From assembly GCA_023898345.1 (NCBI GenBank), contig CP060218.1, positions 1,087,926 through 1,151,925 on the forward strand: DNA of 64,000 nt, in the 5' to 3' direction. Positions within the stretch are counted from its first letter, which is position 1. Each line of letters opens with the position of its first letter. Position numbers and translations under genes: made by a program. This document shows positions 1 to 64,000 of the stretch, piece after piece. A model generated the notes under the pieces. It was not told where the DNA came from. It was given only the letters and a program-made list of their open reading frames with translations, and did no database searches. This stretch comes from Candidatus Woesearchaeota archaeon (GTDB taxonomy: Archaea > Nanobdellota > Nanobdellia > Woesearchaeales > UBA583).

Positions 1-156
1 TACTTTTCTCGAAATTATGAAAGGTATTTGCTTCTTGACTTGCAAGAACTTTTTTATATTCAGTTCTTATTTCACTATTTTCAAAAATCTTTTCTCTTAA
101 ACTTTCTCTTAGAAGTTCTTGGATATTCATATATCCCTTTTTTTCTACATATTCCA
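1..156 (-). CDS. Partial hypothetical protein running off the window edge; N-terminus reads MEYVEKKGYMNIQELLRESLREKIFENSEIRTEYKK
   Basis: Manual translation of the minus strand gives an ATG at 156..154 and an open frame to position 1. No family recognised. Confidence 0.3.
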
Positions 157-270
157 TAGCTAATTCATAAAAACTATCTTGAAATTTCAAATTAACTTGG
201 GTTACCATAGGGTAGAGAATACTTGAGGATATTTAAAAATATCTTTTGGTTAAACCATAGTTAAAAAAAA

Positions 271-591
271 TTATGATGATGTCACAGGTGTTGCACAGCA
301 AACTTGCCCATCTGGAACACTTGCCGTTGAAATTCTCTTTTCTCCTTCTGAACAACCCGTGGTCTTAGCTGTTATTCTGGCGCTCGTGTACTGATCTTCT
401 GGAAGAACAAAGGTTCCAATTTTACATCCTCGAAAATCGTCGTTGGTGTTTGTAATGGTAGTTCCGGCGTCTGCTGTTCTTGTCGTGAAAAAAACCACAA
501 TAACTACAAGCACAATGATTACTAAAAGTGCTATAACGATAGTGTTCAAAGGGAGACTCTGAGCCTTATTCTGTTTTTGATTCATAACCAT
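271..591 (-). CDS. Small secreted or membrane-anchored Cys-containing protein with an N-terminal hydrophobic, class III-like signal (paralog A)
   Basis: Basic N-terminus MVMNQKQNKAQS followed by an ~22-residue hydrophobic stretch, and 4 Cys in the mature part. The N-terminal 30 aa and the promoter are duplicated at 666..1026. Confidence 0.5.
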   Translation of the reverse strand: MVMNQKQNKAQSLPLNTIVIALLVIIVLVVIVVFFTTRTADAGTTITNTNDDFRGCKIGTFVLPEDQYTSARITAKTTGCSEGEKRISTASVPDGQVCCATPVTSS

Positions 592-665
592 GAGATTTTT
601 GAGAAAAAAGTATTTTATAAAAATTTGTCATCACAGATAGGAGAAACTTCTTCTAGGAGTTGGAC

Positions 666-977
666 TTACTTAATTGCACAACATAGCTTTTTGTTGTCCT
701 TTCCTTCAACACTTAAGAAGATATCACCATTGACAGCATCGCACTCTTCCTTTGTGTCAACACCTATAGTTCTGGCATACTCCTCAGAAATTGCTGTCGA
801 TCCAGGTTCACATGAAAGACTCCCTTCCCGAACATTGTTAAAATCCCCTCCCGATTTATTCATCTTACTTACAAAAAAAGTAATAATCAGAACTAAGGCA
901 ATTATCACAAGAAGAGCTATAACGATAGTGTTCAAAGGGAGACCCTGAGCCTTATTCTGTTTTTGATTCATAACCAT
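666..977 (-). CDS. Small secreted or membrane-anchored Cys-containing protein (paralog B of 271..591)
   Basis: N-terminus nearly identical to paralog A (MVMNQKQNKAQGLPLNTIVIALLVII) with a diverged C-terminal domain. It shares a 110-bp identical upstream and N-terminal block. Confidence 0.5.
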   Translation of the reverse strand: MVMNQKQNKAQGLPLNTIVIALLVIIALVLIITFFVSKMNKSGGDFNNVREGSLSCEPGSTAISEEYARTIGVDTKEECDAVNGDIFLSVEGKDNKKLCCAIK

Positions 978-1026
978 GAGATTTTTGAGAAAAAAGTATT
1001 TTATAAAAATTTGTCATCACAGATAG
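916..1026. repeat. Tandem duplicate (1 mismatch in ~110 bp) of 530..640; spans the TATA-like promoter, start codon and signal peptide of the paralogous secreted proteins
   Basis: Direct comparison of 530..640 with 916..1026. On the minus strand the block reads ...tttttataaaatactttttt ... ATGgttatgaatcaaaaacagaataaggctcag. Confidence 0.85.
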
Positions 1027-1044
1027 GAGAAACTTTTGTTCTAC

Positions 1045-2775
1045 CTATTCTTCAGAATCTAAGTCGCGCTGCCCAAAGGGCTTGAACTCGCGACCGCCGC
1101 CAGAGTAAAACTTTGTGAAAAATTCTACATAATGCAGACGTAGTGTGTGAAGGAAGGACTCAAAATTTCCAAGAACAATGTTGAACACGTGTCCGACAAC
1201 AAAGAGAAGAACTCCTCCTAAAGCGGGTAGGAGTCCTGCTTCAAATAAGGGGATGGAAAACTCGTTCACCATGATTGCAATAACAATTGAGGAAAAGCCA
1301 ACTGCCATGAGACGTGCGTAGGAGAGAATGTTTGAAAAAATGGAAGGAAGTTCTATGAGGCCGACAAAGCCGTGTCCAATAAAGATGAGAACAACTGCTA
1401 AAAGAACTGTCGCTAGTCCTGCGTAGAAAAGTCCTGAACTTTCCCCTATAGAACCAAGGATTGCTAATGCTACTCCGAGTTGTAATATAATCCACGATAA
1501 TTTGTCGCAAATTGCGTGTTTTAGATGATGGCGTGTGTTGTAAAAACCTATGAGTAATCCCATGTTGATGTGCACAACTCCAAATCCAACTGCTATGAGT
1601 AAGAGTGCCATAACATTTTCTGTTCTTGAAAAAATATGGTAGGGTTCAAAACCAAAGTATTCTCCGTATATGATTCCAAAAAGAATGGAACTTAGTGCGG
1701 AGAGTTGTAAAATGCTGAGGAAGTCTTTGAGATTCTTGTATTTGAGTTTTGCTAGAGAAAAGGCAAAAAGGGAAACTAGTCCGTAACCTACATCTCCGAG
1801 AACAAATCCGAAGAAGAGTGGAAAAATCAAAAACATAATGAAGGAAGGATCGAATTCTCCATACTTTGGCAGGGAGTACATTTTGAGAAGAGTCTCAAAT
1901 TTGTCGGCACCTGTGATATTTTGAAGAAGTGATGGTGCATCCTTTGCCGGCTCTGCTTCCATTTCAAAGCTATCTGCAAGTTCTCGTTCTAAGTTTGAAC
2001 GTAGTTTTTTTACGAGAGCATTTGGGATGTACCCATTGAGAACGGTGATGTTTTTGCTTGCGATCAAATGATTTTTAGCTTCTTCTGAACTTACTTGCTT
2101 ACTTAACTTTAGTTCTTTTCTTTGTAGGTGGCGAAGATTTTCATTTGCTAATTCCTTCAGTTCCGCAAAGAGTGTTTTTTTGAGAGCTCTCTCTTTTGCC
2201 AATTTTTGTTCGAGATGAGCATCAACTTTTTGTGGAAGATAAAATGGCGTGAAGTGAAGTGGGATATCTTTTGAATAAGCTATGAAATACAGTCTTTCGT
2301 CAAAGGTTGTACTTCTGTACCTGATCCCTGCTTTGTCGAGCACTTTTAGATCTAGAGGAGATTTGCTGTGAAGAAAACCTATACTGATTTTTGGATCTTT
2401 CAAGTCTTTTTCTTTTATGTTGAGTCCTTTTATGACTGCTTTTCTTCGCTTTGCATCTTCAATGAAGAGAAGTTCTTTTGATATCTTTGAGTACTGACTT
2501 TCTAGCTCAAATGTTTTCTTCATGACTTGTTCTTCTTCTTCTTTTCCTGAAACTTCTTTTGTGAAAAATGGCTTGAGAAGGGTAATTGTTGAACGCAGTT
2601 TGAGAAGATCCCCTGAATCTTTTTCGTGCTCCTCAGCTCCGACTTGCTCAAATTTGGCGTTCTTGACACTAAAGAATTCCATGAGTTTTAGGTCGTAGAG
2701 CATACTCAAAACTTTGTTCATATCGTTTTTGAGGACAAAAATTCTCACTTTAGACATGCTAACTGGCTTAAACAC
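1045..2775 (-). CDS. atpI: A/V-type ATP synthase subunit I (membrane a-subunit)
   Basis: 576 aa. N-terminal MSKVRIFVLKNDMNKVLSMLYDLKLMEFF, multiple C-terminal TM helices, and a terminal ...TLRLHYVEFFTKFYSGGG motif typical of subunit I/a. It overlaps the upstream H subunit gene by 8 nt. Confidence 0.9.
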   Translation of the reverse strand: MFKPVSMSKVRIFVLKNDMNKVLSMLYDLKLMEFFSVKNAKFEQVGAEEHEKDSGDLLKLRSTITLLKPFFTKEVSGKEEEEQVMKKTFELESQYSKISKELLFIEDAKRRKAVIKGLNIKEKDLKDPKISIGFLHSKSPLDLKVLDKAGIRYRSTTFDERLYFIAYSKDIPLHFTPFYLPQKVDAHLEQKLAKERALKKTLFAELKELANENLRHLQRKELKLSKQVSSEEAKNHLIASKNITVLNGYIPNALVKKLRSNLERELADSFEMEAEPAKDAPSLLQNITGADKFETLLKMYSLPKYGEFDPSFIMFLIFPLFFGFVLGDVGYGLVSLFAFSLAKLKYKNLKDFLSILQLSALSSILFGIIYGEYFGFEPYHIFSRTENVMALLLIAVGFGVVHINMGLLIGFYNTRHHLKHAICDKLSWIILQLGVALAILGSIGESSGLFYAGLATVLLAVVLIFIGHGFVGLIELPSIFSNILSYARLMAVGFSSIVIAIMVNEFSIPLFEAGLLPALGGVLLFVVGHVFNIVLGNFESFLHTLRLHYVEFFTKFYSGGGREFKPFGQRDLDSEE

Positions 2776-3070
2776 GTTCTATTTCCTCCATCACAAAGTC
2801 TAGTGCTTTTTCTGTCGGCGCTGAGGTTGCAAGTTTTTTGACTTCTTCTTCTGCTGCTTCTTGTATGTCTTTTGCTTTTTTCTTAGCCTCGTCTTTTTTC
2901 TTCTGAGCTTCTGCCTCAACTTTTTCTGAAATCATTTTTTGAGCTGCTTTTTCCTGCTCTTCAATATCTTTTTGCGCTTTTTCTATTCTCGTTTGCGCCT
3001 TGCTTTGCGCTTTAGAAATAATCGTCTGTGCTTCTTCTTCGAGTCTGATAACTTTTTCAAGAGAACTCAT
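2768..3070 (-). CDS. atpH: A/V-type ATP synthase subunit H (small coiled-coil stalk subunit)
   Basis: 100 aa with a highly charged E/K/A/Q-rich coiled coil, lying immediately upstream of and overlapping atpI as in archaeal ahaH-ahaI operons. Confidence 0.7.
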   Translation of the reverse strand: MSSLEKVIRLEEEAQTIISKAQSKAQTRIEKAQKDIEEQEKAAQKMISEKVEAEAQKKKDEAKKKAKDIQEAAEEEVKKLATSAPTEKALDFVMEEIERV

Positions 3071-3138
3071 AATAACTTCTCAAGAACTGGAAGAACTTTA
3101 TAAAACTTTTCAGCAGCTCTTTGCAAACTTTCAAAATT

Positions 3139-4137
3139 TCATTTTTTTATGGCTTCTGGTGGGCGAGGATATTTGTAAATGTCTTCAAAAAAAATGGAGA
3201 AGTCAAAGGAACGAATGCTTTTTGAAAACTCTGCTCGCAATTCACTCATTGTCTGTTCAAGCTCTTGGATTGTCGATGCTGAAAAATTAATGGTCATATT
3301 CCATTTTCCTAGGGTCTCAAAGAAGGTCGTTACATTATTTTTTTCTAAAATTTTTTCTTTGAGTTTTGGCAATTTTGCAGGCTCGACAGTGAAAAAAGCA
3401 AGACACCATATTTTATTGAAATGATTTGCATTGAAGACTATGGAATATCCTGTGATGAGTTCCATTTCCTCTAGGCGCTTTATTCTGTACCGCAATGACT
3501 CTGGACTGAGATTACAGGCTTGGCTTATTGCTGCATACGTTCCTCTAGGATTGTTCCCTAGGACGTAGAGCAGATTTTTGTCGTTGGCGTCAAGAACCAT
3601 TTTCTCTTCTTTCTTTGTTTTCTTTGGTGTTTTTTCAAAGGATTTTACTTCAATTTTGTCTGAAAATAAATTTTGAAGGTACTTTTGTGGGGCTGCTTTT
3701 ATTTTTTCAACTGTGTAGAGTGAATCTATTTCTTCTATAATACTAACTTGTGAACTTATGTCTCGTATAATTTTCGTAATTTGAACGGGGTTTTGTACCA
3801 TGACATTTACTTTGAGATCGTAGCGTCCAAAGGATTTTCCTATCCAATTTGTGTTTGGATGCCTTTCGAGAAAGGAAATAAGTTTTTCTATCTGTTCTGT
3901 ATCAATGTAGGAGAAACGGATAAGAATGTGATATTCATGAAATCCTAACTTTGCATAATTTATCCCTAAAGAAAATCCTCTAATGAGTTTTTCTGTGCTG
4001 AACTCCTCAATTTTTTTTCCTATGGTCTCTTTTGAAATTCCCAAGGATTTTGCTAGTTGACGGTTACTTTTACGTGAATTTTCATAAAGTGCGAGAAGAA
4101 GAGCTATGTCTTTTTGTCTTAATTGTTTGTAGTCCAT
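3139..4137 (-). CDS. Tandem-domain Lrp/AsnC-family transcriptional regulator (two HTH_AsnC plus ligand-domain repeats)
   Basis: Two AsnC-type HTH segments: LDYKQLRQKDIALLLALYENSRKSNRQLAKSLGISKETIGKKIEEF and LDANDKNLLYVLGNNPRGTYAAISQACNLSPESLRYRIKRLEE. Length 332 aa. Confidence 0.8.
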   Translation of the reverse strand: MDYKQLRQKDIALLLALYENSRKSNRQLAKSLGISKETIGKKIEEFSTEKLIRGFSLGINYAKLGFHEYHILIRFSYIDTEQIEKLISFLERHPNTNWIGKSFGRYDLKVNVMVQNPVQITKIIRDISSQVSIIEEIDSLYTVEKIKAAPQKYLQNLFSDKIEVKSFEKTPKKTKKEEKMVLDANDKNLLYVLGNNPRGTYAAISQACNLSPESLRYRIKRLEEMELITGYSIVFNANHFNKIWCLAFFTVEPAKLPKLKEKILEKNNVTTFFETLGKWNMTINFSASTIQELEQTMSELRAEFSKSIRSFDFSIFFEDIYKYPRPPEAIKK

Positions 4138-4236
4138 GCAAGACAGATTTGAATTTTTCTATATAAAATTTTGCTTTGTCTTCTTTTTTTTAAAGTCACT
4201 TTTAAATAGTATCAGTTCTTCGCTCTTTTTATTACG

Positions 4237-5577
4237 ATGGTAAATATTACGATAGTTGGTACGGGCTATGTTGGGCTTGTAACGGGAACTTGCCTTGCTG
4301 AGGCGGGCCATAAGGTCATTTGTTCTGATGTTTCAGAAAAGAAAATTGCTATGCTAAAAGCCGGAGAAATTCCGATTTATGAACCTGGACTTAAGGAACT
4401 TGTTGAAAAAAATGTTAAGCTGGGAAAGCTTTCTTTTACGACGGATGTTGCTGCTGCTGTTCGAGCAAATGATGTTGTCTTTAGTGCTGTTGGTACGCCG
4501 CCAGACAAAGACCACAAGGCAGATCTTCAGTTTGTACGCGCTGTTGCTAAAACTTTTGCAGAAAATCTTACTGGTTTCAAGGTTTTTGTGAACAAATCCA
4601 CTGTTCCTGTCGGTACTGCTGACATGGTAAGCAAGGTCATTAGCGAAATAACTGAAAAGGAGTTTGCTGTTGCCTCTAATCCTGAGTTCCTTCGTGAGGG
4701 TTGTGCTGTTGAAGACTTTATGGAACCTGATAGGATTGTTATTGGAACAGAAAAGGAAAAAGCTCGGGAACTGATGAAACAGGTTTATGCTCCTTTTGAA
4801 AAAAAAGGTTACCCTATTGTGTTTACGGACATTAAGAGTGCTGAACTTATCAAATATGCTTCAAACTCTTTTATTGCGACAAAGATTTCTTTCATTAATG
4901 AGATTGCAAATTTTTGTGAGCTTGTTGGCGCTGACGTCAAGGCTGTTGCAAAGGGAATGGGATATGACGAAAGAATTGGTTCAAAGTACCTTCACGCTGG
5001 TGTCGGCTACGGCGGTTCTTGCTTTCCGAAGGATGTTAAGGCATTGATTGAAAGTGGAAAGGAAAACTCATTTCCTTTTAGAATCTTGGAATCTGTTGAG
5101 GAAGTTAACGAGCACCAGAAAGGACTTGGTGTTGACAAACTTAAAGCTAAACTTGGTTCTTTGGAAGGAAAAAGAATTGCTGTTTGGGGTCTTGCTTTCA
5201 AGAATAAAACGGATGATATCCGTGAGTCTCCTGCTCTGACGGCTATTGCGAGACTTTTGGAAGAGAAGGCTGATGTTGTTGCTTTTGACTTTGCTGCTAT
5301 GGACAATGTTAAGGAACAGCACCCTGAATTTTCTATTGAGTATGCTTCTGAAATGTACGAGGCTGCCAAGGGGGCTGAGGCTCTTCTTGTTATGACGGAC
5401 TGGCAGGAGTTCCGTTTCCCTGATTATGCAAAGCTCAAGGAAGTTATGTCTGGAAATGTGCTTGTTGATGGAAAGAACTGTATGGATCTTTTCGAAGCTA
5501 AGGAAGCTGGCTTTGACGTGCAGGGCTTTGGACAGAAGCTTTCTGAAAAGCCAATGCTTGAGGTAATTGTTCGATAA
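4237..5577 (+). CDS. ugd: UDP-glucose 6-dehydrogenase / nucleotide-sugar dehydrogenase
   Basis: N-terminal Rossmann motif IVGTGYVGL and the catalytic GGSCFPKD motif. Length 446 aa. Confidence 0.9.
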   Translation: MVNITIVGTGYVGLVTGTCLAEAGHKVICSDVSEKKIAMLKAGEIPIYEPGLKELVEKNVKLGKLSFTTDVAAAVRANDVVFSAVGTPPDKDHKADLQFVRAVAKTFAENLTGFKVFVNKSTVPVGTADMVSKVISEITEKEFAVASNPEFLREGCAVEDFMEPDRIVIGTEKEKARELMKQVYAPFEKKGYPIVFTDIKSAELIKYASNSFIATKISFINEIANFCELVGADVKAVAKGMGYDERIGSKYLHAGVGYGGSCFPKDVKALIESGKENSFPFRILESVEEVNEHQKGLGVDKLKAKLGSLEGKRIAVWGLAFKNKTDDIRESPALTAIARLLEEKADVVAFDFAAMDNVKEQHPEFSIEYASEMYEAAKGAEALLVMTDWQEFRFPDYAKLKEVMSGNVLVDGKNCMDLFEAKEAGFDVQGFGQKLSEKPMLEVIVR

Positions 5578-5662
5578 TTTTTTTGAAAGATTATCATCCT
5601 TTTTATTGTAAGTCTGAGGTAAACCTATAAAGTTATTACCATTCTTTTCTTTTCCTAGAAAA

Positions 5663-6481
5663 ATGGATGAAAACTTTTTTTACTTAAGACCTTCTCTTGA
5701 GATACGTCCTTCTTCTGAAAGAATTGATCCTCTTCAGCAAAAAGACTGTCTCACTCCTCACATTGTACGGGAATATGAACAATTGCTTTCACAAAGATCT
5801 CCTTCTTTGGAAACTTTTTCTGTAGTTTATGTGAAAAATCCTTCTCTTCAGGAAGACGGCAAACTAAAAGGAACGTTTGTTGAAGGACCTCCCCTTTGGC
5901 GGCGTGCAACAGAAGAAGCTCTTCGAAAGAAAACACTTTCCTATGGACAGGTAGATTTTTTTGGTATTGATGCCTTTGTTGTTGTTCTTTGTGAACTTTC
6001 CAATAAGCCACCTTTTTTGTTCTCTCAATTGCAAACTAACGAAAAGGGAGAGCTTAATACTTCTATAACATATGCTCAGGGCAGTGTTTCTTTAGGTCTT
6101 TCAGACTGGTCGTTCTCCAAAGCATTTACTTCTCTGTTAAAGGAAAAAGCTTATGATGAGAGCACTACCCAGTTACTTCTGCCAAAGGAAACTAGGATTT
6201 TATCTCCTGATTATTGCATTTCAACTTCGTCTGCGCTTTCTTTTGGTCTCGTGAGGAAGATTACTTCTCAGGAAGATTTTGAGAACTTGCTGACTGCTTC
6301 TCTTTGGGGTGAAGCATTTAGACAAACTAGTTTCTCTTTTCTTTCTTTAGGAGGTGAAAACAACTTTTTTCTTTTGAAAAATGGAAGAGGCGCATACCGG
6401 CGTCAGTCTTTTCAACTTACTGATTATCCTCTTTCATCTATTGAAGCAAAAATTTTTGAGAACCTGCGGCAAAATTTTTAA
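5663..6481 (+). CDS. Hypothetical protein
   Basis: 272-aa ORF with normal composition and an ATG start. No recognisable motif. Confidence 0.5.
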   Translation: MDENFFYLRPSLEIRPSSERIDPLQQKDCLTPHIVREYEQLLSQRSPSLETFSVVYVKNPSLQEDGKLKGTFVEGPPLWRRATEEALRKKTLSYGQVDFFGIDAFVVVLCELSNKPPFLFSQLQTNEKGELNTSITYAQGSVSLGLSDWSFSKAFTSLLKEKAYDESTTQLLLPKETRILSPDYCISTSSALSFGLVRKITSQEDFENLLTASLWGEAFRQTSFSFLSLGGENNFFLLKNGRGAYRRQSFQLTDYPLSSIEAKIFENLRQNF

Positions 6482-6505
6482 ATTAATAGTTGCTTCTTTT
6501 GAGGA

Positions 6506-7108
6506 ATGACAGAGCTTACACTTTCTCTTCTGGAAAGGGATTCCCCCATCTCCAATATGTCTGAGATTAAAAGAACTTCTACTCTTCTTATTAACCTTGA
6601 TACTTGCGTTTCTCTGACTCCCATTTGTGAAAAAGATGGAAAACTCTGCATATTGTCCAAAATTGAATGGGGTGAAGATAGGGCATTCAAAAACCAGGGA
6701 GTATTTGTATGCGGACCTTTACTCCCTAGTTTAAATGGAAATAATACTCCCTATCTCTCACTTTCTTCTATCATAGAAGAAGTTGCAGAAGAATATATAG
6801 GTATTCTCTTGCCCAAAGATGAGTCCCCCCATTATGTTATAACAAGTCCTAACTCAAAAAAAGATTTTGGATATTTTGTTAAAATACCTTCTGAAGATTT
6901 AGAAAGGGTTCTCTTCTCATCCCTTTTGCGTCAAGATTTTGGAATTGCTGGTTATTCTCTTCTTCCCATACAAGAAAACTCAGGTGGATACTCAATTTTC
7001 CCAGATTATTTTGAAAAACGAATTGGGCACTTTTATCCTCTTTCTGACAAAGCCATACTTATTGTTCAAACGCTTAGAAGAAATTCTTTTTTCGTAAGTA
7101 GCTTGTAA
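6506..7108 (+). CDS. Hypothetical protein
   Basis: 200-aa ORF immediately downstream of 5663..6481 on the same strand, likely co-transcribed. Confidence 0.45.
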   Translation: MTELTLSLLERDSPISNMSEIKRTSTLLINLDTCVSLTPICEKDGKLCILSKIEWGEDRAFKNQGVFVCGPLLPSLNGNNTPYLSLSSIIEEVAEEYIGILLPKDESPHYVITSPNSKKDFGYFVKIPSEDLERVLFSSLLRQDFGIAGYSLLPIQENSGGYSIFPDYFEKRIGHFYPLSDKAILIVQTLRRNSFFVSSL

Positions 7109-7128
7109 CTAAACTTAAAAAAAAAAAC

Positions 7129-8151
7129 TTATTTTTCATACACCACTTCTGGGAGTTGCGGGTACTTGTATGTTTCAAAGAGCAAGAGCATTTCGTAATC
7201 TATGATTGCTTCGGGAAATGTGTTGCGAAAGGACATAAGTGTGTTGTGAATTTCTTGGACGTCGGATGCAAAAATACTTACTGAAAAATTCCAAGCGCCA
7301 AAAAGCTTGACAAAGGAAGTAACATTGTCGATGCTTGCAATAAAGGAAATCATTTCTTTCATTTGATTTTTTCGTAATTTGAATAAAAAAACAGCTTGCA
7401 TTTTGCCAAGGAGAGATGCGTTGGCAATTGCGGAATATGAGCGAATAACCCCTTTTTTTTCTAGGTCCTTCATTTTGTATTTGACAGCTTCGGCAGTTAT
7501 TCCAATTTTGGCAGCGCAGTGTACGAGACTTGCTCTTGGATCTATACTGAGGATAGAAAGAAGAGTTTTGTCTTTGTCGTCAAGCTCGATTGCTTGGCCA
7601 TGCTCAATAAAATTGTGGAGATGTGGATTTTCTCCCCCACTTCCTTTGGCGCTGAGCTTGAGAATCGTTGCTTTGTCAAGATCCAGAAGTTTTGAAAGAA
7701 GGGATGTTTGTGAGGTCTTGTATTTTTCGGTTAATTGAACTATCTCATAGCGCTCTATGTACGCTGCCTGTTTGATTTCAAGTTGTTCAATGAAGTCGGC
7801 AAAATCTTCTCGCTTTGCACTAATCAAGGAAAGTCTGAGATCATATTTTCCAAAACAACTTGCAACCCAACTCACTAATTTGTTTGCACACAACTCTTTT
7901 ATTATCTTTGAAAGATCTTTTTCAGAATAATTTTTGAGTCGTATGTATACATCATATTCTTCATAACCAAGTAGGGCATAATTAATGCCTAATTTGAATC
8001 CTTTGATGAATTGCTTTGTGAGTAGTTTGTTTATTCGAGAATTAGCAGTTTCCCCTGAAATGTGCAGTGTCTTACCTATTGTATTATTGGGGAGACGGGC
8101 ATTGCTACTCAAAAGAGTAATGATTTTCATGTCTCGCTTGTCAAGGACCAT
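7129..8151 (-). CDS. Tandem-domain Lrp/AsnC-family transcriptional regulator (paralog of 3139..4137)
   Basis: Two AsnC-type HTH segments: MKIITLLSSNARLPNNTIGKTLHISGETANSRINKLL and LDDKDKTLLSILSIDPRASLVHCAAKIGITAEAVKYKMKDLEKKG. Length 340 aa. Confidence 0.8.
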   Translation of the reverse strand: MVLDKRDMKIITLLSSNARLPNNTIGKTLHISGETANSRINKLLTKQFIKGFKLGINYALLGYEEYDVYIRLKNYSEKDLSKIIKELCANKLVSWVASCFGKYDLRLSLISAKREDFADFIEQLEIKQAAYIERYEIVQLTEKYKTSQTSLLSKLLDLDKATILKLSAKGSGGENPHLHNFIEHGQAIELDDKDKTLLSILSIDPRASLVHCAAKIGITAEAVKYKMKDLEKKGVIRSYSAIANASLLGKMQAVFLFKLRKNQMKEMISFIASIDNVTSFVKLFGAWNFSVSIFASDVQEIHNTLMSFRNTFPEAIIDYEMLLLFETYKYPQLPEVVYEK

Positions 8152-8281
8152 GGTAGGTGAAATTAAACTTTCTTTTTATGCTTTTTGGCCATTTTTTAGA
8201 CTTTTTCAAATCTTTTTCAACTTTTTTTTTGTTTTTAAGGAGTTTAATGACTCGAAATGAAAGAATATAGTCGTCTACAAA

Positions 8282-8348
8282 ATAAAGAAATCGCTAAGAT
8301 ATGGCCATCCCAATCGGAGTAAAGCTTCGGGGTGGGCATGCTAAGGAA
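8282..8348 (+). repeat. Divergent copy of dispersed repeat family REP-A
   Basis: aataaagaaatcgctaagatatggccatcccaatcggagtaaagcttcggggtgggcatgctaaggaag aligns to the REP-A consensus. Confidence 0.6.
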
Positions 8349-8440
8349 GTACTTCTTTTTGTCTCCTCTCTCTCGCTCTTGCTTTCCTCAAAAGATAAAA
8401 TCCCCTAAACTCGCCAAATGTGAGGCTTTCTTGTTTTCGA

Positions 8441-9445
8441 CTATTTGACTGCGTACAAAGAAATTTTTCCTTTTTGGCGTTTTTGCAGAGCTGTGATGAG
8501 TCTTCCAAAATACCTTTTTTCATAGCAAATCACAGCAACCTTATCTTTGGTCTTTTCCATTTCTTCAAGGGTCCTTTGTGCAACATATTCTGTTCTGTCT
8601 TCAATGACTTTGTCGAGATGGGAACGCAAGGTATAGTAAAAATCTTTTCTTGGTAGATGAAAAAAATGCTGAAATTCTTCTTTGATTTCGCGGCAAAGTT
8701 CTTCGTCAGCGTTTCCGTCCAGAAAATCAAGATAAAAGGCATAGAATTTTTCCAGATTGATGCGGTTGTGTGAAAAATTACGGAAGAGAATACTGCTTGA
8801 TTTTTTTGTGTTGAGAATGTTTGTGTTTTGTGTTTTTGTTTCTTTGTTTCTTTTTTCTAAACACTCTTCTTTTACTTTGGTACAATATTCAAGACCAAAT
8901 TCACGCACAAAGAGATCTTCTTCGTAGAAGAGCTGAAAGAGAGTGAGTTTAATATGCTCTGAGTAAGAGGACAGGTGTGTTATTCCAAGGAGATTAAGAT
9001 TTTTGAACTGCGAGAGAAAATGGGCAAGTTTTGATTGATTTGTAAAGGAACGTGTATAATTTTCACCTCTTTCGTTGTCCATGCCAACAAAATGAATGTG
9101 ACAATCAAGAAGTAGAATTCTGAGTTGGTGCTTTATCTTTTTGAACTCTCCTGCTTTTAGAGGAAGTAAGATTATTGTTGGAGCGCCAAGTTCGTGTTGC
9201 TGTCTGGAAGGATGGTACTTTGGACTTGGCTGTAGGCTTGAAAGAGAAGAGAGTGTTGCAAAGAGTTTTTGCGTAGGATATGAAAAGGAAACCTTATTTC
9301 TGGTATGAGAAATCCTAACACTTTTTTGCGGAACTGCTTGGTGAAGGTGAACTGAAACAAAATGGATGAACTCTCGTAGCATCTTCATATGGAATTTTGG
9401 GAATTCTTTTAAATGTTTCTTCTTTGAGGTTATTGTGCACCGCAA
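8441..9445 (-). CDS. Hypothetical protein; possible metal-dependent hydrolase (LLLDCHIHFVG motif); start uncertain
   Basis: 334-aa ORF. The HxH-type motif is reminiscent of amidohydrolase/PHP folds but sits ~110 aa from the annotated N-terminus. Confidence 0.4.
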   Translation of the reverse strand: MRCTITSKKKHLKEFPKFHMKMLREFIHFVSVHLHQAVPQKSVRISHTRNKVSFSYPTQKLFATLSSLSSLQPSPKYHPSRQQHELGAPTIILLPLKAGEFKKIKHQLRILLLDCHIHFVGMDNERGENYTRSFTNQSKLAHFLSQFKNLNLLGITHLSSYSEHIKLTLFQLFYEEDLFVREFGLEYCTKVKEECLEKRNKETKTQNTNILNTKKSSSILFRNFSHNRINLEKFYAFYLDFLDGNADEELCREIKEEFQHFFHLPRKDFYYTLRSHLDKVIEDRTEYVAQRTLEEMEKTKDKVAVICYEKRYFGRLITALQKRQKGKISLYAVK

Positions 9446-9498
9446 AAGTACTTTCTAGGAGACCTGTCTAAAATTACTTTTTTGTGACAAAATACCTT

Positions 9499-9618
9499 AA
9501 GTAAAGAAATCGCTGAAATCTGCCTATCCCAATCGCAACAGAGCTGATGGGCATAATACCCAGCCAAGGAATCAAAAATTTGTTAGATGGAATTATTTTT
9601 GATGTGCAGCATATAAGA
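9499..9618 (+). repeat. REP-A short form plus 3' module (ggaattatttttgatgtgcagcatata), running directly into the Ham1 start codon
   Basis: gtaaagaaatcgctgaaatctgcctatcccaatcgcaacagagctgatgggcataatacccagccaaggaatcaaaaatttgttagatggaattatttttgatgtgcagcatataagaATG. Confidence 0.8.
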
Positions 9619-10179
9619 ATGAAAAAAACTCTGACTCTTGTAACAGGAAATGAAAATAAAAGAAGAGAATTTGAAATGCTTCTTTACAATTTCCAAGTTG
9701 AGATGAAAGCTTTGGATCTTGAAGAAGTACAAAGTTTAGACACTGAGTACATCGCCAAAGAAAAAGCAAAAAAAGCATATTCTCTTTTGCAAAAACCTGT
9801 CATTGTAGAAGATGTCAGTGCTCATCTTGATGCTCTAGAGGGCTTGCCTGGACCTTTTATCAAGTATTTTGAGAAAAAACTTGGCGATACTGCTCTTTTG
9901 AGACTTCTTGGCGAGGAGAAAAACCGGGCGGCTTTTATTCGTTGTACTTGTGTTTATTTTGATGGGGAATCACTGCTTGTTTCAGTTGCTGAAATGAAAG
10001 GACACATAAGTAGAGAAAAGAGAGGTGAAGATGGTTGGGGCTTTGATGTCTGTTTTATTCCTGAGGGACAGGAGAAAACTTTAGCGGAAATGGGCAGAGA
10101 AGAAAAAATTAACATTTTTCCGAGGTCTTTAGCACTACACCATCTTTCTGACCGATTAAAAAAGGAAGGTAAAAATTGA
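9619..10179 (+). CDS. Non-canonical purine NTP pyrophosphatase (Ham1/RdgB/ITPase family)
   Basis: Motifs LTLVTGNENKRREFE, VEDVSAHLDALEGLPGPFIKYF and GWGFDVCFIPEG. The true start is the internal ATG at 9619; the ORF-track 5' extension from 9547 is made of repeat-element sequence. Confidence 0.88.
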   Translation: MKKTLTLVTGNENKRREFEMLLYNFQVEMKALDLEEVQSLDTEYIAKEKAKKAYSLLQKPVIVEDVSAHLDALEGLPGPFIKYFEKKLGDTALLRLLGEEKNRAAFIRCTCVYFDGESLLVSVAEMKGHISREKRGEDGWGFDVCFIPEGQEKTLAEMGREEKINIFPRSLALHHLSDRLKKEGKN

Positions 10180-10183
10180 GGAT

Positions 10184-10597
10184 TTATTCTGCATCTGCGG
10201 ATACAGTAATTATTGCATCTCCCCCTATACTAGAATAACGAATATAAAAGGTTTTTTCTGTAAGTGGAGAAGGTTCAACTACAATTGAGGCTCCTTCTAA
10301 AAAATCAGCAGGAAAATAACTTTGAGCCAGATTTGTGCTGCCCTTGTTATTTACAATATAACAAAGATCGGAGTTTTTTATTCCGTAATTGTTATCATAA
10401 CATTGTTTCACAAGAATCCCTATTTGTTCATTGTCAAAATCTTCGTTAAGCAATTTGTCCTCTGAGCCTACTGCTCCGGGAACTCTGTCTACGGTCCTTT
10501 TCGAATTTGCGAGAATATCTGAGGATACAGCAATCATAGTAAAACCGACTGCTAAAATTACAACCAAAGATACAATTATTTTTATGGTGTCATCCAT
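10184..10597 (-). CDS. Small membrane-anchored/secreted protein (N-terminal TM helix, 3 Cys)
   Basis: 137 aa with an N-terminal hydrophobic helix IKIIVSLVVILAVGFTMIAV. Third gene of a three-gene same-strand cluster. Confidence 0.5.
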   Translation of the reverse strand: MDDTIKIIVSLVVILAVGFTMIAVSSDILANSKRTVDRVPGAVGSEDKLLNEDFDNEQIGILVKQCYDNNYGIKNSDLCYIVNNKGSTNLAQSYFPADFLEGASIVVEPSPLTEKTFYIRYSSIGGDAIITVSADAE

Positions 10598-10599
10598 GC

Positions 10600-11031
10600 T
10601 TAGCTGTTATCAAATTGTATTTTAATTTTTTGTCCTTCCCTTGTCATGACAAACCTATAGATGCTTGCCACTGCTCCTTCCTCAAAAATGATACTTTTCC
10701 CTTCTGCACAAGTTCCTGTGGAATCACACATTTGGACTTCACAAAGAAATTTTTTACAGTAGATATAATCTGAGGGACTATCTTCTTGAAATGTGCAAAC
10801 TTTGTCAGTGTCCACATACATTTCAATTTGTCCAGGGTAATCAACATCAAATATTTCAGAAGTAAATGGGTCTCGACAATAAATATCAACCTTACTTTGA
10901 ATTTCTCTTACTGTCGCTTCAGCAAGACCTCTGTCAAGAATTTGTCCGTTTTCGTGAAATAGATTTAGAGCCATTGCTCCTGCAAAAACAAAAATTATTA
11001 CAGAAAAAAAAAAAGCAATGATTGTATTCAT
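10600..11031 (-). CDS. Small membrane-anchored/secreted Cys-containing protein
   Basis: 143 aa with N-terminal TM IIAFFFSVIIFVFAGAMAL and 6 Cys. Lies 3 nt from the neighbouring genes. Confidence 0.5.
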   Translation of the reverse strand: MNTIIAFFFSVIIFVFAGAMALNLFHENGQILDRGLAEATVREIQSKVDIYCRDPFTSEIFDVDYPGQIEMYVDTDKVCTFQEDSPSDYIYCKKFLCEVQMCDSTGTCAEGKSIIFEEGAVASIYRFVMTREGQKIKIQFDNS

Positions 11032-11043
11032 AGTTTGCTTTCT

Positions 11044-11583
11044 CTAACTAATTGTTTGAGATTCAAATCCATATAATTTACGCCAACTTCCATCTCCTTC
11101 TGTACACTGTCCGGTCTTTGAATACGTAAATTTATCGTCAAACATTGTTTGCGTGTATCCGTCATGATCGTTGTAAAACTTTGCAGTTATTTCCAGACAC
11201 TTATCCATAGAAAGCTCGACACCACAATCACACTTTTGTACTAGTGGACAGTAGATACTATCTTCACACATTGTGAACGTTCCCGTATCAGCTTCACCGT
11301 TTCCGTTGTCACTGTTTCCGTCCCAGTCTAAACTAAAACTTTTTACACAGTATGCAATAACATCCTCTGTTCGACAGTTGTTTGCTTTTGCCTGAGAACA
11401 AGAAGTCGTACAAATTTGCTTTGCTTCTTCTTCTGCTGCTTGTTGATTGAGTTGGTTTTGTCTGTCTGACACTCCTCCTGAAAACATCTTAAGCAGAACC
11501 ATGGCAACTGCTAAGATTACAAAGAGGGAAACAAAAATCTCAATCGGTTTTTCCGATGCTTTTTTTAGTACTTTTTGTACCAT
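11044..11583 (-). CDS. Small membrane-anchored/secreted Cys-rich protein, possible pilin-like
   Basis: 179 aa. Basic N-terminus KKASEKPIEIFVSLFVILAVAMVLL then a Cys-rich (10 Cys) domain. Confidence 0.5.
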   Translation of the reverse strand: MVQKVLKKASEKPIEIFVSLFVILAVAMVLLKMFSGGVSDRQNQLNQQAAEEEAKQICTTSCSQAKANNCRTEDVIAYCVKSFSLDWDGNSDNGNGEADTGTFTMCEDSIYCPLVQKCDCGVELSMDKCLEITAKFYNDHDGYTQTMFDDKFTYSKTGQCTEGDGSWRKLYGFESQTIS

Positions 11584-11873
11584 GTTTGAGACTCGTTCTT
11601 ATTTTACTTTTTTTCTTTTGTAGTCTTTGTAAGGTGAATAAAATGGCTCTCGAAGCTTATTTTAGGGATTGCCAGCACCCTTTTGCATCAAACTTCTCTT
11701 TCTGTTTTTGCTCAAATCTCAGAGACAGCTTTTTTTCTCTTCTTTAGTCAGCGCTTTTGCGATTTTTTTATAGGGCTACGAAAAACCAATATCATTTGTG
11801 AGATGAAAGCAAGGAGTCCTCACTCAAATTTGAGAGTTTTACCGACCTTATCTCTGAGAAGAACAAAAACCAA

Positions 11874-11955
11874 GTAAAGAAATCGCTAAAATGTGCCTAT
11901 CCCAATCGGAGCAGAGCTGCAGGGTATATATAATATCCAGCTAAGGAATCAAAAG
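11874..11955 (+). repeat. REP-A short form
   Basis: gtaaagaaatcgctaaaatgtgcctatcccaatcggagcagagctgcagggtatatataatatccagctaaggaatcaaaag. Confidence 0.85.
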
Positions 11956-12051
11956 TTTTGGTTTTTCCACCCTTCTCAATAATTACTTTAGCCTTTGCCA
12001 CAGTTTGAGAGCTTACTCAAATTTATAAATTGAAACTTAAGCAATTCTTTC

Positions 12052-13380
12052 ATGGATGTTATTGCAGTTTTCAGTGTTATTGCAGGAATTGTCTTTCTTG
12101 GTTATTTTAGTGAACTTATTTTCAAAAAAACAAATATTCCAGATGTACTTCTTCTTATGATTGTAGGAATCCTTATAGGGACTGTTTTGCAATGGGTTGA
12201 ACCTGAAAGTTTTGGCTTTGGTTCTGAATTATTCACGACATTTGCTTTGCTCTTTCTTCTCTTTGTTGGTGCTCTTTCGATTGATTTTAAAACTCTTTTA
12301 CGTTCTTTTTCTCGCTCTATGCTCCTCACGGTTGTCACCTTTCTTTTCTCTGTCGCTGTTGTTGCAGGGGTTTCCTATTTTCTTTATAGGGATATCTTGC
12401 TTTCATTATTGACGGGGATGATTTTAGGAGGAACTAGCTCTGCTGTCGTTATTCCCCTCTTGCAAACTATTCCCCTTAAAGAAAAAAAACACGAAACTAT
12501 TCTTATGCTTGAATCTGCTCTGAGTGATGTGCTTTGTATTATTGGGACAGTGACTATTCTTGAAATTATGAAAACTGGGCAAATTATTGCAAGTGGAATT
12601 TTCAAATCTGTTCTTTCTTCTTTTTCTCTTGCTCTGGTTGTTGGTGTTATTGTTGGTCTTCTCTGGATTGGTCTTTTGTACAAGTATGAAATTTTAATGA
12701 AATCGTATCTTCTTACTATTGCTGTTCTTATTGGTCTGTACGCCTTTGTTGAAAGTCCTTTTGTTGGTGGAAGTGGAGCGATTGCGTCTTTAGCCTTTGG
12801 GCTTGTTCTTGGAAATGCTAAAACTTTGCGTCTTATGCTTCAAGGTGACAACAACTCATCAAAGAAAGATGAAATTTCTAGGGATGAAGAGGAGAAAGAA
12901 GCTATTCATAATGTCCTTCTTCCAAGTGCAAAAAATTTCTACTCAGAAATTTCATTTTTTGTTAAAACTTTCTTTTTTGTTTATCTTGGAATTCTCATTG
13001 ATTTTTCTGAATGGAATCTCTTTGCCATTGGATTTTTACTTACACTTGCCATTTTTTTGGTAAGACCTTTTTGTGTTCGGCTTGTTTTTGCGGGTGAAAA
13101 ACTTGATTCTATGGAAAGAACATTCTTGGAGATCTTGGTCCCGAAAGGTCTGGCTGCTGCAGTTTTGGCGGGCATTGCTGTCCAGAGTGGGCTTTTGCAA
13201 GAGTATGTCCTTGGAAGTTTTGTAACGATCATTCTTTCTGTGGTTTTTATTTCCATTGTTCTGACTTCGATTCTTGTTTTTTTTACTGGGAAAGGTTGGT
13301 TTGTTGGCTTTCTTCCTTTTCTGCACCCTAAGGATGAACACACATTAACAAAAAAAGAAATAAAGGAAAGAACATCTTAG
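12052..13380 (+). CDS. Cation:proton antiporter (CPA1/NhaP-type Na+/H+ exchanger family)
   Basis: 442 aa, 10-12 TM. N-terminal FSELIFKKTNIPDVLLLMIVGILIG signature of Na+/H+ exchanger family proteins. A TATA-like atttataaat sits ~25 nt upstream of the ATG. Confidence 0.72.
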   Translation: MDVIAVFSVIAGIVFLGYFSELIFKKTNIPDVLLLMIVGILIGTVLQWVEPESFGFGSELFTTFALLFLLFVGALSIDFKTLLRSFSRSMLLTVVTFLFSVAVVAGVSYFLYRDILLSLLTGMILGGTSSAVVIPLLQTIPLKEKKHETILMLESALSDVLCIIGTVTILEIMKTGQIIASGIFKSVLSSFSLALVVGVIVGLLWIGLLYKYEILMKSYLLTIAVLIGLYAFVESPFVGGSGAIASLAFGLVLGNAKTLRLMLQGDNNSSKKDEISRDEEEKEAIHNVLLPSAKNFYSEISFFVKTFFFVYLGILIDFSEWNLFAIGFLLTLAIFLVRPFCVRLVFAGEKLDSMERTFLEILVPKGLAAAVLAGIAVQSGLLQEYVLGSFVTIILSVVFISIVLTSILVFFTGKGWFVGFLPFLHPKDEHTLTKKEIKERTS

Positions 13381-13385
13381 AAAAT

Positions 13386-14249
13386 ATGGCCCCTTTTTCT
13401 TCAAACATTCTTCTCTCTGTACGCCTCACCCTCAAAAATAAATTTCTCTTGCTTCCCTTTATTCTTTCTTTTGTTTGGTTTTTCTTTATTGTAAGCACTT
13501 TTCTTGACACAATACATCTGCAAGAAGTTCTTCAGCACTATCTTCTTGGAACTGAAAACACTTCTTCTCTTTCGTTTACTGCTACAACAAACATACTCCT
13601 CACTAGTATTTTCTTCTTATTGCTCTGGTTCTTAGGATCTTATTTTTTTACGTGTATGGGTATGTCGGGAATACTTCAGGTTTTAGAATCAAAGGAGAAG
13701 ATTTCTTTTTTCTCGAAATCTTTTTTCTCTTTAGTTCTTTCTTTTTATCCTACATATGTCAAAGTCATGTTGTTATATCTTATAGCATATTTTTCACCAA
13801 TAGCTCTCTTTTTTTTAGAAATAACTTACATTCCTGAGCCTTCAACACTACTTGAGCTCCTCGCATTTCTTGTTACTGCACTTTTTTCTCTTCTCTGGAT
13901 GCTAAGTCTTAGTCTACGCTTTTTTTTTCTTAATGCGCAAATTTATGTGGAAAAAAAGAAGAAACTTAGAGAGATTTTTTCAATTAGTTACAAAAAAACT
14001 TCTTCTGGAGCCTGGGTTCGTGTGCTTCCAATTTTTCTTATTATTTATGTTTTTATTGCAACAGAATCAACGTTAAAATTTTTCTTTAGAAAACTTGTGA
14101 CCTCCTACTTTGCTTCTGATCCTTCTGGCATTCTTTTAGGCATCCTTCTCCTTGCCTTTTTTCTTTGTCTGCTCTTGGGCTTTCTTAGTACTGTTGCTCA
14201 CTTTTTCTACTTTCTCTCGTACAAAGACCTTTCTAAAAACAAGAGCTAA
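13386..14249 (+). CDS. Polytopic membrane protein, hypothetical
   Basis: 287 aa with many hydrophobic segments, located 6 nt after the antiporter stop. Confidence 0.5.
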   Translation: MAPFSSNILLSVRLTLKNKFLLLPFILSFVWFFFIVSTFLDTIHLQEVLQHYLLGTENTSSLSFTATTNILLTSIFFLLLWFLGSYFFTCMGMSGILQVLESKEKISFFSKSFFSLVLSFYPTYVKVMLLYLIAYFSPIALFFLEITYIPEPSTLLELLAFLVTALFSLLWMLSLSLRFFFLNAQIYVEKKKKLREIFSISYKKTSSGAWVRVLPIFLIIYVFIATESTLKFFFRKLVTSYFASDPSGILLGILLLAFFLCLLLGFLSTVAHFFYFLSYKDLSKNKS

Positions 14250-14280
14250 TCAGGATATGTACGGAGATTGCCAACTCACT

Positions 14281-14877
14281 TTACTTCTTCTTGCTTTTTT
14301 TTTCAGTGAGCTTCCTAAAAAGAATATACAAAAGGAGAAGAGTGCAAACTGTCAAAATAAAAAAAAATGTAGGAGTGCTAAAAAAAGAATTGGCCTGTTC
14401 AATATTACTTGCAGCAAGGGAAACACTTTTTTCCATCATTGTATCTGCTGCTTCTTCTTGCATAACGAAAATACTATTTTCTCTTTGTTTTCCACCTAGT
14501 TCAAGAAAAATGATTCCTGCGAGCGTAATTAAAAAAGAAGGAAAAAATAAATCGAGCTTTTCCATAAAGGTTTTTTTTAGGTTTTCATTTGGAGTAATAA
14601 CTAGTGTTCGATTTGCTGCTTTGTATAATTTTATTTCTTTTCCTTTTGTAGAATACTGATAATGAGTCCATGAAACAAGTTGGACTTTTTGTAATTCTTG
14701 AATATTGTAGTGAACTGTCGAAAGTGCTAGGTTTAATTTTTTTGCAACTTCTGTTTCTGGAGCTTCTTTTTCTGAGAGAAAAACAAGAATTTTTTTTGCA
14801 GTCTCGTTTGACAAAACTTTGCTTATTTGTCGGGCCCTCTCATCATCGAAACTTAGACATTCTATGTTCTTTTTCAT
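14281..14877 (-). CDS. ArsR/SmtB-like winged-helix regulator with C-terminal transmembrane anchor
   Basis: wHTH region ARQISKVLSNETAKKILVFLSEKEAPETEVAKKLNLALSTVHYNIQELQKVQLV followed by a C-terminal TM (FFPSFLITLAGIIFL... and FFFILTVCTLLLLYILF). Start taken at the internal ATG (MKKNIECL). Confidence 0.6.
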   Translation of the reverse strand: MKKNIECLSFDDERARQISKVLSNETAKKILVFLSEKEAPETEVAKKLNLALSTVHYNIQELQKVQLVSWTHYQYSTKGKEIKLYKAANRTLVITPNENLKKTFMEKLDLFFPSFLITLAGIIFLELGGKQRENSIFVMQEEAADTMMEKSVSLAASNIEQANSFFSTPTFFFILTVCTLLLLYILFRKLTEKKSKKK

Positions 14878-15008
14878 TGTGAAATGTAAAACTTGCCAGC
14901 ATATAAATCTGTCGGAGCGTCTCTCTTGGTAAAAAACAAATCTTAAGAAATTACTCAAAATGTGTAAAGTTGTAGAGGAAGAGCCTTAAGACCCTTCCAG
15001 GATTACCA

Positions 15009-15085
15009 GTAAAGAAATCGCCAAAATGTGCCTATCCCAAACGGAGCAGAGCTGCGGGGTATAATACTCAGCTAAGGAACTGAAA
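15009..15085 (+). repeat. REP-A short form
   Basis: gtaaagaaatcgccaaaatgtgcctatcccaaacggagcagagctgcggggtataatactcagctaaggaactgaaaa. Confidence 0.85.
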
Positions 15086-15144
15086 AATCTTAGTTTTGTT
15101 GAGCTTTGCTGTTTCTTTCTTTTGTGATACCCACGAGACGGGAA

Positions 15145-15154
15145 TTTTATAAAG
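15145..15154 (+). promoter_or_regulatory. Putative archaeal TATA box (ttttataaag) ~30 nt upstream of the capK-like ATG (leaderless-type promoter)
   Basis: AT-rich TATA-like octamer at the expected distance. Similar elements sit upstream of the 12052, 32395, 44970, 51615 and 53142 starts. Confidence 0.4.
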
Positions 15155-15182
15155 TCCTTTAGACTCTCTCCTTTAAAAATCC

Positions 15183-16532
15183 ATGAGAAAGGTCATTATT
15201 ACAGGTCTTCTGAAAAGTCAGGGCAAGGACGTTGGAGCCGAATATGAGAATCTCAAGCAGCTTGAATTTGCTGATTATGATCTTGTTAAGAAACGACAAG
15301 AGGAAAAGCTAAGGGACTTACTTTTGCACTGCGCTAAATATGTACCTTACTACAAATCATCCCTAAAAGCTTTTCTTGAATCTGAGGGCAAGGATCTTTC
15401 TCTCTTTTATTCTCTGCCTGCTTTGACAAAAAAGGAGCTTAAGGAACACAAGGATTTACTTACAAGTACAGACTGTCATGAAAGAGCTTGCTACAAAAAT
15501 TTTTCTGGCGGTTCGACTGGCGTCCCTGTTGCTTTTGTTCAGGATAAACATTCTTGGTCTGTTACGATTGCGCAAAAATGGCTCTTCTACTCTTTTCTCT
15601 CGGATACTCTTCCTTTGAAAAATATTAAACTTTGGGGTTCTGATAGAGATGTTATGCAAGGAAGTCTTGGCTGGAAAGCTCAACTCAAAAATCTCTTGTA
15701 CAAAAGAAAAGTTCTCAATGCTTTTGCAATGGATGAGGATAAAATGAGGCAGTTTGTTAAGGAGATTAATGCTTTCAAACCTGAACTCATTGAGGCATAT
15801 GTTGAACCTGCTGCTGCTTTGGCGCGCTTTATTCTTAAGGAGGGGATTTCAGTCCACAAACCTTTGGGTGTAATGACTTCGGCAGGTACGCTTTATCCAG
15901 ATATGAAGGACGTTATTTGTAAGGCATTTGGTGATTGTCCAGTTCTTGACAAATATGGCTCGCGTGAGGTTGGTGATATTGCTTGTTCTTGCAAGGAGAA
16001 TTCTGGTCTTCATCTTAATTGTTTTTCTCTCTTCGTAGAAATTCTTGATGAGAATATGAGGGAAGTAAAAGCAGGTGAAATTGGAAAGGTATATGTGACA
16101 ACTTTGGACAATTACTCTATGCCGCTTCTGCGTTACGAACTTGGCGACATGGCGCGTGTTGCAAAGGAAAAAAAATGCTCTTGTGGAAGAAGTATGCCTT
16201 TAGTCTCAGAAATTCTTGGACGGGAAATGAATATGTTTGTTAAACGGGACGGGACTTTGGTTTCTGGTGAATTTTTCATTCATTTTTTTAGCTCTGTGTA
16301 TAATGACGACTCTGTACAGCGCTTTCAGGTTGTTCAAAAAGATTATGAAGAGTTGCTTATTCGAGTTGTGCTCAAGGACAAAGAAGCTTTTGAAAAAGCA
16401 AAGCCAAAACTTCTGCTTCCCATTCGAAAAATTATGGGCGAGAGCTGTCGTATTGATTTTGAAGAATGTGAAGATATCCCTCCTTTGAAGAGCGGAAAGT
16501 TTTTGTACACGGTGTGTGAAATTGACAAATAG
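15183..16532 (+). CDS. Adenylate-forming enzyme of the phenylacetate-CoA ligase / coenzyme F390 synthetase / CapK family
   Basis: FSGGSTGVPVAF matches the (S/T)SG(S/T)TGxP AMP-binding motif of PaaK/CapK-like enzymes. Length 449 aa. Confidence 0.75.
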   Translation: MRKVIITGLLKSQGKDVGAEYENLKQLEFADYDLVKKRQEEKLRDLLLHCAKYVPYYKSSLKAFLESEGKDLSLFYSLPALTKKELKEHKDLLTSTDCHERACYKNFSGGSTGVPVAFVQDKHSWSVTIAQKWLFYSFLSDTLPLKNIKLWGSDRDVMQGSLGWKAQLKNLLYKRKVLNAFAMDEDKMRQFVKEINAFKPELIEAYVEPAAALARFILKEGISVHKPLGVMTSAGTLYPDMKDVICKAFGDCPVLDKYGSREVGDIACSCKENSGLHLNCFSLFVEILDENMREVKAGEIGKVYVTTLDNYSMPLLRYELGDMARVAKEKKCSCGRSMPLVSEILGREMNMFVKRDGTLVSGEFFIHFFSSVYNDDSVQRFQVVQKDYEELLIRVVLKDKEAFEKAKPKLLLPIRKIMGESCRIDFEECEDIPPLKSGKFLYTVCEIDK

Positions 16533-16540
16533 GGGCGTCC

Positions 16541-16777
16541 TTAGTTCTTTTCTCTAAGATAGTCGAAGCGTGGTAGCTCTTTCCCGCCAATAATCACAGT
16601 CTTGCAAAAGTCCGATAAAGGACGTGTCCAGACTGGTTGGTTACCAAAGTCTTTATCAAAGTAAAGGCCCCTATATACAACAATTTCTTCCAATGTTTCT
16701 GAATCTCTTGCAACTGCTATGACTTCATAGATCTGTGCACTTTTGCTGTGTCTGTACAAACCAAGTTGAAATTTCAT
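16541..16777 (-). CDS. DUF1653-family small protein
   Basis: 78 aa; GLYRHSKSAQIYEVIAVARDSETLEEIVVYRGLY....PVWTRPLSDF matches the remembered DUF1653 pattern. Confidence 0.6.
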   Translation of the reverse strand: MKFQLGLYRHSKSAQIYEVIAVARDSETLEEIVVYRGLYFDKDFGNQPVWTRPLSDFCKTVIIGGKELPRFDYLREKN

Positions 16778-16815
16778 ACTCTAAAAGATTTACAAAGGCT
16801 TTTTCTGCTTTCTGC

Positions 16816-17607
16816 TTACTCTTCATTCCCTTGCACATCTGCTTGGACAAGCCTGTACTGTGCGTTCCCTCTTAGGCCTTGCGCTTCAAACCAGAGATCG
16901 TTTACACTTGCTCCGTGTTCAAATTCCTGAGAACAGTTTCCTTCAGCTTCGAAAAACCACCCTTTCTCGTCGCCAAAACGAAGCGCACATTTGTCAGCGC
17001 TCCAGTCAAAGTTAAATTCTGAAAGAAAAAGTTCGGATTTTTTGTAGTCTATCCAGAACTTTGGACTGTTAAAATTGAAAGTTCCTTTGAACTGTACATA
17101 TGCTCCGTTATTAAAATCTTCTACTTCAAAAAAACCGTTGCCATCTGAAAGAGAAAGAGTTTTGTTTGCTGGACCAAAGCGAAGAATGCCTCCTGACTCC
17201 TTTCCATCGGATGTCAACTCTACCCCCATTCTCAAAGTATAGGGTCCACCTAAAAATTCTGGATCTGTCTCACTTGCAGAAAGTTGAAACTCTTCTTTTT
17301 TTTTGCCTGCTGTAAGTTTCAGACTTTTCTCTTTTGAACTCTGATTATTGTCTTCACTTTGCAAAAGAGAACGTAGTGTGTTTTTCCTTTTTTTTTCAAA
17401 TACTTCTTTTTCTTCATTAAATTCTTCTGAAATATTATTCTCGTCTTTAGACGAATGTTCATTTGCAAAAAGAGTTTGCTCTGAACTTTGTATGACTTGG
17501 ATAGTTTGTTTCGATTCGTCAGCATACGATGAAGAAAGAAGTGGTAAAGAAAGGGAAAAAACTACTACCATAAATAAAAAGAATAAGCTTACCTCATTCG
17601 TCCTCAT
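16816..17607 (-). CDS. Secreted hypothetical protein (signal peptide)
   Basis: N-terminal signal FFLFMVVVFSLSLPLLSSSYA, then a charged low-complexity region and an aromatic-rich C-terminal domain. Confidence 0.55.
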   Translation of the reverse strand: MRTNEVSLFFLFMVVVFSLSLPLLSSSYADESKQTIQVIQSSEQTLFANEHSSKDENNISEEFNEEKEVFEKKRKNTLRSLLQSEDNNQSSKEKSLKLTAGKKKEEFQLSASETDPEFLGGPYTLRMGVELTSDGKESGGILRFGPANKTLSLSDGNGFFEVEDFNNGAYVQFKGTFNFNSPKFWIDYKKSELFLSEFNFDWSADKCALRFGDEKGWFFEAEGNCSQEFEHGASVNDLWFEAQGLRGNAQYRLVQADVQGNEE

Positions 17608-17704
17608 AGTTTCTCCTTCTTTTTTTTATATATAAAATTTCGCCTCTCTTTAATCAAAACAAAAACTCAAAAAGTAAAATTATTAATGTACAAAGTACAA
17701 TATT

Positions 17705-20700
17705 ATGAGAAAAGAAACCTACTCTCAGATGCGAAAGAGCAAAGCTAGGAAAGTCCTCGCAAGAATTATTTTCCTCTTTTTTATTCTCTTTTACTCTAGT
17801 ACTCTTCTTTTCTCCTCTTCAAGTGTAAAGGCTACTAGTTACGATCCTCCTTGGTGGGACTACCATTACCTTTATCGGCAGGAAATTAATGTGAGTTGGC
17901 CAAGCTCTGGTATTACACAGTACACGGCAAATCTTATCCTTAATAGTAGCAATACGGGAGGAAACTTTAGTTTTACAAGTGATAGAACTTCATTGAGAAT
18001 TGTCTCTTATAATAGCAGTTCAAATAGTAGTACAGAAATCGGCCATTATTCTGCTGACTGGAGTGCTGCAAACCAAAATGCAACTGTACAAATTTTAATC
18101 CCTTACCTTGTTAATTCTGGTGCTTCACGAATTTTTCTTTACTATAAGTATCCTTCTGGAATAAGTTCTGAGACTTATTGTGCTCCATATATCTATTGTG
18201 ACCAATTTGAAGATGCAAGTATTAATGCTTCTCTTTCAAGTGTGGACAATGATGCAAATTCAGGAACTGCTTTCTCTGAAGGCTCTGGAGTTCTTAGTCT
18301 TACTGCGGGAGGATCAGATACTTGGACTGGAGCTGATGAATATAGTTCTGTCTTTTTGAATAACATTGCTGGAGATGTTGAGGTCCTTCTCACAGCAGTT
18401 AGTCAGACAAACTCTAACTCTTGGGCTAAGGCCGGAATTATGTTCAAAAATGACATGACAAGTGCAGGATCCTCTACAGGATATATTTTCAATGTGCGAA
18501 GGCCTGTTGATGGTTATGCTATGCAAACAGATGAAAATAATAATGGTTATCTTGAAACAAATAGTAATGGCGGCAATCCTTCTGCAAATCCTAGCTATCT
18601 GCGAGTTATTAAATCAGGAACTACGTTTAGAGGAGATTATTCAAAAACGGGATACTCGGGTTGGACTAATCTTGGTGGGACGAGAACAATTTCTTCTACA
18701 AATAGCATACAAGATATTGGTATTTCTTTGACTTCCCATGGAGGAGCTACGCTTTGTACTGCTACCTTTGATAACTTTATTGTAAAGCGTTATTCCACAT
18801 CCAGTCCGTCGGCTTATACTTATGGTACAGAGGAAAAACTTGAGGGCATCTACATTATTTTAGATTCTCCTCTTAATGGAACAAATTTCTCTTCTGCAAA
18901 TTTACCCATTAATGTGAGTTTAACTGAAACAGGGAATCTTAGTTATAGTATTGATGGTGGCTCTTTTATTACTGCTTGTACAAACTGTGACAATTATACT
19001 GCAACTCTTGTTTTTTCAAGTGGTGTGCATAACATAAGCTTTTATGCAATTGATGTTCTTAGTGGAAATAGTAGTTCTCAAACTAGTGAGTTCTTTGTCG
19101 ATGCAGAAAACCCCATTATAACTCTTATCTCTCCAAATACAAGTCAAAGTACTTCTGACCTTTCAGTTCAGTTCACGTTCCAAGTTAATGATTCTTCGGC
19201 AATTAATTCTTGTTCTTTGTACATTGAAAATATGCTTGTTGCTACAATGAATAGTCCTAGTAAAAATACAAATCTTAGTTTTGTGACTACAATGTGTTCA
19301 AAAACTTCAGATTGGTTTATCAGTTGCACGGATGCCTTTAATAAAACAACAAATAGTAGTACTTTGCAAATACTGTCAAAGTTCTTAGCTCCTTGGTGGA
19401 ATACAAGTTTCCTTTCTCGCAAAGAAATTATTCTTCATTCTGATCTTACGAGTTCTCTTTCAAATTATCCTGTTTATCTGGATATTGAAAAAACTGCTCA
19501 AATGCAAAGTGACTTTTCTGATCTGCGGTTTGTTCATTATGAAAATCAAACGAATACGACAACTCCTCTTTCTTATTTCATTATCTCAACAAATGCTTCT
19601 CATGCTAGGATTTGGGTAAATGTTACAACGATTACTAGTCAAAATGAAACGGTCCTCTATTTGTACTATGAAAATGATTCAACTGTTTCTCCTCTTAGTT
19701 CTGCTGCAAGTGTTTTCTTTTCAAATCAGATTTGGCTTAATTCTTTTAGCTGGCCTTATCCGAGTGTTGCGGATTATGCGTACTCACACCAAGACTTTGA
19801 AGATGCTCTTGCTTTGAATCCGAGTATTTTCGGAAATGGAACTGCTACACAAATTTATGAAACTTCAAATCCGTATGGTAGTGATGATATGTTCTTCTTG
19901 CAATATCGTCTTCTTTTCTTGGCAAATGAGAGCGGTACTACATACTTTGGAACGGACAGTGATGATGCTTCGGAAATTATTCTCAAGACTGATGATGACA
20001 GAAATTATAGTTCTACTATTGCAAGCTGGTATGGCGCTCATGGAACTGTCGGCAATTACAACACGTACAGTGGATCTTTTTCAACGAGTTCTGGAAATGG
20101 ATATTGGGTTGAGTATCGGATGCAGGAAAATGCTGGCGGACAAGCTGCGGATATGGGTGTTCGTTTGCCTTCTGCTGGAGCTTACAGTAGGGCAAGCACT
20201 ACGAATTTCCCGAATACCTTCTATTACAGGGAATATAGAGAAGGAAGTGAACCTCAGATGCTTTGTGTTGGTGATGAAGAAAGCCAAAATAACCCTCCAA
20301 CTCTTACTCTTTTGAGTCCTGTTAATGCTTCTAAGATTGTGCAAAATTCAACCGTTACTTTTTTGTGGAATATTAGTGATGAGAGTACAAATCTGACGTG
20401 TAAGTTTTTCTTGGATGGGATTTTGAACAGCAGCTTTAATTGTACATCAGGTAATAATTCCTTGTCTCTTGACTTAGATAGGGGTGTGCATAATTGGACT
20501 GTTGAAGCAAGTGATGAACAAAATGAATCTACAAATTCTTCAACATATTATTTTACATTAATTTATGATAGTGCTCTGCACTTTGAAAAGGAATTGAAAA
20601 ATATTAACACAAATCAATTTATTGTTACTTTTAACATTTCTAATCTTTTGAACAATATTTCAATGAATGCTAGTGTGCATGACTTTGTCGCTCTAAACTT

Positions 20701-20884
20701 TAGTGATGGTTCTCACACGCCAATGTATGACAGCACGTTTGATATTTATGGTCCTTTTTTCTTTGGAACAATTCGGGAATGGAATGTGAGTTTGTCTCTT
20801 TCTGGAAATGCGAGTCTCAATTATTCAAGTGCCGGAATTTCGGATTATCATGCTTCTGATTTGTTTATGTTTGGTGGCGATTAG
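17705..20884 (+). CDS. Large N-glycosylated surface protein (S-layer/adhesin-like) with two DUF2341-like domains
   Basis: 1059 aa with an N-terminal signal/anchor, more than 40 N-x-S/T sequons, and two DUF2341-like segments (WWDYHYLYRQEINVS... and WWNTSFLSRKEIILHSDLTSSLSNYPVYLDIEKTAQMQSDFSDLRFVHYENQTN). Confidence 0.75.
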   Translation: MRKETYSQMRKSKARKVLARIIFLFFILFYSSTLLFSSSSVKATSYDPPWWDYHYLYRQEINVSWPSSGITQYTANLILNSSNTGGNFSFTSDRTSLRIVSYNSSSNSSTEIGHYSADWSAANQNATVQILIPYLVNSGASRIFLYYKYPSGISSETYCAPYIYCDQFEDASINASLSSVDNDANSGTAFSEGSGVLSLTAGGSDTWTGADEYSSVFLNNIAGDVEVLLTAVSQTNSNSWAKAGIMFKNDMTSAGSSTGYIFNVRRPVDGYAMQTDENNNGYLETNSNGGNPSANPSYLRVIKSGTTFRGDYSKTGYSGWTNLGGTRTISSTNSIQDIGISLTSHGGATLCTATFDNFIVKRYSTSSPSAYTYGTEEKLEGIYIILDSPLNGTNFSSANLPINVSLTETGNLSYSIDGGSFITACTNCDNYTATLVFSSGVHNISFYAIDVLSGNSSSQTSEFFVDAENPIITLISPNTSQSTSDLSVQFTFQVNDSSAINSCSLYIENMLVATMNSPSKNTNLSFVTTMCSKTSDWFISCTDAFNKTTNSSTLQILSKFLAPWWNTSFLSRKEIILHSDLTSSLSNYPVYLDIEKTAQMQSDFSDLRFVHYENQTNTTTPLSYFIISTNASHARIWVNVTTITSQNETVLYLYYENDSTVSPLSSAASVFFSNQIWLNSFSWPYPSVADYAYSHQDFEDALALNPSIFGNGTATQIYETSNPYGSDDMFFLQYRLLFLANESGTTYFGTDSDDASEIILKTDDDRNYSSTIASWYGAHGTVGNYNTYSGSFSTSSGNGYWVEYRMQENAGGQAADMGVRLPSAGAYSRASTTNFPNTFYYREYREGSEPQMLCVGDEESQNNPPTLTLLSPVNASKIVQNSTVTFLWNISDESTNLTCKFFLDGILNSSFNCTSGNNSLSLDLDRGVHNWTVEASDEQNESTNSSTYYFTLIYDSALHFEKELKNINTNQFIVTFNISNLLNNISMNASVHDFVALNFSDGSHTPMYDSTFDIYGPFFFGTIREWNVSLSLSGNASLNYSSAGISDYHASDLFMFGGD

Positions 20885-20916
20885 GGAAGAAAGGGGATAA
20901 GAGATTGGTAAAGTAG

Positions 20917-22308
20917 TTAGAATTCTTGAATGACTTTTGCTAGAATTTCGTTCACGACTTGCGGCTTTGCTGTTCCTTTGGTCTCGCGCATGACGATGCC
21001 GACAATGAAGTTCAGTGCTTTGTCGTTGCCGTTCTTGAAATCCTCTACTGCTTTTGGTGCTTCTCTTAAAGCTTTTCTCAGGAGTTCTTCTATGAGCGCC
21101 GTGTCCTGAACTTGGAGGAGATTGTTTTCTTCAACATATGCCTTGATGTCGAATTTCTCATCATACAATTTTTCGAGAAGTTTTTGTGCTGTCGTGTAAG
21201 AAATCTTGTCTGAACCGAGAAGCTCAAGTAGGTTTGAAAGTTCTTCTTTGATGTTCTTTTCTTCTAGTGTGTGCATATCTTCATGATGATAATTCAAAAC
21301 TCTTGGAACTTCTCGACGAAGGAAAAGTCCAACTTCTTTTGGGTTGGGTTTTTGTTCTAGTGCGTGCTCAAAGAGCTGGGTTAAATATGCGTTTGCAACT
21401 AAAACTTCAATGTCTTCTTTTGAAAGGGAATAGGCTGCATACCTTTGGCGTTTCTGTTCTGGAAGTTCTGGCAATGATGCTTTGAGCTCAGCTATCCATT
21501 TGTCGTCGATGATGAGATTGGGAAGGTCTGGCTCTGGAAGGAACATATAATCTTGTGCGTCTTCTTTGGAGCGCATAAACTGCGTTTCGTCTAGTTCGTC
21601 GTTGTAACGGCGGGTCTCTTGCTTTATTGGCTCTCCTTTACTTACACATTCTCTTTGTCTTGCTATTTCTGCTTCTGCTGCTTTGACGATGTTTGTGATG
21701 GAACTTACGTTTTTTATTTCTACTCTTTGATAGTCGGACTCTTCAATGGAAACATTGACGTCGGACTTTATTCCGTACTCTTCGTTGAGCGCTTTGAGGT
21801 ATTTGGAAACTAAAATGAGTTCTTCAAGCCAGTCGCGTAATTGTTCTGTACTGGTGAACTGGGGTTTTGTCACGATTTCTGCAAGGGGAAATCCACTTCT
21901 GTTATAATTAATTTCTCCTGTTACGGGATCCCATGCTGCTGGGTCTTCTTCTATGTGCAGTTCTTCAAGTTCAATTCCTTTGAAGCTTCCTCCTATTCCG
22001 TTTGGCGCTATGTGTCCTCCGGAAATGGTTCGCTGAAATCCTGTCGGCATGTCTGGCCAGGTGTAGTGTTTTCTTTGAAAGTAAGTGTTTTTTGTGATGG
22101 AAGAATTGAAAATCAAAGCTAATTTTATGACATGCGCAATTGCTGTTTTGTTTGGCAGCATTGGCTTTGCGCCCGGCTGGCCTGTACAGCGCTCGCAGAT
22201 TGTCGTGTTTATTGGAGAGTTTTGTTCAGGTATTTTGCAAGTACAAAAGAGCTTTTCCTTTGTCCTGAGATGCATGTGTATTTCAAGACCTATTTTTATA
22301 TTTCCCAT
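20917..22308 (-). CDS. gatB: Asp-tRNA(Asn)/Glu-tRNA(Gln) amidotransferase subunit B
   Basis: IGLEIHMHLRTKEKLFCTC...CERCTGQPGAKPMLPNKTAIAHVIKLALIFNSSI matches the conserved GatB N-terminal region. 463 aa with C-terminal GatB/YqeY-like helices. Confidence 0.9.
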   Translation of the reverse strand: MGNIKIGLEIHMHLRTKEKLFCTCKIPEQNSPINTTICERCTGQPGAKPMLPNKTAIAHVIKLALIFNSSITKNTYFQRKHYTWPDMPTGFQRTISGGHIAPNGIGGSFKGIELEELHIEEDPAAWDPVTGEINYNRSGFPLAEIVTKPQFTSTEQLRDWLEELILVSKYLKALNEEYGIKSDVNVSIEESDYQRVEIKNVSSITNIVKAAEAEIARQRECVSKGEPIKQETRRYNDELDETQFMRSKEDAQDYMFLPEPDLPNLIIDDKWIAELKASLPELPEQKRQRYAAYSLSKEDIEVLVANAYLTQLFEHALEQKPNPKEVGLFLRREVPRVLNYHHEDMHTLEEKNIKEELSNLLELLGSDKISYTTAQKLLEKLYDEKFDIKAYVEENNLLQVQDTALIEELLRKALREAPKAVEDFKNGNDKALNFIVGIVMRETKGTAKPQVVNEILAKVIQEF

Positions 22309-22397
22309 AGTTTTGGCGAAATGACGGAGCTTTATATATGTTTGTCGTTTGTCTTTGTGAAGATTTGGAAAAAGGAAATGTCTATTGTTTCCCTTCT

Positions 22398-25136
22398 CTA
22401 CTCATAACTAATGCCTTCTTCAAAAAGCTGGAAAACTTCGTCGCCGTTCAAGCTTGTATTCCACACACTGATTTCATCGAGAAGGCAATTCACTTCGTAG
22501 CTGGCTGTGGGGTGGCGGCCAAAGTAAAGCGAAGCTTCGGGGAGTGTATTTTCAGCGCCACTTTTGCTCCCGATAAAAGTGCCGTTAAGGTAGTATTGCA
22601 AACCGGAACTTGTGCTGACGAAGGTGACATGGTGCCAGGTGTTCAATGAGAGTTGGCCAAAGGCATCGTATTCGTATGTCCCGTTTCCAAGCAGCGCATC
22701 TATTGTTCTGTCGCCGGGCCAGTTCAAAACTGTTCCTTGGCCGAGGTATCCGACGTCGGAGTTTGTCACTAAGTATTTGTTGCCGCTGCCGCTGCGAAAG
22801 TTCACCCAAAAGGAAAGTGTTTTGATTGTTCCATTGATGGGAAGATCTAGATAGCTTGTGCCTGATGTTCCGGGGAGGTCAAAGGAGGAGCCGTCAATGC
22901 CCCAACTGTTATAGGTCACGGAGCTGCCTTTGCTGCCGTCATGGTGATAGGAGGAATTGTCGAGTACGGAATTTTCGCCTTTCCAATGACCGAGTAAACT
23001 TGCATTTGCTGGAAGGCCGGAGTTACTTGGTGGTGAGGTTGGTGTGTCAAAGTTTTCCATGCTTGCTGCATAGAGTTGGTAGATGCTGCTTTGGTTAAGG
23101 GAAACACCCCACACACTGATTTCATCGAGAAGGCAATTCACTTCGTAGCTGGGTGTTGGGTGTCTTCCAAGGTAAAGGGAGGCTTCGCTAAGGGAATTGA
23201 TGGCTCCGACTGTTAGGCCTTTGTACGCGCCGTTGAGATAGTACTCTTGGCCTGAGCCTGTGCTGACGAAGGTGACGTAGTACCAGGTGTTCAAAGAGAG
23301 GGTTCCGAAATCATTGAAGGCATATACTCCGTTTCCGAGAAGGGAGTCTATTGTTCTGTCGCCGGGCCAGTTCACAACGGTTCCTTGGCCGAGGTATCCG
23401 ACGTCGGAGTTTGTTACGAGGTATTTGTTGCCGGTGCCGCTGCGAAAGTTCACCCAAAAGGAAAGTGTTTTGATTGTTCCATTGATGGGAAGATCTAGAT
23501 AACTTGTACCTGATGTTCCGGGGAGGTCAAAGGCTGTTCCGAAGGGGCCGGAGGTGGTGTACGTCACGGCTGATCCGAGTGTGGCGCTTTTGTTGTTTGC
23601 TGAACTGTCGAGGGAAGTATTTTCGCCTTTCCAGTATCCGATTAAACCGTAGCTGTTGTTAAAGGGGGAAACTGGGGCAAGTTCTTCTTCGCTTACAAGG
23701 CTGTACTTTTGCGGACAGTCCAAAGCGTTACAGTCGCTTGCACTCACAACAACGAGCCACTGCCCGGACTCGATTTCGCTTGTATTCACGTACACTTGCT
23801 CGACGTTGTTGAGGTGATCGCTTTCGTTACGCCAAGCTTCTCGTGCGGGTGTGTTCGGGTCGAGTGTCCAGGGATAGAATGTTTGTCCGGATGGCGATAG
23901 GAGTTTGAGGTCAAGGTCGTTGATGAGGTTGGCTCCGGGAACGTCGTCCCAAGCTAGCGTTACTTTGAGTGAGCTTTGTGCGCTGATGTTGATTGCGTAC
24001 ACGTCCACGTCAGAGATGTCTGAAATGTTTGCTTCTAGGAATGTTCCGTTGATGATTCGGTCCACAGCTCCTTTGGCGTTGAGTAGTCCGTACCCGTTCA
24101 CGTAGTCGGGGCCGTCGATGATTTCACTCCCGTTGCCGCTACGGTGTAGGTCTGTCGTCGAATCTAGCAAAAGGGCTTTGATTGTCGATGGGAGCGGGTC
24201 TTCGTCGTAGCCGGACTTGTTCCACCGTTCGAGCATAAGCGCGATGGTTCCACTGACGTGTGGCGCTGACATGGAGGTTCCGCTAACAGTTGCATAATTA
24301 TTTGTTCCATTTGTAGTTGTGATTCCATTTCCAGGTGCAACTAAATCAGGTTTTATTCTTCCACCATTTGTTGGACCAAGTCCCGATGTAAAGCTAATAA
24401 CACCACTGTCGTAAACATTACCTACGGAAATGGTGTTTTTTGCAACTGCTTCTGGAGCAATAGTAAAATACCCCGTTGTTAGATTACAGTTTTGAGAATT
24501 ACCAACAGCCCAAACTATTGGAACTTTTCTAGTTGTATAATTTCCATAAACCAATTCATCTATTAATTGAGTAAAAGAATTATATTCTCCCAATACTTCA
24601 CATTGCTTATGTCCATAGGAATTTGAAATTACATTAATACTGTAATTATCAATTCCAGTTTTATAGTTAGATTCTAAGTCATAACTATATCCAAAAGGTA
24701 ATAAATCTTCTTGGTACCCATAAATTTTTGCTTCAGGAGCTACCCCAACATAACTTGAATTTAGATTTCCGTCCCCTATCATTATACCTGCAACCCTAGT
24801 TGCATGGTCTGATGTAGAAGGAGCCAAATTTAAGATTTGTAGTCTAGTTGCAAAATCTGTATGGTTACTCGCAACTTCTCTTTCATATTGTAAAATATTT
24901 ATATTGCTCCCCTGTAAATCATAAGGGTTTTCATAAAGAATAGGAATTTTACTAACATTTTTAGAACTATCTAAAAAATTTTTGCTATTCTGTAATTCAA
25001 CATCAATAAATAATATTTCGTCTGTATTGGATAAGATGAATAATGTTTCTTCATATGTGAGAGAATTTGAAAATGCATTAACTGAAAGTAATAATATCAT
25101 CAGTAATAAAAATTGACTATTTTTAAAATAACTCAT
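22398..25136 (-). CDS. Secreted S8 subtilisin-like serine protease with two C-terminal LamG/concanavalin-like lectin domains
   Basis: Signal peptide, catalytic His (HATRVAGIM) and Ser (GTSMSAPHVSGTIALM) motifs, then two ~190-aa tandem repeats (YLDLPINGTIKTLSFWVNFRSG...CLLDEISVW). The start overlaps the upstream gene by 4 nt. Confidence 0.9.
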   Translation of the reverse strand: MSYFKNSQFLLLMILLLSVNAFSNSLTYEETLFILSNTDEILFIDVELQNSKNFLDSSKNVSKIPILYENPYDLQGSNINILQYEREVASNHTDFATRLQILNLAPSTSDHATRVAGIMIGDGNLNSSYVGVAPEAKIYGYQEDLLPFGYSYDLESNYKTGIDNYSINVISNSYGHKQCEVLGEYNSFTQLIDELVYGNYTTRKVPIVWAVGNSQNCNLTTGYFTIAPEAVAKNTISVGNVYDSGVISFTSGLGPTNGGRIKPDLVAPGNGITTTNGTNNYATVSGTSMSAPHVSGTIALMLERWNKSGYDEDPLPSTIKALLLDSTTDLHRSGNGSEIIDGPDYVNGYGLLNAKGAVDRIINGTFLEANISDISDVDVYAINISAQSSLKVTLAWDDVPGANLINDLDLKLLSPSGQTFYPWTLDPNTPAREAWRNESDHLNNVEQVYVNTSEIESGQWLVVVSASDCNALDCPQKYSLVSEEELAPVSPFNNSYGLIGYWKGENTSLDSSANNKSATLGSAVTYTTSGPFGTAFDLPGTSGTSYLDLPINGTIKTLSFWVNFRSGTGNKYLVTNSDVGYLGQGTVVNWPGDRTIDSLLGNGVYAFNDFGTLSLNTWYYVTFVSTGSGQEYYLNGAYKGLTVGAINSLSEASLYLGRHPTPSYEVNCLLDEISVWGVSLNQSSIYQLYAASMENFDTPTSPPSNSGLPANASLLGHWKGENSVLDNSSYHHDGSKGSSVTYNSWGIDGSSFDLPGTSGTSYLDLPINGTIKTLSFWVNFRSGSGNKYLVTNSDVGYLGQGTVLNWPGDRTIDALLGNGTYEYDAFGQLSLNTWHHVTFVSTSSGLQYYLNGTFIGSKSGAENTLPEASLYFGRHPTASYEVNCLLDEISVWNTSLNGDEVFQLFEEGISYE

Positions 25137-25423
25137 TTTTCATAGCACCTCTCTAGTACACATTGGTGATCTTCATTACAGGAAGTTCCGCAATAATCAT
25201 TAAGGCAAACACTTCCAAAGTTAGTACTACCTTTTTTCTCATGATATAAATTTACACCTTGACAATCTATATAATCAAAGCGACATTCACTATCTTGTTC
25301 ACAATACTGCTTATCCAGCATGTACTTTGGATGTGTTATCCAAGCAGGATTGAGTATTAAGTAGATGGCAATTAAGACAAGAAATATACTTCCCAGAATA
25401 ATTGCTAATTTTTTCTTATTCAT
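25133..25423 (-). CDS. Small Cys-rich membrane-anchored/secreted protein (family member Cys0), translationally coupled to the subtilase
   Basis: 96 aa with N-terminal TM LAIILGSIFLVLIAIYLIL and 10 Cys (YCEQDSECRFDYIDCQG...CLNDYCGTSCNEDHQCVLERC). ATGA stop/start overlap with the subtilase. Confidence 0.65.
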   Translation of the reverse strand: MNKKKLAIILGSIFLVLIAIYLILNPAWITHPKYMLDKQYCEQDSECRFDYIDCQGVNLYHEKKGSTNFGSVCLNDYCGTSCNEDHQCVLERCYEK

Positions 25424-26172
25424 TCTTCATCACCAACATAAACACGTACTGTCAAAGCATGAAGAGTTTGAAGCTGACTTACAACATTCAAACCTTTTTT
25501 CTCAAGTACTATTTGAGCATCATCAAGAGATACATCTTTGTGAATATGAACAGTCAGATACGCATAAGCTTCTTCATCAAGATAATCACTACTTAAGGTA
25601 TTTGCTTGGAGAACAGGGCCAAACTTTTGCTCAAGGCTAAAATCTAAAACTGAACGAATTTTTGTACTCCCTAAAAAAGAGTTTAGTTGCGGATTATAAT
25701 TGAGATTTGAAAAATTTGTTTGGTCTGATTCAAGTACGTACTGAGTCGAACTAGGACTTACGGCTACAAGGTAAGCATTTGCTCCTTGATATTCGAGAAC
25801 ATTTATTCCTTTCTCAAAGAGAACAGATATGTCCTCTTTTGATAAGGGTGTAAAAAATTGAAAGACTAAATAAGACTGAGAATTTGCATTCCTTAGTTTT
25901 TCTCTTAAATCATCATCAATGCCTTCAGTAGGAACGGTTTTGCTTGTTTTTAGAATATACTTTTCTAAAGCTTGCTTTTTGTCATATACTTTTATATTAC
26001 TTAAAGACGAGTTGCTTTCATTCAACTCCTTTACCTCCAAAGATGAATTTTCAGAACTGAGATTTTGAGCGTAAACTAATCCTACAAAGACTAACAAGAA
26101 CAAAAGAATTGTACCTGCGAACAGTTTTCGTATCATAGTTTTATAGACTTTTTTTTTGAAATATTTTTTCAT
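25420..26172 (-). CDS. Secreted hypothetical protein (N-terminal TM/signal); shares the conserved upstream leader block with the Cys-rich genes
   Basis: Start chosen at the internal ATG (MKKYFKKK...MIRKLFAGTILLFLLVFVGLVYA). The ORF-track N-terminal extension (FKTNHIKK) is translated promoter sequence shared with 26645..27082 and 27485..27871. Confidence 0.5.
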   Translation of the reverse strand: MKKYFKKKVYKTMIRKLFAGTILLFLLVFVGLVYAQNLSSENSSLEVKELNESNSSLSNIKVYDKKQALEKYILKTSKTVPTEGIDDDLREKLRNANSQSYLVFQFFTPLSKEDISVLFEKGINVLEYQGANAYLVAVSPSSTQYVLESDQTNFSNLNYNPQLNSFLGSTKIRSVLDFSLEQKFGPVLQANTLSSDYLDEEAYAYLTVHIHKDVSLDDAQIVLEKKGLNVVSQLQTLHALTVRVYVGDEE

Positions 26173-26289
26173 GCTTTTTACTCTCCAAATTCTTTTCTTT
26201 ATATGATTTGTCTTGAAAACTGAGGTTATGCTAAAAAGAATTACAAACAAAAATATTATTGCTTTCATTTTGCACGCACACATGAATTA

Positions 26290-26564
26290 TTTATTGAACA
26301 CTTATTATTGACACAATTTGAAATTCCACAAGTAACTATTTTGCAAATTCCTGTTTCTTCATAATTTGTTTGGTAAACATTGATTGGTTCACAAGTAGCA
26401 AATTGGAAACAATCACTATCTTGCTCACAATACTACTGTTTATCCATCATATCTTTCGGATGAGTTATCCAAGCAGGATGTACAATTACATATATTACCA
26501 ATGTCATAAGCAAAATACTTCCAACTATGAAGCCGATTTTTTTTGAATTTATCTTAACCATTTT
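26290..26564 (-). pseudogene. Paralog of the Cys-rich protein family interrupted by an in-frame TAG (3-nt insertion)
   Basis: Manual translation gives MVKINSKKIGFIVGSILLMTLVIYVIVHPAWITHPKDMMDKQ*YCEQDSDCFQFATCEP...CVNNKCSINNSCVRAK. Versus 25133..25423 the only disruption is an inserted tag codon (cagTAGtattgt vs cagtattgt). Confidence 0.55.
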
Positions 26565-26644
26565 TTTGAATATTTTTTTTGAAATTCTTTTCTTTATATG
26601 AAAACAAAGAAAGAGAGAAAAAGTAAGGTTTTTTTCTATTCATT

Positions 26645-26959
26645 TTAACTTTCCCCTCCTGCCTGTAAGAGGACAGCACATTTATTGTCAGACCCACAGG
26701 AAATTACTATCCCCGAATTGCTACACTCCGTAGTATTCCAGTTATTAGAAAAATATTTATTGCCTAAAGAACAATTTGTAGAGATACAATCATCCCCTTT
26801 TTCGCAGTACAAAGGGTCGTTCAAATACCTCACATCAATGCCCATGTAATACGCTTTGATATTATTCTGATACATAAAACCAAGGGCAATAAGGCACAGC
26901 ACAATAACTATGCTCCCAACAAAAATCTTTTGTTTCTCACCTATGTTTATCTTAACCAT
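26645..26959 (-). CDS. Small Cys-rich membrane-anchored/secreted protein (Cys1)
   Basis: Start at internal ATG (MVKINIGEKQKIFVGSIVIVLCLIALGF...). Shares the DVRYLNDPLYCE..DC motif with the paralogs. 9 Cys. Confidence 0.6.
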   Translation of the reverse strand: MVKINIGEKQKIFVGSIVIVLCLIALGFMYQNNIKAYYMGIDVRYLNDPLYCEKGDDCISTNCSLGNKYFSNNWNTTECSNSGIVISCGSDNKCAVLLQAGGES

Positions 26960-27074
26960 TTTTTTGAATATTCTTTTTGAATTTTTTTTCTTTATATGAT
27001 TTGTCTTGAAAATTTTCACCTTTTTTTGTTTTTTCAAAGCGTAGTTTTTTCTGTATGAAATATCTCTACAATTC

Positions 27075-27262
27075 GCTCCCATTCACGTACACTTGCTCGA
27101 CGTTGTTGAGGTGATCGCTTTCGTTACGCCAAGCTTCTCGTGCGGGTGTGTTCGGGTCGAGTGTCCAGGGATAGAATGTTTGTCCGGAGGGTGAGAGGAG
27201 TTTGAGATCTAAGTCGTTGATGAGGTTGGCTCCGGGAACGTCGTCCCAAGCTAGCGTTACTA
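27075..27262 (-). pseudogene. ~190-bp internal fragment of the subtilase gene (copy of ~23774..23960, about 93-95% identity)
   Basis: Encodes LAWDDVPGANLINDLDLKLLSPSGQTFYPWTLDPNTPAREAWRNESDHLNNVEQVYVN, identical to subtilase residues ~390-450. No start and no catalytic residues. Confidence 0.8.
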
Positions 27263-27484
27263 ATTCCTTTTTTTGACTAAAAATTAGAATCTCCAATAAT
27301 TACCTCTGTATCTTGTTTAGATGAGTAAGGAGTAAGCTGAATTTTTTGTAAGTTTGTGGCATTTGTTTCATTTCTCGAAAAAAGGTTAAGAGATTCATTT
27401 TGTTCGAGATATTATCTGAAGCTAAAATAGGCCCAATAATTAAGTGAAAAAACATTGTTATGAAGTAAAATAGGAAAGAGGTTT

Positions 27485-27811
27485 TCATTTTTGATATTTT
27501 TCCTCCCAACAAACTGGACTATTATTTGCTACACATTTATTGTTAGAACAAGATTTATCACAAACCTCAAGTTGACATTGTGAATCACCTTGCGTATTGA
27601 AACGATTGATAACAGTGCAGCGTTCTATAACACAATCTTCTTTGCTTTCGCAATAATAGGGGTCCAGTAAATATCTTACATCTACACCTTTATACTCTGC
27701 TTCGATATGATGTCTGAAACTAAATATGCCAACTAGCAGTAATAAAAATAAACTTACTAGACAAAATATTACTTTTTTCTCCTTCAATTTTTTTGAATTT
27801 ATCTTAACCAT
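27485..27811 (-). CDS. Small Cys-rich membrane-anchored/secreted protein (Cys2)
   Basis: Start at internal ATG (MVKINSKKLKEKKVIFCLVSLFLLLLVGIF...). Contains the DVRYLLDPYYCESKEDC motif and 11 Cys. A TATA-like tcatataaag lies ~30 nt upstream, conserved across the family. Confidence 0.6.
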   Translation of the reverse strand: MVKINSKKLKEKKVIFCLVSLFLLLLVGIFSFRHHIEAEYKGVDVRYLLDPYYCESKEDCVIERCTVINRFNTQGDSQCQLEVCDKSCSNNKCVANNSPVCWEEKYQK

Positions 27812-27924
27812 TTTTTTGAATATTTTTTTTGAAATTTCTTTCTTTATATGATTTGTCTTGAAAATTTGCAAAACATTTTTTTTTTCAAAGCGTAGTTTTT
27901 TCTGTATGAAATATCTCTACAAAT

Positions 27925-28125
27925 TGCTCCCATTCACGTACACTTGCTCGACGTTGTTGAGGTGATCGCTTTCGTTACGCCAAGCTTCTCGTGCGGGTGT
28001 GTTCGGGTCGAGTGTCCAGGGATAAAATGTTTGTCCTGTGGGCGAGAGAAGTTTGAGGTCAAGGTCGTTGATGAGGTTGGCTCCGGGAACGTCATCCCAA
28101 GCTAGTGTTACTTTGAGCGAGCTTT
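27925..28125 (-). pseudogene. Second ~200-bp internal fragment of the subtilase gene (copy of ~23774..23985)
   Basis: Same boundaries at the 5' side as fragment 27075..27262 (both begin ...ctcccattcacgtacacttgctcgacg). Lies upstream of Cys2. Confidence 0.8.
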
Positions 28126-28479
28126 GTTTTTTCTTTGATTTTGAGGAAGCATTTTATGGGAAAAGAGAATCTGATATTGGGTATTTGCACTATAGATTAG
28201 AATTCTCAGAGGAGGACTTGAAATATGTCGTCTTATTTACAGACTATGACTTATGGAAAATCTTGAATTATGCTGTCCTTGTCGGAATTCGAAAAGTTGC
28301 AAATTCACCTGAAGATGAATTGAGGAAAAGAATTGAGAAATTGGGAAGAATGTATGAAAATTTAGAAAAGTTGACAAAGCTAAGAAAAAATACTCAGACC
28401 TGAACTTCTTCTTTTTCTTTGTGCTCTTCAAGTTTCAAACAACAATTCATTTAAAGCAAAAAAAACTTCTTTCTTTGTC

Positions 28480-28551
28480 GCACCTGTAGCTCAGTGGTAG
28501 AGCGCTTGCCTCGTAAGCAAGAGGTCGGGGGTTCAAATCCCCCCAGGCGCT
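28480..28551 (+). tRNA. tRNA-Thr (anticodon CGU)
   Basis: Manual cloverleaf: acceptor GCACCTG/CAGGCGC (one A:C mismatch at 3:70), D-arm GCTCAGTGGTAGAGC, anticodon stem CTTGC/GCAAG with loop CT-CGT-AA, T-arm GGGGGTTCAAATCCCCC, discriminator T, no encoded CCA. Followed by a T-rich tract. Confidence 0.85.
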
Positions 28552-28558
28552 TGTGTTT

Positions 28559-30874
28559 TTACAGTGTTCCTGAATCTCGCTTTTGTATTTTTTCTTCTTC
28601 GATTCTTGCAAGTTCTTTCTTAATGTATCGTTTGTACCAGTCTTCAAACTCGCTAAAGATTTGTCGTGGGTCGAGATGTCCTAGTTCGTCATTTACTTTC
28701 TCTGCTATTTTGTGAAACATATCGTTTGCATCAAGAACACATTGTGCTTCGAGAAGTGAGGGAAGAAGGAATTTGGCGGCGCAGTCTACTTGTAATTGCT
28801 TTATTCTTGAACGAAGTCGAATGTTCTCCCAAATGGCATCCCAGTTTCCCGCAAATTGTTTGACGTTTGCTCCTATTGCTTTGAGGATGTCGGATTCTCC
28901 ATTAATGAGTTCGTCAGAAATTTCTAGTTTGTCGGTCTTTGAATTATACTTGAAAAGATCGGAGAACCCTCCTTCTAATAATGGGTCGTTATCCCACTTT
29001 TTTCTTACTTCTGTTATTTGGGTAATTCTTCTTACTCTGTGAAGTCCATCGGCACTTTTTACGGGGTTTGCAACTACGATGATGTCTGTTGCTTTGAAGG
29101 AGGTGTTTGGAACTTTAAGATCATTCACGAGTCTGTCGTACACACCAAAGGGACTGTCTCCGTGGATGGTTCCTGCTACGACGTTTGCTAAAGCTCCGAC
29201 ACGCATGGCTTCGTACAGTGCCAGTGCTTCTGTCGAACGAACTTCTCCTACGATAAGACAGGAATCTCCTAAACGAAGTGTACTACGAATTCCCATGTCA
29301 GCGCTCATTCCTTCTTTGGACACGGAAAGTGCGCTTCGTACGCTTAGTGCTTGAAGATTGTAACCTAATTTTGAAAATTCAATTGAGGGTAATTCTAAGG
29401 TGTCTTCAACGGTTATGATTCTGTACTTTCTCATTATCTCCAATATGATTGCTGTTAAAAATGAGGATTTTCCTGAACCTCTTGTTCCTGCTATTAAAAT
29501 GGTTCTTGCTCCATCTACAATAAAACTCAAGAGTCCTGCTGCCTCTGCACTGATCATTCCATTTTTTATGAAAAGCGGCAAAGTCCAGGGTTTGTTTCTG
29601 TGGCGTCTGAAGGAATAACCGATTCCGTAGGGATTGAGTGGTTTTCCAACAGCTGAAACACGCGCTCTGGCAGTTGGCGTCTGAATTTCTGTATCGAGAA
29701 GAGGATTTGACGCGTCAAGTGGTTTTCCGGACATCATTCTCAAACGTGATGCCCAGCCGTCTACTTCATCTTGCTCTGGAATAATATTTGTTCGACAATC
29801 TTCGTAGTCAGAATGTGTCAGAAAAATGGGAGTTTTGTTTGCTGGCGAATTGACGCTAATGTCCTGCACTTTCTCATCATCTAGCAAAACTTCAATTGGC
29901 CCAAAACCGACAGTGTAACGAATGAGTATGTCGGCTAGTTCTTCGAGCTCTCTTTGGCGTAGTCGTACTCCTTTGAAATCTGCGATTTCTTCAATGAGAT
30001 CTCTTGAGATATTGTGAAAAATTTCTCGCAGTCTTTCTGGATCAATAAAATCATTTGATTCTGGTTGGTGTTCTGCAATGACTTCTTTTGCTAAGTTTAA
30101 AATTCCGTACTTTTCGTCACTTAGCATAAACTCTGTTGGCGTCAAATGATAGAGGTTGTTCGCTTCTTTGTCGAGCTCGAAGATGGTTACTTTGCCGTGG
30201 GGGAGTGTGTAGGAGTCTAATTCTTTTGCTTCGATGGGGTAACGTTTGAGCAGGGAGGTGTAAATAAAATTTGGCTTGATGTTGGCTGAAAAAAAATCTT
30301 TGTAAATATAGCGCGATCCAATTTTGTGTCCGGACAAATGTGCTTTTGTTTTTCGTACGATTGTTAGGGTTTCAACTCTCATGAGCAAATAGCCAAGTGC
30401 AGCTTCGTACTTGTTGTCTACTTCTGCACAACGTTGTTCTGAATTTTCTTTCTCGAACTTGTAGTCTCGCAAACGGCGTTTCAAAGAAACATAGGTTCCG
30501 ATGGGATCAGAGGGGAAATCTTTGAGGATGAGATTTTGTAGTTCGGCGTACCTGTTGAAAAAAAGTTTAATACAAAAATCGTCTTTGGAACTTATTTCAC
30601 TTGGAGAGAATAAATCTTTTTGTTTTGTAAGATGAAGAAAGAGACGAGAAACTTCTTTGAGGAGTTCAACTTGCTCATTGTTGTACTCGTAGTTCTTGTT
30701 GTGGATGAGAATTATCTTTGTCGTGGATGGCATGGCGATTAACTTTGTAATGATGTCTCGCATAACAAAGCCGTTGTCCTCAATCGAAGGAAAATTTTCT
30801 TTTCCTAGGTAATTTATCTTTAAAATGGACTCTACACCGTGTTTTACGAGCTCAAAGTCCTTTCTTTCAAACAT
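28559..30874 (-). CDS. Type IV pilus/archaellum-family secretion ATPase (FlaI/PilB/VirB11-like) with long N- and C-terminal extensions; orphan (no adjacent platform gene)
   Basis: Walker A IAGTRGSGKSSFLT. Paralogous to 57875..59599 (shared ...RLGDSC.I.GE.R..EA..LYEAMRVGA..NVV.GTIH.D...GVYDR.VNDL). 771 aa versus about 550 typical. Confidence 0.85.
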   Translation of the reverse strand: MFERKDFELVKHGVESILKINYLGKENFPSIEDNGFVMRDIITKLIAMPSTTKIILIHNKNYEYNNEQVELLKEVSRLFLHLTKQKDLFSPSEISSKDDFCIKLFFNRYAELQNLILKDFPSDPIGTYVSLKRRLRDYKFEKENSEQRCAEVDNKYEAALGYLLMRVETLTIVRKTKAHLSGHKIGSRYIYKDFFSANIKPNFIYTSLLKRYPIEAKELDSYTLPHGKVTIFELDKEANNLYHLTPTEFMLSDEKYGILNLAKEVIAEHQPESNDFIDPERLREIFHNISRDLIEEIADFKGVRLRQRELEELADILIRYTVGFGPIEVLLDDEKVQDISVNSPANKTPIFLTHSDYEDCRTNIIPEQDEVDGWASRLRMMSGKPLDASNPLLDTEIQTPTARARVSAVGKPLNPYGIGYSFRRHRNKPWTLPLFIKNGMISAEAAGLLSFIVDGARTILIAGTRGSGKSSFLTAIILEIMRKYRIITVEDTLELPSIEFSKLGYNLQALSVRSALSVSKEGMSADMGIRSTLRLGDSCLIVGEVRSTEALALYEAMRVGALANVVAGTIHGDSPFGVYDRLVNDLKVPNTSFKATDIIVVANPVKSADGLHRVRRITQITEVRKKWDNDPLLEGGFSDLFKYNSKTDKLEISDELINGESDILKAIGANVKQFAGNWDAIWENIRLRSRIKQLQVDCAAKFLLPSLLEAQCVLDANDMFHKIAEKVNDELGHLDPRQIFSEFEDWYKRYIKKELARIEEEKIQKRDSGTL

Positions 30875-31333
30875 ACTCTGATTAGGGAGAAATTTTATTT
30901 AAATAAAAGTGACTACTTTTGGAAAATAACAAATAGTTTCCAGTAATTTCCTCCAATCTCATGCCATTTCTTGGAGTCTACCAAAATATTTATAAATGAT
31001 TTCCACATTATTTAGTTTGCTCATGACTCAAATGAGCGGGCAACTTACTCCTTTTCAAGATGTAAAAGTCTTGGAAAGGATTTCTCTACTTCTGATTTCT
31101 TATTTCTGGAATTCTAATCTCAATACAGTTTTACAATCGTTTCTGAAAAAGTACTGCAAATTAAAGAAGAAATATTCTGAAAAAAATCTGTCCCTTGCAA
31201 AAACAACAGGAAAGAATTTTAAACGAAAATCCGCAAACTTTGTGTATCTAAGACAAGCCAAAGAGGTTTTTACGGTTTTGTTGAAGAACTTGGGTGTCTT
31301 AGACTTCTACCCAACCGAAAAACCGTTTCAAAT

Positions 31334-32290
31334 ATGGCTGAAAAAAAAGAATTAACTGTTTCCGACCTTCCTGGTGTTGGTCCTAGTACTGCAGAAAAAC
31401 TTGCTGCTGCAGGAATTGATACTTTGCTTGCTGTTGCTGTTTCTTCCATTGGCGTTCTTACGGAGGAAGCTGGCGTTTCTGACTCTGTTGCTCGTAAGAT
31501 GATTCAAGCTGCTAGAGATATGCTTGATATGGGCTTTGAGACGGGAGACGTCATACTGGAGAAGCGACAAAAGGTCAACAAGATTAAGACTGGTTCGCAA
31601 AGTTTTGATGAGATTATGGGAGGTGGTTTTGAAACTGGTGCGATTAGTGAATTATTTGGTGAATTCGGTTCTGGAAAAACTCAGGTTGCTCACCAACTCG
31701 CTGTGAATGTACAAAAACCTGAAGAGGAAGGTGGTCTAAATGGGAAGGTCATTTACATTGACACGGAAAATACTTTTCGTCCTGAACGTATTATTCAGAT
31801 GGCAACTGGCGCTGGTCTTGACCCTAATGTCTGTCTTAAAAATATAAAAATTGCAAGAGCCTACAATTCTGATCATCAAATGTTACTTGCTGAAAAAGCT
31901 GAGGATTTGCTTAAGGAAGGAACGTACAAGCTTTTGATTGTGGATTCCTTGACGGCGCATTTCAGAGCTGAATTTATTGGAAGAGGAACTTTGTCGGAAC
32001 GTCAGCAAAAACTCAACAAACACATGCACACACTTTTGAAGGTAGCTGATATGTACAACTGCTGTGTTATTGTGACGAACCAAGTTATGGCAAAACCTAA
32101 TGTTATGTTTGGTGATCCTACTCAGGCAATCGGTGGTCACATTGTCGGGCACAGCTCAACATTTAGAATCTATCTTCGAAAGGGGAAAAAAGGTTCAAGA
32201 GTTGGAAAGCTTGTCGACTCGCCAAACTTGCCTGAGAATGAATGTATGTTCTTTGTGAATGAGTCTGGTCTCAACGACAAGGAATTGTAA
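31334..32290 (+). CDS. radA: DNA repair and recombination protein RadA
   Basis: N-terminal HhH region [20 protein letters not shown], Walker [10 protein letters not shown], and typical RadA length of 318 aa. Confidence 0.92.
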
Positions 32291-32394
32291 ATATTCATTT
32301 CTCTTATCCAAACAAGTTCAAAAAATCTTCTTTTATTCAACTCCAAAAAATCTTTATAAATATAAAGCTGTGTCCATTAACTGCACAGTGTAAA

Positions 32395-33549
32395 ATGTAT
32401 AAACAATTACTCAAAAAAATTGCGCACTTTCAGATTCAGCATCCGGTGTTTACTATTTTACTGATTATTAGTTTGACCATTGCTATCTGGGGCGGAGTGA
32501 ACAAAGTTCAAACTGTGGCTTCTTTAGAGCAGATGATGCCTAAGACAACTCCTGAAATCAAAGCTTTTAATGTTCTGCGAGACAATAATCTTGGTGAAGA
32601 CATGATTGCTATTGTTTTCGAACTCAACAGAAATTCTACTCTGACAACAGGGACAAATGATATTCTTGACATTCGAGATTATCTTGGAGTAGTACAACAT
32701 GAACTGCTTCAGGAACATGATATTCTCGATGTGTATAGTATTGCTTCTCTTCCTGAAAACTCAGATATGTCGGCGTATGTCAATGATGACCATTCTAAAA
32801 CTATTATGTTAGTGAGAACGGACATTGCTGCAAACGACTACAGAATGAATCAACTTTCTTCTGAGGTTCAGGACATTGTGGATTCTGTTGGAAAACCTAG
32901 CAATATTGATATTCATTATACGGGAACTCCGATTATTCAACAGAAACTTGGTGTTCTTATTAATCAAGATAGAAATAGTACACAGTGGATTTCAACTCTT
33001 TTTGTTTTCGTTATTATTATGCTTGTCTTTCGTTCTTTTCTTTCTGCTATCGTTCCTATTCTTGTCGTTTTTGTCAGTGTTAACTGGCTCTACGGAACTA
33101 TGGGCTACACACACTTGCCGATTTCCACTTTGGCGGGTGGTGTTGCTGCAATGGTTATTGGAATTGGAATTGACTTTGCTATTCATATCATGAACAAATT
33201 CAAACATGAAAGAAAAAACGGGCACAGTATTGAGACGAGCATAGAACTTGCGGTCATTGAAACGGGAACTGCACTTAGTGCTACGTCTCTTACGACTATG
33301 GTTGCTTTCTTGGCATTTCTTTTTGGAGATATGCCGGAGATGGGAAGATTTGGAATGCTTATGGCAATCGGAATTGTCTACTCCTTTATTTTCTCCATTT
33401 TTGGACTTCCTGCTCTTTTAATCATGGAAGAAAAAATCATTTATCATATTAAGAAAAAAATGAAGTTTGGAATTGAGCATGAATTTCATCTTGAAGAGGA
33501 AAAGAAAAGCAAAACAAAAAAGCTAAATGGAGGTGCTGAGCATGTTTGA
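32395..33549 (+). CDS. RND-superfamily exporter (MMPL/COG1033-like), N-terminal half
   Basis: N-terminal TM, ~170-aa extracytoplasmic domain, then 5 clustered TM helices (sterol-sensing-domain-like). The next gene has the same architecture. Confidence 0.6.
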   Translation: MYKQLLKKIAHFQIQHPVFTILLIISLTIAIWGGVNKVQTVASLEQMMPKTTPEIKAFNVLRDNNLGEDMIAIVFELNRNSTLTTGTNDILDIRDYLGVVQHELLQEHDILDVYSIASLPENSDMSAYVNDDHSKTIMLVRTDIAANDYRMNQLSSEVQDIVDSVGKPSNIDIHYTGTPIIQQKLGVLINQDRNSTQWISTLFVFVIIMLVFRSFLSAIVPILVVFVSVNWLYGTMGYTHLPISTLAGGVAAMVIGIGIDFAIHIMNKFKHERKNGHSIETSIELAVIETGTALSATSLTTMVAFLAFLFGDMPEMGRFGMLMAIGIVYSFIFSIFGLPALLIMEEKIIYHIKKKMKFGIEHEFHLEEEKKSKTKKLNGGAEHV

Positions 33550-34645
33550 AAAGTTTGCTTCAGGCCTTGTTCAGTTGCAAGTTAAGTTTCCTAAATTTTT
33601 CTTGTTTGCCTTTCTTCTTATTAATCTGGCATTTATTCCTGGAATTTTTAACTTGGTAAGTAATGTTGAGCCTTCTCTTGAGAGGGTTCTTCCTCAGAAT
33701 ATTCCCGAAATTCAAACGATGAATGATATGAGAGGAGAATTTGGCGCTGACATGATTTATCTTGTTTTGGAGGGAAATGGAAGGACTGTCGACATGCGTG
33801 ATCCTGAGGTTCTTCGTTACATTAATCTTCTTAGTGAAAAAATAGAAACGGAAGAAAATGTTCTGGAAGTTCAAAGTGTTACGACATTTGTCGGCGTTCC
33901 GAAAACTCTTTATGAGAGTCAGGATCTTATTGCTCAAACGCCACAGGTAAATACGTTCATTAATGATGATTACTCTCTTGCGGTTATTGCAATTCGTACA
34001 AACACGGGTTCGTCGGCTGAGATTATTAACAAGGTTGTTGAACAAATTCAGGACGATATTGAATCTCTTGAAGTGTACAATCCACATCTTTCTCTTAGCA
34101 TTACTGGTTTTAGTGCAATTGACAGAGCAACCTTTAACATCATTATTAATGATTTTCTTAAGATTACGATTGTCTCTATGATTGGAATTTCCATCATTGT
34201 TTTTTTCACGTTCAAGTCCTTCGTCAAAGGGATGCTTCCTATGGCGGTTGTCATGAATGCTCTTATCTGGACGATGGGAATTGTTGGCTATCTTGGCTTT
34301 ACGATAACGGTTGTTAGTATGGTGAGCGCTGCTATGATTATGGGTCTTGGAATTGACTTTGGTATTCATCAGGTTCATAGTTATTTTGAAGCTAGAAAAA
34401 AACATCAGCCTAAGAAAGCTTTGGAAAGTGTCATGGAAGAATTACTTCGTGCTATGTTTGGTGCGAGTATGACGACAATTGCGGGATTTTTGGCGCTGCT
34501 CTTTGGCGTGCTTCCGGCAATGAAAACTTTGGGTGTTATTTTAGCAATAGGAATTTTTTCAACTCTTATTGGCGCAATATTATTATTGCCTGTTTTAATT
34601 TACCTTTATGACAAAGGACAAACTCTCGATTCACATTCAGCATAA
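33542..34645 (+). CDS. RND-superfamily exporter (MMPL/COG1033-like), C-terminal half
   Basis: Same TM / extracytoplasmic domain / 5-TM architecture. Its start (MFEKF at 33542, or 33527) overlaps the stop of the first half. Confidence 0.6.
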   Translation: MFEKFASGLVQLQVKFPKFFLFAFLLINLAFIPGIFNLVSNVEPSLERVLPQNIPEIQTMNDMRGEFGADMIYLVLEGNGRTVDMRDPEVLRYINLLSEKIETEENVLEVQSVTTFVGVPKTLYESQDLIAQTPQVNTFINDDYSLAVIAIRTNTGSSAEIINKVVEQIQDDIESLEVYNPHLSLSITGFSAIDRATFNIIINDFLKITIVSMIGISIIVFFTFKSFVKGMLPMAVVMNALIWTMGIVGYLGFTITVVSMVSAAMIMGLGIDFGIHQVHSYFEARKKHQPKKALESVMEELLRAMFGASMTTIAGFLALLFGVLPAMKTLGVILAIGIFSTLIGAILLLPVLIYLYDKGQTLDSHSA

Positions 34646-34647
34646 AA

Positions 34648-35928
34648 ATGGAAAAAAATACGCAAAGAAAAAAACTGGACTTTGGAACTTTTTTCAAAAG
34701 TTTTCTTGGTCTTTTTGTACTGCTCAGTTTTGCACAAGTTAGCTTTGCAGATCTGCAATTGAACTACATTCACTTTGACCCTGCAATTATTTCTGCAGGA
34801 GATGAGGTTGACATTGTTATTCAGTATGAAGCTCAAAATGCTCCTTTTGATTCTAGTAAAATTGGAGACGACGAGTATAGTTTCAATGTTAAGCTTGAAG
34901 CTGACGACGACCTTACGGAGAAATATATTTTAATTACGGACAGTAGGGGCGACGATGTTAAGGGAACTTTGTACTCTGGCGAAAAATACTATAAAACTTT
35001 TAAGGTTAAGGTTCTCAATAATGCTCCTGCTGCAAACTACGAATTTAAACTTGTTGGACAGTGGTACAAAAATGGAAATGCTCTTGATTACACTGAGGAG
35101 CTGACTTTTGAAATGCCTGTCAAAAAGGAAGGAATTATTTTGGATATTTCCAGCATAACGACAAATCCTAATCAGGTTCGTCCGGGCGACAAGTTTGTCG
35201 AACTGTACACTTCTTTGGAAAATGTCGGCGAAAAAACTGCGAAAAATATTAAGGTGAAACTTAGTGCTCAAGAAGGAATTGATCCTAGCTATTCTGATAA
35301 TAATGAATTGTCTGTTGGAAAATTAGCGTCTCAAGAATCAAAGGATATTGACTTTACAATTAATCTGGATGACGAACTTAAAGCTGGCGAATACACTTTG
35401 ACGTACACGCTTGAGTATATGGACTTGGATGATAATTCGTACACGCTTGAGAAAAATATTTCTTTGCTTGTGAAAGAAAAACCTAATCTTGTTATTGAAA
35501 AGGTCGAAGGTGAAGGACTTGCTGGTTCTAGCTCAACCCTAAAGGTTTGGGTGAAGAATGTCGGTGAAGAGAGTGCTGAAAGTGTTGATGTGAGAGTCTT
35601 AAAACAAAGTTCTCAACCTTTTGAATTTGACTTTAGAAGTTCTTTCATTGGTGAACTTGAACCTGGTGAGACTGGTCTTGCTGTGTTTGACATTGATGTT
35701 CTGGACAGTGCTGACATTAAGGCTCATGATTTAAAATTGGTCTTGAGGGCAAAGGGAGACACTGACGAGGGTGACGACAATATTTACACGTTCAATCGGC
35801 GTGCGTACTTTACGGTAACGGGTGTGAAACAGAACTCGTATGTGTATGTTGGTCTTGGACTCTTTGCTCTTTTGGTCATTGGATTTTTAGTTAAGGGGAG
35901 GAAAAAGAAACATGAAGGAAAAAAATAG
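34648..35928 (+). CDS. Secreted CARDB/S-layer-domain-like protein with C-terminal TM anchor
   Basis: Signal peptide, repeated beta-rich ~100-aa modules, and a C-terminal VYVGLGLFALLVIGFLVKGRKKK anchor. It starts 3 nt after the RND genes. Confidence 0.55.
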   Translation: MEKNTQRKKLDFGTFFKSFLGLFVLLSFAQVSFADLQLNYIHFDPAIISAGDEVDIVIQYEAQNAPFDSSKIGDDEYSFNVKLEADDDLTEKYILITDSRGDDVKGTLYSGEKYYKTFKVKVLNNAPAANYEFKLVGQWYKNGNALDYTEELTFEMPVKKEGIILDISSITTNPNQVRPGDKFVELYTSLENVGEKTAKNIKVKLSAQEGIDPSYSDNNELSVGKLASQESKDIDFTINLDDELKAGEYTLTYTLEYMDLDDNSYTLEKNISLLVKEKPNLVIEKVEGEGLAGSSSTLKVWVKNVGEESAESVDVRVLKQSSQPFEFDFRSSFIGELEPGETGLAVFDIDVLDSADIKAHDLKLVLRAKGDTDEGDDNIYTFNRRAYFTVTGVKQNSYVYVGLGLFALLVIGFLVKGRKKKHEGKK

Positions 35929-36103
35929 TGTGAGGGGTGTGCGTATTGTAGCTGGCTTTTTTGTTTTTACAAGCGCGCTTCTTGGATTTTTCTTTTCCAA
36001 GTATTGGCTTCTTTTTACGATGTTTGTCGGGCTTAATCTTTTTCAATTCGGCTTTACAAATTGGTGTCCTCTTGAAAAAATATTGAAGCAATTTGATAAG
36101 TAA
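35912..36103 (+). CDS. DUF2892 (YgaP-like) small membrane protein
   Basis: 63 aa; VRGVRIVAGFFVFTSALLGFFFSKYWLLFTMFVGLNLFQFGFTNWCPLEKIL with the conserved G-x-CP C-terminal motif. Confidence 0.55.
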   Translation: MKEKNSVRGVRIVAGFFVFTSALLGFFFSKYWLLFTMFVGLNLFQFGFTNWCPLEKILKQFDK

Positions 36104-36117
36104 AAAATTTCTTTTCT

Positions 36118-36441
36118 TTATTCTTCTGTGCTAAGACCTAGCATATCTTGCAACTCCCCACTTTCTGCAAGTTCAAGAGTTATATCACACCCGCCAATGA
36201 ACTCACCATCAATAAAAAGAAGCGGAATTGTTGGCCACTGAGTAAATTCTTTTATGGCTTCACGCATTTGCGGATCTTCAAGAAGATTGTACGCCGTATA
36301 TTCTACTTGTAAGCTGTCTAGCACGTCAACGACTCGGGCAGAGTAGCCACAAAAGGGTTGTTCTGGCGTCCCTTTCATAAACAAAACAATTCTATTGTTT
36401 GCAAGGAGATCTTCAATTTGAGTCTGGATATCTTCGTCCAT
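36118..36441 (-). CDS. grxD: Monothiol glutaredoxin (Grx4/GrxD, CGFS-type; active site CGYS here)
   Basis: RIVLFMKGTPEQPFCGYSARVVDVL...WPTIPLLFIDGEFIGGCDI, a classic monothiol Grx fold signature. Confidence 0.85.
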   Translation of the reverse strand: MDEDIQTQIEDLLANNRIVLFMKGTPEQPFCGYSARVVDVLDSLQVEYTAYNLLEDPQMREAIKEFTQWPTIPLLFIDGEFIGGCDITLELAESGELQDMLGLSTEE

Positions 36442-36488
36442 AGGATGTTCCTTAAACTTTTAGTTAAAAATATTTGTTTTCTCCACAC

Positions 36489-37778
36489 TCAACTCCAAGA
36501 TGCTAAAGGCGCATAATCATACGTTGTTCCTGTTACAAGAAAGGAACTGGGATTAGTACAGACAACATATGACCCACGAGTTTCGTTTGTAAGACAGGGC
36601 CCAAAACTTTCATAATAATTTCCAATATTATAAGCTCCAACTGAATAATTATAAGAAAAACTACCTGCGTAATTAGTAGTAGAACTATCAAAATAATTAT
36701 TATAAAATGAATTATTGTTGCCATTGCCAGAAGCATGATATTTCCCTGAAGGGGTGTTTGTTATAATACTGTTTCTTACCTGATTATTGTCCGTGCCTGA
36801 AAAAATATCTATTGTTCCATCATTGAAGACATTTGAATTATTATCAAACACAACAGTATCAATAAGATTATTATCTGACCCTGAGAAAATAGTTATACCA
36901 TTATCATGATTATGGGATAATTGTGAATTTCTTAAAATATTATAATTAGAATTTATCTCAAAGGAAATTCCATCATCATATCCAGAACCTAAGGCATTAT
37001 TTGTATTATAGTTTGAAATTATGCCATCAAATAGGTTATAATTGCTATTGACTAACCTAATTCCACCACCATTATTAGAAGTACTAGTGTTTAGGACAGA
37101 ACAATTATCTGCAGCATTCATGTAAATTCCATCATCAAAACCACTGATGTCACAATTTTGTATTGTAATTCCATCAAAGCTGTTTATGTAGAATCCAAAT
37201 CCACTTGTATCCCCATCTCCAGTTATAGAGTAGCCCATACAATCAAAGGTTAGATTCCCTGTTGAGAAAGTAAAGCAATTGCCATCTTGATTTGAAATAG
37301 AATTCATCAGGTAAACTTTAGAGTAATTTTCTAGTGTTGATGCACTAATATCTCCACAAGCACTTACACTTACATAATCTATTATAATTCTTTCCAGAAA
37401 AAAACTCTTCTCAACAATGGAGTTCTCTGTCACTAACACGACTGAGTGAGTAGAACTATCCAAACTTTCTAAACAAGTAGCTACATCAATTTCAGTTATC
37501 CCCGTATTTACTGTCGTATTTAACCCGCAATCAACTCCTCCAATTTCTATTCTATAAATTGTCAGATTATCTTCAATACTTTTTACATATAGACTCTCCC
37601 CAAATAAATTTTCAATAAAAAGACTTCCACTTGCTGACCCTGCAGTTCTCTCAATACTACTAGTACTACTTGAAAAATATTGGTTAAACCATCCCTGAAA
37701 GCTAAGAATTCCCAATGTAGTTACCAGAATTACCAATATTGTGGCTATGATTGGACTTATTGCCTTTTTCTGGGACAT
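36489..37778 (-). CDS. Pilin-like surface protein: archaeal class III signal peptide plus parallel beta-helix domain
   Basis: N-terminus MSQKKAISPIIATILVILVTTLGILSF (archaeal type IV pilin / flagellin N-terminal motif), followed by N/G/S-rich beta-helix-like repeats (NNLIDTVVFDNNSNVFNDGTIDIFSGTDNNQVRNSII). Confidence 0.7.
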   Translation of the reverse strand: MSQKKAISPIIATILVILVTTLGILSFQGWFNQYFSSSTSSIERTAGSASGSLFIENLFGESLYVKSIEDNLTIYRIEIGGVDCGLNTTVNTGITEIDVATCLESLDSSTHSVVLVTENSIVEKSFFLERIIIDYVSVSACGDISASTLENYSKVYLMNSISNQDGNCFTFSTGNLTFDCMGYSITGDGDTSGFGFYINSFDGITIQNCDISGFDDGIYMNAADNCSVLNTSTSNNGGGIRLVNSNYNLFDGIISNYNTNNALGSGYDDGISFEINSNYNILRNSQLSHNHDNGITIFSGSDNNLIDTVVFDNNSNVFNDGTIDIFSGTDNNQVRNSIITNTPSGKYHASGNGNNNSFYNNYFDSSTTNYAGSFSYNYSVGAYNIGNYYESFGPCLTNETRGSYVVCTNPSSFLVTGTTYDYAPLASWS

Positions 37779-37824
37779 TAGATTATTGGTTAAAAAAATA
37801 TCTTATAAAATTATCTTTTTTGAA

Positions 37825-37894
37825 TTCCTTAGCTTGGTATATACCCCGTAGCTCTACTCATATCAGGATAGGCACAATTTAGCGATTTCTTTAC
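37825..37894 (-). repeat. REP-A short form (inverted orientation), ~47 nt upstream of the pilin-like gene start
   Basis: The reverse complement reads gtaaagaaatcgctaaattgtgcctatcctgatatgagtagagctacggggtatataccaagctaaggaa. Confidence 0.8.
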
Positions 37895-38157
37895 TTTCTT
37901 TCTTAAAAAAACTCAGGATTCCCTAAGCTTACCAAAGGATATGTCGGAACCAAAACCGCTGCCAGCATAAAGAATATCACCATTTGAATCAATATCTATC
38001 CCACCTACCCCCGAAGAATTTGTTAGAAAAACAGTCTTATTCCAAATTTGATTTCCATATACATCGTATTTAAAAATCGTCCCTAGCCAATTAACCGCTC
38101 CACCAATATACAAGTAATTATTATGGTATTTAACTCTAAAAAAGGTTGAATTCATTG

Positions 38158-39110
38158 GTGTGCTAAGACATAATTGATGAACGCTTAAAGTTTTGGATGT
38201 ATCTTTCAGCTGGAACTTTATAGTAAATCCCTTGATGAATTCGTTTCTCGTTATAAAAGGCAATGAATTCATCGAGAGTATTAAACCTTTCGTCGAATTC
38301 TAATTTGTAGGTTCCAAACCATCTTTCTACCTTCCCATTTGTTTGTGGGTGATTCACCCTGCCCAGAATGTGCTTAATGCTATTCTGGTTACAAAATCGA
38401 GTAAAATTATGTTTTGGATCACCTCGATTCTGAGTATTTGTGAAATGAGTTCCATTGTCTGTAAGTATCTCTTTGGGCTTGCCAGATTTGGCAATCGCAT
38501 TCTGGAATGCCAGAATAGTGTTTTCGGTTGTTGCATTTTCGAAGTATTCTGCATGAATAAGAAAACGAGAATAATCATCTAGAAACGCAATGATCTGTTT
38601 ACCTGTAAATGGGCATTGTGACCAGTCTGTGTGCCATAATTCGTCTTTAGAGCTACGCTCATATCTGACGAACTTTATTTGCTCAGGACGAGTTCTCTTG
38701 TTTAATTGGAGACTGTTCTTTTTCAGAACTTTCTGTATTTGGCGTTCGGAAACTCCAAACCCTTCTTCATCAAGAAGAAGCTTGATTCTTTGTGACCCCA
38801 TTTTGTATTGCTTCCAGATTTTGACAACTAAGTCTTGGAAGCTTTGATTTATTTCTTTTTCTTTTGGACCTCGTTTCTGAGGCTCAACAAAAGTCGCACC
38901 ACGTCTCTTGTATGCTTCAAACCAAGAGCTAAGAGTAGATTTTGGAACTTCTCTGGTCTTTGAGAGATAAGAAAGAGAATACCAACCTCCTTCAAGAGTT
39001 TTCACACAACGAAGTTTGAACGTTTGATTGTATGTTTTTTGTTTCATTTCTCAAAATAACGAGAAATTCATCAAAAAAGGAGGCGTTCAATAATTATGTC
39101 TTAGCACACT
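38158..39110 (-). mobile_element. IS481-family insertion sequence (~953 bp) with 24-bp terminal inverted repeats
   Basis: Left end tgtgctaagacataattgatgaac matches the reverse complement of the right end gttcaataattatgtcttagcaca (1 mismatch). Flanking near-duplicate ttgaattc(a/g)ttgg (putative target-site duplication). Single DDE transposase ORF inside. Confidence 0.85.
38163..39047 (-). CDS. DDE transposase, integrase-core (rve) domain, IS481 family
   Basis: N-terminal HTH, then catalytic D (HTDWS), D (LTDNG) and E (TNGKVER) with typical spacing. The ORF ends 5 nt from the IS terminus. Confidence 0.85.
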   Translation of the reverse strand: MKQKTYNQTFKLRCVKTLEGGWYSLSYLSKTREVPKSTLSSWFEAYKRRGATFVEPQKRGPKEKEINQSFQDLVVKIWKQYKMGSQRIKLLLDEEGFGVSERQIQKVLKKNSLQLNKRTRPEQIKFVRYERSSKDELWHTDWSQCPFTGKQIIAFLDDYSRFLIHAEYFENATTENTILAFQNAIAKSGKPKEILTDNGTHFTNTQNRGDPKHNFTRFCNQNSIKHILGRVNHPQTNGKVERWFGTYKLEFDERFNTLDEFIAFYNEKRIHQGIYYKVPAERYIQNFKRSSIMS

Positions 39111-40406
39111 TGAATTCGTTGGCAGACTTATATTAAATATCTGATTTCCATCAGGATCAAACTTCATAAGAAGCCCTACGGTCTCAGTAAATGTGGGATT
39201 AAGTGAGTAGGCCACAGCGTAAACATTTTCTTGATTATCTAATGTAACATCCCATGCACAGTCATAATAATCTAAGAAGAAGAGCTTTGCACTATAATTC
39301 CACACCTCAGAACCTGTGGAATTGAATTTTACTACAAAGCTCCGATTCCCTAAATTATCTTTGTGACCTACAGCATAAATCTCTTCTTGTGAATTCACTT
39401 TAAGACCCCAAAGTAAAGCGTTCTTAGTGGCCTCAGTATAATTTTTTTCCCAAATAAGGTTCCCCAATAAATCATACTTTGCCAAAAAGATTCCCCCACT
39501 ACCACCAAGGTAGCCTCCCACGTATACAAAGTCATTTCTGACGTCTATTGCAGTCCCATAAGTATTTACCCCCTGATAATTGAAGTATGGTCCTGATCTT
39601 GACCCCGAAGTATTGTATCTTGCCCACGCAAGTTTGAAAACGCCTGCGTCAAATAATATTCCTACAACATAGGCATCATCATTATACACTTTTATCCCTT
39701 CTGTCCCTTCATAATAAACTCCATTTGAAATTAGATCATTCCACTCATAACTTCCATTTGATAAAAATTTCACGGCATCCCAATCCTGATTATTTGAAGC
39801 TGATCTTGGTCTTGATGCCATGTACACGTCATCATTGGAGTCAACTGCAAGACCTAATACATCGTCGCTGTACGTTCCCTGATCATAAGTATTTACCCAT
39901 ACTTGAGAGGGCATTTTCACATGAACAGCATTCAAATCTATAAAGTATTCCTTTGAAAGTATGTTCTTTTCAGTAATCATGCTAATTTCTATTTTCTCCT
40001 TATTTACTCTCTTAATGCAGGAACTGATGTCCATATTAGTGACTCCCAAATCTAATTCCGTAGAAGGCACGCAAGGTTGACCATTTATCAAAAGTTCTTT
40101 CATACTCTCATTTGTAGTTCCCTTATTGGTGATGTACAGCTCTGCCCCGACTAAATTCTCAATGTCAAGGTTGTTTGTCGATGCTGTTTTTGTCTCAAGG
40201 TCAGAGTGAATCCCTGTAGATAGGGAAGTGAACCATATTTTAAAGCCCACAACTGCTGCGATGGTGGCAACCAATAAAAGGGCAGTTCCGATTATAGGAG
40301 AAATAGCTTTCTTTTTCTTCATCTGAGTCTTTGGGAATATTTTTTATTTACATATTCTTTTAATTACTTGCCAAGGACATCTTTCCCACCTGTGAGTCTG
40401 CTCACA

Positions 40407-40643
40407 TTATTCGCTTTTTGTTTTTAGGGAAAATGCATGTAGGTACGTTCCTTCATCAATGTGTTCCATAAGAAGATTTTTGACTATTCGATGTTGCTCA
40501 AGGAGTTTTTTTCCTTTAAATCCGTCCCAAGTGACTACTGCATCAAAATGTGCATCGTCTCCAGAGGGATTGAGGATTTGAGCTTTTGCTCCGGGAAGCT
40601 TTGTCTCTATGAGATTTTTTATGTCTTGTGCTGTTCGTACCAT
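40407..40643 (-). CDS. bolA: BolA-family protein
   Basis: 78 aa; GDDAHFDAVVTWDGFKGKKLLEQHRIVKNLLMEHIDEGTYLHAFSLKTKSE matches the BolA signature (H-F...F.G...RHR.V...L...IHA.S..T.TP.E). Confidence 0.85.
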   Translation of the reverse strand: MVRTAQDIKNLIETKLPGAKAQILNPSGDDAHFDAVVTWDGFKGKKLLEQHRIVKNLLMEHIDEGTYLHAFSLKTKSE

Positions 40644-40781
40644 AGCTTTTTCCTTGACCTTTTGATTAAAAATTTTTTGCTTCCTCGGTTTAACATTTCT
40701 TTTTTTTACTTTCTGTAACTTAGCACGTTACACACCAAATGAATCGTATTCTTTATAAATATCCCTATTTCTTTTGCTTAT

Positions 40782-41240
40782 ATGAGAGGAAATCAAAGGG
40801 GATATGTACAAATAATTGCGATTATTGTATTGCTGATTATAATTCTTTTTTTATTTAATATAATTTCAATTAATAATGGAGAACTAAAATTTCCCTTATT
40901 TCAAAAAGAATATTTCGCATATATTGATTATCAAGAAAAAATTTCACCCAATGAAGATATTGAATTTGAAATTTACTACAAAAATCCAACTAATGAAAAT
41001 TTAAATTTAAATCTTGTAATTGAATACGATAATGATAAATGGAAAACTTATAATAGGTATATAAGATTAAATGAAGAAATTCCCTTTGAAGCTGTTCCCC
41101 CAAAAAATATTCAAAAATATTCAATTAAGTTTGAATCAAATAGATATGTTAACAATCAAAATTATACTTTCAATTTTAGCTTTTATGGTGGAAATCACAA
41201 ATTATTAGAGAATATAAGTAAAAATGTTCAAGTTGAATGA
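40782..41240 (+). CDS. Membrane-anchored hypothetical protein (N-terminal TM; N/K/E-rich)
   Basis: 152-aa ORF with TM IIAIIVLLIIILFLFNIISI. Confidence 0.45.
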   Translation: MRGNQRGYVQIIAIIVLLIIILFLFNIISINNGELKFPLFQKEYFAYIDYQEKISPNEDIEFEIYYKNPTNENLNLNLVIEYDNDKWKTYNRYIRLNEEIPFEAVPPKNIQKYSIKFESNRYVNNQNYTFNFSFYGGNHKLLENISKNVQVE

Positions 41241-41736
41241 AGTTAAGAAAAATGTAAAAAAACTTTTCAGTTTTTTAGGAAGCCAAAAACTCTTCAATTT
41301 CATTACTCTGATATTAACATTCTTAATAGCTTGGCAACAATTTCAAATTAATGAATTAGATATGACACAAACAATGAACCCCATTATTCTTTCTTCTTCT
41401 TTAAAAGATAGTTCTTATCCTTTAAATGAAACTCCTATTGATTTTGAAATTACAGTAGAGTCTAATTATGAGGGTACTTCTCCAGTCCAATTAAAAATTT
41501 CTAATGTTTTATTAAATGGAAAAGAAATACATTCTAATTATAAGTTAAGAGGTGATGATGAAAAAATCATAACGATTAAAAAAGGAGACGAAGAGAGATT
41601 TAATTTTAGTTTTAATACTGAAAAAGAAGGAGAATACGAATTAGTAATTCTTGTGAGACATAATTTTCCAATGAATACTAAAGATTTTTCAAAAGGAAAA
41701 GAGGAACCTTGGAGATTTAATTTTGAAATAAAATGA
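41224..41736 (+). CDS. Membrane-anchored hypothetical protein
   Basis: 170-aa ORF overlapping the previous gene by 17 nt; TM LFNFITLILTFLIAW. Confidence 0.45.
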   Translation: MFKLNEVKKNVKKLFSFLGSQKLFNFITLILTFLIAWQQFQINELDMTQTMNPIILSSSLKDSSYPLNETPIDFEITVESNYEGTSPVQLKISNVLLNGKEIHSNYKLRGDDEKIITIKKGDEERFNFSFNTEKEGEYELVILVRHNFPMNTKDFSKGKEEPWRFNFEIK

Positions 41737-41832
41737 TAATGGTTAAATAATTTGAAAGATGATAACAACAAGTCCTCAAATTTGAGATTTTTCCAACCTG
41801 ATCTTTTGAGAAGATTAAATAAACCAAATAAA

Positions 41833-41975
41833 GTAGAGAAATCGCTAAGATTTTCCTATCTCAATCAGAGCAGAACTCAGGACATTACTGCAATTTTCAA
41901 GACACGAGTTCTAACTCTCAGCGAGATGGTCGCACAGTGCTGCGGAACATAATGGCCAGCTAGGGAATTAAAAAT
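41833..41975 (+). repeat. REP-A long form (divergent)
   Basis: gtagagaaatcgctaagattttcctatctcaatcagagcagaactcaggacattactgcaattttcaagacacgagttctaactctcagcgagatggtcgcacagtgctgcggaacataatggccagctagggaa. Confidence 0.75.
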
Positions 41976-42171
41976 CGAAATTTTTCGAAATTCTCTATTT
42001 AATTATACTTAAGTCTGTTGCATAATCCTTAGATAAAAATTAAGACTTTTAAATCTGAGATTTAAAGTGTATAATAAAATGACATCTCCCATGTCGTTAC
42101 ACACCTGTTTTTACTCTGAAGTTATGCAGTTTTTACTGATAAACTTTTAAATAAGCTTTGCCTTGCTTTTC

Positions 42172-43137
42172 ATGATGAAAATTCTTGTTACTGGTGGGGC
42201 GGGCTTCATAGGTAGTGCTTTTACGAGATATTTTGTGAAAAAGTATCCTGAGCATGAGATCGTTGTTTTTGACAAACTTACGTATGCTGGGAATCTTGAT
42301 AATCTTAAGGAAGTTTCAAATTCGCCAAATTTTCGTTTTGTCCGTGGTGATGTGTGCAATTTAGAATTGCTTGAGGAAGTGCTTAAGGACTGTGATGTTG
42401 TTGTGCATTTTGCAGCTGAAAGTCATGTTGATGCATCTATTGGAAATTCTTTGTGCTTTACGATGACGAATGCTTATGGGACTCATGTGCTTTTGGAGGC
42501 AGCACGTACTGCTAATATTAAGAAGTTTATTCATATTAGTACGGATGAAGTGTATGGAGATATTTTGAAGGGTTCGTTTAAGGAGGAGGATAAACTTTCT
42601 CCGAATAATCCTTATTCTGCTTCAAAGGCTGCTGCTGAAATGATTGTTAGTTCATACATGAAGACGTATAAAATGCCTATTTGTATTGTTCGTGGAAATA
42701 ATAATTATGGACCTTACCAATATCCTGAAAAACTTATTTCTTTGTTTAGTGTTTTGCTTCTTCAGGACAAAAAGGTTCCTCTTTACAATCCTAAGCCTGT
42801 TCGTACTTTCATTCATGTTGATGATATGGCGCGTGCTGTTGATGTTATTCTCCAGAAAGGAAAAATTTTTGAGACCTATAATATTGGAACGAAGGATGAA
42901 TACTCTTGTCTTGAAGTGACAAAGAAGCTTCTCAAACTTGCAGGAAAAAACCATACGTATATTCAAAAGGTCGAGGACAGAGCTGTTAATGACCGTCGTT
43001 ACAGTGTGCATTATAAGAAACTTACTGCTTTGGGTTGGAAACCGGAGATTTCTTTTGACGAGGGCCTTGCACAAACTTTTGCTTGGTACAAAGAGAATGG
43101 AGCTTGGTGGAAGAAGATTTTGCGCAACAAGAAGTGA
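42172..43137 (+). CDS. rfbB: dTDP-glucose 4,6-dehydratase (NAD-dependent epimerase/dehydratase family)
   Basis: MKILVTGGAGFIGS Rossmann motif, KLTYAGNLDNL signature, catalytic YSASK. The ORF-track start at 42163 is a TTG; ATG at 42172/42175 is preferred. Confidence 0.88.
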   Translation: MMKILVTGGAGFIGSAFTRYFVKKYPEHEIVVFDKLTYAGNLDNLKEVSNSPNFRFVRGDVCNLELLEEVLKDCDVVVHFAAESHVDASIGNSLCFTMTNAYGTHVLLEAARTANIKKFIHISTDEVYGDILKGSFKEEDKLSPNNPYSASKAAAEMIVSSYMKTYKMPICIVRGNNNYGPYQYPEKLISLFSVLLLQDKKVPLYNPKPVRTFIHVDDMARAVDVILQKGKIFETYNIGTKDEYSCLEVTKKLLKLAGKNHTYIQKVEDRAVNDRRYSVHYKKLTALGWKPEISFDEGLAQTFAWYKENGAWWKKILRNKK

Positions 43138-43140
43138 AGC

Positions 43141-44589
43141 TTACCTTTGTGCGTACTTGAGGACAAGATAAGGATAAATCCCTCCAACGTCCATGTACCC
43201 TGCGACATAGATATTGCCTGAGCTGTCAAGTTCTATTCCTGTCATCCATTCATCATTTCCACTATCATAGGTTACATTCCAAATTTCATTTCCATTTGTA
43301 TCATATTTCACAAGTAGAGTGATAGCAGTAGTTGAGGCCCCAACGACATATACATTCCCCAAATTATCAATTACAATCTCATTTCCCCATTCACCATTTC
43401 CTGAGTCATAAGTTACATTCCAAATTTCATTTCCGCTAGAGTCATATTTGAATGTTATGAAGTCATCATTTGCTCCATTATTTGTCCCTCCCGTTATATA
43501 CACATTTCCTAAGCTATCAACAGTAACTCTGTTTCCCCATTCACTATTTCCTGAGTCATAAGTTACATTCCAAATCTCGTTTCCGCTAGAGTCATATTTG
43601 AATGTTATGGCGTCATAATTTGCTCCATTATTTGTCCCCCCCGTTATATACACATTTCCTAAGCTATCAACAGTAACTCCATTCCCATACTCATCACTTC
43701 CACCGTCATACGTCACATTCCAAATCTCGTTTCCGCTAGAGTCATATTTGAATGTTATGAAGTCATCATTTGCTCCATTACTTGAATATCCACTTACGTA
43801 GATATCTCCCTTTGGACTAAGTGCAATTGAGGAGGTATCATCATAATTTCCTCCATCATACGTCACATTCCAAATCTCGTTTCCGCTAGAGTCATATTTG
43901 AATGTTATGAAGTCATCATTTGCTCCATTATTTGAATATCCACTTACGTAGATATCTCCCTTTGGACTAAGTGCAATTGAGGAGATATCATCATAATTTC
44001 CTCCATCATACGTCACATTCCAGAGTTGCTCCATGTTGTTATCATATTTAGCTACGAGAAAATCAGAGTCTCCATTATCAATCCCTCCCGCTAAGTATAT
44101 ATTTCCTTCTGAATCAAGTGCTAGATCATAAAACCAAACATTATTGCTCAGATCTGGCGATTTGTTCCACAACAGTACGGGCATAAGTTCGTGGCTTTGG
44201 TATTGTTCTTTTACAAAGAACTTCTTGCTATAAATTCCTTTATCTGTAAATACTGCTACTTCAACAGAGTTGCCACTTGCATTAAGACAAGAACCCAAAT
44301 CAAATATGTGTAACCCTGAAAAAATACCTGTTGAAAACTCGCAGTCAGTTCCTGAGGCTTTCACATTAGAGACTGCTGTTCCTGTTCCTGCTTGAAAAAA
44401 GAGCTCGTCGCCAACGAGATCGACAATCCCCACACTTTGGCCGCTTGCTGTGTCGGACTCGGCTTTTGCGAAAAGAGCAGATCGAAAGGAATCAAACCAG
44501 CTACTGAAAAAAATGACTGCGACAACAGCAACGACAAGAAGTAGGGCAACGGCAATGACGGGAGAAATAGCTTTTTTTGGCGAGCGCAT
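43141..44589 (-). CDS. Pilin-like adhesin: class III signal peptide plus about 8 SBBP beta-propeller repeats
   Basis: MRSPKKAISPVIAVALLLVVAVVAVIFF, then ~41-aa repeats (YDSSGNEIWNVTYDGGN.DD.SSIALSPKGDIYVSGYS.NGANDDFITFK). Four units are near-identical at the nucleotide level. Confidence 0.75.
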   Translation of the reverse strand: MRSPKKAISPVIAVALLLVVAVVAVIFFSSWFDSFRSALFAKAESDTASGQSVGIVDLVGDELFFQAGTGTAVSNVKASGTDCEFSTGIFSGLHIFDLGSCLNASGNSVEVAVFTDKGIYSKKFFVKEQYQSHELMPVLLWNKSPDLSNNVWFYDLALDSEGNIYLAGGIDNGDSDFLVAKYDNNMEQLWNVTYDGGNYDDISSIALSPKGDIYVSGYSNNGANDDFITFKYDSSGNEIWNVTYDGGNYDDTSSIALSPKGDIYVSGYSSNGANDDFITFKYDSSGNEIWNVTYDGGSDEYGNGVTVDSLGNVYITGGTNNGANYDAITFKYDSSGNEIWNVTYDSGNSEWGNRVTVDSLGNVYITGGTNNGANDDFITFKYDSSGNEIWNVTYDSGNGEWGNEIVIDNLGNVYVVGASTTAITLLVKYDTNGNEIWNVTYDSGNDEWMTGIELDSSGNIYVAGYMDVGGIYPYLVLKYAQR

Positions 44590-44745
44590 GTTTGGAATGA
44601 AGAGAAACACTATTTATACTTTTGTTTGGAGCTTGAAGAAGTGAAGCTCTTTTTTTCTTGAAACGAACGGTTCTGTCCATAATTTTATTTTGAAACATTT
44701 TAAGATAACTATTTTTAGTCAAAAATAAATCTCTTGTTAGCAAAA

Positions 44746-44890
44746 ATAAAGAAATCGCTAAAATGTGCCTATCCCAATCGGAGCAGAGCTCCGGGGCATT
44801 ATGGCAATTTTCAAGACGCGATTTCTTTACTCCCAGTTGGGTGGTCGCAGCAGAGCTGCGGGGTATAAATACCCAGCTAAGGAATTAACT
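44746..44890 (+). repeat. REP-A long form (reference copy): 5' module, internal perfect hairpin ccggagcagagctccgg, inverted copy of the 5' module, then tail
   Basis: ataaagaaatcgctaaaatgtgcctatcccaatcggagcagagctccggggcattatggcaattttcaagacgcgatttctttactcccagttgggtggtcgcagcagagctgcggggtataaatacccagctaaggaa. gtaaagaaatcgc and gcgatttctttac form a 13-bp inverted repeat. Confidence 0.85.
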
Positions 44891-44969
44891 TTTAAAATTG
44901 ATTTTGAATTTATGGACAGAGCCAAACGAACGGTATTTTTATAAATTCTTTTCCTGTTGTGTTGTTACC

Positions 44970-45713
44970 ATGATAGGAGGAGTTTTTATTTTCATTCTGG
45001 TCCTGATTGTTCTTGTCTTCATTTTTGGAGGAATAAAACAATTAATGGAATACGAGAGGGGAATCAAGTTTACACTTGGGCGTTATAGTTGTGACTTGGG
45101 GCCGGGCCTGAATATTGTTGTGCCTATTTTTCAAAGTTACCAACGTGTTGACATTAGGGTTAAGACTGTAGATGTGCCTAAACAAGATTGTATTACAAAG
45201 GACAATGTTTCTGTGAATGTTGATGCTGTTACGTACTATTATGTTAGTGACGTGAAAAAGGCTATTTTAGATGTTGAGGATTTTTATTATGCTGTTTCGC
45301 AACTTTCTCAAACGACAATGAGAGATGTTGTTGGTGAAGTAACTTTGGACGAATTGCTTGCTAATCGGGATGCTATTTCCGACAAAATTAGAACGGTTAT
45401 TGATAAGGCTTCAGATGCTTGGGGTTTGAAAGTTGAGCGTGTGGAATTGAAGCATATTGAGCTTCCTTCGGACATGCAGAGAATTATGGCGCGAGAGGCC
45501 GAGGCTGAACGTGAAAAAAGAGGCATTATTATCAAGTCTGAGGGTGAAGTTATTGCGTCCGAGAATCTTGCAAAAGCAGCTTCTATTCTTGCAAAACACC
45601 CTGGAGCAATGCAGCTTCGTTCTCTTCAAACTATAAACGACATTTCCTCAGATGCCTCTCAGAAATTTATCTTTTTCCCTATTGAAATGATGGATTTTTT
45701 TAGAAAAAAGTAA
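44970..45713 (+). CDS. SPFH/Band 7 (stomatin-like) membrane protein
   Basis: N-terminal TM, then the stomatin core (ITKDNVSVNVDAVTYYYV...VVGEVTLDELLANRDAISDKI...VERVELKHIELP). The ORF-track 5' extension from a TTG at 44898 is rejected; a TATA-like tttttataaa sits ~28 nt upstream of ATG 44970. Confidence 0.85.
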   Translation: MIGGVFIFILVLIVLVFIFGGIKQLMEYERGIKFTLGRYSCDLGPGLNIVVPIFQSYQRVDIRVKTVDVPKQDCITKDNVSVNVDAVTYYYVSDVKKAILDVEDFYYAVSQLSQTTMRDVVGEVTLDELLANRDAISDKIRTVIDKASDAWGLKVERVELKHIELPSDMQRIMAREAEAEREKRGIIIKSEGEVIASENLAKAASILAKHPGAMQLRSLQTINDISSDASQKFIFFPIEMMDFFRKK

Positions 45714-45901
45714 TCTCGCCTCTGGCATTTTCAAAAATATTTTCTTTTTTAGTTTTAAGTAAATGGTGTTCTCGAAGTAAAAAACTTCTGCGACTATACA
45801 TAAAATTTAGAGATTTTTACTTCGTTACAAGATCTTGTGCATTCTAAAAGTAATTTCTGGGAGACCTGTTTAAAATTACTTTTTCGTAACAAAATGCCTT
45901 A

Positions 45902-46086
45902 GTAAAGAAATCGCTAAAATGTGCCTATCCCAATCGGAGTAGAGCTCCGGAGCATTACGACAATTTTCAGGACACGAGTTCTAACTTCCAACTTGTGGTG
46001 GTCGTAGCAAAGCTGCGGAGTATAATACCCAGCTAAGGAATCAAAAATTTGTTTGCTGGAATTATTTTTGATGTGCTGTATATCAA
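45902..46086 (+). repeat. REP-A long form plus 3' module
   Basis: gtaaagaaatcgctaaaatgtgcctatcccaatcggagtagagctccggagcattacgacaattttcaggacacgagttctaacttccaacttgtggtggtcgtagcaaagctgcggagtataatacccagctaaggaatcaaaaatttgtttgctggaattatttttgatgtgctgtatatc. Confidence 0.85.
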
Positions 46087-46180
46087 GAAAACACTACCTG
46101 TCCCTCCCTCTGTTAACATCTCTTTGACAATGAAGAGAAACCTATTCTCTGAAGAAAAAAATATATTCTTCTTTTCACTA

Positions 46181-49100
46181 CTAAAACTCATTGACATTGC
46201 GTCGCTTGTACAGATAAACTACGATAAGTCCAATGCCTACTACAACCAAAATTAAAAAGAGAACTGTCCATGTCGCTGGAGTAAATATCTGCCCAAAATA
46301 CTTTTGTTTCTCTCTTTCATCAGTTTCTGCTTGTTCTTCTGCTGCAACTTGCGCTGCGGCAAGTTCTTGCACCTCACTCACAACAACACTGTCGACAGGA
46401 CGCAAAGAGTAGTAATAGTTCCCATCACTCTCTTCCACAAACTCAGACAAATATTCCTTGCCACTAAGCTCATCATAAACAACAAAACTTTCATCACTGA
46501 GTTTTTCATCAACATAATACAACTCAGTATACGTTCCTGAAAGCTGAGTCTGATATCGCTTGCTACTGACAATTTGCAAGTCTAATTTTTTTGCATTTAA
46601 TTTACGATTACTGTCCTCATCGCCAGAAACAGTACACGCCCGAGTTTGAGTTTCAACATCAACACAAGCAGCACTGTCAGTGACAAGGCGACTTTGTTCT
46701 CCATTTACACAAACACTCCACTGACCATACTCAAAAGAAGAAACACAACTCTCAGTTCCAGTTTCATTACCCAAAATCTCAGCAAGTTCTACAAGGTCAG
46801 AACTCTTCTTCTTCTTGGAGTTACTACTACCTCCACCGCCGCCGCCAGAAGAACTACTACTACCACCAGAAGTACTGGAAGAACTCACCTCAACAATCGT
46901 GTACTCACTCCAGCTTGTAACCGTAAAGCTAAGACTCGTCCCATTTGCAACAATCTCACTACAAACAGACGAAGGACAATCAACACCGTCGCGCTGCACT
47001 TTGTACTTACTGTAACTAATATTATGCAAAGTGAGACGAGCAGAAACATTAAACTCAGGAAGAAGGAAAGAGTCAAGACTAGCATGACCAGCACCAACAG
47101 AAATTTTGTCTCGAAGATCAAGTGTTCTCTCAATCTTCAAAGGAGAAAGAAAAGCAATCTCACCATATTGGTTTGAAAAGATTGCATCGCCCACAGAAAG
47201 AAGTTCACTAGAGTTCAAAGCACTAAAGTTTGTCGTACGACTCATGTTCCAAGTGCTAGCATTAAAAATAACTTCAACAGTGCCAGGCTCATCAAAAGAG
47301 TCAGTTGTAAACACAAGATCATAACCGGAACCCAAACTATTTCCAGCAAGATCAGTTCCTAAGGCGGACAAATGGAAATGGTACGTAGTCTCGTACTCAA
47401 GATCGACAGCAGGAGAAAGTTTCAAACTTCGCGATGCGTTGTCGTAGCTCGAACTAAAAGCAACACCCTCATCATTTGTCACAGATAAAGTTCCAACAGA
47501 CATTGCCTCACTAAAGGTAAAGTAGATGTCTGAACTAATCGAAACGTTGCTTGAACCGTTGAGAGGAGAAGTACTAATGAGCTGAGGAGAAACAGTATCA
47601 ACATATGCTGTACGAAAACTTCCGACGACAAAACCTTTGTTCCCGGACTGGTCAAGAGAACTAAGTTTGTAGTAATAGAGAGTATCTGAATCGAGAGCTG
47701 TTACACTGACGCTGTGCGAATCACTAAGACTACTTGAAAGACTCGTATTTTTTCCATACGAACTACTTAAACCATATTCAAGATAACTTTGAGAAGGTTC
47801 ATCTGTCCACCAACTCACAGTTGCATTTGTACTGCCAACTGCCACTTGGACGTCATACAGAACTGGTGCGGTAACGTCAGAACTGGTAACTACAAGTTCA
47901 CTTGGGGAATCAGTTCCGGAACTGATACTGCTACTCACATTCTCAGAGAGAACGGCGACAAAATAATACTCGGGATTACCTGCTGTACAAATTCCAAAGA
48001 GATTACCGTCGCATTCCCATTCTGAAATCCAAGAAGCAAGTGCTTGATTGCCCGAGAATTGCGTACTCAGTGTCATAACAGTTGTATCAAGTAGGTCATC
48101 TTCGTAAATCGTAATGGTAAGGGATTTTCCGTCACAGTTCGTTCCGCTGACAATTGCTTCAACTTCTTCTCCATCTTGAGCAAGAAGGGAAGACCAAGAG
48201 GCAGAACTTAAATGACAGGAGGGAACGCTTCCAACGGAAAAGGAGATTTGGTAGTCATCGGGATTGCGATTACCAGAACTGTCGGAACACTTCACATAGT
48301 ACGAGTAACTTTGGCCGTCACTGAGGCCGGAAACCAAGGTGCTGTGTGAGAAAGCGCCTGTGCTAGAAAAGGGAATCATTGTGCTATAACTTGTTCCGGA
48401 AACGGGGGAATACCGACAGGTAGCAGCTTCATTGCTTGTCACTTGTAATGTGATTTGACTTGTTCCTGCTGCAAGTTGCCCGCTTGGAGAGCCGCCACTT
48501 AGGAGGGCTGGACTCACATCAGGAGTTAAAATGTCGAGGTAAAAAGACATGGGGCCTTGGTTTCCTGCAGCATCGTATGCTTGAACGGAGTAGCTGTAAA
48601 AGGATTGTTCGGTGACGGTGGAATCCACATACACGGGGTTAGTGCTTATGCCAATTTGGCTAGTCGGTGTACATTCTTGACCGCTGCAACGGTAAATGCG
48701 ATAAGAGCTTACTCCGACGTTGTCGCTGGCAGCGGACCAGGACAGAGTAACTGAACTTCCAGTAAGGGAGGTGTTCGTAAGCCCCATAACTTGGGACGGA
48801 GGGGTTGTGTCAACTTCTGTCTGGGAAGCTTCTGTCGTAATCCCCACAATAGAAGAATACGAGCCATTATTGCCACTAGCATCAATTGCGCGAACACGAT
48901 ACCTGTAACTGATGCTTGCCGCCACAGTAGTGTCTTCAAATGAAAGGCTGCCTGTATTTCCTATTAACACAAAATTAGAACAACCACTACCAGTACAACG
49001 TTCAATTTCATAGTTCACAACTCCAACATTATCACTAGCTGCCAACCATGTCAAACCGACATTACTAGAAGTCACTTCACTTGCAACTAAACCACTTACT

Positions 49101-51454
49101 TGAGAAGGGGCCTGTGTGTCTTCACTGTTATTACTTTGACTTTCATTATCATCACTAACCACTACAATTTCAGCAAGCCATAAAACACTTGCATACTTTA
49201 CATTTCCTTCTCCTGCAGCCTGATACAAACGCAAGATCTTTGTCGATGGCATGGCACTTACATTAATTATGCTGCTTGGAACATCATTCGAACCCCCAAT
49301 AGTTGTAAACGTTTGAAACGCACTGCCATCAAAATATTGAATCTGCAATGTCTCAGGCTGCATGTAATAATTTCCATTATTATCACCCCAGTATATAGTA
49401 AGACTACTAAGATTCATACTTGTATTAAACTCAAGTTCAACCCAATTTGGGTTACTAATGTTCTGTGCAGAAGCCCATTCTGTTTGAATATCTCCATCAA
49501 TAAGATGAGACAAATCATAGGCATTATCATTGTAGGTACTGTCAACACGAACAGTAAGTGAAATATTGTTATCCACCACACTAATATTCTCCTCTCCTCC
49601 ACTTTGTTCAGCTAGGGTAGAAACTGAAAGGGTAGTAGAATTTGCAGTATTGCTTGCTCCGTCGTAAGCCTGAACATAATAACTGTAAGTAGTATTGGCA
49701 TTCAAACCTGTGCCATTATAGTTTGTCCCCGTGATAGTTCCGACTAAGCTTCCATCACGAAATACCCTATAACCAATAACTCCAACATTATCAGTTGAAG
49801 CAGACCATGAAAGAGAAATAGAATCCACTGTTTGAGAAGGACTATTCAGATTAGCTGGAGCCGTTGGAGATTCGGAATCATTAGAAACGCCTCCCCCACT
49901 AGAGTTCAAATTTATCTCAGCTCCTTTCTTCCCATAGTATTGAGTATACGTTCCAGCCAATCTACCTTGACTGTCCACTGCTTGAGTACTACTTAATAAA
50001 AGAAGGTTAGGTTCATGAATTGAAGTAGAGATATCCTCATCCCAACTATTAAGGCTTTGCGTATTATATGCTGTTATAACATTACCATCAGTCATATAAT
50101 CTTCATTGCCTCTAAAACGCAGAATGGTCGCACCACCTCCTGCAAATGTATTTCTATAAAAATAATTATTTGTAGTCGTTCCTACATTTTCCATAGAAGC
50201 AAGAAAAATCCCCGCGGTATCATCAGTCTTTATAGTATTGTAAGAAACTTCATTGTAGCCAGAATAATCAGCAATCGTATTTCCAATAGCAATCTGATAT
50301 CCTATAGTATTACTAAAAAAATTATCCCTGATGGTCACATATCTTCCCGTATATTTCATCCATAATCCATACCCGGTCTCACTATTCTCTCCTCTGTTTC
50401 CCTCAACTATTACATAATCGGTATCATAGAGATCTACATAATGTCCATTCCCTCCGTTCCTGTTACTAATATTTGTCAAAAGATTATCACTGTATAATAT
50501 ATTCTGCTTGTAAGCAGTAGTCTTACTTAAAAAAACGGTTCCTGTATTGTCGTTACCCGCAGTACCTGGACCCAGATTTGTAAAATGATTTCTCCACCAT
50601 GAAGCTCTATTGGAAACACCTGTCACCCAAAAATAATGTGCATTCGCCACATCCTGTCTTCCATTAGTAAACGTTAGATCAGCAACAAATATGTCATCCA
50701 TATTGCTTTGAACCATAATTTTCGCCTTCGAAGCATCTATGACTGCAGTTTCCCCCGGATAACCAATCAAAGTTCTTGTTTTAGAATCTTCTTCTAGACG
50801 AACGTTATAATTATTAGCTGAACTTCCTATTAATTCATACTCTCCACCTCTAAACACAATGATCTTATCATGATAAGTATTATCAGAAGCATCTCCTTTG
50901 TACCAATCTGAAATATCTTCTAGTGGCTGAGTAATTGTCCCCACCTTTGTTCCTGAATAACCGTCCTCAATAAAAACAAATTTAGAAGCATCAACCGTTA
51001 CAGACCAATTAACGTCAATTATATTATATTCTTGATCTGTAACTCGTACTACAAAAGTGTAGGTTCCAGAACTAGGAGGGTTCCAGCTGACTACCCCATA
51101 TTCCTCAGTTCTTGGAATTGTTCCAATTGAAGCACCACTTGGGCCAGAGAGAATCTCATAACTAAAAGGCCAAGACCCTCCTTGAATACCTATTGGAATT
51201 TCATAGGGCATATCAGGATGGGCAAATTTATGCCTTGCATGAATAGAAGTTTCATCATCCGGTCTTGGATACACAACATGCATTGGTATCTTTGCAGGAA
51301 TAAACTCTCCCGAACTTAATTTCCACAAACTTTCGTCAACAGCAGCAAAAGAAGTGCTGCTCAAAAAAGCTATGAATAGCAACAACCAAGAACATAGATG
51401 TAACAATTTTTTTCTTGACTTTAAGGAATTTCCTAGTGTGAAATTATACCCCAT
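46181..51454 (-). CDS. Giant cell-surface protein (about 1757 aa): signal peptide, parallel beta-helix, FN3 domains, discoidin (F5/8 type C)-like domain, Ig-like domains, Gly/Ser linker and C-terminal TM anchor
   Basis: Signal LLHLCSWLLLFIAFLSSTSFA. Beta-helix repeats (NNYFYRNTFAGGGATILRF). FN3-like SPSQTVDSISLSWSASTDNVGVIGYRVFRDG and TWLAASDNVGVVNYEIERC...YRYRVRAIDASGN. GS linker SSSSTSGGSSSSSGGGGGGSSNSKKKK. Anchor VLFLILVVVGIGLIVVYLYKRRN. Start taken at ATG 51454 (MGYNF...). Confidence 0.8.
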   Translation of the reverse strand: MGYNFTLGNSLKSRKKLLHLCSWLLLFIAFLSSTSFAAVDESLWKLSSGEFIPAKIPMHVVYPRPDDETSIHARHKFAHPDMPYEIPIGIQGGSWPFSYEILSGPSGASIGTIPRTEEYGVVSWNPPSSGTYTFVVRVTDQEYNIIDVNWSVTVDASKFVFIEDGYSGTKVGTITQPLEDISDWYKGDASDNTYHDKIIVFRGGEYELIGSSANNYNVRLEEDSKTRTLIGYPGETAVIDASKAKIMVQSNMDDIFVADLTFTNGRQDVANAHYFWVTGVSNRASWWRNHFTNLGPGTAGNDNTGTVFLSKTTAYKQNILYSDNLLTNISNRNGGNGHYVDLYDTDYVIVEGNRGENSETGYGLWMKYTGRYVTIRDNFFSNTIGYQIAIGNTIADYSGYNEVSYNTIKTDDTAGIFLASMENVGTTTNNYFYRNTFAGGGATILRFRGNEDYMTDGNVITAYNTQSLNSWDEDISTSIHEPNLLLLSSTQAVDSQGRLAGTYTQYYGKKGAEINLNSSGGGVSNDSESPTAPANLNSPSQTVDSISLSWSASTDNVGVIGYRVFRDGSLVGTITGTNYNGTGLNANTTYSYYVQAYDGASNTANSTTLSVSTLAEQSGGEENISVVDNNISLTVRVDSTYNDNAYDLSHLIDGDIQTEWASAQNISNPNWVELEFNTSMNLSSLTIYWGDNNGNYYMQPETLQIQYFDGSAFQTFTTIGGSNDVPSSIINVSAMPSTKILRLYQAAGEGNVKYASVLWLAEIVVVSDDNESQSNNSEDTQAPSQVSGLVASEVTSSNVGLTWLAASDNVGVVNYEIERCTGSGCSNFVLIGNTGSLSFEDTTVAASISYRYRVRAIDASGNNGSYSSIVGITTEASQTEVDTTPPSQVMGLTNTSLTGSSVTLSWSAASDNVGVSSYRIYRCSGQECTPTSQIGISTNPVYVDSTVTEQSFYSYSVQAYDAAGNQGPMSFYLDILTPDVSPALLSGGSPSGQLAAGTSQITLQVTSNEAATCRYSPVSGTSYSTMIPFSSTGAFSHSTLVSGLSDGQSYSYYVKCSDSSGNRNPDDYQISFSVGSVPSCHLSSASWSSLLAQDGEEVEAIVSGTNCDGKSLTITIYEDDLLDTTVMTLSTQFSGNQALASWISEWECDGNLFGICTAGNPEYYFVAVLSENVSSSISSGTDSPSELVVTSSDVTAPVLYDVQVAVGSTNATVSWWTDEPSQSYLEYGLSSSYGKNTSLSSSLSDSHSVSVTALDSDTLYYYKLSSLDQSGNKGFVVGSFRTAYVDTVSPQLISTSPLNGSSNVSISSDIYFTFSEAMSVGTLSVTNDEGVAFSSSYDNASRSLKLSPAVDLEYETTYHFHLSALGTDLAGNSLGSGYDLVFTTDSFDEPGTVEVIFNASTWNMSRTTNFSALNSSELLSVGDAIFSNQYGEIAFLSPLKIERTLDLRDKISVGAGHASLDSFLLPEFNVSARLTLHNISYSKYKVQRDGVDCPSSVCSEIVANGTSLSFTVTSWSEYTIVEVSSSSTSGGSSSSSGGGGGGSSNSKKKKSSDLVELAEILGNETGTESCVSSFEYGQWSVCVNGEQSRLVTDSAACVDVETQTRACTVSGDEDSNRKLNAKKLDLQIVSSKRYQTQLSGTYTELYYVDEKLSDESFVVYDELSGKEYLSEFVEESDGNYYYSLRPVDSVVVSEVQELAAAQVAAEEQAETDEREKQKYFGQIFTPATWTVLFLILVVVGIGLIVVYLYKRRNVNEF

Positions 51455-51547
51455 GGGTTTTTTATTAAAAAGCACTATATAAATTCTTTTCACTCGAAAA
51501 TTGACCAATTTGGTGAAACCTAGCACTCGATTGCACAAAACAAAGAG

Positions 51548-51574
51548 TCAGAATTATTTTTGATGTGCGGTATA
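51548..51574 (+). repeat. Isolated REP-A 3' module (cagaattatttttgatgtgcggtataa) upstream of the 51615 gene
   Basis: Matches the 3' extension seen at 9590..9615 and 46058..46086. A TATA-like acatatatataaag follows at 51581..51594. Confidence 0.6.
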
Positions 51575-51614
51575 ACAGCGACATATATATAAAGCGTTGA
51601 GTTTCTTTTTTTCT

Positions 51615-52160
51615 ATGGAGTTCCCAAAGGGATATGGTTCTTTAAAGCTTGACCTTCGCTATAATGGTTTTTTGGATAAAGCGTTGAGCTCTTATGAACA
51701 AAATATTGCACTGGGACTTTTGGGAATTGGAGTGCTTCTTGGCTTTATTATTCTCCTTCAATTTTTTTCTCTTTTCTCTCTCTTTAAATTTGTAAAACTT
51801 ATTGAGCTCCTTCTTGCAAGTTTGATTCCTGCTGGAATTGTGTATCTTCTTTTCTTTAAACCAACAGAGTATAAAATTCTTTTTTTTGAGAATGGTTTGT
51901 ATTATGAAGACTTAGCTCTTACAACTACTTTGCAAACAATTGGCTGGAAAATGTACTTTGCCACATATGCTGAAATTAGTTATGCGAATGTCAAAGAGAA
52001 GGAGATTGTTCTCAATTTTAGCAACTCCTTTACTGGGCGCTATGAACAAGAGTATCAGGTTCAGGAATACTTTCATGCAATGAGAAATTTAAGCCTTGCA
52101 GAAAAACAAACCATTCTTGCTTTCTTACGGCAGAAACATGTTCAAATAAATGAACTTTAG
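51615..52160 (+). CDS. Membrane hypothetical protein
   Basis: ORF with 3 predicted TM segments. Start taken at the first ATG (MEFPKGYG); the ORF-track start at 51597 is a TTG. Confidence 0.45.
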   Translation: MEFPKGYGSLKLDLRYNGFLDKALSSYEQNIALGLLGIGVLLGFIILLQFFSLFSLFKFVKLIELLLASLIPAGIVYLLFFKPTEYKILFFENGLYYEDLALTTTLQTIGWKMYFATYAEISYANVKEKEIVLNFSNSFTGRYEQEYQVQEYFHAMRNLSLAEKQTILAFLRQKHVQINEL

Positions 52161-52230
52161 ATTTGTTGCTGGTCTCTGTCTTAGAGAAGATGTTCGCTTT
52201 GCATTTTACTGAGAATTTTGAAAAACCTCT

Positions 52231-52821
52231 CTACTTTTTATTTCTTCCTCTTTTTTCAATATTCTCTAGTCGCTTTACAACAGCTTCTCCAAAGCTAAGA
52301 AGTTTATATTTTTCAAGAAGATTCTTCTTGAGGGAGAATAATTGTGGATGTTCGTTTTTTATACAGGTAAAAAATAAATGAAGGTCTGATGCTCTATCTT
52401 CAATTTTCTTTGAGAATTTTGAAAGACCAAAATCAATCAGAAATACATCCTTTTCTTTTGTTAGCATGTTTAGTGTCGTTAGGTCACCGTGGACGACTTC
52501 TGCTTCATGCATGTTCATAATTTCTTCAAAGGCTTTGGACAGGAGTGTTTCATCAAGAACTTCCTTGAGCACTTTTGCATTAAGATATTCTATGGTTATA
52601 CTCATTTCTTCTTTTTCTACTTTCATCTCGAGGAGTTTTGGTACGTGAATTTCTTTTTGGTGGAGGTATTCTAAAATTTTTGCTTCTCTTTTTGTACGCT
52701 CTTTTCTTAGGCGCAAATCAATGCTTTCTATGCGATATGTTTTCGCTTCTCGTATCTTGATTAAACTTGTTTTGTCTTTACGATACAAAGAACTTTCTGC
52801 GCCTTCTGAAAAGAGCTCCAT
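52231..52821 (-). CDS. bud32: KEOPS-complex kinase Bud32 (RIO-like atypical Ser/Thr kinase)
   Basis: 196 aa; GAESSLYRKD...KIREAKTYRIESIDLRLRKERTKREAKIL...VHGDLTTLNML...VFLIDFGLSKFS matches the compact Bud32 kinase. Confidence 0.85.
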   Translation of the reverse strand: MELFSEGAESSLYRKDKTSLIKIREAKTYRIESIDLRLRKERTKREAKILEYLHQKEIHVPKLLEMKVEKEEMSITIEYLNAKVLKEVLDETLLSKAFEEIMNMHEAEVVHGDLTTLNMLTKEKDVFLIDFGLSKFSKKIEDRASDLHLFFTCIKNEHPQLFSLKKNLLEKYKLLSFGEAVVKRLENIEKRGRNKK

Positions 52822-52854
52822 ACATTTATAAATGCCTTCTTTCTTTTAAAAATT

Positions 52855-53106
52855 ATGGGAGACAAGAAAATTTTTGAGCGTTTTGAGGCAGAACTTGTTC
52901 ATCAGGCAAAAGGGTATGTGCGTGATAGAGTAACAAAAAAGTTAATTCAAATTGGCGAAGTTTCTCTCGCTTTTTTTATGGCATTTCTTCTCTTGGTTCT
53001 TGGACTTGCTCAAATACTTGGGACGTATGTCTCTTTTTTGAGTGGTGGCTGGAACTACCTTCTTTTAGGTGCTTGTTTTCTTCTTGTCGGTTTGGTTTTG
53101 AAGTAA
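52855..53106 (+). CDS. Small membrane hypothetical protein (2 TM)
   Basis: 83-aa ORF with hydrophobic segments VSLAFFMAFLLLVLGLAQIL and LLLGACFLLVGLVL. Confidence 0.35.
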   Translation: MGDKKIFERFEAELVHQAKGYVRDRVTKKLIQIGEVSLAFFMAFLLLVLGLAQILGTYVSFLSGGWNYLLLGACFLLVGLVLK

Positions 53107-53141
53107 ACATATAAAAATTAAGAGGGAATTCATAAGTAAAA

Positions 53142-54002
53142 ATGGAAGAAATTATTGAAATGGAAGTTGATTTGGACCATAGGGAACAGCTTCGCAGGCT
53201 CCACACAGCAACACATATTCTTAATCATGTTGCTCACAAGGTCTTAGGAAATCATGTTTGGCAAAACGGCTCTAACCTTAAACCTGAACTTGGCTCTTTG
53301 GACCTTACCCATTATGAGATTCCTAGTAAGGCACAGCTTGATGAAATTGAGAGACAAATTAATGAGGTTATTTTTGCTGATAGGACTGTGAGTGTTGAAG
53401 AAGTCGATAGGGATGAAGCTGAAAAGAAATATGGATTTTCTTTGTACCAAGGTGGTGCTATTCCGATGAAATCTATTCGTGTTGTTCACATTGACGAGAG
53501 TGACATTGAAGCTTGTGGTGGAACGCATATGCAAAGGACGGGAGGCATTGGTTTCTTTACTATTGTGGATGTTCAGAAGATTCAGGATGGAGTTGTTCGT
53601 TTTTTGTACAAGGTCCATTTGCACGCGTTGTCTTATGTGCAAGAAAGAGAAAATCTTCTTTTGGCTGCTTCGGAAAATCTTGGAGTTCCATCTGTACAGT
53701 TGGCGCAGGCTTCAGAGAAATTCTTTAAGGAGTGGAAGGAACAGAGAAAAGAGATTGAACGCTTGCAGGGGAAGGTAAAGGTTTTACTCCTGGAGCAGCT
53801 TTCAGTTTCTAAAAAAAATGAATTGAAACTTGAAGAGACAGATATGGCGTTGTTACAAGAGATTTTTGCGGCAGCCCTTGCAAAGTATTCAAGTTTTAAG
53901 CTTTCTTCTCCTCTTGCAATTTTGGCGACAAAGGATAGGGAAGATATTGGCAAGTACAAGAAAAAAATTGATAGGGGGAGCTTTATGCTTTATCTCCTAT
54001 GA
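53142..54002 (+). CDS. alaX: Alanyl-tRNA editing protein AlaX (AlaRS second additional / editing domain)
   Basis: HxxxH motif RLHTATHILNHVAH and CGGTH motif EACGGTHMQRTGGIG, characteristic of AlaX/AlaRS editing domains. 286 aa. Confidence 0.8.
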   Translation: MEEIIEMEVDLDHREQLRRLHTATHILNHVAHKVLGNHVWQNGSNLKPELGSLDLTHYEIPSKAQLDEIERQINEVIFADRTVSVEEVDRDEAEKKYGFSLYQGGAIPMKSIRVVHIDESDIEACGGTHMQRTGGIGFFTIVDVQKIQDGVVRFLYKVHLHALSYVQERENLLLAASENLGVPSVQLAQASEKFFKEWKEQRKEIERLQGKVKVLLLEQLSVSKKNELKLEETDMALLQEIFAAALAKYSSFKLSSPLAILATKDREDIGKYKKKIDRGSFMLYLL

Positions 54003-54169
54003 AGGTATTAAGTCGAAAAGGAGATCTTGAAATTAGCTATGTTGTTAAATTGCTTTTAGCAATTATTGCACTTATTGTTCTTATCGTTGTTATTACGATT
54101 GTTATTAAAGGAGAATTCGATAATCAAGGTGGCATTATTGAAAACATTTTTTCTTCTATTGGGAAGTAA
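53999..54169 (+). CDS. Candidate 56-aa membrane microprotein overlapping the alaX stop (ATGA)
   Basis: Manual translation MKVLSRKGDLEISYVVKLLLAIIALIVLIVVITIVIKGEFDNQGGIIENIFSSIGK. Below the 60-aa ORF-track cutoff. Coordinates ±1. Confidence 0.4.
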   Translation: MKVLSRKGDLEISYVVKLLLAIIALIVLIVVITIVIKGEFDNQGGIIENIFSSIGK

Positions 54170-54240
54170 TTCCTTAGCTGGGTATTATACCCCGGAGCTC
54201 TGCTCCGATTGGGATAGGCACATTTTAGCGATTTCTTTAC
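54170..54240 (-). repeat. REP-A short form, inverted orientation
   Basis: ttccttagctgggtattataccccggagctctgctccgattgggataggcacattttagcgatttctttac is the reverse complement of the consensus. Confidence 0.85.
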
Positions 54241-54358
54241 TTTTTTTATAGTCGTCCACAAAACCCATTCCTTTTGTCTCCTCTCCACACCTCCTGTTCG
54301 TTTGCTTTATAGTGTTCTCAAAGTTAAAAACTTCTGCGGAGCACTATAGATTTCTCTT

Positions 54359-54739
54359 GTGAGAAAGTTTAAAAGGAAGGAATTTTTTTCACTCTTATTT
54401 ATGTCACTGACAGCTAAAATTTTGTCCTTTCCAGTGAATTGCAGCAGTGTTCCCCCAAGAGATATTGTTGACAGAACTTTGAGAAATAGGACCTTTTACA
54501 AAGCTGAAGAACTTGATGCACCTACTGAGTTTGGAATTACATATGGAGAATGGAAAAAAAGAGTTGCTCTTGCTTACCTTAGTTGGGAATTCGAGATCCC
54601 AAGCGACCTTCTTTTTCTGCTTGCCATGAGAGAAGACTTAGAGAGGGGCTTTCTTACAGAAGTGGAAAGAAGACATGGTCGAAGGCAGAGAAAATTTTAT
54701 GAGGCCATCTTTACAGACATTCATTCTTCAAGATATTGA
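54359..54739 (+). CDS. Hypothetical protein
   Basis: 126-aa ORF flanked on both sides by REP-A copies (54170..54240 inverted, 54745..54763 partial direct). Confidence 0.4.
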   Translation: MRKFKRKEFFSLLFMSLTAKILSFPVNCSSVPPRDIVDRTLRNRTFYKAEELDAPTEFGITYGEWKKRVALAYLSWEFEIPSDLLFLLAMREDLERGFLTEVERRHGRRQRKFYEAIFTDIHSSRY

Positions 54740-54744
54740 CAAAA

Positions 54745-54763
54745 AGTAAAGAAATCGCTAAAA
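54745..54763 (+). repeat. REP-A 5' module fragment (gtaaagaaatcgctaaaag)
   Basis: 19-nt match to the conserved 5' end of the family. Confidence 0.5.
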
Positions 54764-55474
54764 GGGTTTTGTAAAGGGACCTCTTCCCGGAGCTTTTGGG
54801 CGTGTTCTGTTGCCAAAACTTTCGAAGTAAAGAAAATCATCAATTCTTCTATCAACATTTTTTGGTTTCTCACGAGCAAATCCTAGGGGAATAATAGCAT
54901 CAACAAAGCGTTCAGACCCCACCCCTAATTCGTCGTGAAGAACTTCGTTTTCAAAAGACTCTACCCAGCAAGCTCCGAGGCCGTAGAAGTGAGCCAGCAT
55001 AAGGATGTTCTCTGTCGCTGCTGCTGCGTTTTGAATAGAAAATTTTTCTCCTTCTCCTGGATATAAGTCTAAAAGAAAGGTGTCTCTTCGAACAACTGCT
55101 AGTACTATGGGCGCCTCACAAATCCAAGACTGCTGGGCACAGATCATAGAAATTTTTTTTATTTTCTCTTTATTTTGTATGGCAATAATATCTATGTTGC
55201 AAAGGTTACCTGCTAGCGGACCATGAAGCGCGGCGTCGATGATGTTATAGATAATTTTCCAATCGGGCATTTCAGGAGAGAAACGCCTTATACTCCGTCG
55301 TGTCTTGAAATATTCTAGTGCTTCATCTCCTTTTTTTATTCCTGTGCTCCTTTCTTCTGCTTCTTTGTCGAGTTCTGTCTTGTCTTTGTATGGAAGTTCT
55401 TCACCTTCTTTTTTTTTACTTGGTTCGTAGTAAGCTCCTCGTTTTGCCAGAAAATCCTTTATTTTTTCTCTCAT
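54758..55474 (-). CDS. Nitroreductase-family flavoprotein
   Basis: FKTRRSIRRFSPEMPDW...AQQSWICEAPIVLAVV...ENILMLAHFYGLGACWV is the typical nitroreductase fold signature (R-S-x-R-x-F N-terminal motif). Confidence 0.78.
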   Translation of the reverse strand: MREKIKDFLAKRGAYYEPSKKKEGEELPYKDKTELDKEAEERSTGIKKGDEALEYFKTRRSIRRFSPEMPDWKIIYNIIDAALHGPLAGNLCNIDIIAIQNKEKIKKISMICAQQSWICEAPIVLAVVRRDTFLLDLYPGEGEKFSIQNAAAATENILMLAHFYGLGACWVESFENEVLHDELGVGSERFVDAIIPLGFAREKPKNVDRRIDDFLYFESFGNRTRPKAPGRGPFTKPF

Positions 55475-55659
55475 GTTTTGTTTTTGAAGACTTTTTTTTA
55501 TAAGCTTATCTTCTTACCTTAAGCTTTCTCTTGGTGTGCTAAGACGTATTTATTGAACATCTCTCTTTTTGTCTCCTCTGCACTCACTCAGTTCGTTTGC
55601 TATAGATGAAAGATATTGAGAATGAAGGAAAACTCTCAAGGGACATAAGAAAAGTAGAC

Positions 55660-56019
55660 TTATTTTGTTAAAGTGAAATTTTGTACCTCGCAGGTATTTT
55701 GTATGGTGCAACATTCTAAGTCGACTCTGTACTCGCCTGATCCTTGTTCGGCTGCTGCAAGGCGAAAGCTTGTTCTGACGTCACTCCTATCTTTAAAGAA
55801 GGGCTCTTCAGCTCCATCGTAAAAGAACTCTGCTTCACAGCGTTTCCTTACGTCAAAAATTCCTGAAATTACGACATGTGTCCCATTCTCAATATAGGAA
55901 AACTTTGAGTTGTCTAGTTCTTCGTCAAAAAAGCTAACACTACTTACAATCTGGAAAATAACTGCTCCTCCTGCAAGGGCAATAATGACAAGTACAATTA
56001 TTTCTGCTAGTAATCTCAT
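55660..56019 (-). CDS. Small membrane-anchored protein downstream of the FlaJ-like gene (possible minor pilin or pilus accessory protein)
   Basis: 119 aa with N-terminal TM IIVLVIIALAGGAVIFQIV and 4 Cys. 3-nt gap from the FlaJ-like gene. Confidence 0.45.
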   Translation of the reverse strand: MRLLAEIIVLVIIALAGGAVIFQIVSSVSFFDEELDNSKFSYIENGTHVVISGIFDVRKRCEAEFFYDGAEEPFFKDRSDVRTSFRLAAAEQGSGEYRVDLECCTIQNTCEVQNFTLTK

Positions 56020-56022
56020 TTT

Positions 56023-57891
56023 CTACAGTGATATTCCCAGGGTGCTTTTGAACATTGTCATAAACACATAATAGCCTCCGAAAAGACAGAGTGTGAAAAT
56101 GATGAATCCTAATTGCGATCCTTTTATTGCTTCTACAATTTTGAAGACGGAATAGCCATCTTTGATAGTTGCTTTCATCATACCTAAGATGATAATAATT
56201 TCAACAAGGTAAAATCCGATAATAAGTTCAAGATAAACAGGGGAGATAATTTCTTCGATATTAATTAATTCAAGAGTAATTCTTTGACCTGCGTTTCCCA
56301 GATTTGCAATAGTTTCTAATTGTTCCGAGAGAAATTTGATGAATTGAACTACAAAAAGAGACATAATAATTGCAAGAGCACTCAGAAGAGGAGCAAGCAT
56401 GGAAATTGTTGTTGAAATAAGTCCTAATGAAGGATTAAGCATGGTAAGGATGTAGTCATTTAGTTTTACGATTTCAACTCTTTGGGAACGAATTTTCTTT
56501 GCAACTTTTGATGCTTCTTTTAATGAAAATTCTCCAAATGCTACTATCTGTTCTAATATCTCATTAAAACTTAAAATGGAAGAAATTTTCTTTAGGTCTA
56601 TTTTGATGAAGCTTTTTAGGTTTGTCTTGAGGTGAGCGAGTTTAAATGAGATTTCATTGAGCAAGGCAACACTTGGATGTTTCTGAAAACCGTGTCTTGT
56701 ATAATCATTTGTTACTTCTTTGAAAATATTTTCCATTGGAACGCTTAATGTTAAGTAAGTAGAAAAATAATTAAGAAGGTGTGGAAGGTCTTCTTCAACT
56801 TGTCTGTAATTTTCATAAAGGGCCCTATTTCTTCGGCAGTACATGCTTCCCAAGATGAAAATTGAGAGAGAAACTCCGGCTGGTATGAGCCAAACATAAA
56901 AGACTGTTGCTAGGTTGAAAGAATCGTAGGAAACGTGAGATGGATCGTGCTGTATGAGATAGATTGTCGATGGAACGAGGAAAAGTAAAAGAACAACCCC
57001 TCCTATAATGTAATGTAATTTTGTTAGGGGTTTGTATTCTTTTGCTGAACTTATGTCAATACTGGAGAGTTGAAGACGTTTTGCAGCAAAATTTAGGGTT
57101 CCCACGAATAAGAATGCTGGAAGAAGAATATTGAAACCAAAAAAAAGAATGCTTGCTTTGATGAAGTCTGGCAGAAAAACGGACACCATAGGGACAAGCA
57201 TAAGAAACATTACGGGAAACATAATTCCAATGGTGATGACTTTACTAATGCTCTCCGACAGAAGTTCGGATTGTCTTTTTTGCTCTATGTTGTAGGTTAG
57301 CATGATCTGAGAGATAGATTCTTCCATAATTTCTTCAGCTTCTCTTCCACTTGAAAGTGCTGCAACTTCTAATAATTTTAATGAGTCTACAAATTCTGGT
57401 GAATATTGATTCCAAATGGTAGAGTACTCACGAAAAGCTTCTCCCAAATTAATGTATTCTTTTCTTTCTAAGCGCAGAAGAATATCTTGAAATTGAACTC
57501 TTAGAATTCCCTTTGTGTTTGCAAGTGAATTGTACAGTGCGTGCTCCATGTTTGATTTCATGGAAAGATAGGTTGTGAAACGCATGATGGTATTGAGCAT
57601 TTCTTGTTTGTACTCCATAATTCGAGTGAGTTTATAGATGTGTACGGGGTAAATGTATGTTATGGCTGCTGCTATGAGTCCAAAAAAAACACAGGTCGTA
57701 AAAAGAATTTCTGCTGTAAAGACTTGCTCAAGGACCATCCCAATAAGTGCTGACCCTAAGAAAAGGAGGAGTGAGGTATTGATAATTGTCGACGCTTTGT
57801 ATGGAAAGAGAGTAAACTTCAAACTTGCGTCCATAGTTTCCATTGTGTAGCGCAGCGGCAGCGCTTCTCCCAAATCATATATGCTTTTCAT
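56023..57891 (-). CDS. FlaJ/TadC-like polytopic membrane platform protein (T2SS-F domains) of a type IV pilus system
   Basis: 622 aa with about 9 TM helices in two clusters separated by cytoplasmic domains. Overlaps the upstream ATPase gene by 17 nt. Confidence 0.8.
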   Translation of the reverse strand: MKSIYDLGEALPLRYTMETMDASLKFTLFPYKASTIINTSLLLFLGSALIGMVLEQVFTAEILFTTCVFFGLIAAAITYIYPVHIYKLTRIMEYKQEMLNTIMRFTTYLSMKSNMEHALYNSLANTKGILRVQFQDILLRLERKEYINLGEAFREYSTIWNQYSPEFVDSLKLLEVAALSSGREAEEIMEESISQIMLTYNIEQKRQSELLSESISKVITIGIMFPVMFLMLVPMVSVFLPDFIKASILFFGFNILLPAFLFVGTLNFAAKRLQLSSIDISSAKEYKPLTKLHYIIGGVVLLLFLVPSTIYLIQHDPSHVSYDSFNLATVFYVWLIPAGVSLSIFILGSMYCRRNRALYENYRQVEEDLPHLLNYFSTYLTLSVPMENIFKEVTNDYTRHGFQKHPSVALLNEISFKLAHLKTNLKSFIKIDLKKISSILSFNEILEQIVAFGEFSLKEASKVAKKIRSQRVEIVKLNDYILTMLNPSLGLISTTISMLAPLLSALAIIMSLFVVQFIKFLSEQLETIANLGNAGQRITLELINIEEIISPVYLELIIGFYLVEIIIILGMMKATIKDGYSVFKIVEAIKGSQLGFIIFTLCLFGGYYVFMTMFKSTLGISL

Positions 57892-59599
57892 TTAGATACC
57901 GTTTTACCATTTGCTCGTACTCTTGGTATAAATTACGAATGGCAGCTTTGTTTGAAAAATCTGTTATGTTGCGATATAATTTCAAGAACATCGTCGACAA
58001 AGCTTTTGTATGCTCGGCTTCTAAAAATTCAGTTTTCTTTCCTACTGCATTAAGAATGATATTTTTAATTGTTGAACGAAGTTCAATATCTGTTATAACA
58101 TCACTCATGTTCTTATATGTACGTGTGTTTTTGAGAAGTTCTTTGAGAACAATACTTTTTCCTTCTTTGAGAACTTGCGTTGGTTCTAGATCGTCGGTGT
58201 CGGGATTGTACTGGAAAAGTGTCTGAAACTGCGGCTCGTCCTCCCAATCCTTGAGAACTTCAACTACTCCTACAACTCTTCTTACTTTTCGTGATCCTGA
58301 TGCGTCTTTAATTAAGTTTATGAGCACAATAAAATCGGTTACTTTGAAGGAACCTTTTGTAACTCCTAAATCGTTGACAACACGATCGTACACACCGTAG
58401 GCGGTATCTGCGTGAATGGTTCCTGTTACAACATTACTCATTGCTCCGACACGCATAGCTTCGTACAAAACTTTAGCTTCTTTTCCACGAATTTCCCCTA
58501 GGATCAAACAAGAATCTCCAAGACGCAGAGTTGTTCGTAGTCCTTTTTCGAAATCAATTTCCATTCCTTCATCCATAAGAGCTGAACGAACTTTAAGTGA
58601 AAGGATATCATAACCTAGTTTTTTGAAGGTCTCAATAGGAATTTCTTGTGTATCTTCAATGGTAACTAATCTGTCGTTTGTTGGAATTTCAAGCAAGGAT
58701 GCTCCCATAAGTGAAGTTTTTCCTGAACCTCTTGGTCCTGCCATTATGTAGGATCTTCCGTGAGCAATGACGAGGCTCATGAATCCAGAGAAGAGGGCGT
58801 TGATTGTTTTGTTGTACATAAAAAGTTCAAGTGTCCAAGGCTTCTCTCTGTGTTTACGCAAGGAAAAACCTGGTCCAAAAATAGAGAAAGGGTCGACAAC
58901 AACTGCAACACGAGCTTTAATTCCTCCTACAATAACTTCGGTATCCAGTTCTGGTGAGACCTTGTTGAGTGGACGCCCAGATTTCATTTTTAGACGTGTT
59001 ACAAAATAGTCCAGAAAACTTTGAGAAGGGTATATGTTTGTTACGCACTCCCCATATTTTTCATGGATGATACGAATTGGAGTATTAAAACCTGGAGGGT
59101 TAATGTTTACTTCTAAAACATTTTTGTCTTTGAGAAGATACTCCAAAATTCCAAATTCTTTGTACCAACGCTGGATTATTTTATTTTTTGTCTCTCCAGT
59201 TTCTTCGTACACCTTTGCATCTTTGTAAATATTTTTTATCATCTGCAAAGAAAAATAATACTCTTCAATGGTAATCTCGTAAAAATTTTCAATAATATCT
59301 TTTACATCAAGAACTCGCACAATGATGCCTCCGTCACGGTAGTTGTCAATAGCACTAAAAATTTTGTGCGGATTGTAGAGACTAACATCAACAAAAAAGG
59401 GTTCTACACTTATGAGGCGGAAATCACTGTCGTACTGCTTGGTAAGGTATTTTGTTCGTACGATGAGTCGCTCAAAATTATATCTGGAATATTTCTTTTT
59501 GAATTCGGGGTCTATTGGAGAACTTAGAGTTGGAGTGCTTCGCAAATCTAATTCTAAAACTCCATTTTGAAAATTTTCGTTTGGATCGTTTGTCTCCAT
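57875..59599 (-). CDS. FlaI/PilB-like type IV pilus assembly ATPase
   Basis: Walker A MAGPRGSGKTSLMG, plus ...RLGDSCLILGEIRGKEAKVLYEAMRVGAMSNVVTGTIHADTAYGVYDRVVNDL. 574 aa. Confidence 0.88.
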   Translation of the reverse strand: METNDPNENFQNGVLELDLRSTPTLSSPIDPEFKKKYSRYNFERLIVRTKYLTKQYDSDFRLISVEPFFVDVSLYNPHKIFSAIDNYRDGGIIVRVLDVKDIIENFYEITIEEYYFSLQMIKNIYKDAKVYEETGETKNKIIQRWYKEFGILEYLLKDKNVLEVNINPPGFNTPIRIIHEKYGECVTNIYPSQSFLDYFVTRLKMKSGRPLNKVSPELDTEVIVGGIKARVAVVVDPFSIFGPGFSLRKHREKPWTLELFMYNKTINALFSGFMSLVIAHGRSYIMAGPRGSGKTSLMGASLLEIPTNDRLVTIEDTQEIPIETFKKLGYDILSLKVRSALMDEGMEIDFEKGLRTTLRLGDSCLILGEIRGKEAKVLYEAMRVGAMSNVVTGTIHADTAYGVYDRVVNDLGVTKGSFKVTDFIVLINLIKDASGSRKVRRVVGVVEVLKDWEDEPQFQTLFQYNPDTDDLEPTQVLKEGKSIVLKELLKNTRTYKNMSDVITDIELRSTIKNIILNAVGKKTEFLEAEHTKALSTMFLKLYRNITDFSNKAAIRNLYQEYEQMVKRYLNEKHI

Positions 59600-59786
59600 T
59601 TTCTTCCTATATCTTAATAATTTTTGGAAGCTTTGTTTTTAATGACTTTGTAAAAACTTGGAAGTAATAAGAAGAACGAAAATAGTGCTCCACAGAAGTT
59701 TTTACCTTCGAGAACACTATCTAGCAAACAAACGGGGTGAGTAGAGAGGAGACAAAAAGAAGTACTTTTGTGAATGAGCATATATT

Positions 59787-60536
59787 TCAAGTAGTAAAGG
59801 TTTTCAGATCAATGTTCAAAAAATCATAGATCTTTTTTTCTTCTAAGTCATAATAAGAATTTTCATACTTGTTTTCAGGATTAGACAATTTGAAAGGGTT
59901 TATTTGAAAGAGATAGATTTCAGAGTACAAAGTTTTTCCCGGATAGCAAAATAATTTCCATTTTTCTTTTCCTTGAACAAAATCGTTGTGAAGTGCAATT
60001 CTTCCCTTTGCTACTAAGTAAATGAGCAAGATTTCTTCCAAGAAAAAAAGTTTTTGATTTTCGGTTAGTTCTACTCCGCAATCTATAGCATCTTTCTTAA
60101 GGTATTGTCTAAAGAGTTCGTCTGTTTCATAGAGTTTTTTTAGCTTTCCAAGATATGCCGGAAACTCTTTTGCTTCCAGTATAAACTGTCCCCAAGTCAT
60201 AAATGCTACTGCGCTTTGTACATACCATTTGTGTTTGTTGAGTATTTTTTGAAATTCATTTTTGTGCGCTATCATAAGAGCCTGAAACTTATTCTTGAGG
60301 GCCAGAGCTTGTTCGTCTGAGTTGAAGTATAAATAATCAGAATAGATAAAATTTAAACCAACATGCGGTTTTTCAATCTTGCAAACTAAGTGTTCTATAT
60401 ACTCAAAGCATTTCTTGGCTGATTGGGAGTTTGAAATTTTACTCATGGAGATTCCAAAAAGTAAGAGTCCCGTTTCAGCTGGAAATTTGTTGATGTCATG
60501 GAATTGATGTTTTTCGGGAGCTTTGGTTTTTTTCAT
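59787..60536 (-). CDS. Hypothetical protein, adjacent to and co-oriented with the GH15 gene
   Basis: 249-aa ORF; no motif recognised. Confidence 0.5.
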   Translation of the reverse strand: MKKTKAPEKHQFHDINKFPAETGLLLFGISMSKISNSQSAKKCFEYIEHLVCKIEKPHVGLNFIYSDYLYFNSDEQALALKNKFQALMIAHKNEFQKILNKHKWYVQSAVAFMTWGQFILEAKEFPAYLGKLKKLYETDELFRQYLKKDAIDCGVELTENQKLFFLEEILLIYLVAKGRIALHNDFVQGKEKWKLFCYPGKTLYSEIYLFQINPFKLSNPENKYENSYYDLEEKKIYDFLNIDLKTFTT

Positions 60537-60563
60537 CTCTTCTTTTCTTTCTCCCTTGGAATG

Positions 60564-62414
60564 TTAATCCCTTGTTGTCTTTTTCTTTAATGTGTTTACT
60601 CTGTACTTTGCTTGTTCTGGTTTGAGGTCTTTCTTCTTGCTGAGCAAAATTGCAGTATTAATAATTGCGATGTGTGTGTATGCTTGGGGAAAATTTCCTG
60701 TCAGTTCTTTTGTGTGCAGGTCGATGTCTTCGGAGAAGAGTCCGTTTGCGTTTGCGTACTGCAAGATATGACGGAAAAGTGTTTTTGCTTTTGTTTCTTG
60801 ACCGCTCATGTACAATGCATCAATGTACCAGAATGTACAAATAGAAAAAGCATTTTCTGTTTTTCCTGAGTCGTCAATGATGGTGTATCGCTTCATCATA
60901 CAGTCAGATAAGAGTTCTCTTTCCATTGCTTCAAGAGTTGAAATCATTTTTGGATCTTTTCCTGAAATGAAATTGTAGTAGGGCATGAGAAGAACGGACG
61001 CGTCCAGATCTGTACTTCCGTAGTACATGGTGAAAGCTTGCTTTTCTTCGTTGTACGCATTTTCCATGATGGAATTTCGTATTTCTGTTCTTAGGTTCTT
61101 CCATCTTTCTATATCCATATCTGTTTTCTCAAAGTGCTGGGAAAGCTTTATTGCTTTGTCGATTGCAACCCAACAGAGAAGTTTTGAAAAGGTGAAGTGT
61201 TCGAGTTTTCCTCTGAATTCCCAGATTCCACAATCTTTGTCCATCCAATGTTCTTCTACATAGTCCACAAGAGATTTGACAATTTCCCAAATTTGTGAGT
61301 CGAGTTCTTTTGCATATTTGTAACGTACATAGAATTCGTACAGGGAGTCAATCACTTCTCCGACAACGTCAATTTGTTTTTGAGAGAAGGCTTCGTTTCC
61401 GATTCGTACTGGAACGGATTGTTTGTATCCTTTCAGGTGCCAAAGCTCTTCTTCTTGTACGTAGCGTTCTCCGTTTATTCCATACATGATTTTCAAATCA
61501 AGTTTTCCGTCGACATAATGTTTGGGGTCGAAGACTTTGTTTTTCAGAAAGTTCATGTAATTTACTGCTTCTTCAAATTTGTACACGCGCGTCAAAGCGT
61601 TAATGGTAAAGGAGCTGTCTCGGAGCCAACAGTATCTGTAATCCCAATTTCTTTGCGAACCGATTGCTTCGGGAAGGGATGTTGTTGCTGCTGCTATGAC
61701 GGCGCCTGTTTCTTCGTATGTTAAAAGTTTGAGAGTGAGGACAGAGCGTTTGATGCTTACTTGGTATTGTTTTGGAATGGTGATGTCTTTGATGTACTGT
61801 TTCCAGTAATCTGTTGTTTTTTTCATATAATCTCTGATGTCACGAAGGCGCAACTTCTCAAAAGATTCATTGTAACTCACAGCGCAAAAATATTCGCCTT
61901 CGATGATTTGTCGTTTTGACTGTACTAGGTCTTTTGTTGAAAGATTTGTCGTGAGGTGAACTGTGTCTCCTGATTTGTTACTGACGGAAATTGTCGTGTC
62001 TGTTGTCTCAATATTATTTTTTCCTCTGGCGTAATCAGGTTTAGGTTTGAAGACGATTCGTACTGCTGGTTTTCCGTAGAGCACTTTGATGTATCGTACA
62101 AGAATGTTTTTTACAACGACGTTCCCGTTCTTATCTTTGTACCGGGGGAAAAAGTCAACTATTTTGAAACTGTGGTGTTCATTGTAAAAGACTGTTTCGA
62201 CGACGTTTGTGTCTTTGAGGTACTGCTGTTTGCTATAATAGAAACCAATCCCTAAGGGATATATTGCAAATACGCCTCCGAGTTCATCATCAAGAAGAGA
62301 TGCAAAAACAGAGGGGGAATCGAAGTTCGGAAAGCAAAGCCAACGCACACTTGCATCTTTGTCGATGAGGGCCGCTGTTTTACAGTTCCCTATAATGGAA
62401 TAATCTAATGACAT
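60564..62414 (-). CDS. Glycoside hydrolase family 15 (glucoamylase / glucodextranase / archaeal trehalase-like)
   Basis: The N-terminus MSLDYSIIGNCKTAALIDKDASVRWLCFPNFDSPSVFASLLD matches the conserved GH15 N-terminal domain. 616 aa with an (alpha/alpha)6-type C-terminal region. Confidence 0.88.
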   Translation of the reverse strand: MSLDYSIIGNCKTAALIDKDASVRWLCFPNFDSPSVFASLLDDELGGVFAIYPLGIGFYYSKQQYLKDTNVVETVFYNEHHSFKIVDFFPRYKDKNGNVVVKNILVRYIKVLYGKPAVRIVFKPKPDYARGKNNIETTDTTISVSNKSGDTVHLTTNLSTKDLVQSKRQIIEGEYFCAVSYNESFEKLRLRDIRDYMKKTTDYWKQYIKDITIPKQYQVSIKRSVLTLKLLTYEETGAVIAAATTSLPEAIGSQRNWDYRYCWLRDSSFTINALTRVYKFEEAVNYMNFLKNKVFDPKHYVDGKLDLKIMYGINGERYVQEEELWHLKGYKQSVPVRIGNEAFSQKQIDVVGEVIDSLYEFYVRYKYAKELDSQIWEIVKSLVDYVEEHWMDKDCGIWEFRGKLEHFTFSKLLCWVAIDKAIKLSQHFEKTDMDIERWKNLRTEIRNSIMENAYNEEKQAFTMYYGSTDLDASVLLMPYYNFISGKDPKMISTLEAMERELLSDCMMKRYTIIDDSGKTENAFSICTFWYIDALYMSGQETKAKTLFRHILQYANANGLFSEDIDLHTKELTGNFPQAYTHIAIINTAILLSKKKDLKPEQAKYRVNTLKKKTTRD

Positions 62415-62513
62415 GATGTTGGTTGTTCACACTTTCTATTTAAGTTTTCTTTTTTTCTCTTCCATGACAGCAAACAGTTTTTGCTTTCTTAGAGTTTGTA
62501 TTGTAGCTTTCTA

Positions 62514-63191
62514 TTATTCTAGTTTCTCTACTTGAAAAACTAAGGCATGTGCAAAGCCTACGCTTCCTGAAATTTCATAAAGATGTTCAAGAGTAAATTT
62601 TTTCTCTATGATATCAATGTATGTTTCAACAGGATTGTGATAGTCAAGGATTCCAACATCTGCATACTTTTTTCCATCCCATAATAAAACCTTAAAGGAA
62701 AGATCTTTTTTTTCGTACTCATACGTTTGAGAAAAAATAATCTTGTATCCAGGTAAATCTGTTCTGTGTCTCATACGTGGATTTGTAAGTGAAAAATATA
62801 ATTTTCCAGTATCTTTTAGAAGAGTATGGCAGTTTTTGAAAGCTTTTTCTAAGTCTTCTGTTTTCATTTCACTAAAGACATAATTGGCAACAATGAAATC
62901 AAAGAAGTGCTCGTATTTCTGCATAAATACAAAAGTTGGATTGCAGATATCTTCTCGAAAAACATTTCTCTTGGCATTCTGTGCATGTTCTACCATCTCC
63001 TTGTTCCAATCTATTCCCCAAGAACTTCCTCTTGGATATCTATCTAGCATTTCACCACTTCCAAAACCAACTTCTAAAAGTTTTGGATCTTCGTGTTTTT
63101 CCCATTCTGCTTCTATGAGGCGGTGCATTTGATTGTTAACTTCTTCTTTTGGACCCTCTTTCGTTGTAATATATTCTTTTGCATTTTCCAT
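62514..63191 (-). CDS. Class I SAM-dependent methyltransferase
   Basis: Motif I LEVGFGSGEMLD and motif II/III spacing. 225 aa. Confidence 0.72.
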   Translation of the reverse strand: MENAKEYITTKEGPKEEVNNQMHRLIEAEWEKHEDPKLLEVGFGSGEMLDRYPRGSSWGIDWNKEMVEHAQNAKRNVFREDICNPTFVFMQKYEHFFDFIVANYVFSEMKTEDLEKAFKNCHTLLKDTGKLYFSLTNPRMRHRTDLPGYKIIFSQTYEYEKKDLSFKVLLWDGKKYADVGILDYHNPVETYIDIIEKKFTLEHLYEISGSVGFAHALVFQVEKLE

Positions 63192-63238
63192 TCTCTGTGA
63201 GAAGAAAAGTTTAAAGATAAAGATAGGTTGTCATATTT

Positions 63239-63992
63239 GTGACTACTGGAGATAAGGTCTTACTAAGTTATGGGCTCAGCAAAAATGAAACAACTGTTTT
63301 TCTTTCATTAGTAGATTTAGGTGGGGCTTTTGCAAAGGACCTCATTCAAAAAACAAAATTTCACAAAAATATTGTTTATGAAAATCTTTACAAACTTATT
63401 GAAAAGGGTCTTGTTTCAGAAATTCTTCTTGAAAATAAAAAATATTTTTATTGTGAATCTCCTCAGGTCATTGATGAATATGTTAAAAAAAAAACAAGAG
63501 GAGTTTCAAGGATTTGAAAAAGAACTTACCCACTTAAAGGAAAAGATAAAACAAACTCACAGACAAGAAACAAAAAAATCCTTTGCTAGAATGTTCACGG
63601 GCATAGAGGGAGTAAAACAAATTTTCAGGCATGAACTTGAGCTTGGAAAGAATTATTTAGTGATAGGAGCTCCAAAAGAATCTCTGGATTCTCTTGGAAT
63701 GATATTTTGGAAAAATTTTCTCACAAAACAAAAGAGTAAAGGAATGAAGGGAAGGTTAATCTTCAACGATTCTTTAAGGGAGTATGCTAAGGAAATTGAA
63801 AACCCTCAACTCAATACCATTCGTTTTCTTAAGGATGCTTTTGAACCTCTAACTGAAATTATTATTTATGATAGGTATGTGGCAACGATCATTTGGTCTC
63901 AAGAAGTTTTAGCTACTCTTATTGAAAGTGAAGAGGTAGCTAAGAGTTATACAAAATACTTTGAACTCCTTTGGAAGCAAACTTTGAAATGA
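63239..63992 (+). CDS. TrmB-family sugar-responsive transcriptional regulator, interrupted by a frameshift in an A10 homopolymer (63239..63517 plus 63321..63992 frames)
   Basis: N-terminal wHTH LSLVDLGGAFAKDLIQKTKFHKNIVYENLYKLIEKGLVSEI (TrmB-type). The downstream frame encodes the effector-domain-like remainder. The frames switch at gttaaaaaaaaaacaagagg (~63484..63496). Confidence 0.6.
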
Positions 63993-64000
63993 TGGGCAAA

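Follow-up and report, generated by a model that had tools for sequence, protein, structure and literature searches.

Two adjacent minus-strand genes of a tiny symbiotic-type archaeon, a member of the Woesearchaeota (DPANN), encode small proteins predicted to be pilin-like. The two genes begin almost identically, promoter included, and diverge widely further on. This raises two questions: what kind of protein is built in this way, and how did the near-identity of the 5' ends come about? We addressed both within a 64-kb window, the whole stretch of DNA analysed here, and by comparison with related loci in other genomes (numbered L001 and upwards where they need to be told apart).

A tandem pair of small genes

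The gene pair and its immediate surroundings are as follows.

271..591, minus strand: copy A gene, an open reading frame of 106 aa identical to NCBI H6501_03965 ('hypothetical protein', Candidatus Woesearchaeota archaeon); from its sequence, a predicted class III signal peptide/type IV pilin-like protein
666..977, minus strand: copy B gene, an open reading frame of 103 aa identical to H6501_03970; tandem paralog of copy A
1045..2775, minus strand: atpI open reading frame, upstream neighbour of copy B
263..270, minus strand: T8 run directly 3' of the copy A stop codon

Compared by BLASTP as whole proteins, copies A and B are 41% identical (E = 3e-24), and a repeat finder recovered a 162-nt repeat pair of 90% identity at a spacing of 386 nt. 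The original prediction had described a 110-bp tandem duplication at this site. The repeated block is indeed present, at a length of 120 nt, but it is not an isolated duplication: it is the best-conserved part of a whole-gene tandem duplication with a period of 386 bp, which encloses both near-identical blocks. The same sequence across the copy B/copy A junction is found in GCA_020637525.1 (L012) and in a separate ENA metagenome assembly (L013), which excludes an assembly artefact. The T8 run is likely the archaeal oligo-T terminator of the gene pair, oligo-T termination being a general feature of archaeal transcription.

The shared 5' tract carries promoter, start codon and leader

530..649, minus strand: near-identical tract of copy A, a putative gene-conversion tract, -58 to +62 relative to the ATG
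916..1035, minus strand: near-identical tract of copy B, beginning 10 nt past the atpI stop codon
613..623, minus strand: TATA box of copy A (TTTTTATAAAA), -32 to -22 from the ATG, preceded by an A-rich, BRE-like GACAAA
999..1009, minus strand: TATA box of copy B, with the same sequence as in copy A

Over their 120 nt the two tracts differ at a single position (558/944), the first base of codon 12, which yields a Ser/Gly difference. Blocks identical but for one base, with a TATA-like box, the ATG and the peptide MVMNQKQNKAQ[S/G]LPLNTIVIAL, had been described before, and apart from their slightly greater length this description stands. Each tract takes in the BRE/TATA promoter at -30 and codes for the 10-residue leader and the ten residues that open the mature protein, so that the block does carry, as had been proposed, the promoter, start codon and N-terminal targeting segment of two small, exported paralogs that contain Cys. 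Only these two places in the 64 kb match a 33-nt probe taken from the block, where shuffled sequences lead one to expect 0, and 119 matches in 120 positions have a chance probability of about 1e-42, given the 43% nucleotide identity across the next 51 codons.

The position of the TATA box relative to the ATG points to a leaderless or near-leaderless mRNA. Among 54 genes scanned in the window, 11 (the two copies and nine others) have a TATA-like motif starting at -29 to -31 from the start codon, and two further genes have one at -34 and -36.

Synonymous divergence points to an old duplication and a recent conversion

Between copies A and B, the proportion of synonymous differences (pS) rises from 0.075 in codons 1-22 to 0.82 in codons 23-36 and stands at 0.74 in codons 37-73. 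The edges of the tract are sharp on both sides, and upstream the identity ends abruptly at -59. Synonymous change that is near zero inside the tract and saturated outside it is the pattern of an old duplication overlaid by a recent conversion tract, rather than that of a recent duplication. From the sequence pattern we infer that the duplication is old and that about 120 nt were recently copied from one paralog to the other by conversion. Gene conversion of the 5' end was one of two histories that the original prediction had offered, and it fits both the pS contrast and a match between paralogs within one strain that is described below.

The other history, a recent duplication followed by rapid divergence, fares worse. 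On this account, the shared 5' end would be the remnant of a very recent whole-gene duplication, the remainder having been rewritten by strong positive selection. The genes lie side by side in one orientation, the exposed domains of surface proteins can evolve fast, and pN in the C-terminal domains (hereafter heads) is high at 0.57. Positive selection, however, cannot saturate synonymous sites (0.82 and 0.74 against 0.075), and in codons 23-36, where they are already saturated, the protein is still conserved, with 8 of 14 residues identical. The identity edge is equally abrupt upstream of the genes, and we find this account hardly credible. A comparison of dN/dS between signal and mature regions had been suggested as a check; it gave the pS contrast just described, but for the heads the ratio is uninformative because dS is saturated.

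Near-identity without recombination could also result from selection on the nucleotide sequence itself, if the 120 nt formed an extended promoter/operator or an mRNA 5' element connected with leaderless translation. The tract does span the whole promoter and translation start, and orthologs, the one at L021 among them, retain a TATA box at about -30. Yet orthologs elsewhere encode the same peptide with different codons throughout, and the only element that other promoters in the window have in common with the tract is the TATA box. Between genomes, the codons of the LPLNTIVIA segment vary freely at their third positions, so the constraint lies on the protein and not on DNA or RNA. We regard selection on the nucleotides as very unlikely and, because the same 120 nt are not seen conserved upstream of orthologs in divergent genomes, as refuted.

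A further comparison is provided by L014, another strain, whose sequence from about position 657 of the window onward is 99.4% identical. At -50 to -47, within the tract, window copies A and B both read TATC and the L014 ortholog of copy A reads CTTA, a within-tract comparison of three sites only. Agreement between paralogs of one strain where the other strain differs is consistent with conversion and is contrary to selection for a fixed nucleotide sequence.

Tandem pairs in other genomes bear on the same point. An independent pair (L011) has a low-pS tract elsewhere in the gene, with pS of 0.19 over 36 codons against 0.63 downstream, and a third pair (L008) has no low-pS tract. In both of these pairs each gene has a leader and upstream region different from those of its partner, which again argues against selection for an identical 5' sequence. 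Since scans with the family pattern gave 4 confirmed loci in a genome collection and 6 in a metagenome collection, statements about the frequency of tandem duplication rest on few cases.

The variable heads are related to each other

274..483, minus strand: copy A variable head, residues 37-106, with Cys56, Cys80, Cys98 and Cys99
669..869, minus strand: copy B variable head, residues 37-103, with Cys56, Cys79, Cys99 and Cys100

The divergence of the two heads, which are identical at 11 of 66 aligned residues, had led to the proposal of a cassette-like architecture in which a fixed module is fused to different cargo. This proposal is not upheld. The four Cys align between the copies, in columns that are conserved across the family, the BLASTP match (E = 3e-24) places the proteins together, and both fit a single family profile. 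AlphaFold2 models give copy A a helix (residues 15-53) followed by three strands (68-75, 85-87 and 96-102), with a mean pLDDT of 80.7 that rises to 97 at residues 21-30, and give copy B likewise a helix at 15-53 and three strands (mean pLDDT 77.3). Taken together, sequences and models show a weak but clear homology between the downstream domains, which belong to one family and share a predicted topology. Homologous domains and uniform divergence along the gene had been named together as the observation that would speak against a cassette; homology is indeed present, but the degree of divergence changes greatly from one part of the gene to another.

Silent cassettes of the mature domain, for which the original prediction had proposed a search, did not appear: tblastn with both heads and the N-terminal segment against the 64-kb window returned only the two genes themselves. 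Within these 64 kb the arrangement also differs from pilE/pilS-type cassettes in that both genes bear promoters and the homogenised end is the conserved rather than the variable one. Searches of known structures gave no relatives of the two proteins. The best Foldseek matches of both models against the PDB, to antibody fragments and apple domains, had E-values of about 1-3 and are regarded as noise, and a profile search of PDB sequences gave no significant match.

The N-terminus fits a class III signal peptide

562..591, minus strand: copy A leader, MVMNQKQNKA, residues 1-10, with a predicted class III cut at A10/Q11
948..977, minus strand: copy B leader, the same peptide as in copy A
484..561, minus strand: copy A hydrophobic N-terminal helix, residues 11-36, QSLPLNTIVIALLVIIVLVVIVVFFT, the near-invariant segment of the family
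870..947, minus strand: copy B hydrophobic N-terminal helix, residues 11-36

Archaeal class III signal peptides have a charged residue at -2, Gly, Ala or Ser at -1 and a cleavage site that precedes the hydrophobic domain (PMC4371748). Both copies have K9-A10|Q11 ahead of their hydrophobic domain, and residues 13-36 are uncharged and hydrophobic in both, in keeping with the stretch of about 20 residues or more expected for this class. A Gln at +1 is typical for EppA substrates with KGQ/RAQ sites (PMC4371748); the +5 residue is Leu in both copies (Q-S/G-L-P-L), without the acidic residue that accompanies the +1 Gln in Epd pilins. The N-terminal sequence agrees with a class III (prepilin-type) signal peptide as known from archaea.

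The same features recur across a large family. The family profile matches copy A over residues 1-101 (E = 7.7e-28) and copy B over residues 1-103 (E = 1.2e-23), that is, end to end, and both are therefore members of one family, which comprises 1,760 representatives of clusters formed at 50% identity, small 'hypothetical' proteins. In 134 diverse representatives, leaders of 4-26 residues precede a hydrophobic stretch of about 24 residues; position -2 is Lys or Arg in 95%, -1 is Gly, Ala or Ser in 100% and +1 is Gln in 99%. The LPLNTIVIA segment is invariant in the family alignment and conserved at 86-100% per position in these representatives, of which 89 have four Cys and 120 have a CC pair.

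The family has no Pfam or NCBIfam model, and scans of the two proteins gave only chance matches to transmembrane segments. The outcome was no different when 118 family members were scanned against Pfam: PF04021 (Class_IIIsignal, QxSxExxxL, with Glu at +5), PF07790 and PF01917 were all without match (for PF04021, the threshold was E <= 0.01 for the 118 members and E <= 10 for the two proteins). Copies A and B do not match Pilin_N (PF07790), to which the window protein at 43141..44610 has a faint match. A literature search for the LPLNTIV motif found no paper.

Filament genes in the window and at related loci

57875..59599, minus strand: type IV filament assembly ATPase (T2SSE/FlaI-like), Pfam PF00437, E = 8e-20
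56023..57891, minus strand: polytopic platform protein (FlaJ/TadC/T2SSF-like), overlapping the ATPase gene; a weak PF00482 match (E = 7e-4) lies under the cut-off
28559..30874, minus strand: second T2SSE-family ATPase, 771 aa, Pfam PF00437, E = 1e-16

For membership in a filament system we looked for a type IV filament ATPase and a platform gene in the genome, and the window contains both. The ATPase at 57875..59599 matches the NCBIfam FlaI model with E = 2.8e-34, under that model's cut-off, and is 44% identical to the ATPase that heads a pilin operon at L009; the platform protein is homologous to the platform gene of the same operon (E = 2e-24). This ATPase is a candidate for the motor that assembles the pilin-like proteins. 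A connection of the L018 filament genes with those of the window was considered and dropped: the L018 ATPase is about 31% identical and a neighbouring gene of 516 aa has no homolog in the window, and we therefore draw no inference from that locus. System 1 (Epd-type) filament loci have been reported in DPANN archaea (bioRxiv 10.64898/2026.04.22.720090). The window also encodes other class III-type proteins.

Related loci show the N-terminal module in several settings. At L009, a 58-residue protein with the same RKGQELPLNTIVIA N-terminus lies inside the ATPase-platform-pilin-like operon. L010 contains an array of small genes with [KR]AQGLP[ML] N-termini, of which five fit the motif scan and several more have visibly class III-like N-termini. 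At L021 the family gene comes immediately after a Peptidase_A24 gene of the same orientation, and at L020 such a gene lies 5 kb from it. In the window itself, a regular expression for the catalytic motif GxGD[VILAM][KR], which is a weak test, revealed no gene for a Peptidase_A24 enzyme (PibD, FlaK or EppA), and there is none in the 10 kb beyond the window start (L012).

These neighbourhoods bear on whether the proteins belong to type IV filaments at all. They could instead be unprocessed, signal-anchored (type II) membrane proteins with a small extracellular disulfide-bonded domain, unrelated to such filaments, whose invariant transmembrane helix is conserved because it binds another membrane complex. 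They match neither a pilin family model nor a solved pilin structure, the gene usually sits beside fen1 outside filament operons, and the motif search found no A24 peptidase gene in the window, all of which would suit such proteins. An anchor of this kind leaves unexplained, however, why Lys or Arg at -2, Gly, Ala or Ser at -1 and Gln at +1 are conserved before the hydrophobic segment behind leaders that range from 4 to 26 residues, and it sits poorly with a family gene directly after an A24 peptidase gene (L021) and with a short protein bearing the same module inside a filament operon (L009). We therefore consider an unprocessed anchor unlikely. The pilin-like character and prepilin-peptidase processing suggested by the original prediction fit both the family motif and the gene neighbourhoods, but the likely cut is A10/Q11, not the position after KAQ that had been named.

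In most genomes the family gene lies outside any filament operon and adjoins fen1, often after the A-type ATPase genes atpH and atpI; it follows atpH-atpI in the window, L018 and L020 and atpA-atpB-atpD in L002. The adjacency of atpI suggested a reading of the small proteins as accessory membrane subunits of the A-type ATP synthase, encoded on the same strand after the ATPase genes. Each gene has its own promoter, however, and unrelated genes intervene elsewhere (malic enzyme at L020, two cytoplasmic proteins at L018). The neighbourhoods at L001, L011 and L021 lack ATPase genes, and a Cys-rich extracellular head would be unexpected in an ATPase subunit. We therefore reject this reading and leave it almost no probability. 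The constant neighbour is fen1, and this points to conserved gene order rather than shared function.

A proposed mechanism

Taken together, we think it probable that the locus consists of two tandem type IV pilin-like paralogs that arose by an old duplication and whose 5' module was homogenised by a recent conversion. Judging from its position and from other genes of the window, the BRE/TATA promoter about 30 nt 5' of each ATG would give each gene its own leaderless or near-leaderless mRNA. The precursor, with its 10-residue basic leader ending in K-A, would be inserted via its hydrophobic segment, and a class III (Peptidase_A24) signal peptidase would cut between Ala10 and Gln11, as the motif and the gene neighbourhood of relatives suggest. 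The mature protein of about 95 residues is predicted to begin with a long helix (QxLPLNTIVIA...) and to carry a head of three strands and about 50 residues, in which the four Cys would probably form two disulfides. By analogy with type IV systems, the ATPase and platform protein may polymerise the mature protein or hold it at the membrane, with the helices buried and the heads exposed. The helix would then be near-invariant across the family because it must fit the peptidase, the platform and neighbouring subunits, and the exposed head would evolve freely. A recent conversion event could have copied the roughly 120 nt of promoter, leader and first 10 mature residues between the paralogs, a transfer that would account for the observed identity pattern and would leave the two genes alike in expression signals and processing site yet different in their heads. 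The model makes a testable prediction, namely cleavage by an A24 peptidase before Gln11 followed by assembly through the T2SSE ATPase and platform protein.

DPANN archaea are believed to live in attachment to other cells, and to our knowledge hardly any genes for their attachment structures have been identified. It is conceivable, though speculative, that this family is the main filament subunit of Woesearchaeota-type DPANN serving attachment to host cells or surfaces, and that tandem paralogs homogenised by recurrent gene conversion constitute a minimal device for surface diversification. If so, two differing heads could be co-expressed and co-assembled on an invariant helical core, by which the binding specificity of a contact-dependent organism could broaden or switch. 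The analysis also names a widespread family of unannotated small 'hypothetical' proteins, and the locus offers a clean, small example of concerted evolution limited to the promoter and N-terminal module of surface-protein paralogs, a pattern also present in a second genome (L011).

Comparison with known systems

One close likeness is to the Epd pilins of Methanococcus maripaludis (EpdA-E, substrates of EppA), which are small, with a short basic leader and a K-G-Q/R-A-Q site before a +1 Gln (PMC4371748). The +1 Gln is shared, whereas the present family has Leu at +5, no PF04021 match, an invariant core, LPLNTIVIA, and four Cys in a head that ends in CC. Unlike the members of the epd-like cluster, the family gene is usually isolated beside fen1.

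PilA1-PilA6 of Haloferax volcanii are likewise paralogs with a near-fully conserved hydrophobic N-terminal domain and differing C-terminal parts (PMC4371748). Their genes are unlinked to assembly genes, the conserved domain is needed for assembly, and the paralogs differ in adhesion properties; the same source is silent on pilA gene arrangement and on nucleotide-level homogenisation of promoter and 5' coding region (PMC4371748). The Haloferax proteins belong to a Pilin_N-type family with R/D-A-V-S sites cut by PibD, whereas the family described here does not match PF07790.

Bacterial type IVa pilins have an N-terminal helix and a small beta-sheet head with Cys near the C-terminus in a stabilising disulfide-bonded region, and are processed at a G|F...E5 motif with N-methylation. 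They belong to another domain of life and have another motif, and no sequence or Foldseek similarity connects them to copies A and B. Gene conversion among pilin paralogs is known from pilE/pilS of Neisseria, where the N-terminal part is conserved, the exposed C-terminal part is variable, and promoterless silent cassettes donate variable C-terminal segments to one expressed gene. Here, by contrast, conversion would have affected the conserved 5' end, promoter included; each of the two copies looks expressible, and the 64 kb contain no silent cassettes. A conserved N-terminal helix with a variable head, in paralogs that share the helix, is a well-known design of bacterial and haloarchaeal pilins, so that the present result adds to what is known without altering it.

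Near-identical tract shared by two tandem genes

Copies A and B are adjacent open reading frames on the minus strand, within positions 1..1050 of the window, and lie directly downstream of two A-type ATP synthase genes.

271..591, minus strand: copy A, 106 aa, "hypothetical protein" (H6501_03965)
666..977, minus strand: copy B, 103 aa, "hypothetical protein" (H6501_03970)
1045..2775, minus strand: atpI (A-type ATP synthase), with copies B and A directly downstream
2768..3070, minus strand: atpH (A-type ATP synthase), upstream of both copies
613..623 (copy A) and 999..1009 (copy B), minus strand: TATA box TTTTTATAAAA, within the tract

The original observation, of two matching 5′ blocks carrying a promoter, an ATG and an N-terminal segment, was confirmed. 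A repeat finder returned a direct repeat with 386-nt spacing, and base-by-base comparison of 530..649 with 916..1035 gave 120 nt with one mismatch (558/944), at the first base of codon 12, where one copy encodes Ser and the other Gly. Numbered from the ATG, the tract extends from −58 to +62 and takes in an A-rich element resembling a BRE, the TATA box, the ATG and codons 1-20; it stops abruptly at both edges. A 33-nt probe from it hits the window at these two places only, where chance would give 0, and because the copies are only 43% identical in nucleotides over the following 51 codons, a chance origin is impossible; the tract is real beyond statistical doubt. NCBI assembly GCA_020637525.1, whose source organism is annotated as Candidatus Woesearchaeota archaeon, has this arrangement, and a separate metagenome assembly from ENA repeats it at every base; it is therefore not an assembly artefact.

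Whole-gene duplication with homologous heads

The proteins of copies A and B are 41% identical in a full-length alignment (E = 3e-24), with 11 of 66 aligned residues identical in the heads, the variable parts after residue 36. Their four cysteines (56, 79/80 and a CC pair near the end) occupy conserved columns of the family alignment, the family profile matches both proteins end to end (E = 7.7e-28 for copy A, 1.2e-23 for copy B), and AlphaFold2 predicts for each a helix over residues 15-53 and then three beta strands (pLDDT 80.7 and 77.3, respectively). The duplication took in a whole gene, of which the tract is one part, and the two C-terminal domains are homologs. Given the common topology, the end-to-end profile match and the shared Cys columns, the earlier description of a cassette, one module fused to different cargo, fails for these copies.

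Old duplication and probable recent gene conversion

Between the copies, the proportion of synonymous differences (pS) is 0.075 in codons 1-22, compared with 0.82 in codons 23-36 and 0.74 in codons 37-73. Recent duplication followed by rapid protein divergence, one of two origins first proposed, is ruled out by the saturated synonymous sites of codons 23-36, a stretch that is largely conserved as protein (8 of 14 residues identical); the other, gene conversion of the 5′ end, accords with the low pS inside the tract and the high values beyond it. We infer that the duplication is old and the conversion of the 5′ tract recent. Since dS is saturated, dN/dS of the heads is not estimable.

Selection on the nucleotide sequence itself could also keep the tract identical, but this is unlikely: the nine codons of LPLNTIVIA vary freely at third positions across more than 10 genomes, only the TATA box is common to other promoters of the window, and a closely related strain (contig L014, 99.4% identical to the window from about position 657 onward) has CTTA at −50..−47, where both window paralogs have TATC. 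Paralogs within the genome are thus closer than orthologs between strains, a classic sign of concerted evolution that here rests on three sites, and gene conversion would account for the extra nucleotide identity in the window genome.

Upstream of roughly window position 657, the sequence of L014, an ENA metagenome contig, is wholly different (its positions 1..274): where the window has copy B, it carries an AT-rich spacer and the 3′ terminus of an unrelated gene, and the break is at most 8 nt from the repeat's upstream edge. The contig could come from a strain without copy B, or reflect a rearrangement or a third module copy at another site.

Contig collections gave few related loci. On an unrelated metagenome contig (L011), a second tandem pair has its own low-divergence tract (pS 0.19 over 36 codons, −2 to +33, versus 0.63 further on), with leaders and upstream regions that differ between its two genes; no recent homogenisation was seen in a third tandem pair (L008). 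These pairs show that genes of the family have been duplicated in tandem more than once, and short conversion tracts have repeatedly covered the conserved 5′ part.

A family with class III-type N-termini

No Pfam or NCBIfam model matches copy A or B. A word-indexed search returned about 30 relatives of 100-124 aa, and an exhaustive profile search 1,760 cluster representatives at E <= 1e-3, 147 of them also at E <= 1e-10; almost all are 80-135 aa long. N-terminal patterns and Cys counts were drawn from 134 representatives. In these, a leader of 4-26 residues has K/R at −2 (95%) and G/A/S at −1 (100%); Gln at +1 (99%) is followed by G/S/A, then LPLNTIVIA (86-100% conserved per position) and about 12 more hydrophobic residues. 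In the C-terminal part, 89 of the 134 have four Cys and 31 have six, and 120 have a CC pair.

Archaeal class III signal peptides have G/A/S at −1, a charged −2 and cleavage before the hydrophobic domain, and a conserved +1 Gln is the hallmark of substrates of EppA, the second archaeal prepilin peptidase, the Epd pilin sites being KGQ and RAQ (PMC4371748). By rule-based criteria the family N-terminus qualifies as a class III signal peptide, which supports the earlier proposal of a pair of pilin-like surface proteins. An acidic residue at +5 is absent in the family, and neither copy has a sequence or structure match to any solved pilin. The core motif did not appear in the literature searched, and a first description of this pilin-like family, widespread in DPANN, is of some value.

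On contig L007, a 93-aa ORF directly after the family gene (1362..1643) has a hydrophobic N-terminus without the K-A-Q-S-LPLNT motif and a C-terminus with the same ..ACC.. ending, and may be a degenerate or divergent paralog.

Gene neighbourhoods and candidate filament machinery

57875..59599, minus strand: T2SSE-family ATPase, overlapping the platform gene
56023..57891, minus strand: platform protein, 622 aa, with a homolog in the L009 operon
28559..30874, minus strand: second T2SSE-family ATPase, adjoining tRNA-Thr (28480..28551)
36489..37778, minus strand: large protein, N-terminus KKAISPIIATILVI, fused to a NosD/beta-helix domain
43141..44610, minus strand: large protein, N-terminus KKAISPVIAVALLL, fused to SBBP beta-propeller repeats

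The family gene is usually solitary. On contig L021 it lies 64 nt after a gene for Peptidase_A24 (A24), the prepilin-type signal peptidase family, on the same strand, and on L020 a 468-aa A24 protein is encoded 5 kb from it; no A24 gene was seen in the window, by a catalytic-motif search that is a weak test, or in the 10 kb beyond it. Several pilin-like genes on L009, one for a 58-aa protein with N-terminus RKGQELPLNTIVIA, follow an ATPase 44% identical to that at 57875..59599 and a homolog of the 56023..57891 platform protein (E = 2e-24). An array of small genes on L010 encodes proteins that share [KR]AQGLP[ML]..I N-termini and vary at the C-terminus; five of the genes fit the motif scan, and further class III-like N-termini are visible in the contig's ORF list. 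The window encodes two T2SSE ATPases, a platform protein, and two large proteins with KKAISP[IV]IA, the more usual class III-type N-terminus; these two probably act as surface enzymes or as pilin-like adhesins. A recent survey reports that DPANN archaea have Epd-type "system 1" filament loci (bioRxiv 10.64898/2026.04.22.720090).

No platform gene follows the second ATPase gene. Beside the ATPase/platform pair, within 55660..59599, a 119-aa gene encodes an N-terminal hydrophobic segment and five Cys. A conserved 494/516-aa protein (L001 3216..4700 versus L018 2468..4018; 33% identity, E = 4e-66) is encoded immediately before the family gene on L001 and immediately after the filament ATPase and platform genes on L018; it has no homolog in the window and could be an accessory component of the filament system.

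fen1 adjoins the family gene in seven genomes (the window genome, L002, L004, L018, L019, L020 and L021), in three of which the family gene follows atpH-atpI. We set aside a functional link to these genes and read the arrangement as conserved gene order, because in some genomes they are separated by unrelated genes and every family gene is served by a promoter of its own. In the window, atpH and atpI (1045..3070) stand alone: the K, E, C, F, A, B and D genes are all missing from their surroundings, and an Lrp/AsnC regulator lies upstream. On L002 it is atpA-atpB-atpD that the family gene follows. Related genomes (window, L002, L018, L020) have apparently split the ATPase operon in different ways and kept the fen1 neighbourhood.

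Transcription and proposed mechanism

In both copies the TATA-like motif begins 30 nt ahead of the ATG, and in the L021 ortholog at about −30; in the window it starts at −29..−31 in 11 of 54 genes scanned, both copies included. In archaea, transcription starts roughly 26 nt downstream of the TATA box, so that, judging from this spacing, the transcripts should be leaderless or nearly so. A T8 run immediately follows the copy A stop codon.

The identity pattern, motif statistics and neighbourhoods are directly observed; cleavage, assembly and function are inferred. Both copies are probably transcribed from their identical promoters. After membrane insertion, each precursor would be cleaved by an A24 peptidase at the Ala10-Gln11 bond, giving a mature protein of about 95 residues. 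A type IV filament ATPase and platform would then assemble these proteins or retain them at the membrane, with the invariant helices buried and the disulfide-stabilised heads exposed. The need for the helix to fit peptidase, platform and neighbouring subunits would explain its family-wide conservation.

Other duplicated surface-protein genes

A second locus, 22398..28112 (minus strand), has the same kind of pattern, and includes three small secreted Cys-rich ORFs with a common N-terminal block, FKTNHIKK..IFKKMVKIN.

25420..26283, minus strand: small secreted Cys-rich ORF
26645..27082, minus strand: small secreted Cys-rich ORF
27485..27871, minus strand: small secreted Cys-rich ORF

Upstream segments are repeated at spacings of 395-398 and 852 nt, and a 54-nt repeat family has four copies (26166, 26561, 26959 and 27811). 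A 237-nt fragment of an S8 peptidase gene (23728..23964) has two extra copies (27025..27261 and 27876..28112), and 648 nt are duplicated within the gene itself. Surface-protein genes seem commonly to have undergone segmental duplication in this genome. A very large ORF (1,785 aa) occupies 46181..51538 (minus strand).

An integrase-core fragment (rve_3, weak match) lies near copies A and B, about 2 kb past window position 1 (12430..12624 of L012, which carries the same locus), and a putative transposase C-terminal part, judged by eye, lies upstream of the L008 tandem pair (146..553). Mobile-element remnants may be associated with tandem-pair loci.

Comparison with known systems

A Neisseria-type cassette system was rejected, as the conserved end is the homogenised one, both copies have promoters, and silent cassettes of the mature domain are absent from the 64-kb window. 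The family matches neither PF04021 nor PF07790, so that model-based membership failed for Epd-type and Haloferax PilA-type pilins. The locus is a tidy example of regional concerted evolution. By analogy, the closest functional parallels are the Epd pilins of Methanococcus, whose processing site is of the same type, and the six PilA pilins of Haloferax volcanii, which have a near-identical hydrophobic domain and differing C-terminal parts and are unlinked to assembly genes (PMC4371748).

Follow-up and report, generated by a model that had tools for sequence, protein, structure and literature searches.

The question raised by this locus is what kind of element lies dispersed among the housekeeping genes of a Woesearchaeota (DPANN) archaeon in the window, that is, the whole 64-kb stretch of DNA analyzed here. 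An earlier note had described the repeat, designated REP-A, as a previously undescribed family with 11 copies or fragments. For this genome, the searches covered the 64-kb window and ±10 kb of flanking sequence. The repeat family is real: the expected number of matches to its 32-nt core pattern in shuffled sequence was 0.00, placing it far above chance, and nhmmer recovered nine copies in the window (E 7e-25 to 5e-9), beyond which two further copies were found on small contigs elsewhere. The elements have a GC content of 48-52%, compared to 36% for the genome. Several short-read contigs (Logan contigs) end or start inside REP-A, L017, L019, and L020 terminating within the copy at 54170 and L004-L006 beginning at window position 15024, within the copy at 15008. 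REP-A was absent from ~55 kb of three Woesearchaeota with GatB 72-75% identical, and is both multi-copy and lineage-restricted. No match was found in Rfam, plasmids or phages, and the view that the family had not been described before was right. Rfam 15, which includes ribozymes, CRISPR repeats and IS605-associated RNAs, gave tRNA-Thr as the sole match at the gathering threshold and no match to the element when relaxed to E<=10, or to E<=5 on nine loci with intact elements. With a length of 72-142 nt, and nine copies in 64 kb, the element is not long enough to encode a transposase, and it contains no conserved ORF, the ATG-initiated frame of REP-A (subfamily S1) being missing in the sister subfamily S2.

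The complete element is a long form of ~140 nt (~113-142 nt across the family). It consists of two tandem hairpin domains, each with nearly the same 22-23-nt box (CCCAAT/GGGT-CGSAGC-AGA-GCTSCG-GGGGYAT) nested inside a longer stem of lineage-specific sequence, and corresponds to HMM positions 1-56 followed by a ~45-nt spacer and positions 34-72. The palindromes near its two ends, TCGGAGCAGAGCTCCGGGGCAT and TCGCAGCAGAGCTGCGGGGTAT, are alike, in direct orientation and 67 nt apart. Similar direct near-terminal palindromes are present in the sister subfamilies, every one of which is two-hairpin, and this counted for the long form being the complete one. Three of the copies in the window are long (~136-142 nt), all on the + strand. 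The best preserved (44746..44886; nhmmer 1.6e-47) reads GTAAAGAAATCGC...CCCAAT-CGGAGC-AGA-GCTCCG-GGGGCAT...GCGATTTCTTTAC in domain 1 and AGTTGGGTGG-TCGCAGC-AGA-GCTGCGG-GGTATAAAT-ACCCAGCT in domain 2. The second (45901..46042; 1.9e-45) is partly decayed and lies between convergent genes, flanked by module X (45846-45900) and module Z (46043-46089), while the third (41832..41969; 7.7e-41) is the most decayed and is directly preceded by module Y (41775-41831). A two-repeat architecture could be mistaken for a CRISPR mini-array; this candidate was rejected, as there are only two repeats and the 'spacer' does not vary within a subfamily and pairs with the outer arms. No cas domains were found in the gene calls of the window and flanks.

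The remaining six copies are short (~70-76 nt). As their chimeric junctions show, the ~72-nt short forms are deletions between the two directly repeated boxes, and since the crossover points differ, they arose at least twice. The junction of the copy at 54170 differs from those at 15008 and 11873. In the former (54170..54241, - strand, antisense between two + strand genes; 7.2e-25), the crossover lies past the 3' hairpin arm (CGGAGC..GCTCCG then GGGGTAT), and in the copy at 15008 (15008..15080, + strand, between divergent genes and 103 nt ahead of a CapK-like gene; 1.6e-23) within the loop (CGGAGC..GCTGCG, with a G.G mismatch). The copy at 11873 (11873..11949, + strand; 8.1e-23) is part of a composite Y-REP-A block. 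Two short copies have a broken hairpin, one located 52 nt before Ham1 between X and Z flanks (9500..9572, + strand; 2.1e-21) and the other 47 nt upstream of a NosD-like gene (37825..37895, - strand; 1.4e-20). The short copy at 9500 has the same outer flanks as the long copy at 45901, which counted for a deletion origin. The last short copy (8282..8349, + strand, antisense between two - strand genes; 2.2e-15) is degenerate, lacks ATAATACCCA, and is in an identical state in strains L001 and L002.

The previous count of 11 thus reduces to nine copies and one fragment. The fragment (54741..54763, + strand; nhmmer E 0.04) comprises 19-23 nt of the 5' end of the element and matches 54223-54245 exactly in inverted orientation (23/23 identical by self-BLAST), the two bracketing a 112-aa gene. 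The stretch at 51548..51576 (+ strand), previously taken for a REP-A 3' module, was rejected as a copy: it gave no nhmmer match at E<=10 and no covariance-model match, and consists of flank module Z only (AGAATTATTTTTGATGTGCGGTATA), having just the flank module GGAATTATTTTTGATGTGC in common with the 3' flanks of the copies at 9500 and 45901.

Scanning metagenomes for the domain-2 hairpin identified 20 loci, including 12 contigs from one metagenome, and the genome behind this 12-contig set also belongs to Woesearchaeota. These sister subfamilies have the core box and the two-hairpin layout in common with REP-A, but their basal stems show no sequence relationship. Domains 1 and 2 are never found apart, and their order and orientation are constant; the 19-24-nt core is near invariant across divergent Woesearchaeota lineages. 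A covariance model built from the sister family alone matched the long copies of REP-A (best E 1e-10; 52.8 bits for 44746 and 32.4 bits for 45901) as well as a third subfamily (E 6e-12). In the covariance-model alignment 91.5% of the cells pair; pairing is seen between cognate stem arms only. Counted on this alignment, which is fitted to the covariance model, 13 of 35 basal-stem pairs change on both sides, versus 6.6±1.7 in shuffles, a count reached by 0/500 shuffles and compared to 1-6 in slid controls. Covariation in the hairpin had been proposed earlier as a check; it was found between the subfamilies, but within this genome diverged copies break pairs without compensating changes.

This decay is evident in the resident copies. 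The copy at 44746 folds at -54.2 kcal/mol with a z-score of -4.9 (-5.3 for the reverse strand), the two-hairpin fold having z about -4 to -5 on either strand. The other two long copies have lost the fold (z -1.2 for 45901 and -0.6 for 41832, the latter with several pairs broken), and so have the six short ones (z -1.6 for 54170, +0.7 for 15008, and +1.2 for 37825), giving a range of -1.6 to +1.2 in these eight copies. The statement that all copies keep a cggag-cagag-ctccg hairpin does not hold: it is perfect only in domain 1 of 44746, domain 1 of 45901 and the copy at 54170. In 8282 and 15008 it carries a wobble or a single mismatch, and it is disrupted in the copies at 9500, 11873, 37825, and 41832.

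A structure maintained across lineages could be the mark of structured RNAs with a function in cis or trans, under selection on RNA folding, for example an mRNA-stability or processing element, or an omega-RNA-like guide scaffold for a TnpB-type nuclease. The two-hairpin structure kept by compensatory changes across subfamilies, the core box invariant in divergent Woesearchaeota, the high GC content of the element and the excess of G.T wobbles over A.C mismatches on the given strand (25 versus 7) are consistent with such a function, and PATEs have been reported to often encode omega-RNAs (PMC10055086). However, the two strands fold equally well, 11 of the 25 wobbles represent one invariant T.G position, and the fold is gone from the six short and the two decayed long copies. 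Nor did we find a promoter conserved at a fixed upstream distance or within the element, a match to any Rfam family even at E<=10, or a preferred orientation to neighboring genes. The earlier option of a small structured RNA family is weakened by the uncompensated loss of pairs, the unstructured short forms and the lack of a fixed-distance promoter and of an Rfam match, and we consider it unlikely.

The position of the copies relative to genes bears on another option of the earlier note, a portable promoter or regulatory DNA module for the downstream gene. All copies are intergenic with mixed orientation, and six of the nine (rather than seven, as first stated) are located upstream of and sense to a gene, at a distance of 47-207 nt from its ATG; in addition, the element contains a TATAAT(A) stretch. 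Four of these six lie between divergently transcribed genes, an arrangement that makes either orientation sense to one neighbor and the sense count uninformative. The four copies located between same-strand genes divide evenly into sense and antisense (two each), a further copy is flanked by convergent genes, and the sister family is random in this respect, with the downstream gene sense in nine loci and antisense in seven. As the host is an archaeon, archaeal promoter rules were used. The TATA-like boxes of host genes begin 27-31 nt ahead of the ATG, and in five of the six genes that follow a copy (Na+/H+ exchanger, CapK-like, NosD-like, epimerase, and Band_7) this box is outside REP-A. That of the NosD-like gene (TTTTATAAG) lies between the copy at 37825 and the ATG, and Ham1 has only a weaker TATA-like sequence, TTATTTTT, likewise outside the element. 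No sigma-70-type site was found in the element, and the TATAAT stretch varies by subfamily (TATTAA, TATCAA or TATTCG). The regulatory module is thus unsupported; this explanation is largely refuted, and we regard it as highly improbable.

The masters of S1 and S2 have no terminal inverted repeats, the first 25 nt matching the reverse complement of the last 25 at 4-8 positions only. Tested against a permutation null, target-site duplications were seen neither in 11 copies of REP-A (best flank repeat 3.45 nt versus 3.83±0.29) nor in 12 copies of S2 (4.75 nt versus 4.43±0.27). The terminal oligonucleotides are conserved, with AAGTRAA at the left and GAAT or GAAG at the right end in S1-S5; the right end of S6 is possibly CAAT, as judged from one full copy with an ill-defined boundary. 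In 22 of 24 copies the sequence at the 5' boundary is (A)AG|TAAA, where the AAG may be either target or element. A mobile element, as suggested by the earlier note, is favored, although not a classical MITE with terminal inverted repeats and target duplications. Movement of such a MITE, or of a MITE-like palindrome pair, by a DDE transposase could be envisaged, as the only IS in the window encodes an rve (DDE) transposase and lies 260 nt from the copy at 37825. Single domains resemble small inverted-repeat units, with domain 1 arms of 11-15 bp perfect in some subfamilies, and a MITE census lists 105 of these elements per Mb for one Woesearchaea genome (PMC11602168). However, the whole element lacks both hallmarks, its domains are always paired as described, and the 38-nt terminal inverted repeats of the IS (38158-38195 / 39072-39109; GTGTGCTAAGAC...) are unrelated to its ends. 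This origin seems very unlikely.

An equally small probability is given to inert, non-mobile intergenic duplications that homologous recombination or gene conversion would have spread and that are now in decay. Some copies are contained in larger duplicated blocks, X-REP-A-Z and Y-REP-A, each at two sites. The flanks of 45901 and 9500 are 88-91% identical, self-BLAST pairing 9444-9545 with 45846-45946 and 9553-9619 with 46022-46089. The empty-site polymorphism proposed as a further check was in part observed: a three-way alignment showed one presence/absence difference, a block of 165 nt with the copy at 11873 being present in the window and L001 and missing from strain L002 (~99% identical), but the block is a composite (41 nt, REP-A, and 48 nt, with junction microhomology TTTG / GTTTGAGAG) rather than REP-A alone. 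As this is not a clean REP-A-only insertion, recombination could account for its loss or gain, and the adjacent intergenic sequence is hypervariable between strains. Against passive copying, seven of 11 copies have nothing in common beyond sharp element ends, the 12 near-identical copies of the sister genome are in unrelated flanks, and the covarying structure and core box across lineages are left unexplained.

The best reading is probably a mobile element of the PATE / IS200-IS605-like or REP-like type. The 165-nt strain difference counted for this reading as a polymorphism and against it as a composite block. A trans-acting enzyme would recognize the hairpins formed by one of the DNA strands and cut at the conserved terminal oligonucleotides, generating new copies; the likeliest candidate would be an HUH/Y1 transposase of IS200/IS605 (TnpA) or RAYT type. 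Because only elements with intact hairpins and boxes would propagate, master copies would keep their structure through compensation while residents decay, and since insertions would be tolerated there, copies would build up in intergenic, often promoter-proximal DNA. No transposase for the element was found in the window or ±10 kb flanks, and phmmer searches of six-frame ORFs from ~300 kb, with approximate IS200/IS608 TnpA sequences as queries, gave no Y1 transposase. An autonomous IS200/IS605 (tnpA/tnpB) with matching ends was likewise absent from the window, the ±10 kb and ~200 kb of related loci. No metagenome hairpin match had a gene between the two hairpins, and therefore no autonomous parent was seen. 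A RAYT gene (Y1 HUH) flanked by repeats was not found in the sampled loci, which represent far less than a whole genome.

Among known systems, REP-A is most like the hairpin-ended PATEs of salt-loving archaea. PATEs of Haloquadratum walsbyi and other haloarchaea derive from IS200/IS605 (IS605-type) transposons; those of Haloquadratum have no inverted terminal repeats or target duplication, but similar near-terminal palindromes and conserved terminal oligonucleotides, and in HqIRS46 the palindromes form a 22-bp direct repeat, repeat-mediated core deletion having given rise to a 52-bp 'terminal-only' version (Dyall-Smith et al. 2011, PMC3119063). REP-A resembles them in being non-coding, tens to hundreds of nt long and without TIR or target duplication, in its similar, directly oriented palindromes near both ends and its conserved terminal oligonucleotides, in having homogeneous recent copies beside decayed ones and nesting with other small repeats, and in short forms that arose by repeat-mediated deletion between two palindromes, as in HqIRS46. 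It differs in its host, a DPANN archaeon with a small genome, in that the loci searched gave no IS605-type parent whose ends match, and in having palindromes within longer, lineage-specific covarying stems and a 19-24-nt core conserved across lineages; long covarying basal stems around palindromes have not been described for the ends of IS200/IS605 elements. With the REP/REPIN-RAYT systems it shares short hairpin-forming intergenic repeats in high copy number without an internal transposase (PMC3116915; PMC6006769), as well as lineage-specific families with a conserved recognition motif that apparently persist for a long time in their lineages. According to a published survey, RAYT subclasses are confined to bacteria, archaea having only the IS200-type subclass 1.1. 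REPs are 20-40-nt single palindromes, often in inverted doublets, whereas REP-A has two different tandem hairpin domains in direct orientation. Correia (Neisseria), BOX (pneumococcal), and ERIC elements are structured, ~100-150 nt long and intergenic or promoter-proximal, with long and internally deleted short forms; all are bacterial, Correia and ERIC have terminal inverted repeats, and Correia also has TA target duplications. They are similar to REP-A in size, placement and two-size forms, and show no sequence similarity to it. We propose that REP-A is, with somewhat better than even probability, the local subfamily of a wider Woesearchaeota family of non-autonomous, non-coding mobile elements, with the long form as the complete element and the short form as its deletion derivative, a relationship unseen in the earlier reading of the sequence.

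The dispersed hairpin repeat REP-A is a genuine family. It was recovered by a repeat finder as families D4, D6, and D13, and the 32-nt core of the consensus in the earlier note gave two matches at ≤3 mismatches, against 0.00 expected from shuffles of the sequence. Using a profile built from six copies, we identified nine copies in the window (E 7e-25 to 5e-9), together with one 19-nt 5' fragment. Six are short forms of ~70–76 nt (8282, 9500, 11873, 15008, 37825(-), and 54170(-), named by start coordinate), and three are long forms of ~136–142 nt (41832, 44746, and 45901). The fragment, at 54741–54763, repeats the 5' end of copy 54170 exactly over 23 nt, in inverted orientation. Eleven copies or fragments had been claimed from the sequence alone; the site at 51548, taken to be a 3' module, is no copy; its sole link to the family is the module GGAATTATTTTTGATGTGC, found also in the flanks 3' of copies 9500 and 45901. 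The density is ~1 structured repeat per 7 kb, so that a single, probably selfish family takes up roughly 1.4% of the 64-kb window.

The long form consists of profile positions 1–56, followed by ~45 nt and then by positions 34–72. It therefore carries a 22–23-nt direct repeat (TCGGAGCAGAGCTCCGGGGCAT and TCGCAGCAGAGCTGCGGGGTAT), and it folds into two tandem hairpin domains. The best long copies (44746 and one on the fetched contig L007) reach -54 kcal/mol with z of -4 to -5, the reverse strand being equally stable. In the diverged long copies 45901 (z -1.2) and 41832 (z -0.6), base pairs have been lost without compensation, and the short copies lack structure (z -1.6 to +1.2). Only three or four copies retain the small hairpin intact, although it had been described as common to the whole set. 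The short copies are chimeric, with a 5' part from domain 1 and a 3' part from domain 2. Copy 54170 retains CGGAGC..GCTCCG and then continues with GGGGTAT, and in copies 15008 and 11873 the crossover lies within the loop (CGGAGC..GCTGCG) and leaves a mismatched pair. Because the crossover points differ among the short copies, at least two independent deletions must have occurred between the direct repeats. The two forms are also directly linked by the common outer flanks of short copy 9500 and long copy 45901, which are 88–91% identical. This long-to-short conversion matches the core deletion of HqIRS46, a palindrome-associated transposable element (PATE) of Haloquadratum, where repeat-mediated loss of the core involves a 22-bp repeat and leaves a 52-bp terminal-only form (PMC3119063). 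REP-A is a clean second case of repeat-mediated core deletion in palindrome-ended elements.

In the same-strand alignment, which was fitted to the covariance model described below, 91.5% of cells pair (83.3±0.9 in shuffles and 36–53% in slid controls), both-side changes occur at 13 of 35 pairs (6.6±1.7 in shuffles, with 0 of 500 reaching 13, and 1–6 in slid controls), and the basal helix of domain 2 is 99% paired with covariation at 6 of its 10 pairs. Pairing was seen between cognate arms, and none between non-cognate arms. A scan with the domain-2 hairpin gave 20 metagenome loci, 18 of which have the two-hairpin plan and the same boxes (the 22–23-nt repeat shared by both domains) with different arms. 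Among these sister subfamilies, S2 (AAGTAAAAATCCCAATCGCAGCAAGCTGCGGGGCATTC...GGGATTTTTACTCTTAAAAATGGGTCGCAGCAGAGCTGCGGGGTATTAAACCCATTTTTTTTGAATAA) is near-identical across 12 contigs of a single metagenome, S3–S5 are variants of S2, and S6 has long, GC-richer arms with a compensated apical stem (CACAGC/GCTGTG). The genome carrying S2 (metagenome 3300025308) is likewise of Woesearchaeota and contains an intact and a decayed copy <22 kb apart. A covariance model built from S2–S5 alone scores S6 at 57.6 bits (E 6e-12) and long REP-A copies at 52.8, 51.8, 42.6, and 32.4 bits (E from 1e-10 to 1e-5), and REP-A and the sister families are therefore homologous. The core 24-nt hairpin GGGTCGCAGCAAAGCTGCGGGGTAT was also found in two JGI contigs of 51–54% GC (L034, 48–72; L036, 1041–1065), where domain 1 is missing and the hairpin is enclosed in another palindrome, whose outer stem is 13 bp long; it is there by chance or else marks a remote relative from a different organism.

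Outside these loci the distribution is narrow. In the species-representative genome set, the 5' module was found on only two small contigs, both carrying long forms and mis-binned in an activated-sludge MAG. Neither JGI metagenomes nor IMG/VR contained a match to it, IMG/VR had none to the hairpin pattern either, and distant-mode BLASTN of plasmid and phage collections gave no REP-A match. The 5' module is absent from ~55 kb of three Woesearchaeota with GatB 72–75% identical, and the element was not found in the related Woesearchaeota loci L021–L025 and L052. Contig L021 has an unrelated repeat of its own (3211–3451 and 18007–18138) resembling duplicated tRNA-gene fragments with flanks.

No terminal inverted repeats were found in S1, the subfamily of the window, or in S2, and no target duplications above the permutation null in either. 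At the left end, (A)AGTAAA, the flanks are unrelated directly outside. The right end is GAAT in S1–S5 (GAAG in one copy) and may be CAAT in S6, the single full copy of which does not allow the boundary to be set. Strain contig L002, with ~99% identical flanks, lacks a 165-nt block comprising 41 nt, copy 11873, and 48 nt, with the microhomology TTTG / GTTTGAGAG at the junctions. Since the outer segments of this block also enclose copy 41832, the polymorphic unit is a composite of nested repeats. REP-A copies are embedded in longer duplicated flank segments, which comprise module X (9444–9499 and 45846–45900), module Y (11823–11872 and 41775–41831), and module Z (9573–9619, 46043–46089, and 51548–51576). 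A perfect palindrome in module Y, CTCAAATTTGAG, is found again at about 12010–12030, close to the Na+/H+ exchanger TATA box, and could be an operator or a further nested element. Beside copy 11873, ~110 nt of intergenic DNA (11717–11829 in the window, 6525–6647 in strain contig L001) are only ~75% identical in strains that otherwise share 99.2–99.8%; this variable stretch is a hot spot of recombination or replacement. Short-read contigs begin or end within REP-A copies.

At ~99.8% identity, the window matches contig JACJVU010000001.1 of MAG GCA_020637525.1. A GatB 100% identical to that of the window is recorded at NCBI under 'Candidatus Woesearchaeota archaeon', and the close homologues are all from Woesearchaeota or Nanoarchaeota; the host, with a GC content of 36%, is thus a DPANN archaeon. 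The organism is present in many activated-sludge sequencing runs, among them SRR15882951, SRR14234111-3, and SRR17907852. Gene calls place all nine copies in intergenic DNA. The rule of sense placement upstream of genes in the earlier note proved uninformative, since four copies lie between divergent genes (9500, 11873, 15008, and 44746), four between same-strand genes (37825 and 41832 in sense, 8282 and 54170 in antisense), and one between convergent genes (45901). At the sister loci, where the neighbours are ordinary housekeeping genes, the element is in sense to the downstream gene in nine cases and in antisense in seven. Across 38 upstream regions, TATA-like hexamers cluster with starts 27–31 nt before the start codon (11 of 38 genes at -29 and 10 of 38 at -28). 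A TATA-like box at -31 to -27 before the start codon is typical of archaeal leaderless mRNAs, and the peak implies that transcripts are mostly leaderless in this Woesearchaeota lineage. For the Na+/H+ exchanger, CapK-like, NosD-like, epimerase, and Band_7 genes, the TATA-like box lies outside REP-A; Ham1 has only the weaker TTATTTTT, likewise outside. REP-A is therefore not the core promoter of these genes, and reading it as an archaeal promoter was rejected. A sigma-70 scan identified no site in the element, and a bacterial promoter is moot in an archaeal host.

Searches of Rfam at the gathering threshold returned only tRNA-Thr, and at E ≤ 5–10 nothing on intact elements, so that known RNA families, ribozymes, and CRISPR repeats were rejected. 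A tRNA or SINE-like origin was likewise discarded, ARAGORN calling only the tRNA-Thr at 28480. A CRISPR mini-array is contradicted by the presence of just two repeats and by a constant 'spacer' base-paired to the outer arms. An integron attC array was dismissed on account of housekeeping flanking genes on both strands, near-identical copies, and no integrase. Two 1059-aa proteins, one from each of the two genomes, agreed in length but turned out to be unrelated. A full-text literature search with the core sequence found no paper, and with no database entry found either, the family appears undescribed, as had been suspected.

Several other repeats occur in the window. REP-B, a second dispersed intergenic repeat (ATAGTGCTCCGCAGAAGTTTTTAMCTTYGAGAACACTAT...GGAGAGGAGACAAAARGAA), is located at 54245–54355(-), 59675–59790(+), and 45745–45800(-), and also at 8347–8374(+) and 55564–55602(+). 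It lies immediately next to REP-A copies 8282 and 54170, and its 3' part also stands by itself in reverse orientation. An IS of ~950 bp (38158–39109) encodes a 294-aa rve-family (DDE) transposase (38163–39047, minus strand) and has 38-nt terminal inverted repeats, which bear no relation to the REP-A ends; one of these repeats also stands alone at 55534–55571. Repeats of 237–316 nt with 80–95% identity (23728–23964, 26946–27261, and 27798–28112, and 26166–26635) occur in a small-ORF stretch at 26–28 kb adjoining the tRNA-Thr gene (28480–28551); one copy extends over the 5' portion of an S8-peptidase gene, and they may represent a duplicated gene start or the remnant of an integrated element. 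Six 150-nt tandem repeats at 43198–44049, within a 482-aa gene, correspond to SBBP beta-propeller repeats.

The element has all the defining features of PATEs, being non-coding and lacking inverted terminal repeats and target duplications, with near-terminal look-alike palindromes and conserved terminal oligonucleotides. We rate REP-A as belonging with the PATE/REP-like non-autonomous hairpin elements and not as a new category. Two features are unusual: its palindromes sit inside covarying stems, and divergent DPANN lineages have kept its core. By analogy with IS200/IS605 and REP/RAYT (REP-associated Y1 transposase) systems, a HUH/Y1 enzyme acting in trans is inferred to mobilize the element via folded single-stranded hairpins, with selection possibly acting among elements for transposability. 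Such selection would account for the conserved boxes and covarying stems between lineages and for the free decay of resident copies. Searches with approximate IS200 and IS608 sequences gave no Y1 transposase match better than E=2 in ~300 kb of fetched DNA. Pfam searches of ten unannotated window ORFs gave only matches to the rve IS, beta-propeller, or T2SS-like families and no HUH/Y1 gene, and no gene lies between domains 1 and 2 among the hairpin matches. A survey of Y1 proteins found only IS200-type TnpA in archaea, RAYTs being bacterial. Rather improbably, REP-A could go beyond IS debris and be part of a long-lived Woesearchaeota-specific system, vertically inherited and co-evolving with its host, in which the invariant 19–24-nt hairpin box is read by a dedicated, putatively single-copy enzyme or ribonucleoprotein. 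This would be an archaeal REPIN-RAYT counterpart, or a trans-acting TnpB-type nuclease with the element as guide-RNA scaffold; if true, it would be the first such system in DPANN archaea and would account for the covariation of the stems.

Repeat-rich genomes have been reported before in Woesearchaeota: a MITE census notes 105 MITEs per Mb in one Woesearchaea genome (PMC11602168). DPANN genomes are small and streamlined, and their mobile DNA is little known. REP-A, probably a PATE/REP-like element, breaks short-read assemblies at its sites, and the block holding one copy differs between near-identical strains. Its position next to promoters could allow it to affect regulation. With its invariant hairpin box, which can serve as a search pattern and for a covariance model, it offers a way to look for the mobilizing enzyme, to trace Woesearchaeota lineages, and to test for hairpin-dependent (HUH-type) transposition in DPANN archaea.

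Follow-up and report, generated by a model that had tools for sequence, protein, structure and literature searches.

A tandem array of Cys-rich genes

The window, by which we mean the whole 64-kb stretch of DNA that was analysed, carries four genes of a family of small proteins (90 to 110 aa) in which an N-terminal hydrophobic segment is followed by a domain with about eight or more cysteines. One of the four is interrupted by a TAG codon. This TAG copy belongs to a tandem array that, in a Candidatus Woesearchaeota (DPANN) archaeon, encodes small Cys-rich proteins with a putative membrane anchor. The organism is assigned by the names that identical proteins carry and by archaeal-type neighbouring genes, for example RadA. 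The features of the locus are as follows.

26265..26561, minus strand: pseudogene, a disrupted ORF whose small protein would have had a transmembrane segment at the N-terminus followed by a Cys-rich domain (98 codons plus stop, from translation)
26433..26435, minus strand: inserted triplet, an in-frame TAG at codon 43 (from translation and DNA alignments)
26431..26437, minus strand: AGTAGTA, tandem duplication of AGT/GTA, ancestral CAGTAT having become CAGTAGTAT (from alignments with the ortholog DNA L007 and the paralog)
26433..26561, minus strand: still-translatable 42-codon product MVKINSKKIGFIVGSILLMTLVIYVIVHPAWITHPKDMMDKQ, membrane anchor only, without the Cys-rich domain (from ORF translation)
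26562..26601, minus strand: TATA-like box TCATATAAAG and leader, conserved in other cassettes and intact here (repeat families D3/D4 and alignments)
26602..26644, minus strand: region upstream of the TATA-like box, in which the conserved TTTTCAAGACAAA is missing and ...CTCTTTCTTTGTTT is found instead (from alignments)
25133..25423, minus strand: closest intact paralog in the window, 96 aa
25420..26172, minus strand: downstream gene for a 250-aa protein, with its own copy of the promoter block at 26166..26219
26645..26959, minus strand: intact paralog, 104 aa, with the same promoter/leader cassette
27485..27811, minus strand: intact paralog, 108 aa, with the same promoter/leader cassette, identical to protein P0006
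27025..27261, minus strand: S8 peptidase gene remnant, 3' end only (...VYVNGSEL*), with a cassette downstream (repeat family D1)
27876..28112, minus strand: second remnant of an S8 peptidase 3' end, 95% identical to the first and 80% identical to the full gene at 23728..23964

The original prediction placed at 26290-26564 a Cys-rich copy that reads DKQ*YCEQ where the paralog at 25423..25133 has DKQYCEQ, in a frame otherwise intact through all Cys codons. These limits were slightly off, as the ORF runs on the minus strand from an ATG at 26561..26559 to a TGA at 26267..26265, but the feature itself is present. The minus strand reads gat aaa cag TAG tat tgt gag caa at the lesion, the paralog lacks the extra codon, and this TAG is the sole in-frame stop inside an ORF that keeps all of its Cys codons. 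The translation is MVKINSKKIGFIVGSILLMTLVIYVIVHPAWITHPKDMMDKQ*YCEQDSDCFQF...NNSCVRAK, with the asterisk standing for the TAG, and the same 42-aa ORF is called in assembly GCA_002505525.1 (P0031). When the sequence 3' of the TAG was scanned for ATG, GTG and TTG, the only in-frame start was a single GTG located six codons before the end of the ORF, so the Cys-rich domain of this copy cannot be made separately. Translation would end at the TAG and give at most a 42-residue membrane stub, and presumably no full-length protein is made from the TAG copy.

A repeated block containing a TATA-like box precedes three Cys-rich copies and the 250-aa gene at 25420..26172; in the Cys-rich copies the block also includes the leader, TTTTCAAGACAAATCATATAAAGAAA...ATTCAAAAAAATG. 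The promoter and leader of the TAG copy had been described as intact, which is correct for the part from TCATATAAAG to the ATG (26601..26559) but not for the sequence upstream of it. TTTTCAAGACAAA lies directly upstream of the TATA-like box in the intact ortholog introduced below, as it does in the window's three other cassettes. The corresponding TTTTCAA(G/C)ACAAA block (with ACAAAT) next to TCATATAAAG has been lost in all three haplotypes that carry the TAG, and its place is taken by unrelated sequence, the tail of the 3' flank of the preceding gene. By its position and sequence (ACAAAT) the lost block resembles an archaeal BRE, and its loss may weaken the promoter of the TAG copy.

Each of the two 237-nt S8 peptidase remnants, which end in ...VYVNGSEL* and ...GSNL*, sits just upstream of a promoter and Cys-rich gene cassette, and the full S8 peptidase gene occupies 22398..25136. 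On another contig (L008), an S8 peptidase reading frame, of which the 3' part was read, ends identically and directly upstream of a promoter and Cys-rich gene. Given this unbroken junction, the pieces in the window are remnants of such peptidase genes that were carried along in duplications. L008 (JAGRAE010000267.1) is a 2.6-kb contig binned in a 'Bdellovibrionales' MAG and is probably a mis-binned Woesearchaeota contig; it was the only find in a scan of genome contigs, and two scans of JGI metagenomes returned nothing. Short signal-peptide-like ORFs, which are truncated remnants, overlap the stops of two Cys-rich genes (ATGA), and the TGA of the pseudogene overlaps the ATG (ATGA) of a short signal-peptide-like remnant that runs into the promoter of the 250-aa gene. 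The locus is a rearranging paralog array, and a silenced copy is unremarkable there.

Three further family members, all intact, are encoded at another locus of this organism (L009). A Pfam search gave no model for the family; when 1.84 billion representative proteins were searched with a profile, 74 relatives passed E <= 1e-3. An AlphaFold model was of low confidence (pLDDT 65.6), and comparison of that model with PDB folds returned no match. At the N-termini of the Cys-rich proteins (25133..27811), a few lysines are followed by G/A/S and a run of about 20 hydrophobic residues; there is a loose similarity to the class III (type IV pilin-like) signal peptides of archaea, which may be a coincidence. 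The S8 peptidase gene contains a 648-nt internal tandem duplication (86% identity, window 22461..23528) that corresponds to two Laminin_G_3 domains. Beyond a tRNA-Thr, 0.7 kb from the array, lies a gene for a T2SSE/FlaI-type ATPase (28559..30874), and an integrase-core (rve/rve_3) gene, probably that of an insertion-sequence transposase, is found about 12 kb from the array (38163..39047).

Origin and age of the inserted triplet

The closest paralog in the window, at 25423..25133, shares 42% amino acid identity with the TAG copy and reads gat aag cag tat tgt gaa caa, which gives ...HPKYMLDKQYCEQDSEC... in the protein. A search of 5.8 billion protein clusters yielded an intact 97-aa ortholog, P0001 (USN44335.1, H6500_00620), with 89% amino acid identity to the TAG copy over its full length, and three more distant homologs; all of them have DKQYCE. 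In six of six aligned homologs, ...DKQYCE... is read with constant spacing and without an extra codon, and the spacing ...KYMxDxxYCE... is kept in more distant members of the family as well. Using tblastn, homology to P0001 was found to span both sides of the stop (89% identity over 97 residues), and the two parts of the ORF are therefore not a chance juxtaposition.

In the DNA alignment, the ortholog (L007) reads GATAAAC---AGTATTGTGAG against GATAAACAGTAGTATTGTGAG in the window; both L007/P0001 and the paralog have AAAC---AGTATTG where the window has AAACAGTAGTATTG. The ortholog DNA and the six aligned homologs thus bear out the proposal that the stop came from an in-frame insertion of 3 nt and not from a substitution. 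An origin by substitution (TAY to TAG), hinted at by a YY in the paralog at 27485, was ruled out by the indel seen in the ortholog DNA and in all close homologs. Judged from these alignments, the extra triplet is derived and is an exact tandem copy of the adjacent AGT (equivalently GTA). Short insertions are mostly tandem duplications from replication slippage, and the AGT/GTA duplication is typical of that process. Slipped-strand duplication of three bases, from CAGTAT to CAGTAGTAT, made the in-frame TAG just before the first cysteine. The insertion is in frame and disables the gene since the duplicated bases happen to spell TAG, which is the only slightly unusual point.

The TAG is common to three haplotypes from three assemblies that differ at other bases. 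The first of the two besides the window, contig JACJVU010000001.1 (GCA_020637525.1, L001), is 99.47% identical to the window over 20.3 kb; within the disrupted ORF it has the same TAG and three base differences (V2L and two synonymous). Exact look-ups of the 250-aa, 104-aa and 42-aa products of the window gave no match, and the haplotype of the window differs slightly from that of the GCA_020637525.1 deposit. The second, scaffold DAVJ01000030.1 (GCA_002505525.1, L011), was deposited separately, has N gaps at repeats, and was reached through the 42-aa protein P0031 among the representative hits. It has CAGTAGTAT again, with three other base changes in the ORF (Y24E via two bases and one synonymous). 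Divergence among the three TAG haplotypes is up to about 2% in the disrupted ORF, and 17 substitutions in 294 nt separate the TAG copy from the intact ortholog (about 6% divergence, ~94% nucleotide identity). The insertion arose after the split from the lineage of the intact ortholog and before the three haplotypes diverged. A very recent inactivation had been among the options first offered. Recent inactivation is upheld, but an event confined to a single assembly is not, as the TAG is common to three diverged haplotypes.

The original prediction also held it unusual for a pseudogene to carry one stop and otherwise show no decay. In the disrupted ORF, 5.4% of single substitutions create a stop, and in simulations the probability of acquiring no new stop was 0.76 after 6 random substitutions, roughly the number seen among the three TAG haplotypes, and 0.47 after 17. 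A neutral copy thus stays stop-free in 76% of cases at the observed divergence, and the block upstream of the TATA-like box has been lost as well, which speaks against the supposed anomaly. The rest of the frame looks intact because there has been too little time for further damage. Relative to the intact ortholog, dN/dS is 0.41 (6 synonymous and 11 non-synonymous differences), a value that agrees with constraint on the gene over most of its past. The changes among the three TAG haplotypes comprise 3 synonymous and 3 non-synonymous ones, fewer non-synonymous changes than expected for neutrality at a level that is not significant (binomial P = 0.09), and the 55 codons 3' of the TAG contain one difference, which is synonymous. 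The radical Y24E change in L011 places a charged residue inside the membrane segment and is consistent with relaxed constraint.

Nonsense-disrupted pseudogenes of duplicated genes that arise by slippage offer a close likeness. As in those cases, an intact ortholog and intact paralogs exist, duplication of the 3 neighbouring bases accounts for the one disabling lesion, there is little divergence elsewhere in the sequence, and other gene remnants are present at the locus. We found no essential difference between such pseudogenes and the TAG copy.

Switching, decoding and other readings of the TAG

Variation among strains is concentrated around the array. When the window (15133..35419) was compared with L001, all 109 of 109 differences fell within 7.5 kb at 23000..30500, and the flanking 12.8 kb was identical. 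This stretch takes in the Cys-rich array, the 250-aa gene, the peptidase fragments, the tRNA-Thr and part of the T2SSE-type ATPase gene, and it has the appearance of an island that varies between strains or of a tract imported by recombination. Some of the differences are clustered, with 7 within 16 nt in the 250-aa gene (25914..25929, window against L001/L012) and 3 within 9 nt in the pseudogene (26484..26492, window against L011). The clustering suggests patchy gene conversion, but no donor for it was found among the loci compared. The island would suit phase variation, with the TAG copy reversibly turned on and off, or retention of a silent cassette from which the paralog array draws sequence by recombination, as would the conserved promoter and N-terminal cassettes with their variable Cys-rich domains and the fact that AGTAGT is a two-unit repeat that slippage could revert. 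Slippage at high frequency, however, requires far more than two units, each of the three haplotypes is in the OFF state, and an intact allele of the TAG lineage was not found among about 15 billion proteins. Contingency loci based on simple-sequence repeats are alike in having the lesion in a tandem repeat within a variable, surface-protein-like gene family; they are unlike the TAG copy in that the latter has two repeat units, an in-frame stop instead of a frameshift, and no observed ON allele. The regulated on/off variant that had been put forward finds no support in these data, and we consider either a switch or a donor role unlikely.

Stop codon usage bears on whether the TAG is decoded. 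The 42 non-overlapping long ORFs of the window end in TAG (14), TAA (15) or TGA (13), so that TAG accounts for 33% of the stops, and genes ended by TAG stop at natural domain ends (V_ATPase_I profile position 813/815, rve_3 67/67, Na_H_Exchanger 368/375). Because TAG ends 14 of the 42 long ORFs, an efficient suppressor would lengthen a third of the proteome. TAG is a genuine terminator in this Woesearchaeota organism. Genome-wide reassignment of TAG was also considered and was ruled out by the stop codon usage and domain ends. No tRNA with a CUA anticodon and no other suppressor tRNA was detected in the 64-kb window, L001, L009 and L011, which amount to ~95 kb of a genome of probably about 1.5 Mb; the ~95 kb comprise ~75 kb of the window haplotype (including L009, from the sister assembly) and ~20 kb of further sister-haplotype sequence. 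The only tRNAs in the window and three further loci of the organism were Thr-CGU, Val-UAC and Met-CAU. A stimulatory RNA structure was not apparent at the stop, as the 121 nt around and after the TAG gave z = -0.65 relative to shuffled sequence, and the sequence 3' of the TAG is the same in the ortholog, which has no stop. A scan for in-frame single-stop junctions elsewhere turned up shadow frames and adjacent genes only.

These results weigh heavily against the idea that a full-length 98-residue protein is still made from the TAG copy through programmed read-through, a suppressor tRNA or pyrrolysine. The frame 3' of the TAG is open with every cysteine kept, the allele persists in three haplotypes, and few non-synonymous changes have been gained since, points that speak for translation; but efficient suppression is incompatible with the stop usage and domain ends. 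The TAG is moreover present only in the three near-identical haplotypes and missing in the nearest ortholog (about 94% nucleotide identity) and every other homolog, and it is thus not a conserved recoding site. Pyrrolysine decoding of UAG is found in Methanosarcinales and Methanomassiliicoccales. It has also been described in some Asgard archaea (PMC9723677). Such systems share with the TAG copy an archaeal gene that has an in-frame TAG and stays open beyond it. They are unlike the present case in several respects: the organism here does not avoid TAG as a stop, no pylT was present in the sequence scanned, the orthologs lack the TAG, and the gene is not a methyltransferase-type Pyl protein. 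Our literature search found no paper reporting pyrrolysine use or recoding in DPANN archaea, the matches being to Asgard archaea and methanogens. Read-through or suppression, as raised in the original prediction, therefore seems very improbable.

The 42-residue membrane stub might itself be a selected product, in which case the gene would have been shortened and not lost. The start codon, leader and TATA-like box are kept in all three haplotypes, but it is in the stub that most changes among the TAG haplotypes occur, V2L and the radical membrane-segment change Y24E among them, and the block upstream of the TATA-like box is gone; we give a functional stub almost no credence. That the TAG is a sequencing or assembly error in a truly intact gene is hardly tenable either, for although short-read assemblies break up at this repeat-rich locus (as in the short contigs L002 to L007 and the N gaps at repeats of L011) and one Logan contig has homopolymer indels nearby, the same 3-nt insertion recurs in three assemblies whose ORF sequences are otherwise not identical, one of them (GCA_002505525.1) a separate GenBank deposit of a different, gapped assembly, and it lies outside any homopolymer in a stretch that is contiguous and unique in L011. 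The Logan contig (L012, SRR26387399) lacks one base in each of two A-runs, at window positions 25237 and 26157. These deletions put the 96-aa paralog out of frame, yielding protein P0008, and do the same to the start of the 250-aa gene; two such homopolymer indels within 2 kb are more likely to reflect read error than real variation.

A young pseudogene in a variable array

We conclude, with a probability of roughly 0.88, that the TAG copy is an ordinary young pseudogene of a duplicated gene, which arose by tandem duplication of a trinucleotide and became fixed in a sub-lineage of this Woesearchaeota species. The feature is real and its explanation ordinary. There is a slim chance that partial read-through or suppression of the TAG yields some full-length Cys-rich surface protein, or that the silenced copy serves as a recombination donor in a surface-protein cassette array.

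The ORF at 26265..26561 ought to be annotated as a pseudogene and not cited in support of TAG recoding in Woesearchaeota. The copy is of little importance by itself. It does illustrate clearly that duplicating three bases in frame may be enough to generate a stop codon, and that a young pseudogene can be expected to look like an otherwise pristine ORF interrupted once. The array is of interest as an uncharacterised family of small Cys-rich membrane proteins that adjoins S8 peptidases in a strain-variable island, and it may be worth studying in its own right as a locus at which an episymbiotic archaeon possibly varies its cell surface.

Follow-up and report, generated by a model that had tools for sequence, protein, structure and literature searches.

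Modular type IV pilins, in which a pilin module is joined through a linker to an independent domain, are widespread in bacteria (PMC8179133), and large proteins with class-III signals encoded in archaeal type IV pilus loci have been proposed to act as adhesins or minor pilins (PMC4858521). Beta-propellers, in turn, are continuously amplified from single blades (PMC9218822), and the same study warns that the assemblies and repeat counts of highly repetitive propellers may be unreliable. In the present work, we examine a gene in which these two themes meet, located at 43141..44589 on the minus strand of the window (the whole 64,000-nucleotide stretch of a Woesearchaeota contig that was analyzed).

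DPANN archaea, which include the Woesearchaeota, are considered host-attached organisms, and the molecules that mediate this attachment are largely unknown. Our analysis indicates that the tandem units within the gene are the blades of a seven-bladed SBBP propeller, which would be the C-terminal head of a surface protein built like a modular type IV pilin; we put the probability of this reading at roughly 0.7. So read, the gene encodes a modular pilin whose propeller is of an ordinary kind and has been amplified in part, and both kinds of protein are already known. The 12 pilin-like proteins with SBBP-propeller heads and those with other heads found in a genome of ~1.5 Mb would be concrete adhesin candidates.

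Repeat units and the predicted protein

The first-pass annotation had described four near-identical repeats of 123 bp, each coding for ~41 aa, at ~43380..43990. An intragenic tandem repeat is indeed present there, but its period is 150 nt. Within the minus-strand gene, TRF reports a period of 150 with 3.7-4.1 copies (score 682), a repeat search recovers four copies of 150 nt at 43391-43990, plus six that are in register at 150-nt spacing, and lag 150 is the sole standout in an autocorrelation over lags 100-199, with 62.5% matches. The unit lies inside the coding region and corresponds to 50 aa, which is also the length of the consensus string that had accompanied the claim of ~41 aa; the unit starts proposed at 43384, 43507, 43690/43730 and 43855 are not periodic. 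Opposite the repeats, the other strand contains no ORF of at least 80 aa.

When units are delimited from the conserved Trp of each blade, seven are obtained on the minus strand: four of 150 nt, namely U2 (43873-44022), U3 (43723-43872), U4 (43573-43722) and U5 (43423-43572), and three more diverged flanking units, U1 (44023-44169), U6 (43282-43422) and U7 (43144-43281). U2 and U3 are a near-identical pair, with 148 of 150 nucleotides the same (98.7% nt, 96% aa identity) and both differences nonsynonymous (I/T and N/S). U4 and U5 form a second pair at 86.7% nt and 86% aa identity, their codon differences comprising 8 synonymous and 7 nonsynonymous changes. Units of the U2/U3 type are 70.7-72.7% identical at the nucleotide level to those of the U4/U5 type, and the median blade identity in the propeller is 44%. 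An identity of 90-98%, as previously claimed, is thus appropriate for U2 and U3 only, and “four near-identical” was an overstatement. Consecutive blades that are near-identical in both protein and DNA, the sign of recent amplification, are present all the same, and the amplification is local rather than global.

The units are also mosaic. Their central 70 nt are just 46-47% identical between the U2/U3 and U4/U5 types, and an 80-nt module (NGANDDFITFKYDSSGNEIWNVTYD), made up of the 63-nt tail of one unit and the 17-nt head of the next, is 88-100% identical across U2-U5; this similarity in four units implies that the module was homogenised or repeatedly co-duplicated. The shared module and units give rise to exact direct repeats of 75, 55, 53, 51, 45 and 40 nt. 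The two copies of the 75-nt repeat, in U2/U3, are at 43856-43930 and 43706-43780 (span 43706..43930, minus strand), and those of the 40-nt repeat, in U4/U5, are at 43640-43679 and 43490-43529 (span 43490..43679, minus strand). In the history that we propose, U3 would have arisen from U2 by a very recent duplication of one blade, U4/U5 would go back to an older duplication or unequal crossover, and the mosaic pattern, with its module homogenised over four blades, would record earlier unequal exchange. By analogy with propellers studied elsewhere, local blade amplification of this kind is the usual route of propeller growth (PMC9218822, PMC6805158).

The gene encodes 482 aa (stop codon 43141-43143), and the same 482-aa gene is called in the annotation of GCA_020637525.1; translation is unlikely to begin at an alternative GTG further upstream (44610). 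The earlier assignments to the SBBP repeat and to a pilin-like N-terminus both hold up against profile cutoffs: PF06739 (SBBP) matches with 87.7 bits against 20.5 (Pfam SBBP E=4.7e-25) and TIGR02537 (archaellin/type IV pilin N-terminal domain) with 26.4 bits against 20. TIGR02608 (delta-60 repeat) matches as well, with 77.8 bits against 76.5. A PDB sequence comparison of the N-terminal 140 residues gives weak matches to filament subunits of archaea, 8fk7 “flagellin” and Iho670.

An AF2 model of the 482-aa protein, computed from a 36-sequence MSA, has a mean pLDDT of 87.9, with most of the propeller above 90. It begins with a class-III signal peptide and hydrophobic N-terminal helix (44491..44589, minus strand; TIGR02537, AF2 helix 10-49) that reads MRSPKKA before the predicted cleavage site and ISPVIAVALLLVVAVVAVIFF after it; the predicted motif, KKA followed by ISPVIAVALLLVV, has the short charged leader, the [KR][GA] pair and the subsequent hydrophobic helix of a class-III signal. 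A beta-sandwich follows at aa 54-125 (44215..44430, minus strand; AF2 strands 54-125), then a linker at aa 126-137 that is modeled with low confidence (pLDDT <50 at residues 128-133), and finally the propeller at aa 138-482 (43144..44178, minus strand; AF2, Foldseek). After residue 138, and up to 480, AF2 places 28 strands, which make seven four-stranded blades. In the model, the tandem units fold as a closed beta-propeller with one blade per unit, in agreement with the earlier proposal that each repeat encodes one blade. Since helix plus beta-sandwich, linker and propeller succeed one another, the predicted architecture is that of a modular type IV pilin, with pilin module, linker and independent domain. 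The size of the protein had been called unusual, a view at odds with the modular type IV pilins (PMC8179133) and large adhesin candidates with class-III signals (PMC4858521) that have already been described.

From these predictions we infer processing, localisation and ligand as follows. Prepilin peptidase would cut the class-III signal peptide after K-A, leaving a protein that starts ISPV...; the helix and beta-sandwich of the pilin module would serve as a membrane anchor, or place the protein within, or at the tip of, a filament resembling a type IV pilus; and the propeller would be displayed as a ligand-binding head, adhesin or lectin-like. Display of a head that binds a ligand, carried on a pilin-type anchor, is the most likely function. 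A very different function, as an enzyme or a secreted, non-adhesive protein, is brought to mind by the Foldseek search against the PDB, in which the propeller of the Friedel-Crafts alkylase CylK comes first (E=2e-24). Sequence identity to CylK is just 20-23%, however, and the N-terminal domain that supplies half of the CylK active site is missing, with the pilin module in its place. As the next fold matches are NHL binding domains and seven-bladed lectins, and the gene has a setting rich in surface proteins, we regard an enzymatic or non-adhesive role as very improbable.

The SBBP-pilin family and its 5' module

At least 12 SBBP-pilin genes could be located in the ~1.5-Mb genome (GCA_020637525.1): two in the window, four in L006, two in L015 and four in L017. 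Four of the 12 are disrupted. Three paralogs had been listed in the window by the first-pass annotation. One of them, 39087..40322, is of the SBBP type, but it is only part of a gene split by an insertion sequence (IS), whose true extent is 37913..40322 on the minus strand (~481 aa without the IS). The IS occupies 38158-39109, contains an rve transposase gene (38163-39047), ends in 38-nt terminal inverted repeats and is bordered by direct repeats (caaCgaattcaa/caaTgaattcaa). Another, 36489..37778 on the minus strand, shares the N-terminal architecture and has another head, a C-terminal right-handed beta-helix (NosD/Beta_helix). A 473-aa pilin-like gene with a different head domain is likewise found in L017.

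The four SBBP-pilin genes of L006 stand in tandem beside an M24 peptidase gene, ~58 kb from the window gene. GeneA is frameshifted, geneB is fragmented, geneC corresponds to P0003, and geneD (P0016) is truncated and adjoins another IS. Seven blades were counted in each of the ten full-length or repairable family members checked, a set that includes win482, P0002-5, P0007-8, the frame-repaired geneA and a fourth intact gene of L017, the last of which has seven W-N-x-S/T motifs.

Alignments of the paralogs delimit a common 5' module at 44165..44646 (minus strand), which takes in the promoter region, signal peptide, helix and beta-sandwich and ends with HELMPVLLWN; the alignment of all four L006 paralogs starts precisely at 44646. 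Over this module, DNA identity to the window gene is ~93-96% for genes A, C and D of L006, 87% for L015 and ~69% for L017. Beyond ~44165, where the module ends, genes C and D become less similar to the window gene; genes A and B are 76-80% identical to the window gene along the full gene length. Judged by these alignments, the 5' modules of the family stay similar while the propellers diverge.

Within the conserved module, 22-29 nt upstream of the ATG, lies a TATA-like box (TATAAATA; 44611..44618, minus strand), read from the sequence, which suggests that each paralog has its own promoter and is expressed from a leaderless or short-leader mRNA. Transcription of the window gene would then start from its own TATA-box promoter. 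We considered a silent-cassette (pilE/pilS-like) or expression-site model and rejected it, because the promoter-containing module is present in every paralog; with its own promoter in every copy, the set is a multigene family rather than an expression-site/silent-cassette system.

The genomic surroundings of the gene are rich in surface proteins. Beside 43141..44589 we found neither a prepilin peptidase nor a platform protein; a T2SSE-family ATPase, encoded ~13 kb away at 28559..30874, and a DUF2341 protein, at 17705..20884, are the only supporting components nearby. A repeated intergenic element gave no meaningful match in Rfam.

Blade number in other assemblies

Over 12,963 nt, the window is 99.85% identical to contig JACJVU010000001.1 of GCA_020637525.1, and all 19 mismatches are at 44671-47885, with none inside the gene; both of these long assemblies have seven blades and 482 aa. 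(The NCBI protein names in GCA_020637525.1 read “Candidatus Woesearchaeota archaeon,” with H6501 locus tags.) An exact-sequence look-up found the window protein in GCA_020637525.1 only, and the exact protein is not in a collection of 15 billion proteins. A scan of GTDB representative genomes turned up no close relatives, only Thermoplasmatales proteins of 35-39% identity; JGI metagenomes gave no match above 56%; and a literature search by assembly and run accessions returned nothing.

The best database match is a 382-aa protein (P0001) on a 7,596-bp contig (L001) of a “Nanoarchaeota archaeon” MAG, GCA_020430405.1. Compared with the window protein, P0001 lacks exactly 100 residues, removed by two separate in-frame 150-nt deletions. 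One deletion lies in the 75-nt exact repeat of U2/U3, and the other lies in the 40-nt exact repeat of U4/U5, where it leaves a chimera of U4 head and U5 tail. The other 531 nt of the propeller have no mismatches to the window, the 3.2 kb downstream are 99.44% identical to it, and the flanks of the MAG strain are 99.4-99.9% identical. A comparison of related strains thus yields two long assemblies with the same gene sequence and one allele that is two units short, the latter on a chimeric 7.6-kb MAG contig.

We examined whether the five blades of the MAG allele might be ancestral, with duplications leading to seven, and rejected this scenario: the B unit that survives in the MAG is a chimera that joins the head of U4 to the tail of U5 with 0 mismatches, and duplication would need at least 8 extra changes. 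The change consequently ran from seven blades to five. The same chimera bears on the idea that the window array is itself over-expanded by assembly and that the true gene has five blades. Repetitive propellers are difficult to assemble (PMC9218822) and the sole other allele has five blades, but an exact U4/U5 chimera implies that two parental units existed. Furthermore, the checked paralogs also have seven blades, the four units are mutually distinct (2 to 44 differences per 150 nt), which speaks against the stutter of a single unit, and two assemblies with 19 differences elsewhere agree fully across the gene. We therefore give over-expansion hardly any credence.

The MAG contig is composite upstream of the propeller as well. 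Its positions 1-3662 match, at 99.945% identity, the flank of geneA on which the M24 peptidase gene lies, ~58 kb off in the other assembly, and the 5' module of the allele is of the geneA type, with 2 differences, until a switch point past which it is identical to the window. Variable sites in a six-sequence alignment confine the switch from geneA-type 5' module to window-type propeller to a ~24-nt interval at 44164..44187 (minus strand). Given the gene orientations, L001 would carry the junction expected of a circle or a tandem duplication instead of a simple deletion. The three junctions that set L001 apart, one at the module switch and two in the propeller, lie at L001 4121-4147, 4378-4454 and 4478-4521.

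These features could be read as the work of recombination in vivo, in which the inter-blade repeats and the common 5' module are used for loss and gain of blades and for head swapping; the displayed surface would in that event be diversified for host attachment or for evasion of viruses or the host. Each of the two deletions is exactly one in-frame unit placed in an exact repeat, and the geneA module, together with 3.66 kb of upstream sequence, is joined by one clean switch. The direction of change, from seven blades to five, agrees with this account, as do the mosaic identities in the array, which point to past intragenic exchange, and the sharp fall in similarity to paralogs C and D at the module boundary. 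The five-blade protein is modeled by AF2 with confidence per residue (pLDDT 87.2), but its pTM of 0.65 is lower. The k-mer content of the contig also offers some support. L001 can be fully spelled from reference k-mers only at k<=23-25, its junctions being novel from k=27 (module), k=43 (U4/U5) and k=77 (U2/U3); as the module junction needs k<=25 to be spelled, and the U4/U5 junction k<=41, simply walking a de Bruijn graph at a customary final k is an unlikely source of these two. Should the allele be real, it would speak for a locus in active recombination and not a quiet one.

Against recombination in vivo, there is one variant only, from a short MAG contig on which all three junctions sit in repeats. 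The shared module is ~540 nt long, and the switch falls in its last informative interval, where a graph path would exit the collapsed repeat; we estimate that a uniformly placed crossover would fall there ~4% of the time. The L001 junction would also be one of a circle or duplication and not of a deletion, and the window and GCA_020637525.1 both have seven blades. A further short protein, P0009, matches geneA at 92-94% identity with blades 2-5 missing, which leaves it three blades; its contig is 1,053 bp long and has paralog-shared sequence at its ends. Because three blades are insufficient for a propeller on their own and the contig ends in paralog-shared sequence, P0009 looks like an assembly collapse. 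P0001 and P0009 each form a singleton cluster.

The MAG allele may therefore reflect real recombination, or assembly collapse combined with a chimera, and the evidence is equally compatible with collapse of short reads. We consider it somewhat less likely than not that P0001 is a genuine allele. The wider account, of blades and heads exchanged in vivo to vary an adhesin, appears unlikely to us, and a shade less likely still is its most specific form, in which the 12 SBBP-pilin genes constitute a recombining adhesin repertoire, with the 5' module as homology handle for head swaps, the inter-blade repeats serving blade loss and gain, and the 382-aa allele as a genuine product.

As for the earlier suggestion of blade gain and loss by recombination, what stands is that the exact repeats are possible substrates; the sole variant may be an assembly collapse. 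Blade deletion through them is mechanistically possible and may have occurred in a sister strain, and variation in blade number is plausible but unproven; the evidence does not extend to programmed or high-frequency variation. On/off phase variation, which had also been suggested, is ruled out: the unit of 150 nt is a multiple of 3 and in frame, so the gain or loss of blades cannot switch the gene on or off. That the units offer no such switch, and that an own promoter for each paralog leaves no room for silent-cassette logic, also weighs against a variable adhesin. Our preferred reading remains the modular pilin with a seven-bladed SBBP head.

Relation to described systems

What the locus means for archaeal surface biology depends in part on the MAG allele. 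If the five-blade hybrid allele is real, it would document both head-swapping and a change in blade number in archaeal surface proteins, and if the recombining repertoire were true, it would entail strain-level surface variation relevant to host attachment. If the allele is not real, it is a warning that short-read MAGs can collapse or chimerise such genes.

Several described systems resemble parts of this picture. For bacterial tandem-repeat contingency loci and size-variable surface proteins, the likeness is in the long exact intragenic repeats and in one putative allele that differs by whole units; the difference is that the units here are in frame and provide no on/off switch, and that each is a blade of a closed fold, not a spacer. 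PilY1/PilC tip adhesins are comparable as adhesins with a C-terminal propeller that are tied to type IV pili, and the window also encodes a DUF2341 (PilY-linked) protein at 17705..20884. PilY1 is no pilin itself, however, and its propeller (IPR008707) belongs to another family.

The SBBP/delta-60 surface proteins, such as the Leptospira LipL53 family and P0051 of Methanococcus maripaludis, have the repeat family and the 50-residue blade period in common with the window protein. The window protein is not a member of the LipL53 family, as it scores 116.6 bits against a cutoff of 400 for the lipoprotein equivalog NF047494. The M. maripaludis protein is highly repetitive too, with 8 blades and a W-N-x-S/T sequon in each, and has an ordinary Sec-type signal peptide, unlike the class-III signal here.

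Amplified propellers (Pereira and Lupas 2022, PMC9218822; Afanasieva et al. 2019, PMC6805158) share with the window gene the near-identical adjacent blades and an amplification that alters blade number. Here, by comparison, two of seven blades are near-identical, so that the amplification is local, and the host protein is pilin-like; the term SBBP has no occurrence in the main text of PMC9218822. Modular type IV pilins such as PilB and PilC of Streptococcus sanguinis (Raynaud et al. 2021, PMC8179133), finally, are like the window protein in their predicted display by a type IV filament. The census in that study covered bacterial IPR012902 proteins only, whereas the protein described here is archaeal, has an N-terminus of the TIGR02537 type, and carries a predicted SBBP propeller as its head instead of a vWA or ConA-like domain.

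Interrupted and frameshifted members of the family

The SBBP-pilin paralog at window 37913..40322, which the first-pass annotation entered as a protein of 411 aa, is split by an IS of ~952 bp (38158..39109) that has 38-nt terminal inverted repeats, is flanked by the repeats caaCgaattcaa/caaTgaattcaa and contains an rve transposase (38163..39047). Excising the IS from the sequence restores an ORF of ~481 aa that extends into 37913..38157. In the assembly GCA_020637525.1, a related IS (67% nucleotide identity) adjoins geneD, the truncated last of four tandem paralogs in the stretch L006, and a degraded copy (84-88%) is present in another stretch, L015.

Two other paralogs of the tandem array are disrupted as well. 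The first, geneA (L006 6888..8346), is frameshifted at ...SSGNVYV/NRFFR-stop, with a second frame that reads on through blade 7 and ends ...KYAQK-stop; the second, geneB (L006 8467..9905), is split into four ORFs. These two genes are either pseudogenes or products of assembly indel errors. Together with the two IS-hit copies, they bring the disrupted genes to 4 of the 12 family members.

A candidate frameshift site could also be present in the window gene: the unit encoding blade U4 contains C7 at window 43636..43642, whose coding-strand sequence is G7 (ACG GGG GGG ACA), in a genome of 37% GC, and this run could be prone to frameshifting. U5 reads GGGAGGG at the equivalent place. At the U4 run, the window reads the same as GCA_020637525.1.

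Clustered differences and a repeated intergenic element

Across the 12,963 nt compared between the window and L004 (a stretch of GCA_020637525.1), all 19 mismatches fall within the 3.2 kb at 44671..47885, and the remaining ~9.7 kb is free of differences. The divergent stretch spans a Band_7 gene and a repeated intergenic element, and it also covers the 3' end of a giant gene for a surface protein (46181..51538). The 839-kb contig of GCA_020637525.1 terminates within that giant gene.

The intergenic element (~150 nt) has three full copies (window 44740-44890, 45898-46050 and 41829-41978, minus strand) and a partial one (11791-11923). It is conserved, has a longer closing stem besides two short GC hairpins (CGCAGC-TCT-GCTGCG and CCGGAGC-TCT-GCTCCG), and matched no Rfam family. 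Two copies bracket the Band_7 gene, which lies immediately upstream of the window gene. Candidate identities for the element are a MITE, a small RNA and a regulatory element.

The surroundings hold many surface and secretion genes, including a subtilase with laminin-G domains (22398..25136), a T2SSE-family ATPase of 771 aa (28559..30874), a CARDB protein (34648..35928), the giant protein itself (1,785 aa; fn3, F5/8-type-C and Big_5 domains) and a DUF2341 protein of 1,059 aa (17705..20884), whose domain is linked, in archaeal T4P loci, with adhesins of the PilY type (PMC4858521).

Per-blade sequons in archaeal homologs

Every blade of the window protein has an N-glycosylation sequon (WNVT or WNKS) at the equivalent position, and the W-N-x-S/T motifs at aa 142, 191, 241, 291, 341, 391 and 438 appear to lie on the outermost strand of each blade. 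The sequon-bearing set comprises the window gene and the homologs P0002-P0008, P0018 and P0051. All nine archaeal homologs checked have 5-8 such sequons per protein and none of the five bacterial SBBP homologs checked has any, which suggests that one N-glycan per blade is an archaeal feature.

Methanococcus maripaludis is an archaeon amenable to genetics. Its homolog, P0051 (432 aa), is an SBBP propeller of eight blades, highly repetitive and preceded by an ordinary Sec-type signal peptide. As an experimental model, it could represent the propeller head and the sequon found in each blade.
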